NCBI GenBank assembly: GCA_965240325.2 | Contig: OZ251222.1 | Coordinates: 2,666,001 to 2,730,000, forward strand | Length of the DNA: 64,000 nucleotides | DNA from: Rebecca billardiae RCC1528 | Lineage: Eukaryota > Protista > Haptophyta | Reading direction: 5' to 3' | Shown here: piece after piece, positions 1 to 64,000 of the stretch | Layout of the letters: each line of letters opens with the position of its first letter | Numbering within the stretch: position 1 is the first letter of the stretch | Program-made: the position numbers and the translations under genes | Notes under the pieces: generated by a model | What the model saw: the letters and a program-made list of their open reading frames with translations, nothing else | Databases searched by the model: none | Told to the model about the DNA's origin: nothing

Positions 1-2124
1 TGAATGCTGGGTGATGCCGGCACGAGTCGGATGCCGATCGAGCGAGCTACTAGTTACTGCTGCGCTAGTAGTTATAGCACTGCTCTGTCTTTGTCTGTCT
101 GACTGCGAGACCGAATCCGATGCTAAGTAGTCGTCCGGTCATCATCAATTAGCTGGCGCGTACACCGGGCCGCCCCGGTGCCCCGGTGTCCGGTGGCGGT
201 GTCCGACCCGGAAGCCTGTGACGAGTGAGCTGGACACCGCCACCGAGACACCGGGGCACCGCGTGACCGGCGGCCCGCGGCGCGGCCCGCGCCACCGTGG
301 TGCCAATTCACTGTCACATGATGGCGTCTACGTCATCAGCACGTACTCACATCATGCGCATCAGATCGACTTATATCCGTAATCCGAGACTCATGCAGAC
401 TCACTCAGAGCCGATGCCCCGCCAGTGCCGGCGTGAGCCCCCCCCGTTACCCGAGTAGTAGCTCAACTACTATACCGTAGTTACCGTAGCTCACTGAAGC
501 CTGAGCCTCACCGTGACGGCCCCGCTGCGGCCGGGGCCGCTGCGGGGCGGAGTCGGACTTATTACTACTAGTTAGTGCCGCCGGAGTCCGCCGAGGCGGG
601 GGACCCGGCCGGCGCGGGCCTCACACCGCGTAAACGGCTTGCCTGGTGTACGCCCTGTACACATTTGAGGCTCTGATGATGATGATGATGACGAGTCCGC
701 GCCGCCGCCCGCATCAGCACTAGCAGGCGGCGGGGCCGGGCGCCGGGGCGCGCGCAGCCGCGCTGCGCATGCCAGCGCGGCACGACTGACGACTCCGGCG
801 GACATTGCGGACTGCGATGCCGAACAGCCACTGCCCGAGATGCCGACGGCTCACACACACGTCGCCCTCAGACCTCGCAAGTGGCATCGGCATGCCTTGC
901 CCATTCACTGCAAACCGTCGTGAAGTCGTCTGGGTGGGCCACTGGCCTGCATCGATGATGAAGTTGACCACGCGAGCAGCCTGCGCAGCCGGCAATTAAT
1001 ATCCCATCGATCGTGCTCGTTACACGTGCTCGACCCAGAGGCCAGTCTCGTCCTCCTCCTCCTTTCGTCGGCATGGTAGCGGTGGTAATCTCCGCCAGAT
1101 CGCGACGATAGTCTCCCGCGCGCCTGCCAATCCAGCCGTGATGCACTCACACGGTCCCCCGTCGATGAAAAGGGACCTGACGGATCGGAAGCACTTTGTG
1201 CAGGGTACGCAGTTGCTCAGCTGCACCCAGGTGTAGACAAGCGCCGCCGCCGAGGCCACGCAGCAGGCGCAAAATCGCTCACCACCCCGGCCCGTGCCCT
1301 CCGGCGCCGGCTTCTCCGGATCGTCGGCCCTCCTGTCTCTTATCAGGGCGGTGCTGAGCCACAGCCCCATGCCTGCCGTCGGCTGAGCCAAAGCCCAAAG
1401 ACCGCCAGTGACCGACTTTGCTTGCTCAACTTCAGGCCCAGCAATGGCGGCGGACGATGCCGAGCTCGCGGAGCCAGAAAAGGGTGGCGGATGTCGCGCG
1501 AGCGATGCGAGGCGATGAGGCAGCTTATCGCACGTGTGGCACCGTGCGGCCCGAGTATCCTCACTGGCGGCCCAGCAGAACTGCCTTGGAACCGAGTAGT
1601 GCTCAGTGCCAGTGCGATCACGTGATACGCGTCATCATGCGGCGACGCGGCGGCCGCTGATGGTCAGCCCGGCCCCGGGCCGGGCGACCGTCGGCTGCAG
1701 ACTAGCACTTGAAGCCTGGCCGGGCGCCGGAGCGTTCGCGGCGCGGACGCGGTGGCAGTCTCCAGCCTCTCTAGGACCAGACTCCAGCTAGTTTAGTAGG
1801 CTGAGTCTGACAGGTGAACTCTCGGTCCTTTTCTGCTAAGGCTTAGGGAGTAACTTAGGCTAAGGCCTTATGCTACGCGCATTTGCTGATTCGGCTCAGA
1901 AGCGAGCTCACGGTATACTAATTGCGCCTTCCGTCTAGCGTAGTTGATACAGTTGAAGCGTCAGCCGTCAGTAATCGAGGCACCGAGGCACCGACGCTGG
2001 CACGCTGCTGCCCGCTGTCGCTGACGGCGGCGCAGTGACAGCAGTGAGTCCGTGCCAGATCCGGGATATCGTCTCGGGCTGGGCGCCGAGTCACGCAGCG
2101 CACCTCATGCTCAGCCGTGAGCAA

Positions 2125-5100
2125 TCAGCTGGCCTGTATGCGGAGCACGACGTGCGCGTCGAGCGGCCACGGCTGCGGGGTCGCACCCGCGCCCGACGAG
2201 TCGGCGTTCGCTGCTGCGGCGGCGGCCGAGCCGCCGGCCCCGCTCGGTCCGAAGCCGAGGCGGCGCGCGGCCGTGGGGCACGCCACCTCGAGCTGCACGG
2301 GCGCGTGCGGGTACAGCAGGCAGTCGGCGAGCGCGAGCTCGCCGGCGAAGCGCAGCGGCTCGCGCGTGGACGGCGTGCCGGGCGGCATCGCTGGCGCGGC
2401 GTGCGCGGCGGCGCCGGCCGCGCCCGCCGCCACGCCGCCGCGGGCCGTGCTGCCGGGCGCGCGCCTGCCGCCCTCGGCCCACGTGCGCACGAGCTCGGCC
2501 GCGGTCTCGCGCGCGGCGGCCGCCGACTTGACGCGGCCGTGCAGCACGCCGATCAGCCTGGGCGCGCGCGCGCCCGCCGCGCTGCCCGTCGCGCCGCTCG
2601 GCTCGAACGCCCAGTACGCCACCTGCACGACCAGGTGCGTCGCGCTCGCCGCGCCCAGCCGGCACTCGAGCAGCGCGACCGTGCAGCACTGCGGCCCGAG
2701 GCTGGGCGCGGTGCGCAGCGCGCGCGACGGCACGGCCGCGTGCACGAGCATCGCCGGATCGAAGAGGACGGGGGCGCCGCCCTCGAGCGAGCCGGCGAGC
2801 GCGGAGGTGGCCGAGGCGGGGCGCAGCCCGCCCGCGCCGAAGCCCGCGCCGCCGCCCGCGCCGTCCGCCGGGAAGCGGCGCACTCGGCACACGCTCCAGC
2901 GCTGCTCGGCCACCAGCCCACAGATCGCCTCGAGCACGCGCGGCGCGCCCGCGGCGCGCGCGCCGTCGCGCAGCGTCCAGTACTCGCACAGCTGCGCGGA
3001 GAGCAGCCCGCCCAGCCGCGAGCGCACGAGCGCGAGCGCGCGCGGCGAGCGGTCGCCCGGCTCGAGCGCCTCGAGCAGCCGCGTGTGCGCGCGCACGAGC
3101 TCGGGGCGCGGCGCGTGCTCGAAAATGCGGTGCTGCCGCGACGTCGCGTCAGCAGACTCGGCGTCGGCGCGCGCGCGCGCGCTCGGCGGCGCCGGCGCCG
3201 TGTATGGGTCCGGCGGCGCGGCCGAGCGGGGCGGCGCGGCGCCGGGCGGCGGCGCGGGCGCGGGCGGCGTGTGCGCGGACGGGACGCACGCCACGTCCAG
3301 CTCGAGCGTGAACGTCGCGCTGCCCTCCACCCCGAGCGGCAGTCGCAGCACCACGTCCGCGTCCGAGCGCGGCGCGCGCCGCTTGCGCTCGCGCACGCGC
3401 GCCTGCAGGCCCTCCGCCTCGAGCGCGGCGGCGCGCGCGACGGCGACGGCGCGCGGCTCGGGGCACGGCGGCGCGGGCTCCGCGCCCGGCGCCCGGCGCG
3501 GGCCCTCCACCACGTGCCACTGCACGGCGACGCCGAGAGCGCCGGAGTCCTCCACACGCGGTGCGGCCACGCCATACACGACAGCGGACGACGGCACGGC
3601 GCCCGCGTCCGTGCCGACCGCGCCGCGCGACGCGGACGCGCCGAGCGGCTCGTCCTCCGCGTCCCACGGCGCCCACGCGGAGCGCTCGCGCGCCGGCGCG
3701 CCACCGCGCCGCCCGCCGCCGCGCGCGATCGCGTGCAGCGCCACGCGCACGGTCGAGTCCGGCGCGAGCGGCCGGAAGTGCGCCGCGCCGCCCGGCGCCG
3801 TGCCGGCGCGCCGGAGCGCGAGGCGAACATCCACCACCGCTATGTGCAGCACGCGCTGGCGGGGCGGCGCGGAGGGCGCGCCGAGCGGCGGCGGGTACGG
3901 CCAGTGCGCCGAGCCGAGCACCGGCCGGCGCGCGCCCGCCGCCGCCTCCGCCGCGCCGCCGGCCGCCTCATCCTCGCCCGATGCGGCCGCGCGCTCGGCG
4001 GCCGCGCCGCCCGGCCCGGCCGGACGCCACGGCGGCACGCGGACGTACCGATGTGTGATGGCGGCGATGCGCGGCGCCCACGCGCGCACGCCGCTGCCGA
4101 CGGGCGCGCCAAGCGGCGCGCCGGCCGCGCCGCCGGCCGCGCGCCGCGCGCCCGCGTCGCGCCCGCCCTCCGCCTCGGCGCCGCCATGCGCTTCGTCAGC
4201 CCATGCATAGTGCACTGTCTGCTCCAGAGCGAGCTGGTCTGTGAGGCGCGCGCCCGCGGGGGCGGCGCCAGAGGCGGGCGCGCGCGGACCGCCACCGGGC
4301 GGCGCGGGGGCGGCGCCGTCCGCGCCGTCGGCGTCACCGAGCGTGAGGAGCGCTCGCGAGCACGACGCCGAGAGCGCGGACACGCGGCACCAGCGGCTGT
4401 CCCGCCCGGCGCTCACCAGCCGCCCGCGCAGCGACTGGGCGCACAGCGCGCGCGTGTATGCCAGGGCCTCGGCCCAGCGCAGCGCGGTCGGAACGCCCGC
4501 GGGCACGAGCGGGTCTCCCGGGCCCGCGTCGAGCTCGGGCGGCTCGGGCGGGTCGAGCACGACGCGGAGGGCGCGCTCGAGCGCGCGCGACTCGAACGGC
4601 AGCCGCGAGTGCCCGCCGTCCGCCGTCTCGAGCGCGCGCGCCTCCGCCTCTTGCGGCATCGCGCGCTCCCACTGTGGCGGCGCCTCGTCGGAGACCACCA
4701 CGCTGCGCTGGTGCGTGCTCAGCGCGTGCGCGGCGGGGCGCGGCGGCGCGGGGCCAAGCGGCTCGGGCCCCGCCTCCGCGCCGTGCTGCGCGCCCTCCCG
4801 GAGCGGCGCGCCACCGGGCGGCGGCACCGCGCCACCAGCCGCGCCCGGCGCGCCCACCCCGTCTGCGCCAGCGCCGAGGCCATCAGGAGAGCCACCACCA
4901 AGAGCGTGCGCCTGCGTGGTGTGCACCTCGACGCCGGCCTCGTTGACGACGGGCACGCGCCTGGGCTCGCCCGCCGCCGGCTCGCGCAGCCCGAGCAGCC
5001 GCGCCACCGCCTCCTCCGCCTCCCCCGCCACCAGACAGCGCAGCAGCTCGCGTTGGCTCACCGGTGCGCCGCCGCCCTCGCCGCCGCCCTCGCCGCCGCG

Positions 5101-6252
5101 CTCGCCGCCGCGCTCGCCGCCGGCGCGCACCTCGACGCTCACCGCGGCGCTCGCCGAGCTCGACCAGCGCACGAGCGTGTGCACGCGGCGGCCGCAGTAC
5201 ACGATCACGACGAGCGTGCGCCCGTCGTCCAGCGCGCACGCGCACTCCACGCTCAGCCCGAGGCGCTCGCCCTCTGCGGCGGCGGCGGCGGCGGCGGCGC
5301 CGAGCGGCGGCGCGGCCGAGCCCGCGCCCGGCGCCGCCGGCGGCGCGAGCGCGTCGCGCAGGCTGTCGAGGGCGCTCGACGCGGTGAGCGCGCGCGCGCC
5401 GGGTTGCACGCCGCCCACGCGCACCACGACGACGTGGTCCGCGAGCGCCAGCTCCAGCACCGCGTCGAGCAGCCGGTCGTCCACCGCCTGCTCGTCCTCC
5501 GAGCGATCGCCGACCGTCGGGGGCGCGCCGTCGGCCGGCTCGCCCGCCATCTCGCGCGCGGCGGCGCGCGCGGCGGCGGCGCGCGCGGCGGCGGCGCTCG
5601 GCGCGCGCTGCCGCGCGGCGCGCGCGAGGCGGCGGTCGCAGCAGCTGCCGATCAGCAGCAGGTGCCGCGCGACGCGGCCGCTCTCCGGCACGCGGCCGAG
5701 CAGCGCAAGCCCGTCCACGACCTGTGCGGAGAAGAGGTCGTGCGGGCCGCTGAGGAGGCGGAGCGCGGCGGCGTTGCCGTCGTGCGAGGAGGGCGCGTCG
5801 GCGTGCGCGCCCGCGCCGATCAGCGCGCGCGCCACGTGCAGGTTGCCCCGCGCGCACGCGCGGTGCAGCACAGCGTCGCCGCGCTCGTCTTCAAACGCCA
5901 CCTCCGCGCCGTGCCGGATCAGCATCGTGGCGCAGCGGCCGAGGGAGGGCCGACCGGCGGCGGCGTTCGCCGCGACGCGGAGCAGGCAGCGCGAGGTAAT
6001 CTTCATGCGCTCAATCAGGTCGGGCACCTTCGCCTCGAGCTCGTCGAGCGCGTCGGCCAGCAGCCGCTCGTCCGCGAGCAGGCACGCGCGCCGCAGCTCG
6101 TCCTCGACGTCCAACGGCTCGTCGCCGTCCGCCGAGGGCGTGGCGGCGGACGCGTCGTCGTGCAGCGTCGAGGCCTCGCGGCTCGGGCCGTCGGCCGGCC
6201 GCTCATCCGCCGCCGGCGCGGCGACCGCTGACGGCTCGTCGTCGAGCACCAT
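2125..6252 (-). CDS. Ankyrin-repeat-containing protein (~1375 aa); C-terminal half has possible beta-sandwich/C2-like segments
   Basis: Long open frame within ORF 2125..6459; likely ATG at 6252 (MVLDDEPS...). Ankyrin signature ATMLIRHGAEVAFEDERGDAVLHRACARGNLHVARALIGAGAHADAP. In-frame introns cannot be excluded. Confidence 0.7.
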   Translation of the reverse strand: MVLDDEPSAVAAPAADERPADGPSREASTLHDDASAATPSADGDEPLDVEDELRRACLLADERLLADALDELEAKVPDLIERMKITSRCLLRVAANAAAGRPSLGRCATMLIRHGAEVAFEDERGDAVLHRACARGNLHVARALIGAGAHADAPSSHDGNAAALRLLSGPHDLFSAQVVDGLALLGRVPESGRVARHLLLIGSCCDRRLARAARQRAPSAAAARAAAARAAAREMAGEPADGAPPTVGDRSEDEQAVDDRLLDAVLELALADHVVVVRVGGVQPGARALTASSALDSLRDALAPPAAPGAGSAAPPLGAAAAAAAAEGERLGLSVECACALDDGRTLVVIVYCGRRVHTLVRWSSSASAAVSVEVRAGGERGGERGGEGGGEGGGAPVSQRELLRCLVAGEAEEAVARLLGLREPAAGEPRRVPVVNEAGVEVHTTQAHALGGGSPDGLGAGADGVGAPGAAGGAVPPPGGAPLREGAQHGAEAGPEPLGPAPPRPAAHALSTHQRSVVVSDEAPPQWERAMPQEAEARALETADGGHSRLPFESRALERALRVVLDPPEPPELDAGPGDPLVPAGVPTALRWAEALAYTRALCAQSLRGRLVSAGRDSRWCRVSALSASCSRALLTLGDADGADGAAPAPPGGGPRAPASGAAPAGARLTDQLALEQTVHYAWADEAHGGAEAEGGRDAGARRAAGGAAGAPLGAPVGSGVRAWAPRIAAITHRYVRVPPWRPAGPGGAAAERAAASGEDEAAGGAAEAAAGARRPVLGSAHWPYPPPLGAPSAPPRQRVLHIAVVDVRLALRRAGTAPGGAAHFRPLAPDSTVRVALHAIARGGGRRGGAPARERSAWAPWDAEDEPLGASASRGAVGTDAGAVPSSAVVYGVAAPRVEDSGALGVAVQWHVVEGPRRAPGAEPAPPCPEPRAVAVARAAALEAEGLQARVRERKRRAPRSDADVVLRLPLGVEGSATFTLELDVACVPSAHTPPAPAPPPGAAPPRSAAPPDPYTAPAPPSARARADAESADATSRQHRIFEHAPRPELVRAHTRLLEALEPGDRSPRALALVRSRLGGLLSAQLCEYWTLRDGARAAGAPRVLEAICGLVAEQRWSVCRVRRFPADGAGGGAGFGAGGLRPASATSALAGSLEGGAPVLFDPAMLVHAAVPSRALRTAPSLGPQCCTVALLECRLGAASATHLVVQVAYWAFEPSGATGSAAGARAPRLIGVLHGRVKSAAAARETAAELVRTWAEGGRRAPGSTARGGVAAGAAGAAAHAAPAMPPGTPSTREPLRFAGELALADCLLYPHAPVQLEVACPTAARRLGFGPSGAGGSAAAAAANADSSGAGATPQPWPLDAHVVLRIQAS

Positions 6253-6579
6253 CCCGCACCTGTCTATCGGCTTCAACGGTTGCCGGGTCAGCCGGGACGG
6301 CCGGGAGCCGCTGCTCCCAAGCCCCACACCATTTCCGCACGATGGCGAGCGTCCGCATGCGCAAGCAGGAGGCCAAACATCACTTTGATGGATGGCACGA
6401 TAGCCACACAAGAGCTTGCATGGCGTGGTGAGTAGTGTGCGACTCGTGCGCGTGATCACTCGCGCGGAGCCTCACCAGATCGCATCAGCCTGACCCGCGT
6501 CCTGAGAGAGCACTCGATGTCACAACACGCCGCCGGATCACATCAGTTGACGCGCGGCCGAAGCTCACGCTTCCGACGG

Positions 6580-7095
6580 TCAGGCGGCCGCGTCCTCCGC
6601 GCTCGAGGAGGAGATGCGCGCGACGAGCTGGTCGATGGACTGCGAGCTCTCCCCCGCCGTCTTCTTGCGCAGCGCCTTGGTCATCGCCCCCGCCGCGCCG
6701 ATCGCGAACGACTGCACGGTCGCCTGGAAGGAGCCTTCTGAGAACCAGCCGCGGATCGCAAAGAAGAGGAAGAGGAAGAGGAAGGTGAGCCAGAGGACGA
6801 GCGCGAGGAGCGAGAGCGCGATGCGCGCCTCGGACACGCCCATCGAGTCCGCCGCCTCGTCGATCATCTGCGCGATCAAGAAGTCCCAGCCGTCCACGAA
6901 CTCCTTCTGGTCGACCAGCCCGTCGCCCGACACGTCGAGGTAGGCGAAGAGCTGCTCCTTGCGCGCCTCGGAGAGCTGCAGGTCGAGCTTGGCGAAGCGC
7001 TCGGAGAAGGCCTCGAGGGAGAGCTGCGCGTTCGGCTGGTCCTTCGTCAGCAGCGCGAACACGTCCGACGGCTGCAGCCGCCCGCCGCCGCCACT

Positions 7096-7151
<56 letters not shown>

Positions 7152-10127
7152 TCGCGGACGCGCCGCCGTGCTCCGCGCCGCCGCCGCCGCCGCCGCCGCC
7201 GTGCCCGCCGCCGGCCGCCGCGGCGGCGCCGTCTGCTCCGTTGGCGAGCGGCGCGGCCGACTTGGCCGGCAGCACGCGCTCGGGCTCCTCCGCGACGAGC
7301 ACGCGCGTGCCGAGCAGCTCCGAGCGCGTGAGCCCGAGCTCCGCGAGCTGCTGCGCGTCCTTCTCCGCGTCCAGGTCGCTCAGAGCCTTGCGCAGCGAGC
7401 CGTGGAGGCGCGCCTCGAGCACGGCGGAGAGGCGGGAGCGGAGCATGCGCGCGCCCGCGGAGAGCTCGCGCTTCGTCGAGACCACCACCACGATCCCGAC
7501 CACCACCGCCGTGCCCGCGGGCAGGAACGCGTCGGGGTCGAGGATGGCGGAGAGGATGCACCTGTCCACCGGAGGGCGGCGGGCGCAACGGCGCGCGCGC
7601 GGGCCGAGGGCGGGGCGGGCATCGGGCGCGCGGCCCGGGGCGCGCGCCGGGCGCTGAAGGGTGAGCGGGCGCGCGCGAGGTGCGCGCGCGTGCGTGGGTG
7701 GAGCGCCCACGCACACCCGCGCACGCCCACGCCCGACCCCACGCGGCTGTGCGCCGCCACGCACACCCGCGCACGCCCGCGCGGGCCGCGCGCGCTGTGC
7801 GCCGCCACGCACCAGGTGAGGTTGACAGCTACGTGCAGCAGCGTGAGGCACACGTGCGCGGCCAGCAGCAGCGCGTACACGTGGTCGAACGCGGAGGCCG
7901 CGACGGCGCGCGCGCCCTTGCCGCCGGGCATCTCGCGCGCGTAGTGCAGCGCCATGTGCGCGATCGTCGCGAGCACGAACACCATCTGCTCGATAATTTC
8001 GTACCGCACAATCGGGATGATGAGCGCCGAGTTGCCCCAGAGCGCGCGCAGCCAGTCGCCGCGCATGTCGGCCCTGAAGGCGTGCTGCCAGATGAGCGGG
8101 TGGCGCGTGGCGGTCGTGCGCGCGAACACCTGCTGCGCGTACACGGACGCGGCGAGCAGGCACACCCCGGGCAGCACCAGCACCCAGAAGTGCAGCAGCA
8201 CCTCGAGCGCCTCGGCGCACAGCCCGGCGGCCGACGCGGCGCGCGGCTCGGCGGGCGCGGCGCGCAGCGCGAGCCCGTGCACCGTGCGCACGCGCTGCTC
8301 GAGCACGCGCACGCCGAGCTCGGCGAGCGCCTCCTCCACCTCGAGGGGCGCGGGCGGGCGGGCGCCGCGCGCCGCGCTCCACTCGGCCAGCTCGGCGTGC
8401 ACGCTGCGCAGGCTCGGCGGCGCGGCGCCCGGCCGCGCGCTCACCACGTCCGCCCGGGCGGCGCTGCGGTCTGCCGGCACCGACTCGCGTGACGTCGGCC
8501 CCAGCAGCTCGAGCCGCTCCGCGACGAAGGCCTTGACGTTCTCCTTGGCGGCGACGAACTCGAGCGCGGCCTCCGTGCCGCACGCGTCGGCGTCGGCGGA
8601 CGCGTCGCTCGGCGCGCGCGACGCCCGTCCGCGCGGCGAGGCAGCGGCCGACGCCGTCGGCGAATCGGCGCCGCCGTCCGCGGCCGCCGTGCGCCAGCGC
8701 ACGCCCGCGTACCGTCGCACGCTCGCCACGGCGACGCGACAGCCGTACTCCGCGATCAGCGCGCGCTGGATCTTGTCGCGCGACGACTCGATGTCCAGGT
8801 CGCGCGAGAAGCAGAACATCTCGTACGAGTCCACGAAGTGCGCGAACGGCGTCGCCGGCCGCTCGGCGCACGCGTCGGCAAACACGGACGCCCTCGCGCC
8901 CGAGCGCGGCCGCAGCGGCGAGAGGCCGATGTGGCGCCGCGCCGCCTGCGCCGCCTTGGTCGCCGCGAGCTGGTCGAGCTCGCACGCGTCGCGCACGAAG
9001 GCGCGCAGGGAGGGCGTCATCCGCCGGCGCAGCGGCGCGACCAGGATCGCCGAGATGAAGTCGAGCGGCTGCTCGAACAGGTTGAACGGCGGCGCCTCGC
9101 CGCCGCCGCCGGCGCCGCCGCCGCCGACGCGGCGCGCGCCCGCCGAGCGGCCCGCGAGCGGTGGCCCGTGGAGCGAGGCCTCGTCCACGTCGCGGCCGAG
9201 GCCCTTGTTCTGCAGCACGCGCAGCCGCGAGCGCTGCGACTTGCGCACGCGCTCCATCATGTGCCGCGCGCCGAGCCACACCGCCCACTCCGCCACCACC
9301 GCCACCACCAGGGCGGAGAGCACGGACATGACGACGGCCGCGCGCAGCACGCCGCCGAGCGCGCCCGCTCGCATCGGCGAGCGCGAGACCGGCTCGCCGC
9401 CGGCGCCGCCCTCGAAGAGGTAGAGGACGTACGGCATGCCGATGCCCATGTCCCACCAGCTCGACGTGGCCTCCGAGCCGTCGACGTGCAGCACGCGCCC
9501 GCGCGCGCCCCGCGAGTCCCGCCCGTTCGAGCGGATCGCGCGCTCAAGCCCGTGGTGGATCGCCGCCAGCCTCGCGTCCTGGTCGGAGTAGCGCACCTCT
9601 GTGCACGCGGTGCCGTGGAAGGCGTCGCCGAGGAAGAGGGCGGAGCACGGCACGGGGACGAGCTCGCCGTGCGTGGTGTTCTCGTCGCACTCCGCGTTGT
9701 GGAAGCGCACGCGGTACCGCAGCAGCCTGGGCACCAGCGTCCCCAGCGAGAGGTGGGCGAGCGTCGCCGGGTCGAGGATGTGGTACACGTGTGCAGTCGC
9801 GTACACCCACATGGAGCGGGGGATGCCCGGCGCGGCCGGCACGTCGAAGACGATGAAGGCGTGCTCGGTCGAGTCGATGTCGCCGTACTTGGCGCCGAGC
9901 TCGGCGGACAGCCGCTGCGCGTCGGCGTGCTGCATGCGGATGCCGCCGTACCGCTCCGCCGGCGACCACCAGCGCGCGTGCGACGCGCCGTTCACCGGCG
10001 GGAACGCGGTGGAGAGCGAGCCGTCTGCGTCCGCGCCCGCGTCGCCGAGCCAGCCGGAGCGCCGCCGCGCGCGCAGCGCGACATTCACCTGGCCGGCCGA
10101 GGCGATCAGCCGGCTCCACGTGGCCGT

Positions 10128-10160
<33 letters not shown>

Positions 10161-11795
10161 GCGCGGCGAGGGCGGCAGGGGCGGCGGCAGCGGCGGCGCG
10201 AGCGGCGGCATGTGCGGAGGCGTCGGCGGCGGCGGCGGGGACGGGCAAGCGCGCCACCGCGTCGGCTTGCACGGCGGCCCGGGCGCGGGCACGGGCGCGG
10301 GCGCGGCGGGCGCGCCCGCGTCGCCGCCGCTCGTGACCTCGGCGGCGCTGCCGCTGCCGGCCGAGCGCGCCGCACCCAGCGCCGCGCGCGACGCGCCGCC
10401 CGTCTCGTTTGCGCGCGCCGCTTCGCCGTCGCCTCCGGACCCGCCGCCCGCGGCCAGAGCGTCGCCCGCCGCCGGCTCGGCCGCGGGCTGCACGACGGTG
10501 AGGCTCCTGAGGCACATCGGCACGAGCCACGTGTAGTTGAAGCGCTCGAGCGTCGAGAGGAACGCCGAGTTGGTCAGGATCCCCGCGCGCCCGCCCATCG
10601 ACGCGTCCGCCGACTCGGTGCGCTCCGGGAAGAGCTGCCACGCCAGCGGGTCGCAGTACGAGAAGAACGGGCACGTGCTGGCGCCGCAGCAGAACGGCAC
10701 GCCGCCCAGCGCGGTGACGAACTCGGACTTGTCGACGAAGCGGTCGCCGTTCGGGTCGTACAGGCTGTACGTGCCCGAGACGTGCACCGCCGCGCGGCAC
10801 AGCTCCCAGGGGTCGGCCGGCTCGACAAAGGAGGGCGCGGGCGCGGACGGCGCCGCCTCGGCCGCCACGCACAAGTAGTTCATCGGCTGCCGCAGGTTGA
10901 GCTGCACCGAGACGTCGGAGCCGTCGGGCGCGGCGGGCGCGAACGCGTCGATCGAGATCGAGCCCTCCCGCGTCTGCACGTCCACGTCCGCGTCCGCCGC
11001 GAAGTCGCACCCGTCGCAGCGGAGCGAGCCGCCGTCGAGTGTCGCCAGCAGCGCCGACTCGAAGCGCACCTCGTCGATCGACACGTCGAGCGTGCGGCCG
11101 GTGAGCGCGAAGAAGAGGCCGCTCGGCCCGCGCACGCGCAGCGTGCCCAGCACCACGCGCGACACGCGCAGCTGCACCCACGGGCTCGGGTCCGTGCTCA
11201 GCTGGTGCACGTGCAGCTCGCGCGGGACGACGCCGCTCGGCACGTGCACGGTCACGAGGCACGTGTCCGCGCAGCGCATGAAGGGCATCTCGCGGCAGTC
11301 GGCGGAGGAGCGCGCGCTGAGGTAGCGCGCGCGCCCCGTGATGTCCAGCCGCCACTGCACCGCCGTCGACGCGATGATCCCCTGCAGCTGCACGCGCGCG
11401 CTCGCGCCCGCCGTCGTGTCGGGCACCACGTGCACGTCGCAGCCGTGCACGTCGATGACGAGCGGGCGCGCGGGGTCGAAGGGCTTGGAGACGTCGAAGA
11501 GCTCGAGCGGAAGGTGCAGCAGGTACACGATCAGCACGAGCGAGAGCGCCGTCAACGCCCACCACACCATGCGCACGCCGCAGCGCCGTCGGAGTGTGTG
11601 CTTGGACAGCATGTACGTGAGCGCACGCGCAGGCGGCGGGTGCGGGGGCTCCGTGCTCTCCCGGCTGCCGACGTCGGGGAGGGTCACAGCCGGCGCGCCG
11701 TTCGCGTGCCCATCCTCGTCGTGCAGCCGCGAATAGCCTGGCACTGGCTGCGCGGCCGGGCGGCGGCTCGGCTCCGTCGCGGGGGGCGCCGTCAT
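6580..11795 (-). CDS. Large multi-pass membrane protein with EF-hands (~1654 aa); exons 11795-7813 and 7561-6580
   Basis: ORFs 7380..11864 and 6580..9456 join through a GT-AG intron to give ...VNLTW-CILSAILDPDAFLP... ATG at 11795. EF-hand loops DPNGDRFVDKSE and DVSGDGLVDQKE; several hydrophobic helices, e.g. WWALTALSLVLIVYLL and IALSLLALVLWLTFLFLFLFFAI. Confidence 0.75.
7562..7812 (-). other. Spliceosomal intron, 251 nt, phase 2
   Basis: Minus strand reads TG|GTGCGT...GGACAG|G; removal restores a Trp codon and joins two hydrophobic coding frames. The intron is low-complexity GC. Confidence 0.8.
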
Positions 11796-11946
11796 GTCAC
11801 CCTCGCTCGGCTTTACACCACAGATTCCGGTGGTCTTGATCACGCCCACGATTTTGAGCGGCACGTGTCAGCATGCATTTTGCTGGCGATTTTGCCGCCA
11901 TCATTTTCGTCGTGCGGCCGGCCTGGCCGGTCCTTCGGTCGTGTCC

Positions 11947-12624
11947 ATGTCGCGGCGACGCGTCCTGTGCTTCGGCGACTCCCTGACAGCCGGCTTCCTG
12001 CGCGGTGGGCGGGATTTCCACCCGTACTCGTCGAGGTTGCAGGCACTCCTTGGAGATGACCTCGTGTGGCGCATCGACCACGTCGGCTTGTCTGGCTGGA
12101 CGACGACCCAGATGGTCGACGAGATGGACTCGCCCCGAGTGGTCGACGTGTGCGGTATCGAGTGGGCGGGCGGGCTGAGCGCCCAGCTGAGAGCTGCTGC
12201 GACGGCCATGGTCATCATACTGGCCGGCACCAACGACCTCGCCGACGTGATGCGCCAGGGTAGCTCCCTCCACGCGGAGGGTGTCCAACGCGTCGTCTCG
12301 CAGCTCGGCGTGCTCCACGACGAGGCGCGTGCGGCTGGCTGCACCACAGTCGCTCTGACCGTGCCAGAGCACCCAGCGGAGGTCACAGTGCCGGACCTGC
12401 GCCGAGTCCGCGAGCGCATCAACGCCGGAATCGACGGGCTGCGCGCTGAGGGGCGCGTTTCCTTGGTCGTGGATGTGGCGGCAGGTCTGCCCCATTCTGA
12501 CGCGTCCCTGTGGGATGACGGCCTGCACCTCAGCGCGAGTGGCTACGACCGCCTTGGCGAGCTGGTGTACGAGGGCACCTGCGAGCTGTTCCAAGCCCCT
12601 GCCTCCGCCTCTGCTGCTCCATGA
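11947..12624 (+). CDS. SGNH/GDSL hydrolase (esterase/acetylesterase), 225 aa
   Basis: All four SGNH blocks present: FGDSLTAG, GLSGWTT, LAGTNDL, DDGLHLS. ATG at 11947. Confidence 0.9.
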   Translation: MSRRRVLCFGDSLTAGFLRGGRDFHPYSSRLQALLGDDLVWRIDHVGLSGWTTTQMVDEMDSPRVVDVCGIEWAGGLSAQLRAAATAMVIILAGTNDLADVMRQGSSLHAEGVQRVVSQLGVLHDEARAAGCTTVALTVPEHPAEVTVPDLRRVRERINAGIDGLRAEGRVSLVVDVAAGLPHSDASLWDDGLHLSASGYDRLGELVYEGTCELFQAPASASAAP

Positions 12625-12677
12625 TCACGGCTCTCCCTGTCGTCGTCACTGCTATATATATCTATATAATATATATA

Positions 12678-13166
12678 TGTCTAGCCGTCCTCGTGAACGC
12701 CGACGCCAACTGCTGGCCGAAGGTGGGCACGCCGCCTGGCATGTCGATGCCGAGGCGGCTGCGTGTGTTCCTACTCAGTGGGATTTACGTGTCCTCATGC
12801 CTTGGCGAGCGGCAGCAGATGCGGTGGGCATGCCGCTCGCCGTCGACGAGACGCGGTGCGTGAGTGATCGCCGAAAGATGTTGGTCGGTGCACGCGACGC
12901 GCCACCCGCGTGCGAGCCGCCGCCGCCGGCGACGCAGGGCCACGAGCCCGGCTGCAGCCATCTCGCGCGCCCGCGCCTGGCGAAGCAGCCAGGGGGCGCC
13001 GGAAACAGCAGATCTCCGCGGCGACAAACCCGGACAGACTGTTTGTCCGGGAGCAGCGCTTTGAGGCGATGGTCTGGTAGAGGGCGATGTGGCTGATGAG
13101 CGGCGCTGGCGCCCGGCGTTCTTGTCGTCCTCTTAGACAATCAGTTATTGTACCAATAACCCCACA
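12678..13166. mobile_element. Solo-LTR-like element (TGT...ACA, 489 bp) inserted in TA-rich microsatellite
   Basis: Begins TGT at 12678 and ends ACA at 13166, with TATA on both flanks. Subterminal hairpin GTTATTG-TAC-CAATAAC then CCCACA; this end motif is shared with 13644-14189. Confidence 0.4.
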
Positions 13167-13170
13167 TATA

Positions 13171-14189
<1,019 letters not shown>

Positions 14190-14328
14190 TATACCGCCGG
14201 TATATATCCGCATTGACCGCGTGCTCGTCATCATCATGATGCGGTTCCAATGAGAACTGGCAGCTGTCAGCTGAGCTGTCCGAAACCCGCGTGCTCAGGC
14301 AGATGTATACAATGCTGATTTATCACTA

Positions 14329-15525
14329 TCAGTGGCCAGCACCACTTCTGGGCTGCCCCGTGGCCGTGCCCGCACCGGCGGCCGTGTGAGGCGTGCATAT
14401 GCTCGCGGCCAGCCTCCGCTTGAGGTGGCGCGAGTAGGCCACGTTGCCTGTGAGCACCGCCTGCGGGCAATCCCTGCCTCGCCGCGGAGCGGGCCGGTCG
14501 CACGCGCGCGCGAGCCGCTCGTTGGCCTCTCGCAGCTGCTGCAGCTCCGCTCGTGCGTGCTGCGGCAGGGACTCCCACTGCCGCCTGAAGCGCGAAGCGG
14601 CCGCCGCGTACAGCTCGGCGTCGAGCCGGTTGATGTTGCGCACGCGCCCCTTCTGCGCCGCGCTGAAGGGCACGTACCGACTCTCGGTGCCCGCCGCGTC
14701 CTTGAAGCGCCGCACCGCGAGCTCCTGCAGCGCGACCGAGCGGTTGAGCGTGTGGCGCAGCAGCAGCAGCCCCTCCTCCATCTGCTCCGTCAGCAGCACG
14801 AGCTCGAGCTCGGCCAGCGTGGAGGAGACCCACTGCCGTACAGCGCGCGCGTCCCGCTCCGAGACCTGGTGCCGCCGCGCGTAGTGCTTCCACCCGAGGT
14901 ACTGCGCCTGCGGGTTGTACGCGAACTTGATGCCGCCGTGGCCCCTTGACTGGAGAGCGTCCAAGAAGCGGTCCACGTTCCGGCCGTACTTGTCGCGCGC
15001 GCCTGCGGTGAACCAGTTGTACGCGCTCTGCAGGTGCGACGCCGGCTCGCGCAGCACGGTCATCACGAACGTGCGCTGCCCGCTGGGCCGATCGACGGCG
15101 GCATGCATCGGCTCCGCGTGGTAGCTCCCATGGTTGACGATGAGGTCAGCCCGCGTCTGCCGGACGGTGCGGCGCTGCCCGTCGAGGTTGCAGTTGAAGC
15201 GCGCAGTGTCGCGCACCGTGCGCCCCTTGAAGTCGAGGACGACGTCGTTTTCGGGGAGCAGGAACGTCAGGTTGCGCCAATCGCCGAGGCGGTGCATCAC
15301 GTTCGTCATCGTCGAGCCCGCGGTCTTGGGTACCTTGACCATGATCAGCGGCGGCAGCGGCGGGAGCGCGGCAAGGCGGCTGCGGGTGGGCGCATCCAGC
15401 AAGAAGCCGTCTGCACCACCCAGCGGCCCTGGATCGTGCCGCTCCTGGGGCACGGGCGGGTGCTCCGCCTCGCAGACGCCCAGCGCCGCGATGCACAGCC
15501 ACAGTCTTTTCATCGGGGCCGCCAT
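14329..15525 (-). CDS. Galactose-3-O-sulfotransferase family protein, secretory (398 aa)
   Basis: Signal peptide MKRLWLCIAALGVCEA; 5'-PSB motif MVKVPKTAGSTM; 3'-PB motif TVLREPASHLQSAY; family-typical LVLLTEQMEEGLLLLRH and NRLDAELY. Confidence 0.85.
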   Translation of the reverse strand: MAAPMKRLWLCIAALGVCEAEHPPVPQERHDPGPLGGADGFLLDAPTRSRLAALPPLPPLIMVKVPKTAGSTMTNVMHRLGDWRNLTFLLPENDVVLDFKGRTVRDTARFNCNLDGQRRTVRQTRADLIVNHGSYHAEPMHAAVDRPSGQRTFVMTVLREPASHLQSAYNWFTAGARDKYGRNVDRFLDALQSRGHGGIKFAYNPQAQYLGWKHYARRHQVSERDARAVRQWVSSTLAELELVLLTEQMEEGLLLLRHTLNRSVALQELAVRRFKDAAGTESRYVPFSAAQKGRVRNINRLDAELYAAAASRFRRQWESLPQHARAELQQLREANERLARACDRPAPRRGRDCPQAVLTGNVAYSRHLKRRLAASICTPHTAAGAGTATGQPRSGAGH

Positions 15526-15605
15526 CGTGCCCTGCGGCTGGGCTTGGCGCTATCGACAAAAGTGCGACGCCGCGCGAGCTCCGTGCTCGATCCCGTGTCG
15601 ACGCC

Positions 15606-16526
15606 ATGCAGCGCTCGCCGGTTCGGCATGCGCTGCCGCCCTCGCGCGCGACCATCCTCGCGTTGCTCCTCCGATGCAGCGCAGGTGCCCTCGAGCACCA
15701 CGGGACAGACCTGCTCTGCGATCCCTTCACGAGTGGCGGGCACGAGCTCACGCTCGGCACGACGTGCACAGCGCCAGAGGCTCCTGCCGGGGCGCCGGCA
15801 GAGCCCTTCCCCACCGGGGCGGAGTGCAAGCTGGCCATCCTCTCTGGAGGCATGGCCCGCTCGGGAAGCACGATGCAGCACAGCCTGCTGCTCTCGGCGC
15901 TGAAGGCGCTGCGGGTTCACGTCAAGATGAACAAATACTGGAACTGGCACTGGCACAGGGCAAAGGTCATGTCGCGCGCAGAGATGGAGTCGACGCTGCG
16001 GCACGCCAAGCACAGCATCAACGCGCTCGACAGAAAAGACGTGGTCGTGATGAAGTCGCACGACTTCGATCCGAGGATGCTGCGGCTCTGCAAGTCCTAC
16101 CTCGCGTTCACAACGCACAGGCACCCCGAGGAGATGCTGATCTCGGCTGCGGGCGCGTTCAACGGCCACCTGTTCCAGGAGCACGATGCCGTGCACTTCC
16201 TGCAAGTCGCCACGGACCGGCAGACGTGCTGGCGCAGATATGCGGCCGAGGACACGTCCAACGCGGAGATGCGCGCCAACGTGAGCGCCGTCTTCCACCG
16301 CTACGTCGAGAAGATCGGCATCGCGCTGCACGGAGACGAGTACACGCGCCACCTCGTCGGGCCGGTCGAGATGGAGAGCATCCTGCACGCAGCAGTGGGC
16401 AACCCGAGCAGCGCGCACAAGCCGCGTGTCGCGGGAGGGCCCAGCAGGCACGTGCGCAAGCGCCTCTTCTGCAAGTTCAGGGCATGGTACCTGTCTTACG
16501 GCTACTTGCCAAAGCCAGCAGACTGA
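15606..16526 (+). CDS. Sulfotransferase-fold protein, secretory (306 aa)
   Basis: N-terminal hydrophobic leader; PSB-like GGMARSGST, VVMKSH, and 3'-PB-like THRHPEEMLIS. Confidence 0.7.
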   Translation: MQRSPVRHALPPSRATILALLLRCSAGALEHHGTDLLCDPFTSGGHELTLGTTCTAPEAPAGAPAEPFPTGAECKLAILSGGMARSGSTMQHSLLLSALKALRVHVKMNKYWNWHWHRAKVMSRAEMESTLRHAKHSINALDRKDVVVMKSHDFDPRMLRLCKSYLAFTTHRHPEEMLISAAGAFNGHLFQEHDAVHFLQVATDRQTCWRRYAAEDTSNAEMRANVSAVFHRYVEKIGIALHGDEYTRHLVGPVEMESILHAAVGNPSSAHKPRVAGGPSRHVRKRLFCKFRAWYLSYGYLPKPAD

Positions 16527-16780
16527 TCACCGCAACCGTGCTGAGCCGGTCCGAGCGTACCCGGTTCGTCCGTTGCCGAACGTCGCCGACCACAGCCTGG
16601 GAGTGTCGCGATCACGTCGATCAGCACGCTGAGTGCTGTAGTAACATGCTGATGATATGATGCGCATTGTTTGCGAAGCCGCCTGTGGGTGTCCGTAACC
16701 TAGACCGTACTCCGTAGTGTCGGACTGGCAGCGCGGGGGCGCTGTCGCCGCCCGTCAGACACGGGCCGCGCGGACGACTT

Positions 16781-18904
16781 TTACGACTGCTGCTGTAGTA
16801 GTTCGTCAGCATGGTCCACGCGCTGCCGCTTGTAGTTGGCCGTGAGCTGGGCCGCCATCTCGACTGCAAGCGCCTCCATCAGCTCGAACGCCTCCTCCGG
16901 CTCGGTGCGCTTGAATGCTGCCCACTTCTTCTGCTTCACGATGACCCCAATGTGCACCTTGGCCAGGCGCCGCACTCCCTGCACCAAGCGCGCAGACCCG
17001 CCCGCCGCCTTGGCGTGCTGCAGCAGGTCGAGGCAGTTCTCCACGTCGAGCCCGGCGAGCAGCGCGTCCTCACACCGGCGCACGATGCCGGCGAGCACGT
17101 CCATCTTTGCCGCTTCGTCGAAGACCACGTCGGGCGGCGGCTGCAGCTTGTTCGCGAGCCGCAGCATCTCGAGCGCCATCGAGGGATCGGTCGGGAGCGG
17201 CGCCACGCCCGCCGAGTGCAGCTGGCGCAGCAGCGCCTCGTGCGCCGCCGAGGAGAAGTCGGGGTCGGCTGCAACCTCGCGCTTGGTGCCCTCCGACAGC
17301 CCGCCGCCCAGCTGGCGCTCGTAGTATCGCGAGTGCTGCGTCAGCAGCAGCCGGCTTGCACCCAGCTCGGTGCCGTCTGCACACTGCAGCACCACGTCGT
17401 GCTGGCGCGAGGGCGCGCCCACCGCGTCGGCCAGCGAGCAGAGCCTCGCGCGCAAGCCACTCGCCTCGGCGGCGCGTTCGGTCAGCCCTGAGCACGATTC
17501 TGCGAGCGTGGCCAGCGCTCTCGTCCTCACGTCACCCACCGAGCTCCCGAGCAGCTCGGCGAGGATGAACGCGGCCTTCTCGACGCACACGTCGTCCTCC
17601 GCGCAGTTGCAGTCCGCGTGCAGGGCGCTGCAGGTGTGCATGGCGTTCAGCAGGGCGATCACCAGCCCAGGCGTGGCAGCAAGAGCCCCGAGGTGCGCCG
17701 TGCAGTACGCGACCATATTGAACAGCGTGCTCGTGGCGTGATACATGGCCCTGCGCCCAGCGCACGTGCTCGTGCGCGGGCGCAGGAAGGGCACGAGCTG
17801 CTCGAGCACGCCCGCCTGCACGAGCTCGCTCGGATCGCGGACAATGCACTGCGAGAGCTTGAAGATCGCCATGAGCGCCCGCTCTCGAACGCGCACGTCG
17901 GGCACCTGCAAGAGTCGGGCCAGGGGCTGGATGGCGCCGTGCGCGACGATGCCCATGCGCTCGGACGAGGCGAGCGAGGACAGAGCCTCGACCGCCGCGC
18001 ACCGCACAAACTCGTCGTCGGAGCTCAGGAGGGCCACCAACCGCGGGATGGCGCCCGCCGCGGCGATCATCTGTCGTGTTTCGTCGGAGACATTCGCGAG
18101 CGAGTCGAGGGCGTCTGCCGCCATGCGCTGCATGACGCCGTGGTCAGAGTTGAGCAGCCTGACGAGCGGTGGGATCGCGCCAGCGTCGGCGATCGGCGCG
18201 CGCAGGCTGTCCGTCTGTGCGAGCCACTCGAGGGCGTCCGCCGCGTCGAAGAGGACGCCGCACTCCTCCGACCAGAGAAGGGCCACGAGCGGCGGGATGG
18301 CGCCTGCCTCCGCGATCGGCGTGCACAGCGTGTCCTCGCGCGCGAGCCAGCCGACCACATCTGCAGCCTTGCGCTGCAGGTCCTCGTCGCCGCGCTGCAG
18401 CAGCGCGACGAGCGAAGGGAGGGCGCCCGCCTCGGCGATCAACGGCCGCAGCGCGTCCGCATGGGCGAAGCGGGCGAGGGCATGCGCTGCCTCGCGGCAC
18501 TCGTCCTTGTCCTCAGCGCGCAGTAGCTGCACGAGCGGCGGGATGGCGCCCACGTCGACGATCGGCTCTGCAAGAAGCGTTGCGGCGCTCCAGGCGAGGC
18601 AGCCCAATGCACGGGCTGCAGCGACGTGCGCGTCGACACTGCTCCCCGGAGCAAGGAGCTGCACCAGACCCGGGAGAATGCTCGTTCGCAGCGCGTGCGC
18701 GTCCGCCGACGAGGCCACGTCGAGGGCGCCATCGACGTGCGCGCTGCAGAATGGGGCCAGCGCGGCAACAATTCGCTCGTGGTCATGCTCCTCTGCACTC
18801 AAAGCCCTGACGAGCTCGGCGACGGCCTCGGAGCCGCGCCGAACGTGCGCGCACTCGGACGCACGCGCGGTGGCCGCGGCGACGAGTGTTGAGGCTGGCG
18901 CCAT
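16781..18904 (-). CDS. Armadillo-repeat protein with C-terminal BTB/POZ domain (707 aa; ARIA/ABAP1-like architecture)
   Basis: Repeated IA(E/D)AGA(I/L)PPLVxLL ARM motifs; BTB start HDVVLQCADGTELGASRLLLTQHSRYY; BACK-like LDVENCLDLLQHA. ATG at 18904. Confidence 0.85.
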   Translation of the reverse strand: MAPASTLVAAATARASECAHVRRGSEAVAELVRALSAEEHDHERIVAALAPFCSAHVDGALDVASSADAHALRTSILPGLVQLLAPGSSVDAHVAAARALGCLAWSAATLLAEPIVDVGAIPPLVQLLRAEDKDECREAAHALARFAHADALRPLIAEAGALPSLVALLQRGDEDLQRKAADVVGWLAREDTLCTPIAEAGAIPPLVALLWSEECGVLFDAADALEWLAQTDSLRAPIADAGAIPPLVRLLNSDHGVMQRMAADALDSLANVSDETRQMIAAAGAIPRLVALLSSDDEFVRCAAVEALSSLASSERMGIVAHGAIQPLARLLQVPDVRVRERALMAIFKLSQCIVRDPSELVQAGVLEQLVPFLRPRTSTCAGRRAMYHATSTLFNMVAYCTAHLGALAATPGLVIALLNAMHTCSALHADCNCAEDDVCVEKAAFILAELLGSSVGDVRTRALATLAESCSGLTERAAEASGLRARLCSLADAVGAPSRQHDVVLQCADGTELGASRLLLTQHSRYYERQLGGGLSEGTKREVAADPDFSSAAHEALLRQLHSAGVAPLPTDPSMALEMLRLANKLQPPPDVVFDEAAKMDVLAGIVRRCEDALLAGLDVENCLDLLQHAKAAGGSARLVQGVRRLAKVHIGVIVKQKKWAAFKRTEPEEAFELMEALAVEMAAQLTANYKRQRVDHADELLQQQS

Positions 18905-19092
18905 ACAGGTGCGGGCTCGTGGACCACGCGGTGGCTCCCCTCGGCGGTCACGGCGCGTCCGAAGCCGTGTCTGAGTGTACCGCTCGCGCTTTAGCCAAAA
19001 ACGAGATGCCGATATGACACATGATTTACTAAGTGCACTTTTTAGATGATGGCGAAGTGGTTGAGCCTTCAATCACAGTATACAGTAAAGTA

Positions 19093-19418
19093 TTCTGGAA
19101 ACCCACGAGAACAAAGGCACGACTTCACGCTGGGGACCAGCCCGTCGCAACCCTTTATTTGACGCCCCCCTAACCCGTCTGTCTGTCTGTCTGTTTGTCG
19201 GTCACATAAGCGCAATTCGCGTACCCACTTACGCGCCCGATAGCAAAAAAACCGCTTCTGGAAACCCACGAGAACAAAGGCACGACTTCACGCTGGGGAC
19301 CAGCCCGTCGCAACCCTTTATTTGACGCCCCCCTAACCCGTCTGTCTGTCTGTCTGTTTGTCGGTCACATAAGCGCAATTCGCGTACCCACTTACGCGCC
19401 CGATAGCAAAAAAACCGC
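19093..19418. repeat. Direct tandem duplication, 2 x 163 bp
   Basis: 19093-19255 and 19256-19418 appear identical (TTCTGGAAACCC...AAAAAAACCGC). Confidence 0.95.
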
Positions 19419-20433
19419 TCGTCGTTCGGCGCTTTGCGTACTCACATTCGCGCGAATCGCATCGGCCCATTTCGTCGTGTCGCAAGTTCACACTTCACAT
19501 TCACACAAACCGTCACTTTCTCGCTAGACATTTCACGAGGGAAAGGGCGCGCTGATATTGGCACGCGGGTATCATCTTGCATTGGACTACGAGCATCGGA
19601 GCAACCTCGCGCGGCCTCGCGTCGACGACGTCCCGTGAAGAACGACAAGGCGGAGAGCCCACGCCATTCCAAGGGTCGCCCTTGCGTTGACGTCTCGTTC
19701 GGTCGCGCGACGAGCGGCTCGCGTGCGGCGCCAAGCGAGAGACGCGGGGCGCGCGGCGGGCGCACGCGCGAGGCTGCCCACCACGTGCACGCGCGCGAAC
19801 CCGCCGGCTCGGGCGACACGCCGCCGCCTCAGCTCGAGCACGAGCGCGAGGCGTGGCGCCGGCTCGGTGGGCGGCGGACGGCTCGACCTGCACTGCGGTG
19901 CCAGCGGATGAAGCGGCAAGCCCGGCGGGCGCATACGCGCAGGTCCGCCCTCCACGCGCGAGCGCGCGACTGCGTGTTCCACGAGCTGCAGCAGGCGGCC
20001 GCGGGCTGGTCGGCGGCCGGCGAGGTCGGCGGAGTGCCGCCCGGCCCGCGTTCTCGCTTGGGCGCGGGCCACACTCTCACTCACAGCGCGGGGCGTGGTG
20101 CTGCGGACGGGCCAGTCATTGCAGCGCGCACTCCGTGGTCAGACGTGCACACGCGCGCGCGTCGTCAGCCCCGCCGCTGCGCCCCTGTGGCGCCGTTGGC
20201 AGCGTCGGAATTCCGAGCTCGGGCTACCGGCCCGGCGTGCCATCATGCGTTTCAGAAACAGGTTTCCAGCCCAAGTTGACGCGCAGCGCCAACCCATATA
20301 TTACGTACTATTTTCATATTAATCAGTTGAGAGGGAGTATATGGGGTACTACTGAGCAGTTCAGTTTCAGCAACGGTGAGAGTTCGAACACTAATTCGGG
20401 GGGGGGCATTGCCAATTTCTTTGGCATTGCTTT
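19154..20433 (+). mobile_element. Putative non-autonomous Helentron-type element (HINE/DINE-1-like)
   Basis: T-rich start TTTATTT, then ACGCCCCCC and a (GTCT)n microsatellite. The 3' end has the complementary G-run GGGGGGCAT, hairpin GCATTGCCAA-TTTCT-TTGGCATTGC (20406-20430) and TTT. No convincing CDS inside. Confidence 0.45.
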
Positions 20434-20514
20434 CGGGAGCGTGTCCGGACGGCTGGATCGCGGGACGCCCTTAGTCCTGCTCGTCAGAACGATCGCCCGC
20501 TGCAAGCCGCCATC

Positions 20515-22584
20515 ATGACCGTTGACGACACGGGCCGCGCCGTCGCTGCTCCCACGCGCGCGGGCGGGGACGGCGCGCCGGGGGCGCCGCTGCTTCGGCT
20601 GCGCACGACTGAGCGCGTGCCGTCCGTCATCTACGCGGTCTTCGCCGCGGAGGGCTGGCTCGTCCTCGACGAGGGCGACGAGGCGAGCGGGTGGGAGCTG
20701 TGGTGGAAGAGCGGCCGCTTCCGCCCGTCGGATTACGCGTCGGTCGGTCAGGCGCAGCGGCTGAACCACTTCCCCAAGCTGAGTTCGATCACGCGCAAGG
20801 ACCTGCTCGCGCGCAGCCTGCGCCGCATGCGCGCCGTCCACGGCGCCGTCTTCGACTTTGCGCCCGAGACGTGGCACCTGCCCGCCGACTACACCAAGTT
20901 TGTCGCAGCGTACACGGCGGAGCGCGAGCGCGTCGAGGCGGAGCTCGTCGCCGAGGGCGCGCTGCCCGCGCGGGGCGCGCTGTCGGACCAGTCCGCCTCG
21001 CTGCTCAGCGAGCGGATGCCCGCGTGGATCTGCAAGCCCGCGGACGGCAGCCGCGGGCGCAAGATCTTTTTGATCCGCGACATCGGCGAGCTCGACTACG
21101 ACTGCCCGTACGTCGTGCAGCGGTACGTGGACAGGCCGCTGCTGCTCGGCGGGCGGAAGTTCGACCTGCGGCTGTACGTGCTCGTCACCTCGATGCGCCC
21201 GCTGCGCGCCTTCCTCTACCGCGACGGCCTCGTGCGGCTCGCGACCGCGCAGTACGACGCGTCCGACCGCGACAACGCGTACGTGCACCTCACCAACACG
21301 TCGATCAACAAGCACGCGCCCAGGGCACGCGCGGCGGGCGGGGGCGCGGGGGACGAGGCGGGCGCGTCCAACGCGCCCGACGCGCCCGACGCGCGCGCGC
21401 CCGAGTGCAAGCTGGCGCTCTCCTCGCTGCTCGCCGCCGAGCCCGAGCACCTCGCGTGCAGCGCGGCCGTGTGGGAGCGCATCCGCGCGCTGATCAGCCT
21501 CACCCTCCTCTCCGCCGCGCCCGACGTGCCGCCCTCCACCGCCTCGTGCTTCGAGCTGCTCGGCTTCGACATCCTGATCGACGCGTGCGGCAAGCCGTGG
21601 CTGATCGAGGTGAACTGCTCGCCCGCGCTCGGCGTGGACTCCGCCGCGGACGAGACCGTCAAGCCCTCGCTGCTGCGCGACGCGCTGCGCGTGCTCGACC
21701 TCGGAGCGGCGCTGAGCCGCGCGCGCGCGGATGGCGCGAGCAGCGCCGCCGGCGGCGGCGGCGGCCGGCGCTCGAGCCAGCCCAGGCGACGGCTGGAGGA
21801 GGCGACCTCGGCGAGCCGGCAGCGCGCCACCGCGCCCACCGCGCACACGACCCTGCGCGTGCACGCCGCCGCCGCGCTGTCGACTGGGCCGCGCGCGCTC
21901 CGGCGCGTGGCGAGCGAGCGGCGCGTGCGCGCCCCCAGCGCCGAGCGCGAGCGCTCTCGCTCGCGCGCGCGCTCCTTCTCTGCGTCGACGACGCGCGGCG
22001 CCCCGCCGGCGGCGCAGCCGGCGGGCGGCTTCGAGCTGCTCTTCCCGACCGACGCGCGCGCGGAGGCGCTCGCCGCCGAGCTCAGCGGCGCAGAGGACGG
22101 CCGCTCCGCCGACCTCCGGCCGCTGGTGCAGCTCGTGCGCAGGCGGCTGCAGGGAGGCGCGGCAGCGCGCGCGCGCGCGCCTGCGCACGGCGCGGGGCCC
22201 GCGCAAGTCGCAAGCGCGGCACGGCCGCCCTCGGGACCGTCGGCGCGGGCTGGCGCCACCGAGGCGGCGAACCGCGCCGAGGCAGCCGCCGCCATGACCG
22301 CTCGGCGCGCCTCCGCCTCCGCCGGCGACCACCCGCCGACGCAGGGCGACGGCGTGAGGCTGCCGCCGATCAAAGCGGCCGCGCCTAGCGGCGGCGCTGT
22401 GTCGCGCGGTGCCGCGGAGGCGCGAGCTCCGCCGCAGCCGCGCGCGCCCGTGCGCGCCGAGCGCTCGATGAAGCAGATGCGGCAGGACGTCGCGCTCGCA
22501 GAGACGGCCAACGCGCGCGCGCAGCAGTCGGTGACCAACCCCGCGCCGCTGCCGCATCGGCAGCTCCGCCACTACCAGCAATGA
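20515..22584 (+). CDS. TTLL2: Tubulin-tyrosine-ligase-like polyglutamylase, TTLL2-like (689 aa)
   Basis: LNHFPK..ITRKD.LAR.LRRMR, DYTKFVA.Y, WICKPADGSRGRKI, VVQRYV.RPLL, KFDLRLYVLVT, GLVRLAT, HLTNTSINK, FELLGFDILID, PWLIEVN.SP. Subfamily call rests on recalled similarity. Confidence 0.85.
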   Translation: MTVDDTGRAVAAPTRAGGDGAPGAPLLRLRTTERVPSVIYAVFAAEGWLVLDEGDEASGWELWWKSGRFRPSDYASVGQAQRLNHFPKLSSITRKDLLARSLRRMRAVHGAVFDFAPETWHLPADYTKFVAAYTAERERVEAELVAEGALPARGALSDQSASLLSERMPAWICKPADGSRGRKIFLIRDIGELDYDCPYVVQRYVDRPLLLGGRKFDLRLYVLVTSMRPLRAFLYRDGLVRLATAQYDASDRDNAYVHLTNTSINKHAPRARAAGGGAGDEAGASNAPDAPDARAPECKLALSSLLAAEPEHLACSAAVWERIRALISLTLLSAAPDVPPSTASCFELLGFDILIDACGKPWLIEVNCSPALGVDSAADETVKPSLLRDALRVLDLGAALSRARADGASSAAGGGGGRRSSQPRRRLEEATSASRQRATAPTAHTTLRVHAAAALSTGPRALRRVASERRVRAPSAERERSRSRARSFSASTTRGAPPAAQPAGGFELLFPTDARAEALAAELSGAEDGRSADLRPLVQLVRRRLQGGAAARARAPAHGAGPAQVASAARPPSGPSARAGATEAANRAEAAAAMTARRASASAGDHPPTQGDGVRLPPIKAAAPSGGAVSRGAAEARAPPQPRAPVRAERSMKQMRQDVALAETANARAQQSVTNPAPLPHRQLRHYQQ

Positions 22585-22690
22585 TGCGACGCGCTAGCTG
22601 CTACTGTACCGAGCTGGTCGGGCATGCAACGTATATGCTGTATACGTCGTCCATCTGCTCCGCTCGTCACGAGCCTTGGGAGTTATAGAC

Positions 22691-22739
22691 TATTATATAT
22701 TATTATTATTATCATTATTATTATTATTATTATTATTAT
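22691..22739. repeat. (TTA)n microsatellite
   Basis: Seen directly, between convergent genes. Confidence 0.9.
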
Positions 22740-22968
22740 CGACATTTTCTGAAAATAATTCGATCATCATCTGCTGCACGGGCCTCCGGTCCGGCTCGTC
22801 GGTCGTCCGGCCGGCCGCGGCTCGCCGGCTCCGCCTCCGGGCCCGGACGAAGCCCGGGCGCTCTGGTCTCCGCGTCACGTCACGACTCACGAGCCTAACT
22901 AATAATACGGTGGCACCGTAGTAGCACCACAGACAGTGCCACAGTCAGTTCGGACGTGTAAGTGTTGG

Positions 22969-25350
22969 TCATCGTCCGGCGGACTCGACGACCGCAGCGG
23001 CAGACGTCGTCGTCGATGATGATGACGGCGCGACCGCCGCACTCCGTCTCCGCCGCAGCTCGGCGTCGCCGCCGTCGTCAAACTGCACCTGCTTGGCCTT
23101 GAGCGCTCGGCTTGGCCGAGCGTCCGCCACGGGCGCCGTCACCGCCCCGAGTGCGCGCGCGTGCGAGTCGAGCAGGCTGGCGAGCTCGGCGCGCCTCTGC
23201 CCTTCGAGCAGCCGGCGCTGCTGCGCAAGCGCCGCGCGCGCCTCCCTCAGCGCCTCCTGCAGCCGCAGCTCGCGCGCGGCGCCGTCGCGCAGCTCGGCCT
23301 CGCGGTCGAGCGCGGCGCGCTCGCGCTCGGCCAGCGCGGCGCGCAGCCCGTCCGCCTCCGCCCTCAGCGTGCGCTCCGTGCCGCCCACGCGCGCCTCGGC
23401 CTCGCCCACCGCGTGCGCGCGCTGCCTGAGCAGCGCGGCGCGCTCCAGCGACCACTCGGACGCCTGCGCCTCGTGCGCGGCCGCGGCGTGCTCCGTGACC
23501 TGCTCGAGCGCGGCGCGCCAGCCGCGCTCGGCGTCGGCGAGAGCGTGCGCGTGCTCGGCGCGCGCCCGCGCGAGCTCCGCGGCGTGCGCGTGCTCGAGGG
23601 CGCGCGCGCGCGCGTCCGCCTCCGCCGCGGCCGCGCCAGCCGCCCACGCGCTCAGCGCGCGCTGCGCGCCGCCGAGCAACGCGGCCTCGGCGGTGCCACT
23701 CGACCGCGCCAGCAGCGCGCGAAGCGCGAGCCGCGCGGCGCGCGCGCGCCGCGCCGCCTGCCGCCACTGCGCCCAGCGAAGCTCGGCCGCACTGGGCGCG
23801 ACGAGCCCGGAGGCGTGCGGCCGTGGGCGTGGCCCGGCTTTGCAACGCGCGGCGCGTGAGCGAAGCGCGCGCAGCGCGCGGCGGAGCCGCGCTGCCGCCG
23901 CCGAGCGCAACGCGCGCGCGCGCGCCAGCCGCGCGCGCGCGTGCGCGTGCGCCCGCGTGAGCGCGCGCTGCGCGGCTCGTGCTGAGCGGCGCCGGTGGGC
24001 GGCGCGCTCGAGCACGAGGCGGCACGCGCCCATCGCGCGGACGTGCACCGCCCACGCCACCAGCACCGCCGCGAGGAGCTGCCGGGCGCCCACCCTCGTG
24101 CGCACCCGCGAGGCCGCCGCGCCCGCCGCGCGCGCCCCCGCGCGCGCCGCCGCGCGTGTGCGCAGCGCGCTCAGCGCCGCCTGCGCCGGCGCGGAGGCGT
24201 GCCCTGCGCGCTGGCGGCGGAGCAGGAGGCCGAGCTCGAGGCGGCGGCGGCGGACGGCGTCCGAGCATGCCGTGCGCAGCCGCGAGAGCCCACGTGCCAG
24301 CCGCGCGCGCGCCTGCCACGCCCCGCGCACGCGCGCTGAGCGCAGAGAGCCGAGCCCCCGCCAGCGCGCGAGCGCGTCCGCAGCGGCCTCACGCGCGCGC
24401 GCGCGCGAGCGCGGCGCCGGCGGGCGCTCGGCGAGGCCGAGGCGGGCGAGGCGGTCGGCGGCGGCCGCGCGCAGCGCGCGGATGCACGCGCGCATCGCGC
24501 CCGCCTCCGCGCGCTCGCGCTCGCGCCGCGCCACGGCGCTCAGCCACTCGCGCCGCGCGCGCGCCCGCGCACAGACCCAGCAGGTCAAAACCCACCGGCC
24601 GCACGCGCGCGCCTTGGCGCGCGCGGCGTGCGCGCGCCGCGCGAGCGCGGTGTGCCGCGCGGCGCGCAGAGCGTGTCGGGCGTGCTCGTACAGCCGAAGG
24701 AACGCCGGCCGCAGCCGCGCATCCTCACGCGCGTCGATCAGCGCGAGCGCCGCCGCCGGCGCCGGCCCCGCAGGCGACACGGACGCGCGCGCGAGCGCTC
24801 GGAGCGCGAGCGCGGCGACGGGCGAGAGCCGCCGGGGCTTGCTGGCGCTGCTGCTGTTCGGGCGGGCCGAGCGCGGTGGCGTGCGCCGCACGCGCGCGGC
24901 AGACCCCTTCTCGGCCGACGCGCCGCGCAGGTCGAGGCGGTACTCGAGGGGGAGCGCTTCGTGCGCCTCGTCCGCACGCGCGCGCCAGCGCTCGATCGCC
25001 GCACGGCAGGCTCGGAGCTCGAGGTTGCGCGCGCGAGCCGCGTGGCGGCGGCCGCCCGTTGTTCGAGCGGATGCAATGCCGCGCCGCCGCACGCCGGACT
25101 GCGGCGTGAAGAGCAGCCGCCGCCGAGGCTCGGTGCGGCTGCGCGGCGCGATCGGCACAAGCGTCGAGTCATTCCACGCGTCGAGGGCGCGGTCGAGCTC
25201 GACGATGATCACGTGCCGCCGGGCGAGGTAGGCCTGGGCCTGACGCACCCTCTCCGCGTGGAGCGCCGAGCGCCATCGGTGCAGCAGACGTCGACACTCG
25301 GACGCTCCCGGCGAAGCGAGCTCGTCGCCGCCCACGTGCAGGACCGCCAT
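22969..25350 (-). CDS. Ala/Arg-rich helical protein with C-terminal coiled coil (~793 aa)
   Basis: Open frame from ATG at 25350; coiled-coil segment ERTLRAEADGLRAALAERERAALDREAELRD; periodic Trp in helical repeats. Low complexity limits certainty. Confidence 0.55.
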   Translation of the reverse strand: MAVLHVGGDELASPGASECRRLLHRWRSALHAERVRQAQAYLARRHVIIVELDRALDAWNDSTLVPIAPRSRTEPRRRLLFTPQSGVRRRGIASARTTGGRRHAARARNLELRACRAAIERWRARADEAHEALPLEYRLDLRGASAEKGSAARVRRTPPRSARPNSSSASKPRRLSPVAALALRALARASVSPAGPAPAAALALIDAREDARLRPAFLRLYEHARHALRAARHTALARRAHAARAKARACGRWVLTCWVCARARARREWLSAVARRERERAEAGAMRACIRALRAAAADRLARLGLAERPPAPRSRARAREAAADALARWRGLGSLRSARVRGAWQARARLARGLSRLRTACSDAVRRRRLELGLLLRRQRAGHASAPAQAALSALRTRAAARAGARAAGAAASRVRTRVGARQLLAAVLVAWAVHVRAMGACRLVLERAAHRRRSARAAQRALTRAHAHARARLARARALRSAAAARLRRALRALRSRAARCKAGPRPRPHASGLVAPSAAELRWAQWRQAARRARAARLALRALLARSSGTAEAALLGGAQRALSAWAAGAAAAEADARARALEHAHAAELARARAEHAHALADAERGWRAALEQVTEHAAAAHEAQASEWSLERAALLRQRAHAVGEAEARVGGTERTLRAEADGLRAALAERERAALDREAELRDGAARELRLQEALREARAALAQQRRLLEGQRRAELASLLDSHARALGAVTAPVADARPSRALKAKQVQFDDGGDAELRRRRSAAVAPSSSSTTTSAAAVVESAGR

Positions 25351-26112
25351 GACGAACGGTGAGTCGGTGACCTTACTGCTGTATTTGAGCAGCGTATTTG
25401 AACCGCACATCAGTCTTGACAGACGGTGTGACACACTCGGCTTCAGCTAGAGTCGTGCACTACCGCTGCTGCTGTGCAGGCCGTGGTGTAGTGCTGATGC
25501 ACACTCGTGTGGGTATACCGCGGGGCTCCACGCCTCTCATCACTGAGCTGCGGCGGTGGCGCAGCATCAGCGTGCTGCCTACTCTAACTCCTATCATTCG
25601 GAGCGAACTCTCAAGTCTCAGCGGGCGCGGCACGCCGCGCCGCGCCACGGCCCCACCGTCCGTCGGGCGTGAGCGGAGCTGCCTGCCCTGTGCCAGCCGA
25701 ACTACATAGTGCTCATTGTATACGCTGAGCCTAATACTCCGGCGCGAATTAGGGCACTGCGGGCGTGCACGCGCACGTGGGGGTAGGCGGGGCATCCGGC
25801 GAGCACGCGTGCTGCTTGCGCCGTGCGCGCGCGCGGTCGGCGGTGCTGCCGCGCTCTCTGCTCAGTTTGTTAAACACCTGCCGCGCTGCATCCAGTCAGA
25901 CCTGCGCCGTCCTACCTGTGTCGTTAAATCATCAAATGAGTCTCAGGGCTGTCCGCGGCGCTCCGCGGGCGGCCGTGCAATGTGATGTCGGCCTATCTGC
26001 GACCAATGATTTGATTGATTATTTGATGATTTCCGCTTCTGTACCACGTTATTTATTGCTCGAAGGCCGTTGTTCAACACGTAACGGACGTTTGTCCCTT
26101 CCGGCTTGGTCG

Positions 26113-26138
26113 GTTACGACAAGGGCCCTTGGTTACGA
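26113..26138. mobile_element. Excision footprint of a CAAGGG-ended (P-like) transposon
   Basis: GTTACGA-CAAGGG-CCCTTG-GTTACGA: a 7-bp direct repeat around 6 nt of each terminus, identical to the ends of the elements at 55453 and 56515. Confidence 0.8.
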
Positions 26139-26465
26139 ACGCCTTGAGAAGGTGCAGAAGACAGTGCAGCAGATGACATACTATATGACAAAAGTCTCAG
26201 ACTCCTTCTCACGCCAACTATCATAAACGTGTGATGTAGTATTTGTGACATACCATTACGGGTAATGCACATGCGAGGGCGATCGTATTCGAATCACATA
26301 CAAAAGTCATAAAGTGGGACGTTTCCAACACATCAACCCTGACTTGCGATTAGCCACGTCAATACGAGGCTCCGGGGTGCCTCATGAATCATCTTGTCGT
26401 CTCGCGACGCGAAGTGGACGTAGCAGCGTAACTCACGGCCCTTCTTCGGCCGCGTACGTTTTGCG

Positions 26466-29400
26466 ATGCGGAAGATGAAGACGCTTGCCGCTGACGAGAG
26501 GACATCGAGGGCAACCTCGATCGTGCTGTGCCTGGCAGCAACAATGCTTGCGAGCGCGCCCTGTGCGCTGGGTGCGCCGTTTTCCACAAGCTCAAGCTTC
26601 ACCGATTGCCTGGCCAACACGACGTTGTGCACCGAGCTCGTGGCTCCGTCAAGCATGGTCAATGGCTCCATCCCCTCGGAGGTAGGGCTGATGACGAGGC
26701 TGACTAGGTTCGAGCTGCACGAGAACTCGCTCAGCGGCACGATGCCCACCGAGTTTGGCAAGCTCACCAGCCTCGAGCGCAGCACGCTCTACCGAAACTC
26801 GCTCGACGGCCAGATCCCGACCGAGCTTGGCGAGCAGGCGAGTCTCGTCGAGTTGCAGCTGTTTGAGAACTCGCTGAACGGCACGCTGCCCACGGAGATG
26901 GGCATGCTGACGACATTCACCAAGCTCGTGCTCGAGCTCAACTCGATCTCTGGCAGCTTGCCCACCGAGGTGGGGCAGATGGGCCGCTTTGCGCAAATGT
27001 GCGCGCACCGCGCGAGGGCGCGCCCTGCGCGCGCGCGCTGCCGACGCGAGCCCGTGCGCGCGCCGTGTGCTGCCGCTCATACGTGCGCGGCGGTACGCGT
27101 GCGCACGCCCTGTCCGCAGGCTGCTTCGCGAGAACCTGCTCGTCGGCAGTATCCCAACGGAGGTGGGTGGTCTGAGCAGCCTGGCGCTGATGCAGCTGTA
27201 CGACAACTCGCTCGACGGGAGCATCCCCACGCAAGTGAGCGGCATGACGAGCCTCACGGCGATGGCGCTGTACCGCAACTCGCTCGTCGGCGCGCTCCCG
27301 ACGGAGGTGGGCGAGATGACGAGCCTGATCGAGCTGGAGGGCTTCCGAAACTCGCTGAGCGGCCCCGTGCCGACGGAGGTCGGTGCTCTGACAGGCCTCA
27401 CCGACCTGCTCTTTGACCGCAACTCGTTTGACAGCCTGCCGACTGAGCTCGGCTTGCTCTCGAGCCTGAGGCTGATGGGCTTGGACCTGAACTCGCTGGC
27501 GAGCAGCATCCCGACCGAGCTTGGCGATATGAGCACGCTCGCGCTCATGTACCTGTACGACAACTCGCTCGTCGGCACGATCCCGACCGAGGTTGGCGAG
27601 CTGACGAGCCTCTCGTGGCTGCGGCTGTACCGCAACTCTCTGTCGGGCACGATTCCGACGGAGGTGGGCGCGCTGACGATCGGCAGTGCGCTGCTTCTGT
27701 TCGGCAACTCGCTCGACGGCAGTGTGCCCACGGAGCTCGGCGTGATGGTGAGCCTCACCTCCATCTCGCTGGACGACAACCCGATCGTGAGCGTCATTCC
27801 GACCGAGATTGGCGCGATGACGAGTCTCACGGCGATGAGCGTCGCCAACACGCTCATGTGTGGCGGCGAGCACAACTTCACGGTGGTGACGCCCGCAGTG
27901 CTGCCGGCGTGCCCGCCGTCACCTCCGCCGAGCCCGCCGAGCCCGCCGAGCCCGCCGCCGAGCCCGCCGCCAAGCCCGCCGACGCCGCCGCCGAGCCCGC
28001 CCGTGCGGTACTGGTACTCGGACTGCCTCGACAACACGACGTTGTGCACCGAGCTCGTGGCCCCTTCAAGCGGGCTCACGGGCCCCATCCCCTCGGAGGT
28101 GGGGCTGATGACGAGGCTGACCAGGTTCGAGCTGCACGACAACTCGCTGAGTGGCACGATGCCCACCGAGTTTGGCAAGCTCACCAGCCTCGAGCGCAGC
28201 ACGCTCTACCGCAACTCGCTCGACGGCCAGATCCCGACCGAGCTGGGCGAGCAGGCGAGTCTCGTCGAGTTGCAGCTGTTTCAGAACGCGCTGAACGGCA
28301 CGCTGCCCACGGAGATGGGCATGCTGACGACGTTCACCAAGCTCGTGCTCGAGCTCAACTCGATCTCTGGCAGCTTGCCCACCGAGGTGGGGCAGATGGG
28401 CCGCTTTGCGCAAATGTGCGCGCACGGCGCGAGGGCGCGCCTTGCGCGCGCGCGCTGCCGACGCGAGCCCGCGCGCGCGCCGTGTGCTGCCGCTCATACG
28501 TGCGCGGCGGTACGCGTGCGCACGCCTGGTCGGCAGGCTGCTTCGCGACAACCTGCTCGTCGGCAGTATCCCAACGGAGGTGGGTGGTCTGAGCAGCCTG
28601 GCGCTGATGCAGCTGAATGACAACTCGCTCGACGGGAGCATCCCCACGCAAGTGAGCGGCATGACGAGCCTCACGGCGATGGCGCTGTACCGCAACTCGC
28701 TCGTCGGCGCGCTCCCGACGGAGGTGGGCGAGATGACGAGCCTGATCGAGCTGGAGGGCTTCCGAAACTCGCTGAGCGGCCCCGTGCCGACGGAGGTCGG
28801 TGCTCTGACAGGCCTCACCAACCTGCTCTTTGACCGCAACTCGTTTGCCAGCCTGCCGACTGAGCTCGGCTTGCTCTCGAGCCTGAGGCTGATGGGCTTG
28901 GACCTGAACTCGCTGGCGAGCAGCATCCCGACCGAGCTTGGCGACATGAGCACGCTCGCGCTCATGTACCTGTACGACAACTCGCTCGTCGGCACGATCC
29001 CGACCGAGGTTGGCGAGCTGACGAGCCTCTCGTGGCTGCGGCTGTACCGCAACTCTCTGTCGGGCACGATTCCGACGGAGGTGGGCGCGCTGACGATCGG
29101 CAGTGCGCTGCTTCTGTTCGGCAACTCGCTCGACGGCAGTGTGCCCACGGAGCTCGGCGCGATGGTGAGCCTCACCTCCATCTCGCTGGACGACAACCCG
29201 ATCGTGAGCGTCATTCCGACCGAGATTGGCGCGATGACGAGTCTCACTGCGATGAGCGTCGCCGACACGCTCATGTGTGGCGGCGAGCACAACTTCACGG
29301 TGGTGACGCCCGCAGTGCTGCCGGCGTGCCCGCCGTCACCTCCGCCGAGCCCACCGAGCCCGCCGCCGAGCCCGCCGCCGAGCCTGCCGCCGACGCCGCC

Positions 29401-32400
29401 ACCGAGCCCGCCGCCGACGCCGCCGCCGAACCCGCCCGTGCGGTACTGGTACTCGGACTGCCTCGACAACACGACGTTGTGCACCGAGCTTGTGGCCCCT
29501 TCAAGCGGGCTCACGGGCCCCATCCCCTCGGAGGTGGGGCTGATGACGAGGCTGACCAGGTTCGAGCTGCACGACAACTCGCTGAGTGGCACGATGCCCA
29601 CCGAGTTTGGCAAGCTCACCAGCCTCGAGCGCAGCACGCTCTACCGCAACTCGCTCGACGGCCAGATCCCGACCGAGCTGGGCGAGCAGGCGAGTCTCGT
29701 CGAGTTGCAGCTGTTTCAGAACGCGCTGAACGGCACGCTGCCCACGGAGATGGGCATGCTGACGACGTTCACCAAGCTCGTGCTCGAGCTCAACTCGATC
29801 TCTGGCAGCTTGCCCACCGAGGTGGGGCAGATGGGCCGCTTTGCGCAAATGTGCGCGCACGGCGCGAGGGCGCGCCCTGCGCGCGCGCGCTGCCGACGCG
29901 AGCCCGCGCGCGCGCCGTGTGCTGCCGCTCATACGTGCGCGGCGGTACGCGTGCGCACGCCTGGTCGGCAGGCTGCTTCGCGACAACCTGCTCGTCGGCA
30001 GTATCCCAACGGAGGTGGGTGGTCTGAGCAGCCTGGCGCTGATGCAGCTGAACGACAACTCGCTCGACGGGAGCATCCCCACGCAAGTGAGCGGCATGAC
30101 GAGCCTCACGGTGATGGCGCTGTACCGCAACTCGCTCGTCGGCGCGCTCCCGACGGAGGTGGGCGAGATGACGAGCCTGATCGAGCTGGAGGGCTTCCGA
30201 AACTTGCTGAGCGGCCCCGTGCCGACGGAGGTCGGTGCTCTGACAGGCCTCACCAACCTGCTCTTTGACCGCAACTCGTTTGACAGCCTGCCGACTGAGC
30301 TCGGCTTGCTCTCGAGCCTGAGGCTGATGGGCTTGGACCTGAACTCGCTGGCGAGCAGCATCCCGACCGAGCTTGGCGACATGAGCACGCTCGCGCTCAT
30401 GTACCTGTACGACAACTCGCTCGTCGGCACGATCCCGACCGAGGTTGGCGAGCTGACGAGCCTCTCGTGGCTGCGGCTGTACCGCAACTCTCTGTCGGGC
30501 ACGATTCCGACGGAGGTGGGCGCGCTGACGATCGGCAGTGCGCTGCTTCTGTTCGGCAACTCGCTCGACGGCAGTGTGCCCACGGAGCTCGGCGCGATGG
30601 CGAGCCTCACCTTCATCTCGCTGGACGACAACCCGATCGTGAGCGTCATTCCGACCGAGATTGGCGCGATGACGAGTCTCACGGCGATGAGCGTCGCCGA
30701 CACGCTCATGTGTGGCGGCGAGCACAACTTCACGGTGGTGACGCCCGCAGTGCTGCCGGCGTGCCCGCCGTCACCTCCGCCGAGCCCGCCGAGCCCGCCG
30801 AGCCCGCCGCCGAGCCCGCCGCCAAGCCCGCCGACGCCGCCGCCGAGCCCGCCCGTGCGGTACTGGTACTCGGACTGCCTCGACAACACGACGTTGTGCA
30901 CCGAGCTCGTGGCCCCTTCAAGCGGGCTCACGGGCCCCATCCCCTCGGAGGTGGGGCTGATGACGAGGCTGACCAGGTTCGAGCTGCACGACAACTCGCT
31001 GAGCGGCACGATGCCCACCGAGTTTGGCAAGCTCACCAGCCTCGAGCGCAGCACGCTCTACCGCAACTCGCTCGACGGCCAGATCCCGACCGAGCTGGGC
31101 GAGCAGGCGAGTCTCGTCGAGTTGCAGCTGTTTCAGAACTCGCTGAACGGCACGCTGCCCACGGAGATGGGCATGCTGACGACGTTCACCAAGCTCGTGC
31201 TCGAGCTCAACTCGATCTCTGGCAGCTTGCCCACCGAGGTGGGGCAGATGGGCCGCTTTGCGCAAATGTGCGCGCACCGCGCGAGGGCGCGCCCTGCGCG
31301 CGCGCGCTGCCGACGCGAGCCCGCGCGCGCGCCGTGTGCTGCCGCTCATACGTGCGCGGCGGTACGCGTGCGCACGCCTGGTCGGCAGGCTGCTTCGCGA
31401 CAACCTGCTCGTCGGCAGTATCCCAACGGAGGTGGGTGGTCTGAGCAGCCTGGCGCTGATGCAGCTGAACGACAACTCGCTCGACGGGAGCATCCCCACG
31501 CAAGTGAGCGGCATGACGAGCCTCACGGCGATGGCGCTGTACCGCAACTCGCTCGTCGGCGCGCTCCCGACGGAGGTGGGCGAGATGACGAGCCTGATCG
31601 AGCTGGAGGGCTTCCGAAACTCGCTGAGCGGCCCCGTGCCGACGGAGGTCGGTGCTCTGACAGGCCTCACCAACCTGCTCTTTGACCGCAACTCGTTTGA
31701 CAGCCTGCCGACTGAGCTCGGCTTGCTCTCGAGCCTGAGGCTGATGGGCTTGGACCTGAACTCGCTGGCGAGCAGCATCCCGACCGAGCTTGGCGACATG
31801 AGCACGCTCGCGCTCATGTACCTGTACGACAACTCGCTCGTCGGCACGATCCCGACCGAGGTTGGCGAGCTGACGAGCCTCTCGTGGCTGCGGCTGTACC
31901 GCAACTCTCTGTCGGGCACGATTCCGACGGAGGTGGGCGCGCTGACGATCGGCAGTGCGCTGCTTCTGTTCGGCAACTCGCTCGACGGCAGTGTGCCCAC
32001 GGAGCTCGGCGCGATGGTGAGCCTCACCTCCATCTCGCTGGACGACAACCCGATCGTGAGCGTCATTCCGACCGAGATCGGCGCGATGACGAGTCTCACG
32101 GCGATGAGCGTCGCCAACACGCTCATGTGTGGCGGCGAGCACAACTTCACGGTGGTGACGCCCGCAGTGCTGCCGGCGTGCCCGCCGTCACCTCCGCCGA
32201 GCCCGCCGAGCCCGCCGCCGAGCCCGCCGCCGAGCCTGCCGCCGACGCCGCCACCGAGCCCGCCGCCGACGCCGCCGCCGAGCCCGCCCGTGCGGTACTG
32301 GTACTCGGACTGCCTCGACAACACGACGTTGTGCACCGAGCTTGTGGCCCCTTCAAGCGGGCTCACGGGCCCCATCCCCTCGGAGGTGGGGCTGATGACG

Positions 32401-35400
32401 AGGCTGACCAGGTTCGAGCTGCACGACAACTCGCTGAGTGGCACGATGCCCACCGAGTTTGGCAAGCTCACCAGCCTCGAGCGCAGCACGCTCTACCGCA
32501 ACTCGCTCGACGGCCAGATCCCGACCGAGCTGGGCGAGCAGGCGAGTCTCGTCGAGTTGCAGCTGTTTCAGAACGCGCTGAACGGCACGCTGCCCACGGA
32601 GATGGGCATGCTGACGACGTTCACCAAGCTCGTGCTCGAGCTCAACTCGATCTCTGGCAGCTTGCCCACCGAGGTGGGGCAGATGGGCCGCTTTGCGCAA
32701 ATGTGCGCGCATGGCGCGAGGGCGCGCCCTGCGCGCGCGCGCTGCCGACGCGAGCCCGCGCGCGCGCCGTGTGCTGCCGCTCATACGTGCGCGGCGGTAC
32801 GCGTGCGCACGCCTGGTCGGCAGGCTGCTTCGCGACAACCTGCTCGTCGGCAGTATCCCAACGGAGGTGGGTGGTCTGAGCAGCCTGGCGCTGATGCAGC
32901 TGAATGACAACTCGCTCGACGGGAGCATCCCCACGCAAGTGAGCGGCATGACGAGCCTCACGGCGATGGCGCTGTACCGCAACTCGCTCGTCGGCGCGCT
33001 CCCGACGGAGGTGGGCGAGATGACGAGCCTGATCGAGCTGGAGGGCTTCCGAAACTCGCTGAGCGGCCCCGTGCCGACGGAGGTCGGTGCTCTGACAGGC
33101 CTCACCAACCTGCTCTTTGACCGCAACTCGTTTGCCAGCCTGCCGACTGAGCTCGGCTTGCTCTCGAGCCTGAGGCTGATGGGCTTGGACCTGAACTCGC
33201 TGGCGAGCAGCATCCCGACCGAGCTTGGCGACATGAGCACGCTCGCGCTCATGTACCTGTACGACAACTCGCTCGTCGGCACGATCCCGACCGAGGTTGG
33301 CGAGCTGACGAGCCTCTCGTGGCTGCGGCTGTACCGCAACTCTCTGTCGGGCACGATTCCGACGGAGGTGGGCGCGCTGACGATCGGCAGTGCGCTGCTT
33401 CTGTTCGGCAACTCGCTCGACGGCAGTGTGCCCACGGAGCTCGGCGCGATGGTGAGCCTCACCTCCATCTCGCTGGACGACAACCCGATCGTGAGCGTCA
33501 TTCCGACCGAGATCGGCGCGATGACGAGTCTCACGGCGATGAGCGTCGCCGACACGCTCATGTGTGGCGGCGAGCACAACTTCACGGTGGTGACGCCCGC
33601 AGTGCTGCCGGCGTGCCCGCCGTCACCTCCGCCGAGCCCGCCGAGCCCGCCGAGCCCGCCGCCGAGCCCGCCGCCAAGCCCGCCCACGCCGCCGCCGAGC
33701 CCGCCCGTGCGGTACTGGTACTCGGACTGCCTCGACAACACGACGTTGTGCACCGAGCTTGTGGCCCCTTCAAGCGGGCTCACGGGCCCCATCCCCTCGG
33801 AGGTGGGGCTGATGACGAGGCTGACCAGGTTCGAGCTGCACGACAACTCGCTGAGTGGCACGATGCCCACCGAGTTTGGCAAGCTCACCAGCCTCGAGCG
33901 CAGCACGCTCTACCGCAACTCGCTCGACGGCCAGATCCCGACCGAGCTGGGCGAGCAGGCGAGTCTCGTCGAGTTGCAGCTGTTTCAGAACGCGCTGAAC
34001 GGCACGCTGCCCACGGAGATGGGCATGCTGACGACGTTCACCAAGCTCGTGCTCGAGCTCAACTCGATCTCTGGCAGCTTGCCCACCGAGGTGGGGCAGA
34101 TGGGCCGCTTTGCGCAAATGTGCGCGCACGGCGCGAGGGCGCGCCCTGCGCGCGCGCGCTGCCGACGCGAGCCCGCGCGCGCGCCGTGTGCTGCCGCTCA
34201 TACGTGCGCGGCGGTACGCGTGCGCACGCCTGGTCGGCAGGCTGCTTCGCGACAACCTGCTCGTCGGCAGTATCCCAACGGAGGTGGGTGGTCTGAGCAG
34301 CCTGGCGCTGATGCAGCTGAACGACAACTCGCTCGACGGGAGCATCCCCACGCAAGTGAGCGGCATGACGAGCCTCACGGTGATGGCGCTGTACCGCAAC
34401 TCGCTCGTCGGCGCGCTCCCGACGGAGGTGGGCGAGATGACGAACCTGATCGAGCTGGAGGGCTTCCGAAACTCGCTGAGCGGCCCCGTGCCGACGGAGG
34501 TCGGTGCTCTGACAGGCCTCACCAACCTGCTCTTTGACCGCAACTCGTTTGACAGCCTGCCGACTGAGCTCGGCTTGCTCTCGAGCCTGAGGTTGATGGG
34601 CTTGGACCTGAACTCGCTGGCGAGCAGCATCCCGACCGAGCTTGGCGACATGAGCACGCTCGCGCTCATGTACCTGTACGACAACTCGCTCGTCGGCACG
34701 ATCCCGACCGAGGTTGGCGAGCTGACGAGCCTCTCGTGGCTGCGGCTGTACCGCAACTCTCTGTCGGGCACGATTCCGACGGAGGTGGGCGCGCTGACGA
34801 TCGGCAGTGCGCTGCTTCTGTTCGGCAACTCGCTCGACGGCAGTGTGCCCACGGAGCTCGGCGCGATGGCGAGCCTCACCTCCATCTCGCTGGACGACAA
34901 CCCGATCGTGAGTGTCATTCCGACCGAGATTGGCGCGATGACGAGTCTCACTGCGATGAGCGTCGCCGACACGCTCATGTGTGGCGGCGAGCACAACTTC
35001 ACGGTGGTGACGCCCGCAGTGCTGCCGGCGTGCCCGCCGTCACCTCCGCCGAGCCCGCCGAGCCCGCCGAGCCCGCCGCCGAGCCCGCCGCCGACGCCGC
35101 CACCGAGCCCGCCGCCGACGCCGCAGCCGAGCCCGCCGCCCGCGCCGCCACCCAACCCGCCCTCTCCGCCGCCCAGCGTGGTCCTGTCCGAAGTGAAGTT
35201 TGCGGACGGCACGAACGGCGTGGTCGTGCCCAGCGGCGCGTGGTGGGGCTGGGTCGCGGGCATCGGTGACTTGGATGGCGACGGCATCCCGGACGCGCTA
35301 TCCGGCGCGGTTCACGACGTGTTCGACAAGCAGGGCGCAGCGTACGTGCTGTTTCTCAACTCGGACGGGACTGTGCGGGCACAGCAGAAGATTGCGAACG

Positions 35401-38400
35401 GGATCGGCGGCTTCACCAACGCGCTGAGCAACCTCGATCAGTTCGGCTTTGGCGCGGACCGTCTCGGTGACCTCGACGGCGACAACGTGACTGAGCTGAT
35501 GGTGAACTCGCTGGACAGCGCGAACAAGGGCGCTCTCTTCGTGCTGTTCATGCATCGCAACGGCACCGTGCGCGAGTACCAGAAGCTCGCGCAGGGCGTG
35601 GGCGGCTTCACGTCGACGCTCGACGCGGGCGACTTGTTCGGGGAGAGCCTGTCGGGGCTCGGCGATCTGGACGGCGACGGCGTGCCGGACGTGATCGCGG
35701 GCGCGACGAGCGACGACACTGGCGTGAGCGGCGGCGGCGCGGTGTACGTGCTCCTGCTCAACGCGGATGGCACGGTCAAGGCGGAGCAGAAGATCGCCTC
35801 GGGCACGGGCGGGCTGAGCGCGAGCTTGGCTGCCGATGACTTCTTCGGGGGCGGCGTGGCGACATTGGGCGACGTTGATGGTGACGGCGTCGTCGACGTG
35901 CTGGTTGGCGCGCCCGGCGACGACACCGCCGCCACGAACGCAGGCGCCTTGTACGTGCTCTTCCTGCACGCGAATGGCACGGTGAAAGCGGAGCGAAAGC
36001 TCGTGCCTGACGGGAGCGACATGCCGCTCACGGCGAGCGCGTCGTGGGTGTTTGGAGTCGCGGTGGGCGGCGCGGGCGACCTGGACGGCGACGGCGTGCC
36101 TGATGCTCTGGTCGGCGCGACGGGCGTTGTCCGCACCGCCGGCAAGACTGGCGCCGCGTTTGTGGTCTACCTGAACGCTGACGGCAGCGCCAAGCACGTG
36201 GACGAGATCAGCGCGGACGCGGGCGGCTTCACTGGGCCGCTCGCGCACGACGACGAGTTCGGCAGGAAGGTGGCCCTGCTCGGCGACCTGGACGGGGGCG
36301 GCAATCCGTCGATCATCGTGGGCGCGCCCAAGGATGCCCACGGCGCGGCGTGGGTGCTCAAGCTGTCGGGGTACTACCCGCCGAGCCCGCCCTCGCCGCC
36401 GCCGAGCCCGCCACCGTCGCCGCCGCCGAGCCCGCCGCCCGCGCCGACGGTGCGCGCGCAGCCCGAGTACCAGGCATGCGAGGCCGACCCGAGCACGTGC
36501 ACGGCGCTCGGCGTGGCAAACCGCGGTCTCACTGGCACGCTGCCGACCGAGCTCGGCCTCTTCAGCGTGCTCACTGTTATCCACGCCCACCTCAACAGCC
36601 TCACTGGCCCGTGGCCCACAGAGATCGGCGGTCTCACGAGCTTGCAGTCCTTCTGGTTGTACAACAACTGGGTGATCGGCGCGCCGCTGCCGACAGAGAT
36701 CGGCCTCATGACCAGCCTCACCGAAGTGCGCGTCTGGCAGGCTGGGCTGAATGGCTCGCTGCCCACTGAGTTCGGCAACCTGCCGCAGTTGGGAGAGCTC
36801 TCGGCCGGCGGAAACTCGTTCACGGGCACGATCCCGACTGAGATTGGGCAGCTGACCGCTGCGGACGTGCTTCTCGTCTTCGACGCCAATTCGTTCACGG
36901 GCTCCGTGCCCACAGAGGTGGGCGGGCTCACGGCCCTCGACCGGTTTGGCTGGAACCGGAACAGGCTCAACGGCACGGTGCCGACGGAGGTGGGCACGAT
37001 GCGCGCGCTCAGTTGGCTCCATTTGCACACCAACTCGATCACGGGCCAGATGCCCACCGAGCTCGGCAACATGACAGTCCTCACGACCCTACAGCTGCAT
37101 ATCAACTCGCTGACGGGGCCGATCCCGACCGAGCTCGGCCTCGCAGCCAGCATGGTCTATCTCGAGCTCTACTCGAACTCGTTTGAGGCGTCACTGCCGA
37201 GGGAGCTGGGCCAGCTGGCGAGCCTCGAAAACATGGTCATTTCTGGCGGGCAACTGACCGGCACGCTGCCCTCCGAGTTTGGTGACCTGGCAGCGCTCAA
37301 GAACATGGACCTTGCCGAAAACGCGCTGGCGGCCACGCTGCCGACGGAGCTGGGCCGGCTGGCCAGCCTGATCAAGCTTGATACCGCGATCAACGCGTTC
37401 ACGGGCCCGCTGCCGACGGAGCTCGGCGCGCTGAACGCGCTCGAGACAATCCAGCTCTTCCTCAACAGTCTGAACGGCACGCTGCCGATGACACTGGGCA
37501 GTCTCACGCGCATGTTGGATTTCCAGCTCGGAGTCAACTCGTTGCGCGGCACGCTGCCGTCGGAGATTGGGCTGCTCACCGCGACGTGGCGCCTGGAGTT
37601 CAACACGAACTCGCTGAGCGGCACGCTGCCGACGACGCTCGGCCAGCTCGCCGCGCTCGCGCGTTTCAGCATCGCCACGAACCCGGACGTCCTGGGCACG
37701 CTGCCCTCCGAGATCGGCGCGCTCGGCGCGCTCACCGCCTTTGACGTGACGTCGACGGGTGTGTGCGGCGACACGGCTGCGACTGGGCTGAACGGCACAG
37801 GCGTGATCATCCCGGACCCGCTCGCCGCGTGCGCGTCGCCATCGCCTCCACCGAGTCCACCGAGCCCGCTGCTCCAGGCGAACCCGCCACCGAGCCTGCC
37901 GAAGCCGCCGCCAAGCCCGCCGCCGCCGAGCCCGCCGCCGAGCCCGCCGCCGAGCCCGCCGAGCCCGCCCGTGCGGTACTGGTACTCGGACTGCCTCGAC
38001 AACACGACGTTGTGCACCGAGCTCGTGGCCCCTTCAAGCGGGCTCACGGGCCCCATCCCCTCGGAGGTGGGGCTGATGACGAGGCTGACCAGGTTCGAGC
38101 TGCACGACAACTCGCTAAGTGGCACGATGCCCACCGAGTTTGGCAAGCTCACCAGCCTCGAGCGCAGCACGCTCTACCGCAACTCGCTCGACGGCCAGAT
38201 CCCGACCGAGCTTGGCGAGCAGGCGAGTCTCGTCGAGTTGCAGCTGTTTCAGAACTCGCTGAACGGCACGCTGCCCACGGAGATGGGCATGCTGACGACT
38301 TTCACCAAGCTCGTGCTCGAGCGCAACTCGATCTCTGGCAGCTTGCCCACCGAGGTGGGGCGTATGGGCCGCTTTGAGCAAATGTGCGCGCACCGCGCGA

Positions 38401-41400
38401 GGGCGCCCTCTGCGCGCGCGCTGCCGACGCGAGACCGCGCGCGCGCCGTGGGCTGCCGCTCATACGTGCGCGGCGGTACGTGTGCGCGCGCTCTGTCCGC
38501 AGGCTGCTTCGCGACAACCTGCTCGTCGGCAGTATCCCAACGGAGGTGGGTGGTCTGAGCAGCCTGGCGCTGATGCAGCTGTACGACAACTCGCTCGACG
38601 GGAGCATCCCCACGCAAGTGAGCGGCATGACGAGCCTCACTGTGATGGCGCTGTACCGCAACTCGCTCGTCGGCGCGCTCCCGACGGAGGTGGGCGAGAT
38701 GACGAGCCTGACCGAGCTGGAGGGCTTCCGAAACTCGCTGAGCGGCCCCGTGCCGACGGAGGTCGGTGCTCTGACAGGCCTCACCGACCTGCTCTTTGAC
38801 CGCAACTCGTTTGACAGCCTGCCGACTGAGCTCGGCTTGCTCTCGAGCCTGAGGCTGATGGGCTTGGACCTGAACTCGCTGGCGAGCAGCATCCCGACCG
38901 AGCTTGGCGACATGAGCACGCTCGCGCTCATGTACCTGTACGACAACTCGCTCGTCGGCACGATCCCGACCGAGGTTGGCGAGCTGACGAGCCTCTCGTG
39001 GCTGCGGCTGTACCGCAACTCTCTGTCGGGCACGATTCCGACGGAGGTGGGCGCGCTGACGATCGGCAGTGCGCTGCTTCTGTTCGGCAACTCGCTCGAC
39101 GGCAGTGTGCCCACGGAGCTCGGCGCGATGGTGAGCCTCACCTCCATCTCGCTGGACGACAACCCGATCGTGAGCGTCATTCCGACCGAGATTGGCGCGA
39201 TGACGAGTCTCACGGCGATGAGCGTCGCCGACACGCTCATGTGTGGCGGCGAGCACAACTTCACGGTGGTGACGCCCGCAGTGCTGCCGGCGTGCCCGCC
39301 GTCACCTCCGCCGAGCCCGCCGAGCCCGCCGAGCCCGCCGAGCCCGCCGCCGAGCCCGCCGCCGCCGAGCCCGCCGCCGAGCCCGCCACCGTCGCCACCG
39401 CCGAGCCCGCCGAGCCCGCTGCTTCAGGGGAACCCGCCACCGAGCCTACCGAAGCCGCCGCCAAGCCCGCCGCCGCCGAGCCCGCCGCCAAGCCCGCCGC
39501 CGACGCCGCCGAGCCCGCCGGTGCGGTACTGGTACTCGGACTGCCTCGACAACACGACGTTGTGCACCGAGCTCGTGGCCCCTTCAAGCGGGCTCACGGG
39601 CCCCATCCCCTCGGAGGTGGGGCTGATGACGAGGCTGACCAGGTTCGAGCTGCACGACAACTCGCTGAGTGGCACGATGCCCACCGAGTTTGGCAAGCTC
39701 ACCAGCCTCGAGCGCAGCACGCTCTACCGCAACTCGCTCGACGGCCAGATCCCGACCGAGCTGGGCGAGCAGGCGAGTCTCGTCGAGTTGCAGCTGTTTC
39801 AGAACTCGCTGAACGGCACGCTGCCCACGGAGATGGGCATGCTGACGACGTTCACCAAGCTCGTGCTCGAGCTCAACTCGATCTCTGGCAGCTTGCCCAC
39901 CGAGGTGGGGCAGATGGGCCGCTTTGCGCAAATGTGCGCGCACCGCGCGAGGGCGCCCTCTGCGCGCGCGCTGCCGACGCGAGACCGCGCGCGCGCCGTG
40001 TGCTGCCGCTCATACGTGCGCGGCGGTACGTGTGCGCGCGCCCTGTCCGCAGGCTGCTTCGCGACAACCTGCTCGTCGGCAGTATCCCAACGGAGGTGGG
40101 TGGTCTGAGCAGCCTGGCGCTGATGCAGCTGAACGACAACTCGCTCGACGGGAGCATCCCCACGCAAGTGAGCGGCATGACGAGCCTCACGGCGATGGCG
40201 CTGTACCGCAACTCGCTCGTCGGCGCGCTCCCGACGGAGGTGGGCGAGATGACGAGCCTGACCGAGCTGGAGGGCTTCCGCAACTCGCTGAGCGGCCCCG
40301 TGCCGACGGAGGTCGGTGCTCTGACAGGCCTCACCAACCTGCTCTTTGACCGCAACTCGTTTGACAGCCTGCCGACTGAGCTCGGCTTGCTCTCGAGCCT
40401 GAGGCTGATGGGCTTGGACCTGAACTCGCTGGCGAGCAGCATCCCGACCGAGCTTGGCGACATGAGCACGCTCGCGCTCATGTACCTGTACGACAACTCG
40501 CTCGTCGGCACGATCCCGACCGAGGTTGGCGAGCTGACGAGCCTCTCGTGGCTGCGGCTGTACCGCAACTCTCTGTCGGGCACGATTCCGACGGAGGTGG
40601 GCGCGCTGACGATCGGCAGTGCGCTGCTTCTGTTCGGCAACTCGCTCGACGGCAGTGTGCCCACGGAGCTCGGTGCGATGGCGAGCCTCACCTCCATCTC
40701 GCTGGACGACAACCCGATCGTGAGCGTCATTCCGACCGAGATTGGCGCGATGACGAGTCTCACGGCGATGAGCGTCGCCGACACGCTCATGTGTGGCGGC
40801 GAGCACAACTTCACGGTGGTGACGCCCGCAGTGCTGCCGGCGTGCCCGCCGTCACCTCCGCCGAGCCCGCCGAGCCCGCCGAGCCCGCCCCCGAGCCCGC
40901 CGCCAAGCCCGCCGACGCCGAGCCCGCCGCCGAGCCCGCCACCGTCGCCACCGCCGAGCCCGCCGAGCCCGCTGCTTCAGGGGAACCCGCCACCGAGCCT
41001 ACCGAAGCCGCCGCCAAGCCCGCCGCCGCCGAGCCCGCCGCCGAGCCCGCCGCCGAGCCCGCCGAGCCCGCCCGTGCGGTACTGGTACTCGGACTGCCTC
41101 GACAACACGACGTTGTGCACCGAGCTCGTGGCCCCTTCAAGCGGGCTCACGGGCCCCATCCCCTCGGAGGTGGGGCTGATGACGAGGCTGACCAGGTTCG
41201 AGCTGCACGACAACTCGCTGAGTGGCACGATGCCCACCGAGTTTGGCAAGCTCACCAGCCTCGAGCGCAGCACGCTCTACCGCAACTCGCTCGACGGCCA
41301 GATCCCGACCGAGCTGGGCGAGCAGGCGAGTCTCGTCGAGTTGCAGCTGTTTCAGAACTCGCTGAACGGCACGCTGCCCACGGAGATGGGCATGCTGACG

Positions 41401-44400
41401 ACGTTCACCAAGCTCGTGCTCGAGCTCAACTCGATCTCTGGCAGCTTGCCCACCGAGGTGGGGCGTATGGGCCGCTTTGAGCAAATGTGCGCGCACCGCG
41501 CGAGGGCGCCCTCTGCGCGCGCGCTGCCGACGCGAGACCGCGCGCGCGCCGTGTGCTGCCGCTCATACGTGCGCGGCGGTACGTGTGCGCGCGCCCTGTC
41601 CGCAGGCTGCTTCGCGACAACCTGCTCGTCGGCAGTATCCCAACGGAGGTGGGTGGTCTGAGCAGCCTGGCGCTGATGCAGCTGAACGACAACTCGCTCG
41701 ACGGGAGCATCCCCACGCAAGTGAGCGGCATGACGAGCCTCACGGCGATGGCGCTGTACCGCAACTCGCTCGTCGGCGCGCTCCCGACGGAGGTGGGCGA
41801 GATGACGAGCCTGACCGAGCTGGAGGGCTTCCGCAACTCGCTGAGCGGCCCCGTGCCGACGGAGGTCGGTGCTCTGACAGGCCTCACCAACCTGCTCTTT
41901 GACCGCAACTCGTTTGACAGCCTGCCGACTGAGCTCGGCTTGCTCTCGAGCCTGAGGCTGATGGGCTTGGACCTGAACTCGCTGGCGAGCAGCATCCCGA
42001 CCGAGCTTGGCGACATGAGCACGCTCGCGCTCATGTACCTGTACGACAACTCGCTCGTCGGCACGATCCCGACCGAGGTTGGCGAGCTGACGAGCCTCTC
42101 GTGGCTGCGGCTGTACCGCAACTCTCTGTCGGGCACGATTCCGACGGAGGTGGGCGCGCTGACGATCGGCAGTGCGCTGCTTCTGTTCGGCAACTCGCTC
42201 GACGGCAGTGTGCCCACGGAGCTCGGCGCGATGGTGAGCCTCACCTCCATCTCGCTGGACGACAACCCGATCGTGAGCGTCATTCCGACCGAGATTGGCG
42301 CGATGACGAGTCTCACGGCAATGAGCGTCGCCGACACGCTCATGTGTGGCGGCGAGCACAACTTCACGGTGGTGACGCCCGCAGTGCTGCCGGCGTGCCC
42401 GCCGTCACCTCCGCCGAGCCCGCCGAGCCCGCCGAGCCCGCCGCCGAGCCCACCTCCCAGCCAGCCTCCGTTTCCACCTCCATCCCCGCCGCCGTTGTCA
42501 CCCCGCGTGCCACCTCCGAGCCCACCGCCCAGCCCGCCACCGCCGACGCCCCCGCCCAGCCCGCCGCCGAGTCCGCCGCCCAGCCCACCACCGTCACCTT
42601 TGCCTCCGCCAAGCCCACCACCCAGCCAGCCTCCGATGCCGCCGCCATCGCCACCACCATCGAAGCCACCCGCGCCACCTCCAAGCCCGCCGCCGAGCCC
42701 GCCACCGCCGGTGCCACCGCCCATCCCACCGCCATCACCGCCGCCGAGTCCGCCACCTGTGCCACCGCCATCGCCACCGCCAAGCCCGCCACCGTCACCT
42801 TTGCCGCCGCCGAGTCCACCACCCAACCAGCCTCCGTTGCCGCCGCCATCCCCGCCGCCGTCGTTGCCACCTGCGCCACCTCCAAGCCCGCCACCGAGCC
42901 CGCCACCTCCGAGCCCGCCACCGAGCCCGCCGCCATCGCCGCCGCCGAGTCCGCCACCTGTGCCACCGCCATCGCCACCGCCGAGCCCGCCACCGTCACC
43001 TTTGCCGCCGCCAAGCCCACCTCCCAGCCAGCCTCCGTCGCCGCCACCGTCCCCGCCGCCGTCGTCGCCACCCGCGCCGCCTCCAAGCCCGCCGCCGAGC
43101 CCGCCACCGCCGATGCCACCGCCCATCCCGCCGCCATCGCCGCCGCCGAGTCCGCCACCTGTGCCACCGCCATCCCCACCTCCGAGCCCGCCACCGTCAC
43201 CTTTGCCGCCGCCAAGCCCACCTCCCAGCCAGCCTCCGTCGCCGCCACCGTCCCCGCCGCCGTCGTCGCCACCCGCGCCGCCTCCAAGCCCGCCGCCGAG
43301 CCCGCCACCGCCGATGCCACCGCCCATCCCGCCGCCATCGCCGCCGCCGAGCCCGCCACCTGTGCCACCGCCATCGCCACCGCCGAGCCCACCACCATCA
43401 CCTTTGCCGCCGCCGAGTCCACCACCCAACCAGCCTCCGTTGCCGCCACCGTCGCCGCCGCCGTCGTCGCCACCCACGCCGCCACCAAGCCCGCCGCCGA
43501 GCCCGCCACCGCCGATGCCACCGCCCATCCCGCCGCCATCGCCGCCGCCGAGTCCGCCACCTGTGCTACCGCCATCGCCACCGCCGAGCCCGCCACCGTC
43601 ACCTTTGCCGCCTCCAAGCCCACCACCCAACCAGCCTCCGTTGCCGCCGCCGTCGCCGCCGCCGTCGTCGCCACCCGCGCCACCTCCAAGCCCGCCGCCA
43701 AGCCCGCCACCTCCCAGCCCGCCACCGAGCCCGCCGCCGTCACCGCCGCCGAGACCGCCTCCTGTCCCACCGCCATCGCCACCGCCGAGCCCGCCACCGT
43801 CACCTTTGCCTCCGCCGAGCCCACCTCCCAGCCAGCCTCCGTCGCCGCCGCCATCCCCGCCGCCGACATCGCCACCCGCGCCACCTCCAAGCCCGCCGCC
43901 GAGCCCGCCACCACCGATGCCCCCACCGAGTCCGCCACCGAGCCCGCCTCCAAGCCCCCCGCCCGCTCCGCCGCCTTCCCCACCGCCGAGCCCACCGCCG
44001 TCACCTTTGCCACCGCCGAGTCCACCTCCCAACCAGCCTCCGTTGCCGCCACCGTCGCCGCCGCCGTCGTCGCCACCCACGCCGCCTCCAAGCCCGCCAC
44101 CCAGTCCGCCACCTCCCAGCCCGCCACCGAGCCCGCCGCCATCGCCGCCGCCGAGTCCGCCACCTGTGCCGCCGCCATCGCCACCGCCGAGCCCGCCACC
44201 GTCACCTTTGCCTCCGCCGAGCCCACCTCCCAGCCAGCCTCCATCGCCGCCACCGTCCCCGCCGCCGTCGTCGCCACCCGCGCCGCCTCCAAGCCCGCCG
44301 CCGAGCCCGCCACCGCCGATGCCACCGCCCATCCCGCCGCCATCGCCGCCGCCGAGCCCGCCACCTGTGCCACCGCCATCGCCACCGCCGAGCCCACCAC

Positions 44401-47400
44401 CATCACCTTTGCCGCCGCCGAGTCCACCACCCAACCAGCCTCCGTTGCCGCCACCGTCGCCGCCGCCGTCGTCGCCACCCACGCCGCCACCAAGCCCGCC
44501 GCCGAGCCCGCCACCGCCGATGCCACCGCCCATCCCGCCGCCATCGCCGCCGCCGAGTCCGCCACCTGTGCTACCGCCATCGCCACCGCCGAGCCCGCCA
44601 CCGTCTCCTTTGCCGCCTCCAAGCCCACCACCCAACCAGCCTCCGTTGCCGCCGCCGTCGCCGCCGCCGTCGTCGCCACCCGCGCCACCTCCAAGCCCGC
44701 CGCCAAGCCCGCCACCTCCCAGCCCGCCACCGAGCCCGCCGCCGTCACCGCCGCCGAGACCGCCTCCTGTCCCACCGCCATCGCCACCGCCGAGCCCGCC
44801 ACCGTCACCTTTGCCTCCGCCAAGCCCACCTCCCAGCCAGCCTCCGTCGCCGCCGCCATCCCCGCCGCCGACATCGCCACCCGCGCCACCTCCAAGCCCG
44901 CCGCCGAGCCCGCCACCACCGATGCCCCCACCGAGTCCGCCACCGAGCCCGCCTCCAAGCCCCCCGCCCGCTCCGCCGCCTTCGCCACCGCCGAGCCCAC
45001 CGCCGTCACCTTTGCCACCGCCGAGTCCACCTCCCAACCAGCCTCCGTTGCCGCCACCGTCCCCGCCGCCGTCGTCGCCACCCGCGCCGCCTCCAAGCCC
45101 GCCACCCAGTCCGCCACCTCCAAGCCCGCCACCGAGCCCGCCGCCATCGCCGCCGCCGAGTCCGCCACCTGTGCCGCCGCCATCGCCACCGCCGAGCCCG
45201 CCACCGTCACCTTTGCCTCCGCCGAGCCCACCTCCCAGCCAGCCTCCGTCGCCGCCGCCATCCCCGCCGCCGTCGTCGCCACCCGCGCCGCCTCCAAGCC
45301 CGCCGCCGAGCCCGCCACCTCCGAGCCCGCCACCGAGCCCACCGCCATCGCCGCCGCCGGGTCCGCCACCTGTGCCACCGCCATCCCCACCGCCGAGCCC
45401 GCCACCGTCACCTTTGCCTCCGCCGAGCCCACCTCCCAGCCAGCCTCCGTCGCCGCCGCCATCCCCGCCGCCGACATCGCCACCCGCGCCACCTCCAAGC
45501 CCGCCGCCGAGCCCGCCACCACCGATGCCCCCACCGAGTCCGCCACCGAGCCCGCCTCCAAGCCCCCCGCCCGCTCCGCCGCCTTCGCCACCGCCGAGCC
45601 CACCGCCGTCACCTTTGCCACCGCCGAGTCCACCTCCCAACCAGCCTCCGTTGCCGCCACCGTCCCCGCCGCCGTCGTCGCCACCCGCGCCGCCTCCAAG
45701 CCCGCCGCCCAGTCCGCCACCTCCCAGCCCGCCACCGAGCCCGCCGCCATCGCCACCGCCGAGTCCGCCACCTGTGCCGCCGCCATCGCCACCGCCCAGC
45801 CCACCACCGTCACCTTTGCCGCCGCCGAGTCCACCACCCAACCAGCCTCCGTCGCCGCCACCGTCCCCGCCGCCGTCGTCGCCACCCGCGCCGCCTCCAA
45901 GCCCGCCTCCGAGCCCGCCACCTCCGAGCGCGCCACCGAGCCCGCCGCCATCGCCGCCGCCGAGTCCGCCACCTGTGCCGCCGCCATCGCCACCGCCGAG
46001 CCCACCACCGTCACCTTTGCCGCCGCCGAGTCCACCACCCAACCAGCCTCCGTCGCCGCCACCGTCCCCGCCGCCGTCGTCGCCACCCGCGCCGCCTCCA
46101 AGCCCGCCTCCGAGCCCGCCACCTCCGAGCGCGCCACCGAGCCCGCCGCCATCGCCGCCGCCGAGTCCGCCACCTGTGCCGCCGCCATCGCCACCGCCGA
46201 GCCCACCACCGTCACCTTTGCCCCCGCCGAGCCCACCTCCCAGCCAGCCTCCGTCGCCGCCACCGTCCCCGCCGCCGTCGTCGCCACCCACGCCGCCACC
46301 AAGCCCGCCGCCGAGCCCGCCACCTCCGAGCCCGCCACCGAGCCCGCCGCCATCGCCGCCGCCGAGTCCGCCACCTGTGCCGCCGCCATCGCCACCGCCC
46401 AGCCCGCCACCGTCACCTTTGCCTCCGCCGAGCCCACCTCCCAGCCAGCCTCCGTCGCCGCCACCGTCCCCGCCGCCGTCGTCGCCACCCGCGCCGCCTC
46501 CAAGCCCGCCGCCGAGCCCGCCACCACCGATGCCCCCACCGAGTCCGCCACCGAGCCCGCCTCCAAGCCCCCCTCCCGCTCCGCCGCCTTCGCCACCGCC
46601 GAGCCCACCGCCGTCACCTTTGCCACCGCCGAGTCCACCTCCCAACCAGCCTCCGTTGCCGCCACCGTCCCCGCCGCCGTCGTCGCCACCCGCGCCGCCT
46701 CCAAGCCCGCCGCCGAGCCCGCCACCACCGATGCCCCCACCGAGCCCGCCGCCATCGCCGCCGCCGAGTCCGCCACCTGTGCCGCCGCCATCGCCACCGC
46801 CGAGCCCACCACCATCACCTTTGCCTCCGCCGAGCCCACCTCCCAGCCAGCCTCCGTCGCCGCCACCGTCCCCGCCGCCGTCGTCGCCACCCGCGCCACC
46901 TCCAAGCCCGCCGCCGAGCCCGCCACCTCCCAGCCCGCCACCGAGCCCGCCGCCATCGCCACCGCCGAGTCCGCCACCTGTGCCACCGCCATCGCCACCG
47001 CCGAGCCCACCACCGTCACCTTTGCCCCCGCCGAGCCCACCTCCCAGCCAGCCTCCGTCGCCGCCACCGTCCCCGCCGCCGTCGTCGCCACCCGCGCCGC
47101 CTCCAAGCCCGCCGCCGAGCCCGCCACCTCCGAGCCCGCCACCGAGCCCGCCGCCATCGCCGCCGCCGAGTCCGCCACCTGTGCCGCCGCCATCGCCACC
47201 GCCATCGCCACCACCGTCACCTTTGCCGCCGCCGAGTCCACCACCCAACCAGCCTCCGTCGCCGCCGCCGTCGCCGCCGCCATCACCGCCACCCGCGCCA
47301 CCTCCCAGCCCGCCGCCGAGCCCGCCACCTCCGAGCCCGCCACCGAGCCCGCCGCCATTGCCGCCGCCGGGTCCGCCTCCTGTCCCACCGCCATCGCCAC

Positions 47401-50400
47401 CGCCCAGCCCGCCACCGTCACCTTTGCCTCCGCCGAGCCCACCTCCCAGCCAGCCTCCGTCGCCGCCGCCATCCCCGCCGCCGACATCGCCACCCGCGCC
47501 GCCTCCAAGCCCGCCGCCGAGCCCGCCACCGCCCATGCTACCACCGAGTCCGCCACCGAGTCCGCCTCCAAGCCCCCCGCCCGCTCTGCCGCCGTCGCCA
47601 CCACCGAGCCCGCCACCGACACCTTTGCCGCCGCCGAGTCCACCTCCGAGCCAGCCTCCGTTGCCGCCGCCATCCCCGCCGCCGTCCCCACCACCCGCGC
47701 CGCCTCCAAGCCCGCCGCCCAGCCCGCCACCTCCGACAGCCCCGCCGAGTCCACCGCCAAGCCCGCCGCCGCTTTCGCCGCCTGGTCCGCCACCGTCGCC
47801 CCCACCAAGCCCACCGCCGTCACCTTTGCCTCCGCCGAGCCCACCTCCCAGCCAGCCTCCGTCGCCGCCGCCATCCCCGCCGCCATCGTTGCCACCCGCG
47901 CCCCCTCCAAGCCCGCCGCCCAGCCCGCCACCGCCCGTGCCACCACCGAGCCCGCCGCCAAACTTGCCGCCGCGCATGCCGCCTGTTCCGCCGCCGTCGC
48001 CTCCACCGAGCCCACCGCCGTCACCTTTGCCTCCGCCGAGCCCACCTCCTAGCCAGCCTCCGTCGCCGCCGCCGTCCCCGCCGCCATCGTCGCCACCCGT
48101 GCCGCCTCCAAGCCCGCCGCCCAGCCCGCCACCGCCAATGCCACCACCAAGCCCGCCGCCGATGCCGCCAACCCCTGTTCCGCCTCCAAGCCCGCCACCG
48201 GTGCCACCGCCGAGCTTGCCCCCGACTCTGCCGCCGTCGCCACCACCGAGCCCACCGCCGTCACCTTTGCCTCCGCCGAGCCCACCTCCCAGCCAGCCTC
48301 CGTCGCCGCCGCCGTCCCCGCCGCCGTCGTTGCCACCCGCGCCACCTCCAAGCCCGCCGCCGAGTCTCCCACCGCCAACGCTCCCGCCACGCCCGCCGCC
48401 AAGCCCCCCACCGCCCCCGCCGCCTGTTCCGCCGCCGTCGCCACCGCCGAGCCTACCACCGTCACCGTCGCCTCCGCCGAGCCCACCTCCCAGCCAGCCT
48501 CCGTCGCCGCCGCCGTCGCCGCCGCCGTCGTCGCCGCCCGCGCCGCCTCCAAGCCCGCCGCCCAGCCCGCCACCGCCCGCATTGCCGCCTGCCCCGCTGC
48601 CACCACCCCGCATCTCACCCTTGCCACCGCCACAGCCATCACTGCCACCGCACCGCCCGCCGCCCCCCCCTTCGGCACCGCCCGTACCACCACCGACACC
48701 ACCCCCGTTGGCGCCGCCGCCGCCCCCTCCGCCGCCGCTCCCTGTCCTCGGCTGCACGAACTCGGCTGCGCTCAACTTCAACGCGATCGCCACAGACGAC
48801 GATGGCAGCTGCATCCTCGAGACCAGGGGCTGCACTCTTTCGCTCGCGCCCAACTTCGACTCCCGCGCCGACGCAGACGACGGGAGCTGCGCCAAGTTCA
48901 CGGCTGGGTGCACGGATCGCACCGCGGCCAACTTTTACAGGCTCGCCGACGTCGATGACGGCAGCTGCTTCTTCTACGCCTACGGCTGCAACGAGCGCGG
49001 CGCGTGCAACTACGACGCCACGGCGACCGCGAGCGATGGCTCGTGCGAGTACTCGTGCTACGGCTGCACCGACGCGAGCGCTAGCAACTACGCCTCCGAG
49101 GCGACGGTCGACGACGGCGGGTGCGAGTTCATCTTCCGGGGCTGCACGAGCACCCTGGCCAACAACTACGATTCGACGGCCACTGTGATCTCTGGGTGCG
49201 TGTTCCCGCGGCCGGGCTGCCGCGACAGCCGCGCGTCCAACTTCGACTCCCTGGCGGACGCGGACGGCATCGCGTGCACCATCGAGGGCTGCGTGCTGCC
49301 CTCGGCGCTCAACTTCGACAGCGAGGCGACCAAGGACGACGGGACGTGCGTGCTGCCCGTGCGCGGCTGCACCGACCCGGCCGCACTCAACTTCCGCTCG
49401 GACGCAACCGTCGACTCTGGCCGCTGCGTGCTCCCCGTGCTCGGGTGCACGCTGACGAACGCGCTGAACTACGACCCCGCGGCCAATGCGGACGACGGCT
49501 CGTGCGAGCTGCCGGTTGTCGGCTGCACCGACCCCGAGGCGGCCAATTACCGCCGGCTCGCCACCGTCGACGCTGTGCCCAGCGTGTGCACGTACACCGG
49601 CTGCACAGACCCGTCGGCTCGCAACTTCGACGCGCGCGCAAGCATCGATGATCGGACTTGTCTCCGGCACATCGACGGGTGCACCGACCCGCTGGCCGCC
49701 AACTACGCGCGTGCCGCGACGCGGGACAGCGGCTTGTGCGTGTACGCGGGCTGCACCGATCCGCGAGCGACCAACTACGACGAGTCCACGACCATCGACG
49801 ACGGCTCGTGCAAGTTCGCCATCGCTGCCGGCACAGCGCGTGTACTCGTGCCTCTCGGCGGCTGCGAGATCAGCACGGTGAGCACCGAGGGCACGGCCTT
49901 GGACGCGGCGATGACGCGCCGCACCGGCGCGTTCCAGCTGTACTACACGAGCGCGGCCGCGCACGTGCTCCTCACGCCGGGCGGGTTCTGCCAGGACACG
50001 TACGGCGCTTCGTATGGCGTGTACCTCAGCTCGCCCGTGGACGCAGCCGAGCTCACGCCGCTGACGACGCTGTACGTCGCGCTGCTCGCGGGCGGCGTGC
50101 GCGTGGACGACGCGATCACGCGCGTCGCCACCTGCCTCGGGCTCGACGCGTCCCTCGACCTCCGCTTCTACTCGACGCTCGCGTACTTCTACGGCGACGT
50201 GCGCGCCCGGCCCGTCCTCGCGGCGCATCTCGTCGTCGTCGAGCTGCTGCGAGGCACGTACGCGCTCTATGGCAGCTCGTCTCGGGACGCGACCCAGCTC
50301 GACATTGAGACTGCAGCGGTCCTTGGCGTGCTCGACGCGTGTGAGGCAAGCAGCGGCGTGCAGGTGGACTTCTCAGACGCCGACACCGTCGAGGCAGTGC

Positions 50401-52871
50401 TCACCGCAGCCGGTGACACAGCCGGCGTGAGCGCGACTGACGCCGAGCGCGCCGCTGCCGCCGTCCGGATCGGTGTCGCCGTGGCGAACATCAACGCCGT
50501 GTGGAGTGGGACGCGCACGCGCCCGCGCCGCGCACTGCAAGAGTCGAACGGCACCGACGCCGACGAAGGCCTGGTCGTGGACACGTCGCACTTTGAGGCA
50601 TCGTACGAGGGCCTCAACGTGAGCGTGAGCGTGGGCTGTCTCGAAGCCGCTGCCGACAACTACGACTCGACCGCGACGGTGGACTCTGCGAACTGCACGG
50701 TGCGGGGGTGCACGGATGCGAACGCGACCAACTTTGAGGCCATCGCAACACACGACGACGGCAGCTGCGCCGCGGCCACCAAAGGGTGCACCGATGCATC
50801 CGCGACCAACTTTGCGTCCAACGCGACTGCCGACGATAGCAGCTGCGAGTACGCTGTCCTCGGCTGCACGGCACCCAACGCGTCTAACTTCGAGCTCGAG
50901 GCAACCATCGACGACGGCAGCTGCACCCCACGCGTGTATGGCTGTCTCGACACCGCGGCGCTCAACTTCGCCTCAAACGCGACCGACGCGGCGGAGGACG
51001 CCTGCGTGCTGCCTGTGGAGGGATGCCGTGAGAGCGCTGCCTACAACTACGCGCCGAACGCGACTGTTGACGGAGACGCGTGTGTGTACGCGGGCTGCAC
51101 CGACTCGACGGCGAGCAACTACGACGGCACTGCGACTGTCCCCGACGCGACCCAGTGCGCCTTTGCAATCTCGGGCTGCACCGACTCGGCCGCGAGCGGA
51201 TACGACTCACGCGCGACGCTTGACGACGGCTCGTGTGTCTACCTCGGCTGCACTGACACTGCCGCGCTCAACTTTGATGCAACTGCCACGTTCGACGATG
51301 GCACGTGCGCATTCCCGATCGTCGGCTGCACGCAGTCGCTCGCGCTCAACTTTGACGCGCTCGCCACCGCGGAGGGCCAAGGCGACCTGGCGTGTCTTTT
51401 CGCCGGGTGCACGGACTCAAGCGCGCTCAACTTTGACAGCTCGGCGAACGCCAACGACGGCTCGTGCGTGATCACTGTGCGCGGCTGTACGCGCACCGAT
51501 GCAATCAACTTCAACTCGCGCGCGACTGTGGGCGAGCCCGCCGACTGCGCCTTCCTTGGCTGCACAGACCCCATCGCCCTCGACTACGACTCGAACGCAA
51601 CTGTCAACTCTGGTGAGTGCGACTATGGCGTACCCGGCTGCGTCGACCCGTCGGCGTACAACTACGACGCGAACGCGACTGTGGACAACGGCGCATGCGA
51701 GTACGCTGGCTGCGTGAACACGCTGGCGCTCAACTACGACTCGACTGCGACGATCATGCGCGCAGGAGCGTGCACGTACCCGATAGGCGGGTGCACGCTC
51801 ACCTTCGCGGCGAATTTCAACCCGACCGCGACTGCCGACGATGGCTCGTGTGTCGTGCGCGGCTGCACGGACTCAGCCGCGACAAACTATTGGTCCCTCG
51901 CCAATGCGGACGACGGTGGCTGCACATTTGCCCCTCCGCCAGCCCCGCCACCGAGCCCGCCGCCTTCGCCCCCGCCGCCGTCAAGCCCGCCACTGCAACC
52001 TCCGCCGCCACCTTCGCCTCCACCTCCTGCGAGCCCACCCCCGACACCGCCCTCGCAGCCACCACCAGCAAGCCCGCCCTCACCCCCGCCGCTGCCCGAG
52101 GACTCCGTGCTGCTGGACGTCACCCTGGACATGGAGGTGGACGCGTTCAACGACACGGCGGTCCAGGCGAGCTACGTGCGTGGCCTCGCCGACGGGCTCG
52201 GCGTGCCCACCTCGCACGTCACCATCGAATCGTTCGCCGCTGGGTCGGTCGTCGTGCGCACGCAGGTCCTGGTGCCGCCGTCATCAGGCTCGTCTGCCGA
52301 CGTCCGCGATGTGCTCGGCGCTGTCAACGCGTCGACGATAGGCAGCTGGCTGGCCGTGTACGACAGCTCGCTGCGCGTCTCGGTGGACCCAGTGCTCATC
52401 CTCTCCCCTGGCAACGCCCCATCACCAGAGGACGATGGTGGCGATGGCAGCAAGGACGACTCGAGCGGCAGCCGTGGTGGACGTGGCAGCCGCAGTGATG
52501 GAGGTACGCCCACATTCAGGACGAGGGGGGGTGCTGTGCAGCTCACGCAAACCGAGCTCGAGCTTGCGATCGCGCTTCCAATTGTTGGGGTCCTGCTGAT
52601 CGCGGTTGCGTCCTACGCCGTCTACCGCCACATGTCCCGCAAGCGAGCTGTGCGGGTGACTCCAGAGGGGCTTGAGAGCAACTCGGATGGCGCTGCGTAC
52701 GCTACATCGGGCACTCCTGGACGCGCTGGCCGGCCTCCTCCGCCAGATGAGGTCACCCCATCGCCACTGCAAGCACAGCGCGCGCGTACAGCTCCGGTCG
52801 ATTCGGGCGAACGATCGGACATCCGGATGACAGATGACGACGATGACGAGGAGGCGGCCGAGTCCCGCTGA
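26466..52871 (+). CDS. Giant (~8,440 aa) type-I membrane adhesin/extensin-like protein: LRR modules, FG-GAP propeller, Ser-Pro rod, Cys-rich repeats, SEA-like domain, TM; 10 exons
   Basis: ATG at 26466 followed by a signal-like segment. Removing nine introns (1083 nt) from 26406 nt leaves 25323 nt = 8441 codons in one frame ending TGA at 52871. Each splice restores an exact 24-aa LRR (PTEVGQMGRFAQM|LLRDNLLVGSI). Repeat number depends on correct assembly. Confidence 0.85.
26999..27119 (+). other. Intron 1 of giant gene (121 nt)
   Basis: AT|GTGCGC...CCGCAG|G; restores the frame. Confidence 0.9.
28416..28536 (+). other. Intron 2 of giant gene (121 nt)
   Basis: GTGCGC...CGGCAG at the same position in the repeat unit. 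Confidence 0.9.
29851..29971 (+). other. Intron 3 of giant gene (121 nt)
   Basis: GTGCGC...CGGCAG. Confidence 0.9.
31268..31388 (+). other. Intron 4 of giant gene (121 nt)
   Basis: GTGCGC...CGGCAG. Confidence 0.9.
32703..32823 (+). other. Intron 5 of giant gene (121 nt)
   Basis: GTGCGC...CGGCAG. Confidence 0.9.
34120..34240 (+). other. Intron 6 of giant gene (121 nt)
   Basis: GTGCGC...CGGCAG. Confidence 0.9.
35178..36370 (+). other. FG-GAP/integrin-alpha-type beta-propeller domain within the giant protein
   Basis: Six GDxDGxG/N loops (GDLDGDGIPD, GDLDGDNVTE, GDLDGDGVPD, GDVDGDGVVD, GDLDGDGVPD, GDLDGGGNPS) with FG, VGAP and GAVYVL motifs. Confidence 0.9.
38384..38502 (+). other. Intron 7 of giant gene (119 nt)
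   Basis: GTGCGC...CCGCAG; the frame change matches a length of 119 nt. Confidence 0.9.
39934..40052 (+). other. Intron 8 of giant gene (119 nt)
   Basis: GTGCGC...CCGCAG. Confidence 0.9.
41487..41605 (+). other. Intron 9 of giant gene (119 nt)
   Basis: GTGCGC...CCGCAG. Confidence 0.9.
42399..48743 (+). repeat. Coding minisatellite: ~30 x 201 bp (67-aa Ser-Pro3 unit), ~2115 aa
   Basis: TCACCTTTG recurs at 42594, 42795, 42996 and onward (period 201). Unit reads SPLPPPSPPP(S/N)QPP... Confidence 0.95.
48750..51923 (+). repeat. 31 Cys-rich repeats GCxDxxAxN(Y/F)xxxAxxDDGSC in two blocks (14 at 48750-49811, 17 at 50634-51923)
   Basis: Counted in the translation of ORF 41487..52871. Confidence 0.9.
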
Positions 52872-53720
52872 CTGCGCTGTCCGTGAGGCCTGCGTGTGAT
52901 GTGCTACTGCAGCCTGCACCTGCCCCTGCGGCGCGCTGCCCGTGGCCGTGCGGCTGGCAGCTGCCGCGGCGGGTCTGCGCGGGCCCCGTCTGATAGGATG
53001 ACAATGACATATTGATGATATGTGACTGTGAGCTAGAATCCGATGACTGAGGTGACGACTAGCTTAGTAGTCATGCTCGCGACGCCCGACTAGCATCACG
53101 TCAGCCGCAGCCTGATGGAGGTACGCCCACATTCAGGACGAGGGGGAGTGCTGTGCAGCTCACGCAAACCGAGCTCGAGCTTGCGATCGCGCTTCCAATT
53201 GTTGGGGTCCTGCTGATCGCGGTTGCGTCCTACGCCGTCTACCGCCACATGTCCCGCAAGCGAGCTGTGCGGGTGACTCCAGAGGGGCTTGAGAGCAACT
53301 CGGGTGGCGCTGCGTACGCTACATCGGGCACTCCTGGACGCGCTGGCCGGCCTCCTCCGCCAGATGAGGTCACCCCATCGCCACTGCAAGCACAGCGCGC
53401 GCGTACAGCTCCGGTCGATTCGGGCGAACGATCGGACATCCGGATGACAGATGACGACGATGACGAGGAGGCGGCCGAGTCCCGCTGACTGCGCTGTCCG
53501 TGAGGCCTGCGTGTGATGTGCTACTGCAGCCTGCACCTGCCCCTGCGGCGCGCTGCCCGTGGCCGTGCGGCTGGCAGCTGCCGCGGCGGGTCTGCGCGGG
53601 CCCCGTCTGATAGGATGACAATGACATATTGATGATATGTGACTGTGAGCTAGAATCCGATGACTGAGGTGACGACTAGCTTAGTAGTCATGCTCGCGAC
53701 GCCCTACTAGCATCACGTCA
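52487..53720 (+). repeat. Tandem duplication (2 x ~617 bp) of the giant gene's TM, tail and 3'UTR
   Basis: TGATGGAGGTACG at 52496 and 53113; TAGCATCACGTCA at 53091 and 53708; about three substitutions between copies. Confidence 0.93.
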
Positions 53721-53900
53721 TCACTCGCGAAATAATTACGACGCGACTGCTATATATAGCATATAGCTGCTGCTGCTGATGCAGCTGACGATGATGATAT
53801 CGTCGTCATTATGCGCGCCTGCTGTCTGCTGACGACGTCGTCGCCGGTCGACTCGCGCTTCGCGGTCACGTCCGGCGTGATTATACCATTTAGCAGCCGG

Positions 53901-55406
53901 TCATGCGGTCGCTGTAGTAGCTGGATGTCGCTGATGACGACGCGAGGTGCTGTGATTTGTCCACCTCCCGTTCATCCCGCTGGCGGCCGCTGCCATCATT
54001 TCAGCCATCTGCTGCTGCGACTCGGACGATGCGGCAAGCAGCCTGCTGCGATGCTGCGACGTCGGTGCCGCCTCTGGCGCATACACGGGCCAGCGCGCAT
54101 ACCTGGGATCGCCCAGCAGCTGCGCGAGCTGCTCGTTGAACGGCCGGTAGAAGCCCTCCACCTCGGCACGCAGCGCGCTCGACATGGCCCACGAGCGCAC
54201 CTGCCCGCCGGGCGAGCGCTTGCGCGGCGGCCTGTGCGGCTTGGCCGCCATCGCGTCGAGCTCGGCGTCGGTGGCCTGCAGGCCGGTGAACGCCACGACG
54301 CGCGCGAGCACCGCACGGCGCGACGCGAAGAAGTCCTCGCTCAGCTCGAAGTGCGCGTCCGCTCGCCCGCCCACCGCCTCGAGCCAGTCGTGCACAAAGG
54401 GCGCGTACAGGCCCTTGATCAGCTGGTCGCAGTGGTAGTACAGGTCCTGCTGGGCTGACGAGAGGGCCTCAAACTTGAGCGCGCACGCACGCGCGCCGTG
54501 CCGCGCGGCGCATGCGCGGAACGCGCCGGCCTGCTCCTCCATGTACGCGCGCACGCCGTCCTCGCTGTCCCCGTAGTGCAGGTGGTACTGCCCGAACGAG
54601 AAGTACGCCGCCCAGAGCCGGTCGACCGGGTTGCGCAGCAGCGCGACCACGCGCAGCCGCGAGCCGTGCGCAAATGCCATCAGCCGCGGCAGCGTGAGCT
54701 CGGCGGGCGGCGCGGCGGCGGCGGCGGCGACCGGGCCGCCCGCGTTCGGCGGCGTTGCCACGTCGTTGCGCCACGCCATCTCCGCGCAGTGGTCGAGCTT
54801 GTAGTGGCGGCGGTCCTTGCAGCGCTCGGCGAACTGCGCGGGCAGCTGCTCGCGGTGGCACAGCTTGCCGCACCACGAGAAGGCGGAGTGGAAGGCGTGG
54901 TGCACGCGCTTCGACTCGCCCCACGTGAAGGTGAGCAGGTCGAGGTTCACGCTGAAGGAGAGCCGCCGCCCATCCGCCTCGATCGCGGGGACGGCGCCCT
55001 CCATATTCCCGCGCACGAACGAGGGGAATGGCGCGGCGGTGGGCGTGTACGTCCAGTGGTTGGTGAAGGGCTTGCGCGGCTGTGCAACGCTCGCGACGCC
55101 GCGGAGGAGGAGCTGCGCCAGCGATCGCGCCCCGCAGTTGTACCCGCCGATGATGTAGAAGGCGGGCAGGCAGCGCAGCGCGCCGCTGGTGCCGTTGCGC
55201 CAGCAAGGGTTGGCGGTTGCGCTCTCAAAGCGCGGCGGCAGGCCGACTGTCGTGTAGAAGTCGACCACGTCGCGCGCGACCGTGCGCGCGACGGCATCCA
55301 CGTCGGTCGAGTGGCTCGCCGTCCACTCGGGCGTGTACTCCCACGCCAAGGCGAGGCCCAAAACACGCAGCAGCACCAGCACGCGGCGCCCGCCGTGCGC
55401 GACCAT
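53901..55406 (-). CDS. CHST15 (GalNAc4S-6ST)-like sulfotransferase-fold protein with degenerate PAPS motifs (501 aa)
   Basis: ATG at 55406 with signal/anchor RVLVLLRVLGLALA; NPCW...LRCLPAFYIIG, LLRNPVDRLWAAY, GLYAPFVHDWL, FYRPFNEQLAQLLGD. The ORF-track extension to 55862 lies inside a transposon TIR. Confidence 0.8.
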   Translation of the reverse strand: MVAHGGRRVLVLLRVLGLALAWEYTPEWTASHSTDVDAVARTVARDVVDFYTTVGLPPRFESATANPCWRNGTSGALRCLPAFYIIGGYNCGARSLAQLLLRGVASVAQPRKPFTNHWTYTPTAAPFPSFVRGNMEGAVPAIEADGRRLSFSVNLDLLTFTWGESKRVHHAFHSAFSWCGKLCHREQLPAQFAERCKDRRHYKLDHCAEMAWRNDVATPPNAGGPVAAAAAAPPAELTLPRLMAFAHGSRLRVVALLRNPVDRLWAAYFSFGQYHLHYGDSEDGVRAYMEEQAGAFRACAARHGARACALKFEALSSAQQDLYYHCDQLIKGLYAPFVHDWLEAVGGRADAHFELSEDFFASRRAVLARVVAFTGLQATDAELDAMAAKPHRPPRKRSPGGQVRSWAMSSALRAEVEGFYRPFNEQLAQLLGDPRYARWPVYAPEAAPTSQHRSRLLAASSESQQQMAEMMAAAASGMNGRWTNHSTSRRHQRHPATTATA

Positions 55407-55452
55407 TTCACGCGCCACGCCGCTGTACCGACGTCGTCGTCGTCGGTGCGTC

Positions 55453-57656
55453 CAAGGGTGGTCAGGGTCGCCGGTCGCCGACTCCAGCGGAGGCCGGCGC
55501 CGGAGCTTCACTTCCGATTTTTTGCAGCGGCGCGGCGCGCGGGGCCGCCGCCGCTGTGGCGGGCCGCTCGGGGCGTGCACGGCGTGGGCTCGTGCGGCCG
55601 CTGCCGCGCACGCCGAGCGATCCGGCGCGGGCTCGCGGCTTGTCGATGGCCTCGCGCGCCGCAGCGCGACGCGCGCCTTGCCTAGCTTCGCCTGTCTCGC
55701 GCCTTGGCCGCCGTGCACGCGTGCGCCGCCAAACCGCAAGCTCGGCATACCTCTCAGCCGAGCGTGCACGTGCCTTGCGCGACGCGACGCGGGCATTGCC
55801 GCCAGGCGATGTAGGCGTAGTGCGAGCGCGCGCCGTGAAGCCTCGGCGCGGATCGAGAACAATGAAATGATGCCGCGTACGCGCGTGGACCGTCTGTGCG
55901 TTGAGCAGTGCTGAAAGCTGCACGACTGACTCTCTTGCCGGGGCGATCGTCACGTCGCATCGTCACGCAAGGCTCACACACACGTCATAGTGGTGTTCAT
56001 CGTTTTGGCTACAACGCTCGACTAGTCTTCACGAGTCGCAGCGTCGCGATAGCCCATCGTTCAACGGAGGACCGTGATGTCCATTGGTGGTTGATGCGTC
56101 AGCAGTTGTCGACAGCTGACCGAGACGTTGAAGACACTCTCGATCCGCGCTGAGGCTTCACGGCGCGCGCTCGCACTACGCCTACATCGCCTGGCGGCAA
56201 TGCCCGCGTCGCGTCGCGCAAGGCACGTGCACGCTCGGCTGAGAGGTATGCCGAGCTTGCGGTTTGGCGGCGCACGCGTGCACGGCGGCCAAGGCGCGAG
56301 ACAGGCGAAGCTAGGCAAGGCGCGCGTCGCGCTGCGGCGCGCGAGGCCATCGACAAGCCGCGAGCCCGCGCCGGATCGCTCGGCGTGCGCGGCAGCGGCC
56401 GCACGAGCCCACGCCGTGCACGCCCCGAGCGGCCCGCCACAGCGGCGGCGGCCCCGCGCGCCGCGCCGCTCCAAAAAATCGGAAGTGAAGCTCCGGCGCC
56501 GGCCTCCGCTGGAGCAAGGGAGTCAAGGGTGCCCGCGCCCCAGTGGCGCGCTCGGCGGATGTTGGCACACAGATTTTTGCCCGCGGCCTGCGGCGGGCGG
56601 CGGCGAGGGCGTGCTCCGGTGGCGGAGCGAGCGCACGGGGCACGGCGCTGCGGGCGCGGATGTGCCCGCGAAGCCGGCGCGTGCGGACGGGCAGTTGCGG
56701 GAGAGCATATGGCGCCCTCCTGCGCCGCGCGACTTGCGCCACGCCTCTTTCGCCTCGGCTCAGAGCAGCGCGCACGCACGCGCCGCCTCAAGGCCAGCCT
56801 TGCCGCGCCGCAGCCGGCCGCGCGCGCGCCGTGCGCGGCGTGGTCGGGAAGGAGCGGGCGCTGCTGCCGGGCGAGATGGCGACATCATGTGCGCACGCCA
56901 TGCCGCCCCGCCACGCCTTGACGAGTGCGTCGTCGGTCCGTTTGCATGCCTCTTTGACTTGTCACAAATGGTGTGCACGGCCTCGCGGTCGTGACCCTTG
57001 GCGGGACGATCATTGAGACACAGAACAGTGCCAGACGGGCACGCGGGCTACTCTTACATGAATGTTCATCACCGCGTGGTCATGCAGAAGTGCTGGGTGC
57101 GACGCTTTCCTCGCGCTGATGCTCTTTCATCATCTTCTTCGAGCTCAGGTCTGGCTTCAGGCACGACAAGTAATCAGCACTCGTCAACAGCTGTGCGGAT
57201 CCGTTCTCGTGCCCTTTCGCGGCGCCACGGGGCGGCATGGCGTGCGCACGCGATGTCGCCATCTCGCCCGGCAGCAGCGCCCGCTCCTTCCCGACCACGC
57301 CGCGCACGGAGCGCGCGCGGCCGGCTGCGGCGCGGCAAGGCTGGCCTTGAGGCGGCGCGTGCGTGCGCGCTGCTCTGAGCCGAGGCGAAAGAGGCGTGGC
57401 GCAAGTCGCGCGGCGCAGGAGGGCGCCATATGCTCTCCCGCAACTGCCCGTCCGCACGCGCCGGCTTCGCGGGCACATCCGCGCCCGCAGCGCCGTGCCC
57501 CGTGCGCTCGCCCCGCCACCGGAGCACGCCCTCGCCGCCGCCCGCCGCAGGCCGCGGGCAAAAAGGTGTATCCCAACATCCGCCGAGCGCGCCACTGGGG
57601 CGCCCGCGGGCACCCTTGACTCCCTTGGCTGGAGTCGGCGACCCTGACCACCCTTG
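55453..57656. mobile_element. Non-autonomous foldback DNA transposon, P-superfamily-like (outer; 1084 bp without the nested copy)
   Basis: Ends CAAGGG/CCCTTG; 7-bp TSD GTGCGTC at 55446-55452 and 57657-57663. TIRs are 55453-55858 versus 56138-56514 plus 57635-57656; core is 279 bp. Confidence 0.9.
56515..57627. mobile_element. Nested second foldback element of the same class (1113 bp)
   Basis: Ends CAAGGGAGTCAAGGGTGCCC / GGGCACCCTTGACTCCCTTG; 7-bp TSD GCTGGAG at 56508-56514 and 57628-57634. TIRs are 56515-56910 versus 57228-57627; core is 317 bp. Confidence 0.92.
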
Positions 57657-57901
57657 GTGCGTCCTTGGTCGGATTGTACTGCTGCAAGTCAGTTGGTATG
57701 AGGGTAAGTCAGTAATTCGGCTTTTGGACGAAAGTCAAAAATCATTGTAAGAAAGTTACCCGCTTACCAAGGGCTCCAACGGCTTGAATATTGGCTTTGG
57801 CTCCGTTCGCGGCAATGATGAACAATACCAGACTTATTATGCTCGGCCACGCTCGGTGGTGAGCAGCGGGGAACACTTGCGTGCGCAGCTTCTCCAGGGC
57901 G

Positions 57902-60565
57902 ATGCCCCTCCTCCAAAAGGGGGGCACACGCCCTCGGGCGCGGCTCCTGCTCGCCCTCGTCGCAACGCTGCCGGCGTCGCGCGACCTGGCCGTCGCGAGC
58001 ATACTGCCCAACACGACAGAGCCAGTACTCGACCTCTCGGCCGGGCTGAGCCTCGCCGGCGACGTGCCGGAGGGCGGGTGTGCCTACTTCTCGGTTGAGG
58101 TGCGATGGCCGGACGTCTCGACGGTGACGTTCACTGTGGACGTGCAGTCGGGCGTGGCGGACGTGCTCGTGCGTGGAGGTGGCGAGCTCCCCGCCCTGGA
58201 CAACCACGCACTCGCCGTGAGCGGCGTGGCCGCTCGCGGCTCGATCACGCTCGCGCCGGCATCCGACACGCCCCCATGCAGCTTTGAGTCGTGCGTTGTC
58301 GTCGCAGCGGTGCGCGGCGTGAGCGCGCTCACGCCGGCGAACGCGACGAATACGTCGACGATCGCGTTCAACATCTCGGCCACTGTCGCCGTCAGCAAGC
58401 TCGGGCTGTACGTCGACGGCCCGCCGAGCGTCGCGGGCGCGTACGCGTTCTCACACGCGCGGTACGGGCCTGCGCTGCCATTTGAGCCGCTCGCTGGGCC
58501 GCTGGTGCGCGCCGAGCCGTATGCGCTGTGCACGCCGCCGACGGTCGACCTAAACGGCGCCATCGCCCTCGTCGGCGGCAACCTCGGCTGCGACAGCTCG
58601 TCCGACAAGGTGCGGCGCGCGCTCCTCGCCAGCCCCAACCTGCTGGCCGTGATCATCGCAGTGACGGTCTTCGAGACGCCCGGCCAGAACGAGACGATCG
58701 TGCCGCAGCTCACGACGACGGACACGCCCGAGTTCGTGCAGGGCATCAACGTGCCCGTCATCTCGATCTCGCGCACCGCCGCCGCCGCGCTCTCGGACGC
58801 GCTCGCCGCGAGCGCGGCCGGCGTGAACCTCACCCTCGTCCACCCGGCTGGCGCGCCCCGGCTGCTCTGGGGCGGGGAAATGGGCGGCGCCGGCAGCGCG
58901 ACCGTCGATCTGCGCACGTTCGGCACGCGGTACTTTGAGCTGAGGCCGACGGGCGAGGAGCGCGAGCTGCGCTTCGAAGTGCGCCCGCCGCTCGGCGCCG
59001 CGCCCGCCGAGCTCACCGTCTTCGCCGCCGCGTTCGGAGCCGGCGTGCCGCCGAGCAGCTCGACCGCCCCGACCGCGGACGCGCACGCGCTCGGCGGCGT
59101 GCAGACGGCGGGGGGCACGCGGCTGCTGCTGCTGCGCGCGCTCGAGCCGCTCGAGGCGAGCGCGCTGTGCGCGGGGTGCACCGTCCTCGTCGGCGTGTAC
59201 ACGGAGGAGGCGCTCGCGGCCGTGCAGGTGCGCGCGCTCGCGTCGCACGCCGTCACCCTCGCGGCGGACGAGCCGCGCGCCGACGCGACGGGCGGCGCGG
59301 GCGCGGACAGCCTCGGGGGCGCGCGCTACTTCCGCGTGGAGGTGGACGTGGCGAGCGGGCCGATGCGGCTCGAGCTCGAGCTCAACTCGACAGACGGCCA
59401 GCTGCTCGAGCTCTTCGCCGCGCTCGACTCCGAGTACCCCACCTACGCGCACGCGCCGTGGGTGGCGAGCACGGCCGAGGCGCCCGCTGACGCGACGGGC
59501 ACGCGGCGCGCCGTGCTCACCGTCGACTTGTCGTTCGAGCCCGCGCCGCGCACGCCGGTCTGGGTGCACGCCGGCGTGGGCGGCGCCGCGGCTTCCAACT
59601 TCACCCTGCTCGCGCGCGCCTCCGCCATCGCCGCGCCGCCGAGCTCGCCGCCGCCCGTCGCGAGTCCGGAGGCGTCGTCCTCGCCGTCCGCCTCCGCGCC
59701 CGCCTCGCCCCGCCGCTCCTCCGGCTGCTCTGCAGCGGACGACTTCGCGCCGGTGCGGCGCGAGGGCGAGGTGGAGAGCGGGGTGGTGCGCGTGCTGCGC
59801 ATGCCGCTCGTCAGCCGCTCGGTCACGCACGACCTCCTCGCCGTCCTCGCGCTCATGCTCGCGCTGCTCTTGCTCGCGTGCCAGCCGACGCGCCGCGTGG
59901 AGGCGGCGCTGGCTCTGGGCGCGCTCGCCGTGGCCGCGCTGGTCACCGGCGTGATCCACCGCTGGTTCGCGCTGCAGGGGTCGCGCACGCTGATCGCCGT
60001 CGCCGCGGCGATGGACCTGGGCGTGATCTGCGTCGTGATCCTCCTCCTCATCGTCCTGATCGTCCTCGTTATCGCTCGGCAGCTCCGGCGCCAGGGCTAC
60101 TTCGACCGCAGGCGGCGCGACGAGCTGCTCGCTGAGAACCCGCCGCCCAACGACGGCGCCGGGGGTGGCCGGCGGGCACGCGCCTTCTCGCCGCCGAGCC
60201 TCCGCGAGCTCGCGCGACGCTCGCGGCTCAGGGGTGGCGCGAGGGGACCTGGCTCTCCCGCGCCACCGCCAACGCGCACCGCAACCGATGGCGCAGCCCT
60301 CCCAGCGCTCCGGTCGGCGTGCCGGCGCGGGAGCCCAGGCGAGGCCATGGCGGCGGATGAGAGCAGCGAGCCCGCCCAGGCCGCTGGGGTGCCACGGCAC
60401 GTGCGGTGGGGCGATGGGGATGCGGACAGTGAGGATGATGCCACCGTCTTCTCCGACGATGGCAGCTTTGGCGGCAGCGAGCGCCCGGCAAGTGCGAATG
60501 CCAGCAGAGCGGCAGGCCGCAACGCCAACGATGACATCGCCGGTGACGACCGGTATCGGGTCTGA
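57902..60565 (+). CDS. Secretory membrane protein with a PA (protease-associated) domain, PPC-like beta-sandwich repeats and 3 C-terminal TM helices (887 aa)
   Basis: Signal RARLLLALVATLPA. PA motifs GPLVRAEPYALC...LNGAIALV..GC....KVRRA...AVII...INVPVISIS. PPC-like YFSVEV/YFELRP/YFRVEV repeats. Three hydrophobic helices near 59830-60075. Confidence 0.7.
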   Translation: MPLLQKGGTRPRARLLLALVATLPASRDLAVASILPNTTEPVLDLSAGLSLAGDVPEGGCAYFSVEVRWPDVSTVTFTVDVQSGVADVLVRGGGELPALDNHALAVSGVAARGSITLAPASDTPPCSFESCVVVAAVRGVSALTPANATNTSTIAFNISATVAVSKLGLYVDGPPSVAGAYAFSHARYGPALPFEPLAGPLVRAEPYALCTPPTVDLNGAIALVGGNLGCDSSSDKVRRALLASPNLLAVIIAVTVFETPGQNETIVPQLTTTDTPEFVQGINVPVISISRTAAAALSDALAASAAGVNLTLVHPAGAPRLLWGGEMGGAGSATVDLRTFGTRYFELRPTGEERELRFEVRPPLGAAPAELTVFAAAFGAGVPPSSSTAPTADAHALGGVQTAGGTRLLLLRALEPLEASALCAGCTVLVGVYTEEALAAVQVRALASHAVTLAADEPRADATGGAGADSLGGARYFRVEVDVASGPMRLELELNSTDGQLLELFAALDSEYPTYAHAPWVASTAEAPADATGTRRAVLTVDLSFEPAPRTPVWVHAGVGGAAASNFTLLARASAIAAPPSSPPPVASPEASSSPSASAPASPRRSSGCSAADDFAPVRREGEVESGVVRVLRMPLVSRSVTHDLLAVLALMLALLLLACQPTRRVEAALALGALAVAALVTGVIHRWFALQGSRTLIAVAAAMDLGVICVVILLLIVLIVLVIARQLRRQGYFDRRRRDELLAENPPPNDGAGGGRRARAFSPPSLRELARRSRLRGGARGPGSPAPPPTRTATDGAALPALRSACRRGSPGEAMAADESSEPAQAAGVPRHVRWGDGDADSEDDATVFSDDGSFGGSERPASANASRAAGRNANDDIAGDDRYRV

Positions 60566-60959
60566 TGATCACTCTGTGTCTGATGAGTCATCAGATGCGT
60601 GATATGCGCGACAAGGAGTGACTACGCTGCGCGAGACAACGCGCCACACGGGGCCTACTGGCGCGCGCTGATCATCGGCCGATCGAGAGAGCTTGTTCGC
60701 GCGCGCCAGCCGGTTCCACGAAAAGGCAAGCCTTGCCCTATGAACGCGAAGATTCGCCTCAATACGGAGGCGCGTCGCCTTTTCTTGGAACGGGCGGTGA
60801 CCGGCCACGGCCCTTGGGTGACCGAGCGAGCTCGCCTGCTGAAAACAAGACAGCGCCGCCGTGCGTGCCCGGCCCCGTAGCCTCTAGCCAGGGAAGTTCC
60901 ATCTGGCTGACATCATTTTGATGGCATCGTCGTCACCGTCTAGTCCCGCGCCAACATCA

Positions 60960-62702
60960 TCATCCGAGTCCACCACCAAAGTCGTCATCGTCGTCATCGA
61001 CGTCGTCGTCGTCGAGCTCCTCCCACTCGTCCGCGCCGCTCTGCACGAAGTCCTCCCACGGGACAGGCATCGGCTTGCGCGCAAAGAGCTCGACGGCGCG
61101 CGGCGCCCACAGCGCGAGCTCCGCCTCGCCGCCGAGGCCGCTCTGCGCCACGCCGACGACGGAGAACCAGCCCAGGCCGGAGACGGCTACGTCCAGCGCG
61201 CGCTCGCCCGGCGCGACGCGCACGCGCAGCGTGCGCTTCTCCTCAAACTCGCCGAGCCCGCCGAGCGCGTCGCGGCTGAGGGGCGGAGTGAGCGTGCTGC
61301 CCGCGCCGGCGGCGTAGTGCGCGGCGGCGTCCGCCGTGTCGACCGCGCTGAGCGTGGTGGCCTCCGGTCCGAAGAAGACGAGGCGCATGCACGGCGGCGC
61401 GCGCACCACGTCCACGCGCAGGAAGGCGCCCCAGAGCACCGACCAGCCCGCCTCCTCCTCGAGCTGCCGGCCGCGCAGGCCCGCGGCCAGGCCGGCGCCC
61501 AGCCGGTCGCTCACGGGCGCGGCCACGCCGCGCAGCGGGCTGCGGACGGTGAGTGCTTTGATGTCGGCCGGCGGCAGGCGCGCGGTGACGCGGTGGTGCA
61601 GGTGCACGCCCGGCGTGTCGTGCAGCTTCGAGCCGCCGCTGAACGCGTCGATCGGGATGATCCCGAGCGTGGTGCCGGGCGTGGCCGATGCCATCGGCTG
61701 CCGCTTGGCCAGTGCAAGCACGGACGGGTCGCGCCTCGCGAGCTGCTTGAGCATCGCCTTGATGAACATTGACTTGCCCACGTTCGCCGCGCCGAGGACG
61801 AAGACGTCGCGGCCCTTGCGCTGCGAGCAGATCGCGCGCACCGCGCGCTCCACCGCCGCGCCCGTGCGCGCGCTCACGAGGTGGACGTCGATCACATTGA
61901 GCGAGTGCGCCTCGCACAGCTGCCGCAGCCACGCGCACACGAGCTCGTCGTCCGTGCCGCGCGGGAGGAGGTCGGCCTTCGTGCCGACGAGGATGACGGG
62001 GTTGCGCCCGACCAGGTTGCGCACGCGCGTGAGGAACGTCCCCGACACGTCCACCATGTCCACCAGCTTGACGATCAGCGCCGCGCGGTCCGCCAGCCCT
62101 TTGAGCTGGTCGCGCAGCTGCTGCGGCGTGATCACCGAGCGGCCGCCCGCGAGGTCGGTGCTGCCCTCGCGCACGACGGGGATGAACTCGCCCTGCGCGA
62201 GCAGCCGGCATCGGCTGCAGAGCAGCTGGTCGAGCTGCCGGTGCACGCGCTTCTCCTCGAAGAGCGCCGCGTCGACGTAGCCGGGCACGTCGTCGTACTC
62301 TGTCTGCAGCGACGCGCCGCACCCGTAGCACGACGGCAGCGCGGGCGCCTTGGGCGCGCGCTGGCGCTTGGGCCGCGGTGGCGAAGAAGGCCGCCCGCCT
62401 GCTGCACGCGCAGGGCTGGTGCTGGACCCTCGGCGGGGGGCGCCCGATCGCGGCCCGCCGCCTCTGGGCGCGCCACCGCCAGCGCCCTCGCGCCGCGCCG
62501 CGCCGCCGCTCTTCGCACCCGTGCGCCGCTTCTGCGACGGCGCCTGGCGGGGGCCGCCGCCAGGCTGGCGTGAGCCACCTGGCTGCGCCATGACGATCGA
62601 GGACGCTCGCAGCGGCGCCACGCGCGGCTGCACGACCGCCGCTGTCACCACGGCTGCCGCCGTCATGTACGCCAGCGCGATCGACATGACGGTCGCCACC
62701 AT
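60960..62702 (-). CDS. NOA1: Circularly permuted GTPase NOA1/RIF1 (YqeH family), probably plastid-targeted (580 aa)
   Basis: Zn finger CYGCG...CSRC; G4 TKADLLP, G5 SAR, G1 GAANVGKS, G2 PGTTL, G3 DTPG in permuted order; ALIVKLVD as in plant NOA1. Signal-plus-transit-like N-terminus from ATG at 62702. Confidence 0.9.
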   Translation of the reverse strand: MVATVMSIALAYMTAAAVVTAAVVQPRVAPLRASSIVMAQPGGSRQPGGGPRQAPSQKRRTGAKSGGAARREGAGGGAPRGGGPRSGAPRRGSSTSPARAAGGRPSSPPRPKRQRAPKAPALPSCYGCGASLQTEYDDVPGYVDAALFEEKRVHRQLDQLLCSRCRLLAQGEFIPVVREGSTDLAGGRSVITPQQLRDQLKGLADRAALIVKLVDMVDVSGTFLTRVRNLVGRNPVILVGTKADLLPRGTDDELVCAWLRQLCEAHSLNVIDVHLVSARTGAAVERAVRAICSQRKGRDVFVLGAANVGKSMFIKAMLKQLARRDPSVLALAKRQPMASATPGTTLGIIPIDAFSGGSKLHDTPGVHLHHRVTARLPPADIKALTVRSPLRGVAAPVSDRLGAGLAAGLRGRQLEEEAGWSVLWGAFLRVDVVRAPPCMRLVFFGPEATTLSAVDTADAAAHYAAGAGSTLTPPLSRDALGGLGEFEEKRTLRVRVAPGERALDVAVSGLGWFSVVGVAQSGLGGEAELALWAPRAVELFARKPMPVPWEDFVQSGADEWEELDDDDVDDDDDDFGGGLG

Positions 62703-62856
62703 GTCGTCGTCAGGACGCGGCGGGACGGTACCCGTAGGCTCCGTGGAAATCGTTGGTCGTTTTTCGGGCGGAGGGCGGGAACGAGCATCATGGCGCACCT
62801 TGTTCGCACGTGTCGGTGAATGGCTGGGTGGCGGCGGTCACGCGGCGGCGGGTTAG

Positions 62857-64000
62857 CCGAGTCCGTCATCGGCTGGCGGCGGCGGGATTGACGACGACGA
62901 GTCCAACGTGCTCGATCGTTCCGGGGAGCCCGAGGCGGAGAACACGTACGTGTCCGGCTACATGGATGCGGACGAGCATCATGATGATCCCGTCGCTCCG
63001 CCTTGCGGCTCGCATGACGAACATGCGGCGTCGAGGAGGCGAACATGGCGCGCGCTCAGGGCGATGCGCCAGATAGTGGCGAGCACATGTTCGTCGACGC
63101 TGCCGAGCCTGTGGTCGTTGCCGAGGACGCAGAGGAGGACGCCGATGGTGGCCTGACTCTGCCGGCTGCAGCACTCGCGGCCGAGCAGCACTCGCGGCCG
63201 AGCCGGCGCGCGTCCCTGTGTCGCGCGAGGGCGGGACGGTGAAGCCGGACGCGAAGCAGGAGTGTGTGTACTTCTCTCTCCGCGCGATCGGCACCACGGC
63301 GCGTGCGGGAGCGCCGGTGCAGCCAGGCATCGGCTGGTCGAGCTCCATATCGTCGCCAGCATCAACACACTTCCGGGGCCAGATGAAGATGCTGAGGCCG
63401 AGCTGGAGCCGATCAAGGTGGGTGCGTGGGCGGGCAAGTTCAACACGGCGGGAGTGTCCATCGCACCTGACCCGGAGTGGCATGCGCTCACGGCCGAGGC
63501 CGTGGCGACCAAGCCGGACTTCGCATCGGAGGTGGACGGTCTGCTGGATTGGATGAAGGAGATCATCACGGACACCGGGTTTGATGGCATTCTGTGTGCG
63601 CACGGCGGCGACTCGTACGACTTCCGCCTTCTCGCGCTCGAGCTGGCCGCCGCAGAGCGGCTGCTGCCAGCGAGGGTGCAGATGTGCGCTGACCCCGCGG
63701 CGATGGCCCGTCGCTTCAAGGAGGAGGACTGGCAGGAGTGGACCAAGGGCAAGCCGGTGATGAGCCCGAGATCCATGGTCACGTTCGAGACTCAGAGCCG
63801 CTGCGAGGCAGGCGGTGATGTGTCGGATTGGGCCGATGCAACGGCGCTTGTCATGCACGAGCCCGCAGTCGCTGCTGCCCTGCACAAGGGCAAGGTCGGT
63901 GCGCGCTGGCTTGACGAGCCGAGCCGAGCGCGCAGCCGACGGCGGCGGCCGCCGCCGCTGCGGCAGGGCAGCAGGTGGCAGCACAGCGAGCGCCCACCGG
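62857..64000 (+). pseudogene. Frameshifted gene or pseudogene with a DnaQ/DEDDh-exonuclease-like domain, running off the window end
   Basis: The frame from ~63325 is open to the window end: HRLVELHIV...WHALTAEAVATKPDFASEVDGLLDWM...ILCAHGGDSYDFRLLALEL. The motif-I-like CVYFSLRAIG and an acidic N-terminal region lie in other frames. Confidence 0.5.

Follow-up and report, generated by a model that had tools for sequence, protein, structure and literature searches.

Does the stretch between 26466 and 52871 of this window, the 64,000 nt of Rebecca billardiae DNA analysed here, hold one very large gene, and if so, what would its product do at the cell surface? The first-pass annotation had proposed that splicing of nine introns joins the whole interval into a single frame, and this is borne out: their removal leaves exactly 8,440 codons with a single terminal stop at 52869-52871, with 275 and 72 stops in the other two frames of the spliced sequence. 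All nine introns have GT...AG ends and interrupt the same Met codon, being copies of one intron that was multiplied together with the LRR module. Splicing restores the 24-aa LRR register, and retention of an intron leads to a stop codon within 58-139 codons. Hydropathy over the protein finds a signal peptide, a single transmembrane (TM) helix and nothing else, as expected of the single gene with type I topology suggested earlier. The module order, the 14 and 17 Cys repeats, the rod of some 2,100 aa, the TM helix and the tail in that description were likewise all recovered. The parts, in window coordinates and all on the forward strand (+), are as follows.

26466..52871 (+): the entire gene with its 10 exons, encoding 8,440 aa (about 861 kDa before modification)
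26466..26573 (+): signal peptide with a basic n-region and a hydrophobic core at aa 19-37, cleavage probably near aa 36
26604..35033 (+): LRR modules M1-M6, each of 396 aa with about 16 plant-type 24-aa LRRs, Cys caps and one intron
26999-27119, 28416-28536, 29851-29971, 31268-31388, 32703-32823, 34120-34240 (+): six introns of 121 nt
35175..36368 (+): beta-propeller of FG-GAP repeats with six clear blades (loops of DxDxDG type) and a partial one
36462..37835 (+): single-copy LRR module, intronless, 17-18 repeats
37989..42398 (+): LRR modules M7-M9, with Ser-Pro linkers of 81-82 aa
38384-38502, 39934-40052, 41487-41605 (+): three introns of 119 nt
42399..48740 (+): Ser-Pro rod, 2,114 aa, a 67-aa (201-bp) unit repeated about 28 times
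48750..49820 (+): first Cys-repeat array, 14 repeats of about 26 aa (GCT-x3-A-x-N-F/Y-x3-A...DDGSC)
49821..50516 (+): middle domain, unnamed, with homologues (DGY...TPLT) in giant surface proteins of bacteria
50511..50540 (+): basic motif TRTRPRRALQ, a candidate for cutting after aa 7663 by site-1 protease (RxxL) or a furin-type enzyme
50634..51926 (+): second Cys-repeat array, 17 repeats
51927..52097 (+): short Ser-Pro linker
52104..52409 (+): SEA-like domain by sequence pattern, with an exact GSVVV at 52242-52256 and candidate self-cleavage between G8232 and S8233
52563..52625 (+): single transmembrane helix
52626..52871 (+): cytosolic tail of 81 aa, basic at its start and acidic at its end, no Pfam domain
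53102..53720 (+): tandem copy (99%) of 52487-53103, that is, of the last 617 nt with TM helix, tail, stop and 3' flank

The nine copies of the LRR module provide a measure of selection on this frame. They are 97-99.6% identical and differ pairwise by 5-40 nt with no identical pair, each carrying private differences in a mosaic pattern. Variation among them is 3.6 times higher in the intron than in the exons (p=1e-4), the sole indel sits in the intron, and the ratio of nonsynonymous to synonymous changes is 0.38 (p=8e-4). Since the nine copies all differ and are under purifying selection, the coding frame is real. The longest exact repeat within the gene is 784 nt, and the linkers between LRR modules alternate in a higher-order pattern. 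Judged from its sequence, the locus is a selected coding gene enlarged by recent internal duplication and no simple assembly echo. Database searches were run exon by exon; the joined protein served only for counts and a single profile comparison, both done locally. Four C-terminal products and the first ORF, looked up as exact sequences, had no match, and a homologue search with the entire base likewise found none, the C-terminal region having no copy in the protein collections searched. The top representative match, P0001, was left out as a repeat artefact.

Several features of the surroundings may be recorded here. The tandem copy at the 3' end carries 3 substitutions and a 2-nt insertion and has no start codon ahead of the TM helix; it may be a dead duplicate, an alternative last exon or an assembly artefact. 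At 26113-26138, some 330 nt before the start codon, a 7-bp direct repeat flanks a 12-bp palindrome (GTTACGA-CAAGGG-CCCTTG-GTTACGA), which fits a transposon excision footprint. Two long inverted-repeat pairs (377 nt at 99.5% and 400 nt at 97%) at 55482-57627 resemble a foldback element, an exact 163-bp tandem duplication lies at 19093-19419, and a TATC/CT microsatellite block at 13167-13642 holds the only 100-N gap of the window (13370-13469). The GC content of the window is 70.6%; that of Diacronema lutheri is 73.25% (PMC8379373). An intronless gene of the tubulin-tyrosine ligase family occupies 20515-22584 and is matched at 99.9% by a 2,240-nt contig in run ERR14847148 that covers little beyond the ORF and its flanks. 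Other neighbours encode a galactose sulfotransferase and an ARM-BTB protein; together with the spliceosomal introns, these genes mark the window as eukaryotic. Four further long open frames, at 6583-11796 (-), 22972-25446 (-), 53904-55949 (-) and 57902-60562 (+), have no Pfam match at E 0.001, and some of them may be shadow frames of GC-rich genes.

The N-terminal part of the protein carries 11 heads, namely the nine near-identical LRR modules, one distinct LRR module and one FG-GAP propeller. All ten LRR modules are of the plant extracellular type, as had been recognised earlier. The module of about 17 LRRs described as unique is indeed present once, and its closest solved relatives are the ectodomains of the plant receptors MIK2, GSO1 and FLS2 (E below 1e-100). 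Modules M1-M6 are joined by Ser-Pro linkers of 36-42 aa. A Tyr-Trp-Tyr follows each Ser-Pro linker before M2-M9 (for example at 28003-28020); it is similar to the Tyr-X-Tyr motif through which extensins are cross-linked, but may merely belong to the LRR cap. Matches of the LRR modules to the NCBIfam effector families XopAE and XopAC were confined to the LRRs and far below cut-off, and an effector identity was rejected.

The label "integrin-like" stands only in part. There is an FG-GAP propeller (PF01839, E 9e-22); however, it is 45-52% identical to bacterial FG-GAP proteins across its full 400 aa (E about 1e-96), with relatives in Acidimicrobiales, Planctomycetota and others, whereas its integrin matches are weak and partial (best E 3.6e-9). 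Neither integrin leg domains (thigh/calf, by Pfam) nor a GFFKR after the TM helix was found, the tail beginning with RHMSRKR. The propeller is thus best described as a bacterial-type FG-GAP, and we name no donor.

Twelve of the 25 amino-acid changes among the nine LRR copies fall on the concave face (p=0.003). The substitution rate of this binding face, 0.064, compares with 0.075 at synonymous positions and 0.019 in the constrained framework, so that changes of the face are about neutral, and a diversifying, immune-like LRR array is ruled out. The near-neutral rate of the face and the small differences between copies would fit nine heads that engage the same ligand by avidity.

Behind the heads lies the rod, which consists of 70.7% Pro and 18.7% Ser (89% Pro+Ser), contains no Tyr and has Ser-Pro3 and Ser-Pro4 in numbers of 257 and 30. 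Its units show a five-unit higher-order duplication, and two unit pairs are identical. With 2,114 aa of such composition it is, at the level of sequence, a long Ser-Pro shaft of the kind seen in algal HRGPs of the agglutinin and MST3 type. Long Ser-Pro tracts of Chlamydomonas are hydroxylated and glycosylated polyproline II rods (PMC11015965); by analogy, we infer hydroxylation and glycosylation of the present rod. At 3.1 A per residue (PMC11015965), it would span about 655 nm if it forms a polyproline II helix.

The base of the protein, between rod and membrane, includes modules shared with bacteria and other algae. No Pfam family covers its 31 Cys repeats, although relatives of this GCTD repeat abound (4,376 matches, best E 1e-104). 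Many of these have PF18962, and many are T9SS cargo proteins of Flavobacteriales, which carry the same uncatalogued repeat; others are found in haptophytes, and the nearest Atlas clusters are mostly from Haptophyta.

The domain of some 270 aa between the two arrays had been called unique, and this cannot be maintained: it has homologues, likewise unnamed, in giant surface proteins of bacteria. Against a profile made from bacterial rows only, it scores 94 bits, as against 0.3 bits for the reversed sequence; the rows of this profile were chosen by the present query, and the same profile finds algal copies at 35-49 bits. An alignment-based model with pLDDT 86, which replaced a poor single-sequence fold (pLDDT 49), predicts a small beta-sandwich with a helical bundle. 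Its structure matches in the Atlas are bacterial cadherin/Ig-type surface proteins (TM about 0.8), and a fold match was also obtained to the Aureococcus anophagefferens virus protein A0A076FGU7 (E 1.7e-6).

Among solved structures, the best match is the non-heme ("secretion") domain of Geobacter PgcA (PDB 9i0d/9i0e), over the whole domain, with Z 7.9, rmsd 3.7, 151 aligned residues, 17% identity and a Foldseek E of 3.4e-3; the next match has Z 4.9. This PgcA domain ranked first in three structure searches (Z 6.3-7.9), where a Z below 8 is moderate and not conclusive. Profile searches of PDB sequences gave no PgcA row, and the PDB copy searched may not contain the entry. PgcA is a lipid-anchored protein with Pro-Thr-tethered heme domains, and a truncated form is set free when the chain is cut within the matching domain or where that domain ends (PMC10570954, PMC11520253), in one study at its C-terminal end (PMC11520253). 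PgcA and the present protein both have the domain between the membrane anchor and functional units tethered by Pro-rich segments, near a processing site that is a candidate one in the present protein; however, the anchor of PgcA is on the opposite side, and PgcA carries hemes whereas the present protein does not.

The D-x-N-G-N-G loop, which most relatives of the middle domain keep, is lost in this copy. In a tree, the domain sits on a long branch with support of 70/83, and neither a single nor a bacterial origin is supported; no donor is claimed. A syntaxin match to the middle-domain profile (E 9e-4) fell to 0.27 with a wider alignment and is a helical match. Scans of viral, phage and plasmid sequences were blank. 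A stand-alone, N-terminally anchored copy of the domain (P0004, at L001 1643-2407) was seen on a virus-like contig that is densely packed with genes, an OTU gene among them.

Two likely processing sites in this base had been overlooked. The first, RRAL (aa 7660-7663), lies past the last helix of the middle domain, in the low-confidence tail of the model. RPRR/RRAL is the sole R-x-[RK]-R or R-x-x-R-[AL]-L site in the 8,440 aa and stands exactly at the domain end. The consensus of site-1 protease is RxxL/RxLx, and plant S1P (SBT6.1) cuts an ERRRAL site (PMC13082318). RRAL agrees with that consensus in what would be an exposed lumenal linker, which makes it a candidate site. The order of Cys array, middle domain and RR-x-L type motif recurs in the algal-type metagenome proteins P0022, P0035 (locus L003) and L005; in L003 and L005, a Pro-Ser stalk precedes it and a Cys array follows. 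The stand-alone middle-domain copy on L001 stops exactly where RR-x-L would begin. An RR-x-L motif is present in 11 of the 15 algal-type Cys-repeat matches, against 2.2 expected by shuffling, for a pattern that was written after the matches were seen. Bacterial-type Cys arrays, in contrast, seldom have it: of 105 matches in the AT-rich class, 7 do, and some of these 7 are themselves algal. In Prymnesium parvum, Cys arrays are split directly by RR-x-L motifs with no middle domain. Just past RRAL, the present copy lacks the extra Cys seen in P0035 and L005, which counts against retention of the large piece after a cut there.

Two of these relatives deserve a description of their own. The Prymnesium parvum gene AB1Y20_012991 (L002 9980-15481) is annotated with 554 aa; within its uninterrupted ORF of 1,833 codons lie a long tract of Ser-Pro, two heads of the F5/8 type and two Cys arrays split by RR-x-L. 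The metagenome ORF L005 (1-7480) encodes at least 2,493 aa. A Pro-Ser stalk and Cys arrays are combined there with a CAP domain, the middle domain and the basic site, followed by FG-GAP, one TM helix and, on the cytosolic side, EF hands, so that the toolkit is shared and only its order differs.

The second candidate site is GSVVV, which occurs once in the whole protein (aa 8232-8236), in the membrane-proximal domain. MUC1 cleaves itself at GSVVV (PMC9564314), and the halves of a cleaved SEA domain stay associated until force separates them (PMC10556640). The description of this domain as SEA-like rests on the exact GSVVV and the sequence pattern, but comparison with Pfam SEA and with SEA domains of the PDB gave no match at E 10. 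Since there are two likely cutting points at the base, the whole structure is probably sheddable by the cell.

Taken together, we consider it somewhat probable that the gene encodes a processed, force-sheddable, multivalent surface filament that resembles a transmembrane mucin and is assembled from algal and bacterial-type parts. The earlier idea of a multivalent tethered filament fits the 11 heads, the rod, the one TM helix and the lack of an enzyme inside; the kinase domain reported absent is indeed missing. In such a filament, the rod, as a polyproline II helix with attached sugars, would keep the heads at a distance of about 0.65 micrometres, or near 1 micrometre with the head string included, and the nine near-identical heads would bind one repeated ligand by avidity, on a surface, a bacterium, a virus or another cell. 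The precursor would be cut between RRAL and Q in the secretory pathway by a site-1-type subtilase and would cleave itself between G and SVVV; the products, of about 778, 57 and 21 kDa, would be held together without a peptide bond. A pull on bound heads would then release the filament, so that the cell is freed or the bound matter discarded, and signalling, if any, would come only from the short leftover stub.

Of the other explanations, the best placed, though rather unlikely, is that the gene encodes the precursor of a secreted matrix protein, in which the cut at RRAL would free the 778-kDa head-rod piece to enter a cell coat or mucilage and the anchor would serve trafficking only. No obvious link spans RRAL in this copy, the ORF of the Prymnesium relative with its heads, rods and split Cys arrays ends without a TM helix, and truncated PgcA is released (PMC11520253). 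However, the Prymnesium gene may have more exons, and a second Cys array, an SEA-like domain with an intact motif and a tail of 81 aa exceed the needs of a disposable anchor. We find it quite unlikely that the protein is instead an uncut structural glycocalyx component, or a scale or hair tether, acting as a permanent spacer in which the basic and GSVVV motifs go unused. Many SEA domains do not self-cleave and RR-x-L motifs are common among algal secreted proteins; yet each of the two motifs is an exact match, occurs once in the protein and sits at a domain junction, and the position of the basic one is kept in distant relatives. Chlamydomonas MST3, whose long poly-Pro scaffold is held by a membrane domain (PMC11015965), would nevertheless be a precedent for such a spacer. 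Least probable is a real gene whose repeats were inflated or misordered by assembly, or a recently expanded and little-expressed copy, for despite the near-identity of the modules, the identical pairs of rod units and the duplicated 3' end, each module has its own mosaic of differences, exact repeats do not exceed 784 nt, the linkers alternate and selection is purifying.

The base of the sheddable filament that we favour joins the GCTD repeat to the DGY...TPLT domain, two modules that are widespread and unnamed, and holds two exact candidate cut sites. An unlikely extension is that the succession of Cys array, PgcA-like domain, RR-x-L and Cys array is an undescribed "cut-and-clasp" release device common to haptophytes. 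If so, its parts would also be used by bacteria and by giant viruses of algae, and GAIN and SEA would be joined by a third module for ectodomain release, one that can be exchanged beneath a shared set of heads and stalks; a function would thereby be found for the unnamed bacterial domain and for the GCTD repeat, which is very common. That annotation misses or shortens such genes is illustrated by the 554 aa listed over the 1,833-codon ORF of Prymnesium.

A literature search found no published description of this layout. The plant LRR-extensins (LRX/PEX) share with it a signal peptide and plant-type extracellular LRRs followed by Ser-Pro tracts; they differ in having one LRR module where there are ten here, and the present protein favours Ser-Pro3 over Ser-Pro4, has a rod devoid of Tyr and is TM-anchored, so that neither the Ser-Pro4 and Tyr cross-link extensin nor the TM-less secretion of LRX is seen. 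As in the agglutinins of Chlamydomonas, a head points outward on a long Pro-rich shaft (PMC2113723), and as in the mastigoneme protein MST3, a giant poly-Pro chain has a membrane anchor (PMC11015965); unlike in these, the heads are LRR and FG-GAP, there is one TM helix and there is no PKD-like domain. Pfam and hydropathy found no PKD-like multi-pass domain, REJ, GAIN/GPS or 5-TM base in this protein. Mucins of the MUC1 type share the signal peptide, a long tandem-repeat rod, a membrane-proximal GSVVV, one TM helix and a short tail (PMC9564314, PMC10556640). The likeness lies in the layout and is not backed by a sequence match; the rod here is of the Ser-Pro3 (HRGP) type and carries 11 folded heads, and beneath it stand Cys arrays together with a domain of bacterial type that brings a second candidate site, of the protease type. 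Each part has precedent, and on the evidence of its domains the protein is not an LRX, a receptor kinase, an integrin or an MST3. If it is expressed as modelled, a naked or thinly scaled alga would make a near-micrometre, multi-headed, sheddable coat with one gene and, using LRRs of plant type, rods of HRGP type and modules of bacterial type, would have reached the MUC1 design.

Follow-up and report, generated by a model that had tools for sequence, protein, structure and literature searches.

A nested pair of CAAGGG foldback transposons in the haptophyte Rebecca billardiae, and a plausible link of their multi-family group to P-type transposition

The window analysed here, a stretch of 64,000 nucleotides from contig OZ251222.1 of the haptophyte Rebecca billardiae RCC1528, contains two nested foldback elements, neither of which is protein-coding (Table 1). 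Both are class II transposons with terminal inverted repeats (TIRs), non-autonomous and MITE-like, and the nesting is that of a younger element inserted into an older one at 22 bp from its end. Their length of 1.1 kb exceeds the usual size limit of MITEs. We propose that both elements belong to one group of several families, the CAAGGG foldbacks, made up of non-autonomous DNA transposons of the cut-and-paste type, which would be moved by a transposase supplied in trans. An assignment of this group to the P superfamily is plausible; it was strengthened here, not proven. The mirrored differences between arms, the common terminal remnants and the single P-type gene described below are new in this analysis.

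Table 1. Features of the nested locus, its neighbouring gene, an apparent footprint and the candidate transposase gene (positions are those of the window unless a contig is given)
Feature	Position	Strand	Description
Apparent excision footprint elsewhere in the window	26113-26138		GTTACGA + CAAGGGCCCTTG + GTTACGA; one of 73 copies
Neighbouring open reading frame, sulfotransferase-like	53901-55406	-	501 aa from first ATG; from translation
Outer TSD, left copy	55446-55452		GTGCGTC; identical to 57657-57663
Outer element (family 1, 'TGGTCA')	55453-57656		Foldback, 1.08 kb; starts CAAGGGTGGTCAGGG
Outer element, left arm	55453-55858	+	From inverted repeats and comparison with 29 other copies
Outer element, loop	55859-56137	+	279 bp; GC 0.56 (arms 0.75)
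Outer element, right arm, proximal part	56138-56514	+	377 bp; 99% complementary inverted repeat
Inner TSD, first copy	56508-56514		GCTGGAG; last 7 bp of the outer proximal right arm
Inner element (family 2, 'AGTCAA')	56515-57627	+	1113-bp foldback; ends CAAGGGAGTCAAGGG...CCCTTGACTCCCTTG
Inner element, arms and loop	Arms 56515-56917 and 57221-57627; loop 56918-57220	+	Loop of 303 bp
Inner TSD, second copy	57628-57634		GCTGGAG
Outer element, right arm, distal part	57635-57656	+	22 bp; ending ...GACCACCCTTG
Outer TSD, right copy	57657-57663		GTGCGTC; read from the sequence
Candidate P-type gene	C21:1532842-1536795		1317-codon open frame, single-copy; C-terminal ~620 aa P-type; N-terminal extent putative

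An earlier note made from the letters of this DNA had described a nested pair of non-coding foldbacks of about 1.1 kb, and all of its coordinates were borne out by the sequence and the inverted repeats. The outer arms are 99% complementary (55482-55858 against 56138-56514), and the outer ends form a 22-nt terminal inverted repeat with 100% complementarity (55452-55473 against 57636-57657). The inner arms are 97% complementary (56535-56917 against 57221-57603), with a second inner inverted repeat at 100%, and as DNA the inner element is predicted to fold into a single long hairpin (-712 kcal/mol); its open reading frames had no match in Pfam. The distal 22 bp of the outer right end remain beyond the inner target site duplication (TSD), and outer copies elsewhere are uninterrupted at the position of the inner insertion. 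GTCGCCG, 7 bp long, stands as a private tandem duplication at 55467-55480 of the outer left end; most other copies do not have it. At the outer site, and at this one site only, the GTGCGTC repeat can be read as 9 bp; this reading is excluded by the inner element and by copies elsewhere.

Each of the two families has at least 40 full-length copies elsewhere in the 72-Mb genome (at least 42 for family 2), the whole group has more than 400 copies, and perfect 7-bp TSDs flank 43 of 48 independent copies. Four further families that were tested also have 7-bp TSDs. The terminal motif common to at least seven families was found at 868 termini (437 + 431) compared to 8 (4 + 4) in the control, while a metagenome scan with it gave 7 chance-like matches, all without partners. 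What the families have in common in sequence is limited to the outermost ~35 bp, in which CAAGGG is followed after 6 nt by GGG and then by a motif resembling CCAGYG, and the families have the same geometry of about 1.1 kb, with two inverted arms of about 400 bp and a loop of about 290 bp. The insertion target is weakly palindromic, S-Y-Y-S-R-R-S; three tandem pairs have one common TSD, and several insertions lie 15-56 bp inside the ends of other group members. Genome-wide copies and their flanks agree with the claim of two distinct families having 7-bp TSDs and CAAGGG...CCCTTG ends, and mobilisation of these protein-less elements in trans, also claimed, is supported. The claim that the TIR bodies are dissimilar stood in part: the two local families have no BLAST match to each other, but their first ~100 nt are collinear in an alignment scoring 9 SD above shuffles. 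We hold these statements about the CAAGGG foldbacks as elements to be very nearly certain.

Head-to-head remnants of the form CAAGGG-N(0-24)-CCCTTG occur at 334 sites compared to 13 in the control. Of the 12-mer CAAGGGCCCTTG alone the genome has 73 copies, and the control has none. Two of these 12-mers were readable and checked, and both are flanked by perfect 7-bp TSDs. The remnants keep mostly 6-10 nt of each end (most commonly 6 + 6 nt, which gives the 12-mer), many are symmetric (6 + 6, 7 + 1 + 7, 8 + 1 + 8, 10 + 10), and their density is about fourfold lower at longer spacers. We read them as excision footprints. Since 6-10 nt per end are kept, the footprints would point to donor cleavage with a stagger, of the kind known from P elements, and not to the hairpin chemistry of hAT elements, and they are consistent with a long stagger at donor cleavage. 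The symmetric remnants could instead arise if the host cuts a hairpin stem that has been extruded. With hundreds of scars, the chemistry of excision becomes inferable from sequence alone. In the mechanism that we propose, the transposase would bind the foldback ends and cut the two strands at different places: the transferred strand at the boundary of the element, its partner several nucleotides further in. Insertion would follow with a 7-bp stagger into an S-Y-Y-S-R-R-S target, often next to or slightly within another group member, and the donor site would be rejoined with both TSD copies and 6-10 nt of each end, most commonly leaving CAAGGGCCCTTG as the scar.

The termini of the P superfamily reportedly follow the rule CANRG, said to go back to Yuan and Wessler in 2011, and all families here start with CAAGG(G), in accordance with that rule; their TSDs also fall within the 7-8 bp of this superfamily. 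The hAT end rule is YARNG, and the CAAGG end does not discriminate between the two superfamilies because it fits this rule as well. Exactly one P-type gene was found in the genome: PF21787 gave one match (31.9 bits, with PF21788 weak), a family profile built from 16 sequences recovered this gene and no other, and a PF12017 profile search of the genome found nothing. Against the PDB, the family profile of the encoded protein matched Drosophila P transposase 6P5A only (E 3.6e-18) in an alignment that includes the catalytic motifs FD and EH, and the conserved catalytic columns (invariant D121 and D234, near-invariant E520) are present. The earlier note had proposed a search for a THAP9/P-type transposase gene bounded by CAAGGG...CCCTTG; a P-type gene exists, without the bounding ends. 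No TIRs, CAAGGG ends or footprint were found within about 10 kb of it, nor ends or TIRs in 35 kb. The gene is followed, 0.5 kb downstream, by an intact LTR retrotransposon. A word-index protein search with its product gave no match, and a full HMMER search gave 645 relatives. These relatives come from transcripts or from short contigs of metagenomes, none with TIRs, and so provide no comparative link between this clade of enzymes and CAAGGG ends; in other protists the relatives resemble ordinary expressed genes, also without TIRs. The gene on contig C21 may be domesticated and unrelated to the foldbacks. No autonomous CAAGGG-ended element was found in the genome, and about 80 unpaired CAAGGGTGGCA[C/T]GGG motifs, considered as an autonomous family with asymmetric ends, had no consistent partner spacing. 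A few CAAGGG-ended elements of about 3 kb do exist (C1:1322407-1325462 and C1:4365152-4368397), and they might carry an unrecognised transposase. A further long element with such ends lies at C25:572463-574327.

The P-superfamily assignment made at first reading gains from the 7-bp TSDs, the CAAGG end, the footprints and the single P-type gene, and is held back by the mismatch between this gene and the foldback ends and by the missing autonomous partner. We regard it as evenly balanced whether the mobilising enzyme is a P-superfamily transposase, and we name the C21 gene in particular as its source only tentatively, as somewhat less likely than not. A fuller scenario is unlikely as a whole: a stationary P-type gene without ends of its own would sustain more than 400 protein-less foldbacks of at least seven families, with a stagger of about 6 nt (the invariant CAAGGG) compared to the 17 nt of Drosophila P, and new families would arise by insertion inside the end of another element followed by arm-to-arm mirroring. 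Were the foldbacks driven by the lone P-type gene, active P-type transposition would extend beyond animals, and a gene that looks 'domesticated' would still mobilise DNA.

Known P-type systems offer several parallels. Drosophila P elements insert near or into other copies, as the foldbacks do, and double P insertions with one common TSD are known at singed. Alike, too, is the GC-rich palindromic target, and so would be the staggered donor cleavage that leaves element nucleotides; the P transposase cleaves 17 nt inside the end, and P elements have 8-bp TSDs and 31-bp TIRs, whereas the foldbacks have 7-bp TSDs, 400-bp arms and a commonest remnant of 6 + 6 nt (PMC7776569). Closer in build is Galileo of Drosophila, a P-superfamily foldback whose TIRs are very long and whose 7-bp TSDs are palindromic. 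In common with the present group it has these long TIRs, a majority of non-autonomous copies, a palindromic motif at the target, a slower evolution of the TIRs than of the other parts and a readily changed structure (PMC4168063). Unlike the alga studied here, its insect host harbours autonomous copies with a THAP-bearing P transposase; the Galileo target is AT-rich (GTANTAC) and not GC-rich and weak, and here at least seven families combine one 1.1-kb geometry with unrelated arm sequences. The BuT5 MITE of the Drosophila repleta group is also non-coding, about 1 kb long and unclassifiable on its own, and is mobilised in trans by a divergent P-element master that shares only its ends, an arrangement which we propose for the foldbacks; the master of BuT5 is identified and BuT5 is not a long-arm foldback (PMC3698922), whereas the single P-type gene of the present genome has no ends that match.

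A serious, though less likely, alternative is that the foldbacks belong to a haptophyte-specific TIR group (hATv of Repbase, with Shanks of Tisochrysis lutea as the example) and are moved by their own unrecognisable transposase, carried on rare longer CAAGGG-ended copies, while the C21 gene is an unrelated host gene. The ~3-kb elements mentioned above would suit this explanation. Shanks has a haptophyte host, 7-bp TSDs like those of the foldbacks, many non-autonomous derivatives (486-3050 bp) and recent mobility, being mobile in culture, and neither Pfam nor HHpred gives a match for its two ORFs (PMC10138859). Its ends read TAGGGCGGTCAAAC... with TAGTAAGGGT about 30 nt in, and the terminal words AGGGCGGT and TAGTAAGGGT also occur in the CGGTAA and TAGTAA families here, but the common words are of 8-10 nt only and the likeness was found by eye. 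Termini of the Shanks type (TAGGGYGGTMA-N4-GGG) had 0 matches in the genome compared to 7 in the control. In contrast to the present elements, Shanks is not built as a foldback: its TIRs measure 26 bp and start with TAGGG, and its autonomous copies, 6.8 kb long, carry two orphan ORFs (PMC10138859). In addition, if hATv enzymes are hAT-like and form flank hairpins, footprints should lose element nucleotides, whereas the footprints here keep 6-10 nt per end.

It is very unlikely that an enzyme of another known superfamily, namely Mutator/Foldback (9-bp TSD), canonical hAT (8 bp) or Tc1-like, moves the foldbacks. The long TIRs are reminiscent of MULEs and of Drosophila FB elements, and the CAAGG end is compatible with the hAT rule, but the TSD is 7 bp in nearly all independent copies. 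The earlier note had named 9-bp TSDs with AAGGG ends, as in MULEs, as evidence against a P-type element; this reading fits 7 of 43 copies, near the ~12% expected by chance, and Mutator and Drosophila Foldback (FB), with TSDs of 9 (8-10) bp, were rejected. Canonical hAT was rejected on its 8-bp TSD, on the lack of an intact hAT transposase gene (the genome yielded a single broken Dimer_Tnp_hAT fragment and no match to the hAT RNase H domain) and on footprints that keep element ends, unlike the canonical hAT expectation. Tc1/mariner footprints leave 2-3 nt, less than the remnants seen here. That the foldbacks are not mobile DNA, being local inverted duplications or long-read assembly artefacts (foldback chimeras), is almost certainly wrong: copy L027 does lie in a palindrome extending at least 300 bp past the element ends, and foldback reads are able to create such structures, but more than 80 dispersed copies have unrelated flanks and exact 7-bp TSDs, a tabulation which refutes the artefact in practice, and the 73 footprints are dispersed as well.

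Differences between subfamilies are mirrored in both arms in 19 of 20 and 14 of 16 cases, and the two arms of one copy evolve in concert. Since these differences are mirrored, arm identity cannot date an insertion, and dating by arm identity must be avoided for such foldbacks. The argument that near-identical arms imply recent activity therefore fails; recency itself holds, from copies that are at least 99% identical to one another. Arm-to-arm copying would keep both arms of a copy alike, and composite or mirrored instances are found in L008, at C10:2718437-2719575 and in L027 with its mirrored flank. Composite copies, together with the mirrored substitutions, would offer a concrete route by which long-armed foldback families arise and stay palindromic. 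The group, a DNA-transposon system both young and abundant, lives in an algal lineage that is very GC-rich and has been little studied, and the foldbacks are hazards for assembly and for rearrangement.

At the locus itself, the insertion had been placed less than 50 bp upstream of a sulfotransferase ATG. The distance stands, at 46 bp from the minus-strand ATG at 55406, while the sulfotransferase identity is sub-threshold (Sulfotransfer_3 and Sulfotransfer_1 in Pfam, E 0.067 and 0.13). An altered promoter and hairpin RNA from read-through, both put forward in the earlier note, would be possible effects. The assembly contains no empty-site allele of the insertion; the left flank occurs again only with an 85% paralogue of the neighbouring gene, on contig C5. 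The insert, 2.2 kb in length and hairpin-prone, lengthens a divergent intergenic region of about 260 bp, and its consequence at the locus is ordinary.

The coordinates and structure in the earlier note agree base for base with the sequence and with a repeat scan, and its reading of two nested foldback elements is right. The outer element has GTGCGTC on either side; its two arms (55482-55858 and 56138-56514) enclose a loop of 279 bp and show 99% complementarity. The inner element, flanked on both sides by GCTGGAG, was inserted in the right arm of the outer element, of which only 22 bp (57635-57656) lie beyond it. Its own arms are 97% complementary with a loop of 303 bp, and as single-stranded DNA it is predicted to fold into one long hairpin (-712 kcal/mol). 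Without the inner element and one copy of the target-site duplication (TSD), the outer element measures 1084 bp, which matches uninterrupted copies elsewhere in the genome. A Pfam search of the ORFs within both elements gave no match; at the genome's G+C content of about 70%, chance alone should produce long open frames. On the minus strand, a 501-aa ORF has its first ATG at 55406, and the insertion is upstream of this codon by 46 bp, in line with the distance of under 50 bp noted earlier. This ORF, called a sulfotransferase in the earlier note, has two sulfotransferase families as its top Pfam hits, both of which fall below threshold. The intergenic gap would shrink to about 260 bp if both elements were removed, and no empty-site allele of the insertion was found within the assembly. 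Elsewhere in the window, about 6 kb (42000-48000) differ from the rest in G+C (0.76-0.79) and in an extreme GC skew (-0.38 to -0.46).

Coordinates of the features (G000, the genome assembly containing the window; C, its contigs; L, loci fetched from it)
Feature	Location	Strand	Details
Outer element	window 55453-57656		starts CAAGGGTGGTCAGGG, exact complement at other end; sequence and repeat scan
Inner element	window 56515-57627		1113 bp; ends CAAGGGAGTCAAGGG and its complement; sequence and repeat scan
894-aa ORF	opens at window 57881	opposite to 501-aa ORF	GTG start; no curated domain hit
Tandem pair, shared TSD	L004/L058		CCCGGAC
Tandem pair, shared TSD	L048		GCTGAGG
Tandem pair, shared TSD	L032		GCTGGTC
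CAAGGGCCCTTG putative footprint	window 26113-26138		GTTACGA repeats
CAAGGGCCCTTG putative footprint	L029:1423-1448		GTCGGGG repeats
CAAGGG...CCCTTG micro-elements	C8:2054376-2054413, C10:1907126-1907163, C12:888801-888838; C1:1102458-1102512 and three more		
Sole hAT dimerisation-domain match	G000 C17:765118-765351	minus	31.5 bits; 89-aa frame, internal TAG stop

The assembly (72 Mb, 41 contigs) holds at least 40 full-length copies of each family on many contigs, with 89-100% identity to the window copies. For the TSD tabulation, 60 loci were fetched and 48 copies with distinct flanks were counted. Perfect 7-bp flanking repeats were present in 43 of the 48, and the other five are rearranged or lie within other repeats. 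The 7-bp TSD proposed earlier is thereby upheld, as the boundaries named against it, AAGGG...CCCTT ends with a 9-bp duplication, fit just 7 of the 43 copies, about the chance rate. The insertion target is a weak palindrome, roughly S-Y-Y-S-R-R-S, and its symmetry extends to further positions beyond the duplication. Genome hits to the degenerate terminal motif CAAGGG-NRKYMM-GGG numbered 437 + 431 compared to 4 + 4 for the reversed control, which indicates that the group exceeds 400 elements and comprises at least seven families. The six variable bases serve as family names: TGGTCA (the outer element), AGTCAA (the inner element), CGGTAA, AGGTCC, TGTCCA, TAGTAA and GAGTCA. Nearly all motif pairs are spaced 1.08-1.14 kb apart, and members of four further families that fall within the fetched loci also have 7-bp TSDs. 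The families have in common about 35 terminal bp, consisting of CAAGGG, the six bases, GGG and a CCAGYG-like word; further inward they have a T-run. BLAST between their arm bodies found no match, and the two elements of the window do belong to separate families.

Copies within a family diverge by up to 9%, and the two arms of one copy are typically 98-99% alike. When the consensus sequences of younger and older subfamilies were compared, left-arm differences were mirrored in the right arm at 19 of 20 positions in family 1 (TGGTCA) and 14 of 16 in family 2 (AGTCAA), which shows that arm identity reflects arm-to-arm copying or pairing selection and not age. The argument from near-identical arms to recent activity therefore fails; recent activity is better argued from copies that are at least 99% identical to each other.

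Insertion onto or into other members of the group is frequent. In three tandem pairs, one TSD is common to both elements, so that the same 7-mer occurs three times, and several insertions are found 15-56 bp in from the end of another member (the window pair, L051/L059, L040, L033 and L060). At L008:1445-2633 (G000 C1:945401-946589), a complete family-1 copy lies between mirrored 56-bp TAGTAA-type ends, and this composite has its own 7-bp TSD, GCCAGGC. At G000 C10:2718437-2719575, going by coordinates only, a complete family-2 copy lies between mirrored 15-bp TAGTAA-type ends. At L027 (G000 C7:2272286-2273334 plus flanks), a family-1 copy is central in a palindrome that runs at least 300 bp past the CAAGGG ends, includes a CACACTGG-type microsatellite in its flanks and has no TSD; it is either an assembly artefact or a true inverted duplication that the foldback seeded. 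These three loci suggest that arm copying can overrun the element ends, which may be how families with unchanged ends and new arms arise. In L009, L037 and L057, an unrelated element ending in TTTAAATCATAGAAT is inserted at the same spot inside a CAAGGG terminus, just past CAAGGGNGT (junction at about 1493-1500 in the aligned orientation). Its body of about 445 bp is 98.7% identical between L009 and L037, and in L037 the split terminus has an apparent 3-bp duplication, AGT.

Head-to-head remnants of the form CAAGGG-N(0-24)-CCCTTG occur at 334 genome sites compared to 13 in the control. Among the 50 sites listed, they join 6-12 nt from the start of known families to 6-12 nt from the end, in many cases symmetrically (6+6, 7+1+7, 8+1+8, 10+10). 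The bare 12-mer CAAGGGCCCTTG has 73 genome copies and none in the control, and both copies in sequence that was read have perfect 7-bp flanking repeats. At longer spacers (25-54 nt) the excess drops strongly (105 sites compared to 20), and much of it consists of small multi-copy elements of 37-55 bp. These micro-elements, a 37-38-bp palindrome (CAAGGGGCTTACAAAA...) and a 55-bp unit, have identical copies on different contigs. Several CAAGGGCCCTTG sites lie 20-60 bp from full-length family-1 copies (G000 C8:53527, C13:1443528 and C3:374294), which suggests that the same small target regions are used repeatedly. The CAAGGGTCGCCCTTG 15-mer at window 19670-19684 was rejected as an independent footprint; it has no flanking repeats and is part of another repeated unit, also found at C3:548296, C3:2909496, C5:205793 and C13:1888291, the last of which shares the left flank as well. 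About 80 dispersed G000 sites carry CAAGGGTGGCA[C/T]GGG (for example C1:1176084, C5:2841802 and C11:2068350) with no inverted partner at a consistent distance; they may mark one terminus of an asymmetric element or belong to the interior of another repeat.

The short remnants are read as excision footprints in which both TSD copies would remain, together with several nucleotides from either end. Retention of element nucleotides at the donor site would require that the non-transferred strand is cut inside the element end. After Tc1/mariner excision no more than 2-3 nt stay behind, and no element nucleotides do after hAT-type excision, in which the flanks form hairpins. P transposase does cut inside the element, 17 nt from its end (PMC7776569). 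Across families only six bases are invariant, and the modal 6+6 remnant coincides with them, which may point to a stagger of about 6 nt. Cleavage of an extruded stem by host nucleases could also produce the symmetry seen in many remnants.

A published rival to the P assignment would ally the CAAGGG foldbacks with the Shanks/hATv group of haptophytes. Shanks, a Tisochrysis lutea family filed as hATv by Repbase and mobile in culture, has autonomous copies of 6.8 kb with two ORFs without a match to anything, many shorter derivatives, a 7-bp TSD and 26-bp TIRs starting TAGGGCGGTCAAAC (PMC10138859). The TSD length is the same as here. By eye, AGGGCGGT and TAGTAAGGGT are common to Shanks ends and two families here, and terminal-motif spacing gives a few CAAGGG-ended elements of about 3 kb, which would favor this alliance if they encode a Shanks-like protein; however, a motif search found no Shanks-type ends in this genome. 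Canonical hAT is represented in the genome by only one broken dimerisation-domain fragment.

For the P superfamily, a whole-genome Pfam search gave a single TNP-like RNase H domain. It lies in an open frame of 1317 codons (C21:1532842-1536795) with the P-transposase motifs SDFPHLIK and EHHFG. A full HMMER search with this protein gave 645 relatives; seven of the nine best relatives scanned reach E ≤ 0.001 for TNP-like RNase H, and four of those do so for the GTP-binding domain as well. Among solved structures, a profile of 16 of these relatives matched the Drosophila P transposase and no other (E 3.6e-18; the catalytic FD and EH motifs align), and across the genome it found no further locus. 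Since this gene is single-copy, has no inverted repeats, CAAGGG ends or footprints nearby in the 35 kb read, and has relatives, on transcripts or short contigs, around which no TIRs were found, it is a candidate partner of the CAAGGG foldbacks, not a demonstrated one. The search proposed earlier for a P-type transposase ORF within CAAGGG...CCCTTG thus gave the gene and not the ends. The P label gains indirect support from the putative footprints and this lone gene, while the decisive autonomous partner with CAAGGG ends is missing. An LTR retrotransposon (L062/L063, G000 C21:1524538-1532329) with two 100% identical 563-bp LTRs and a flanking 5-bp duplication, ATATA, was inserted into AT-rich sequence 0.5 kb downstream of this gene.
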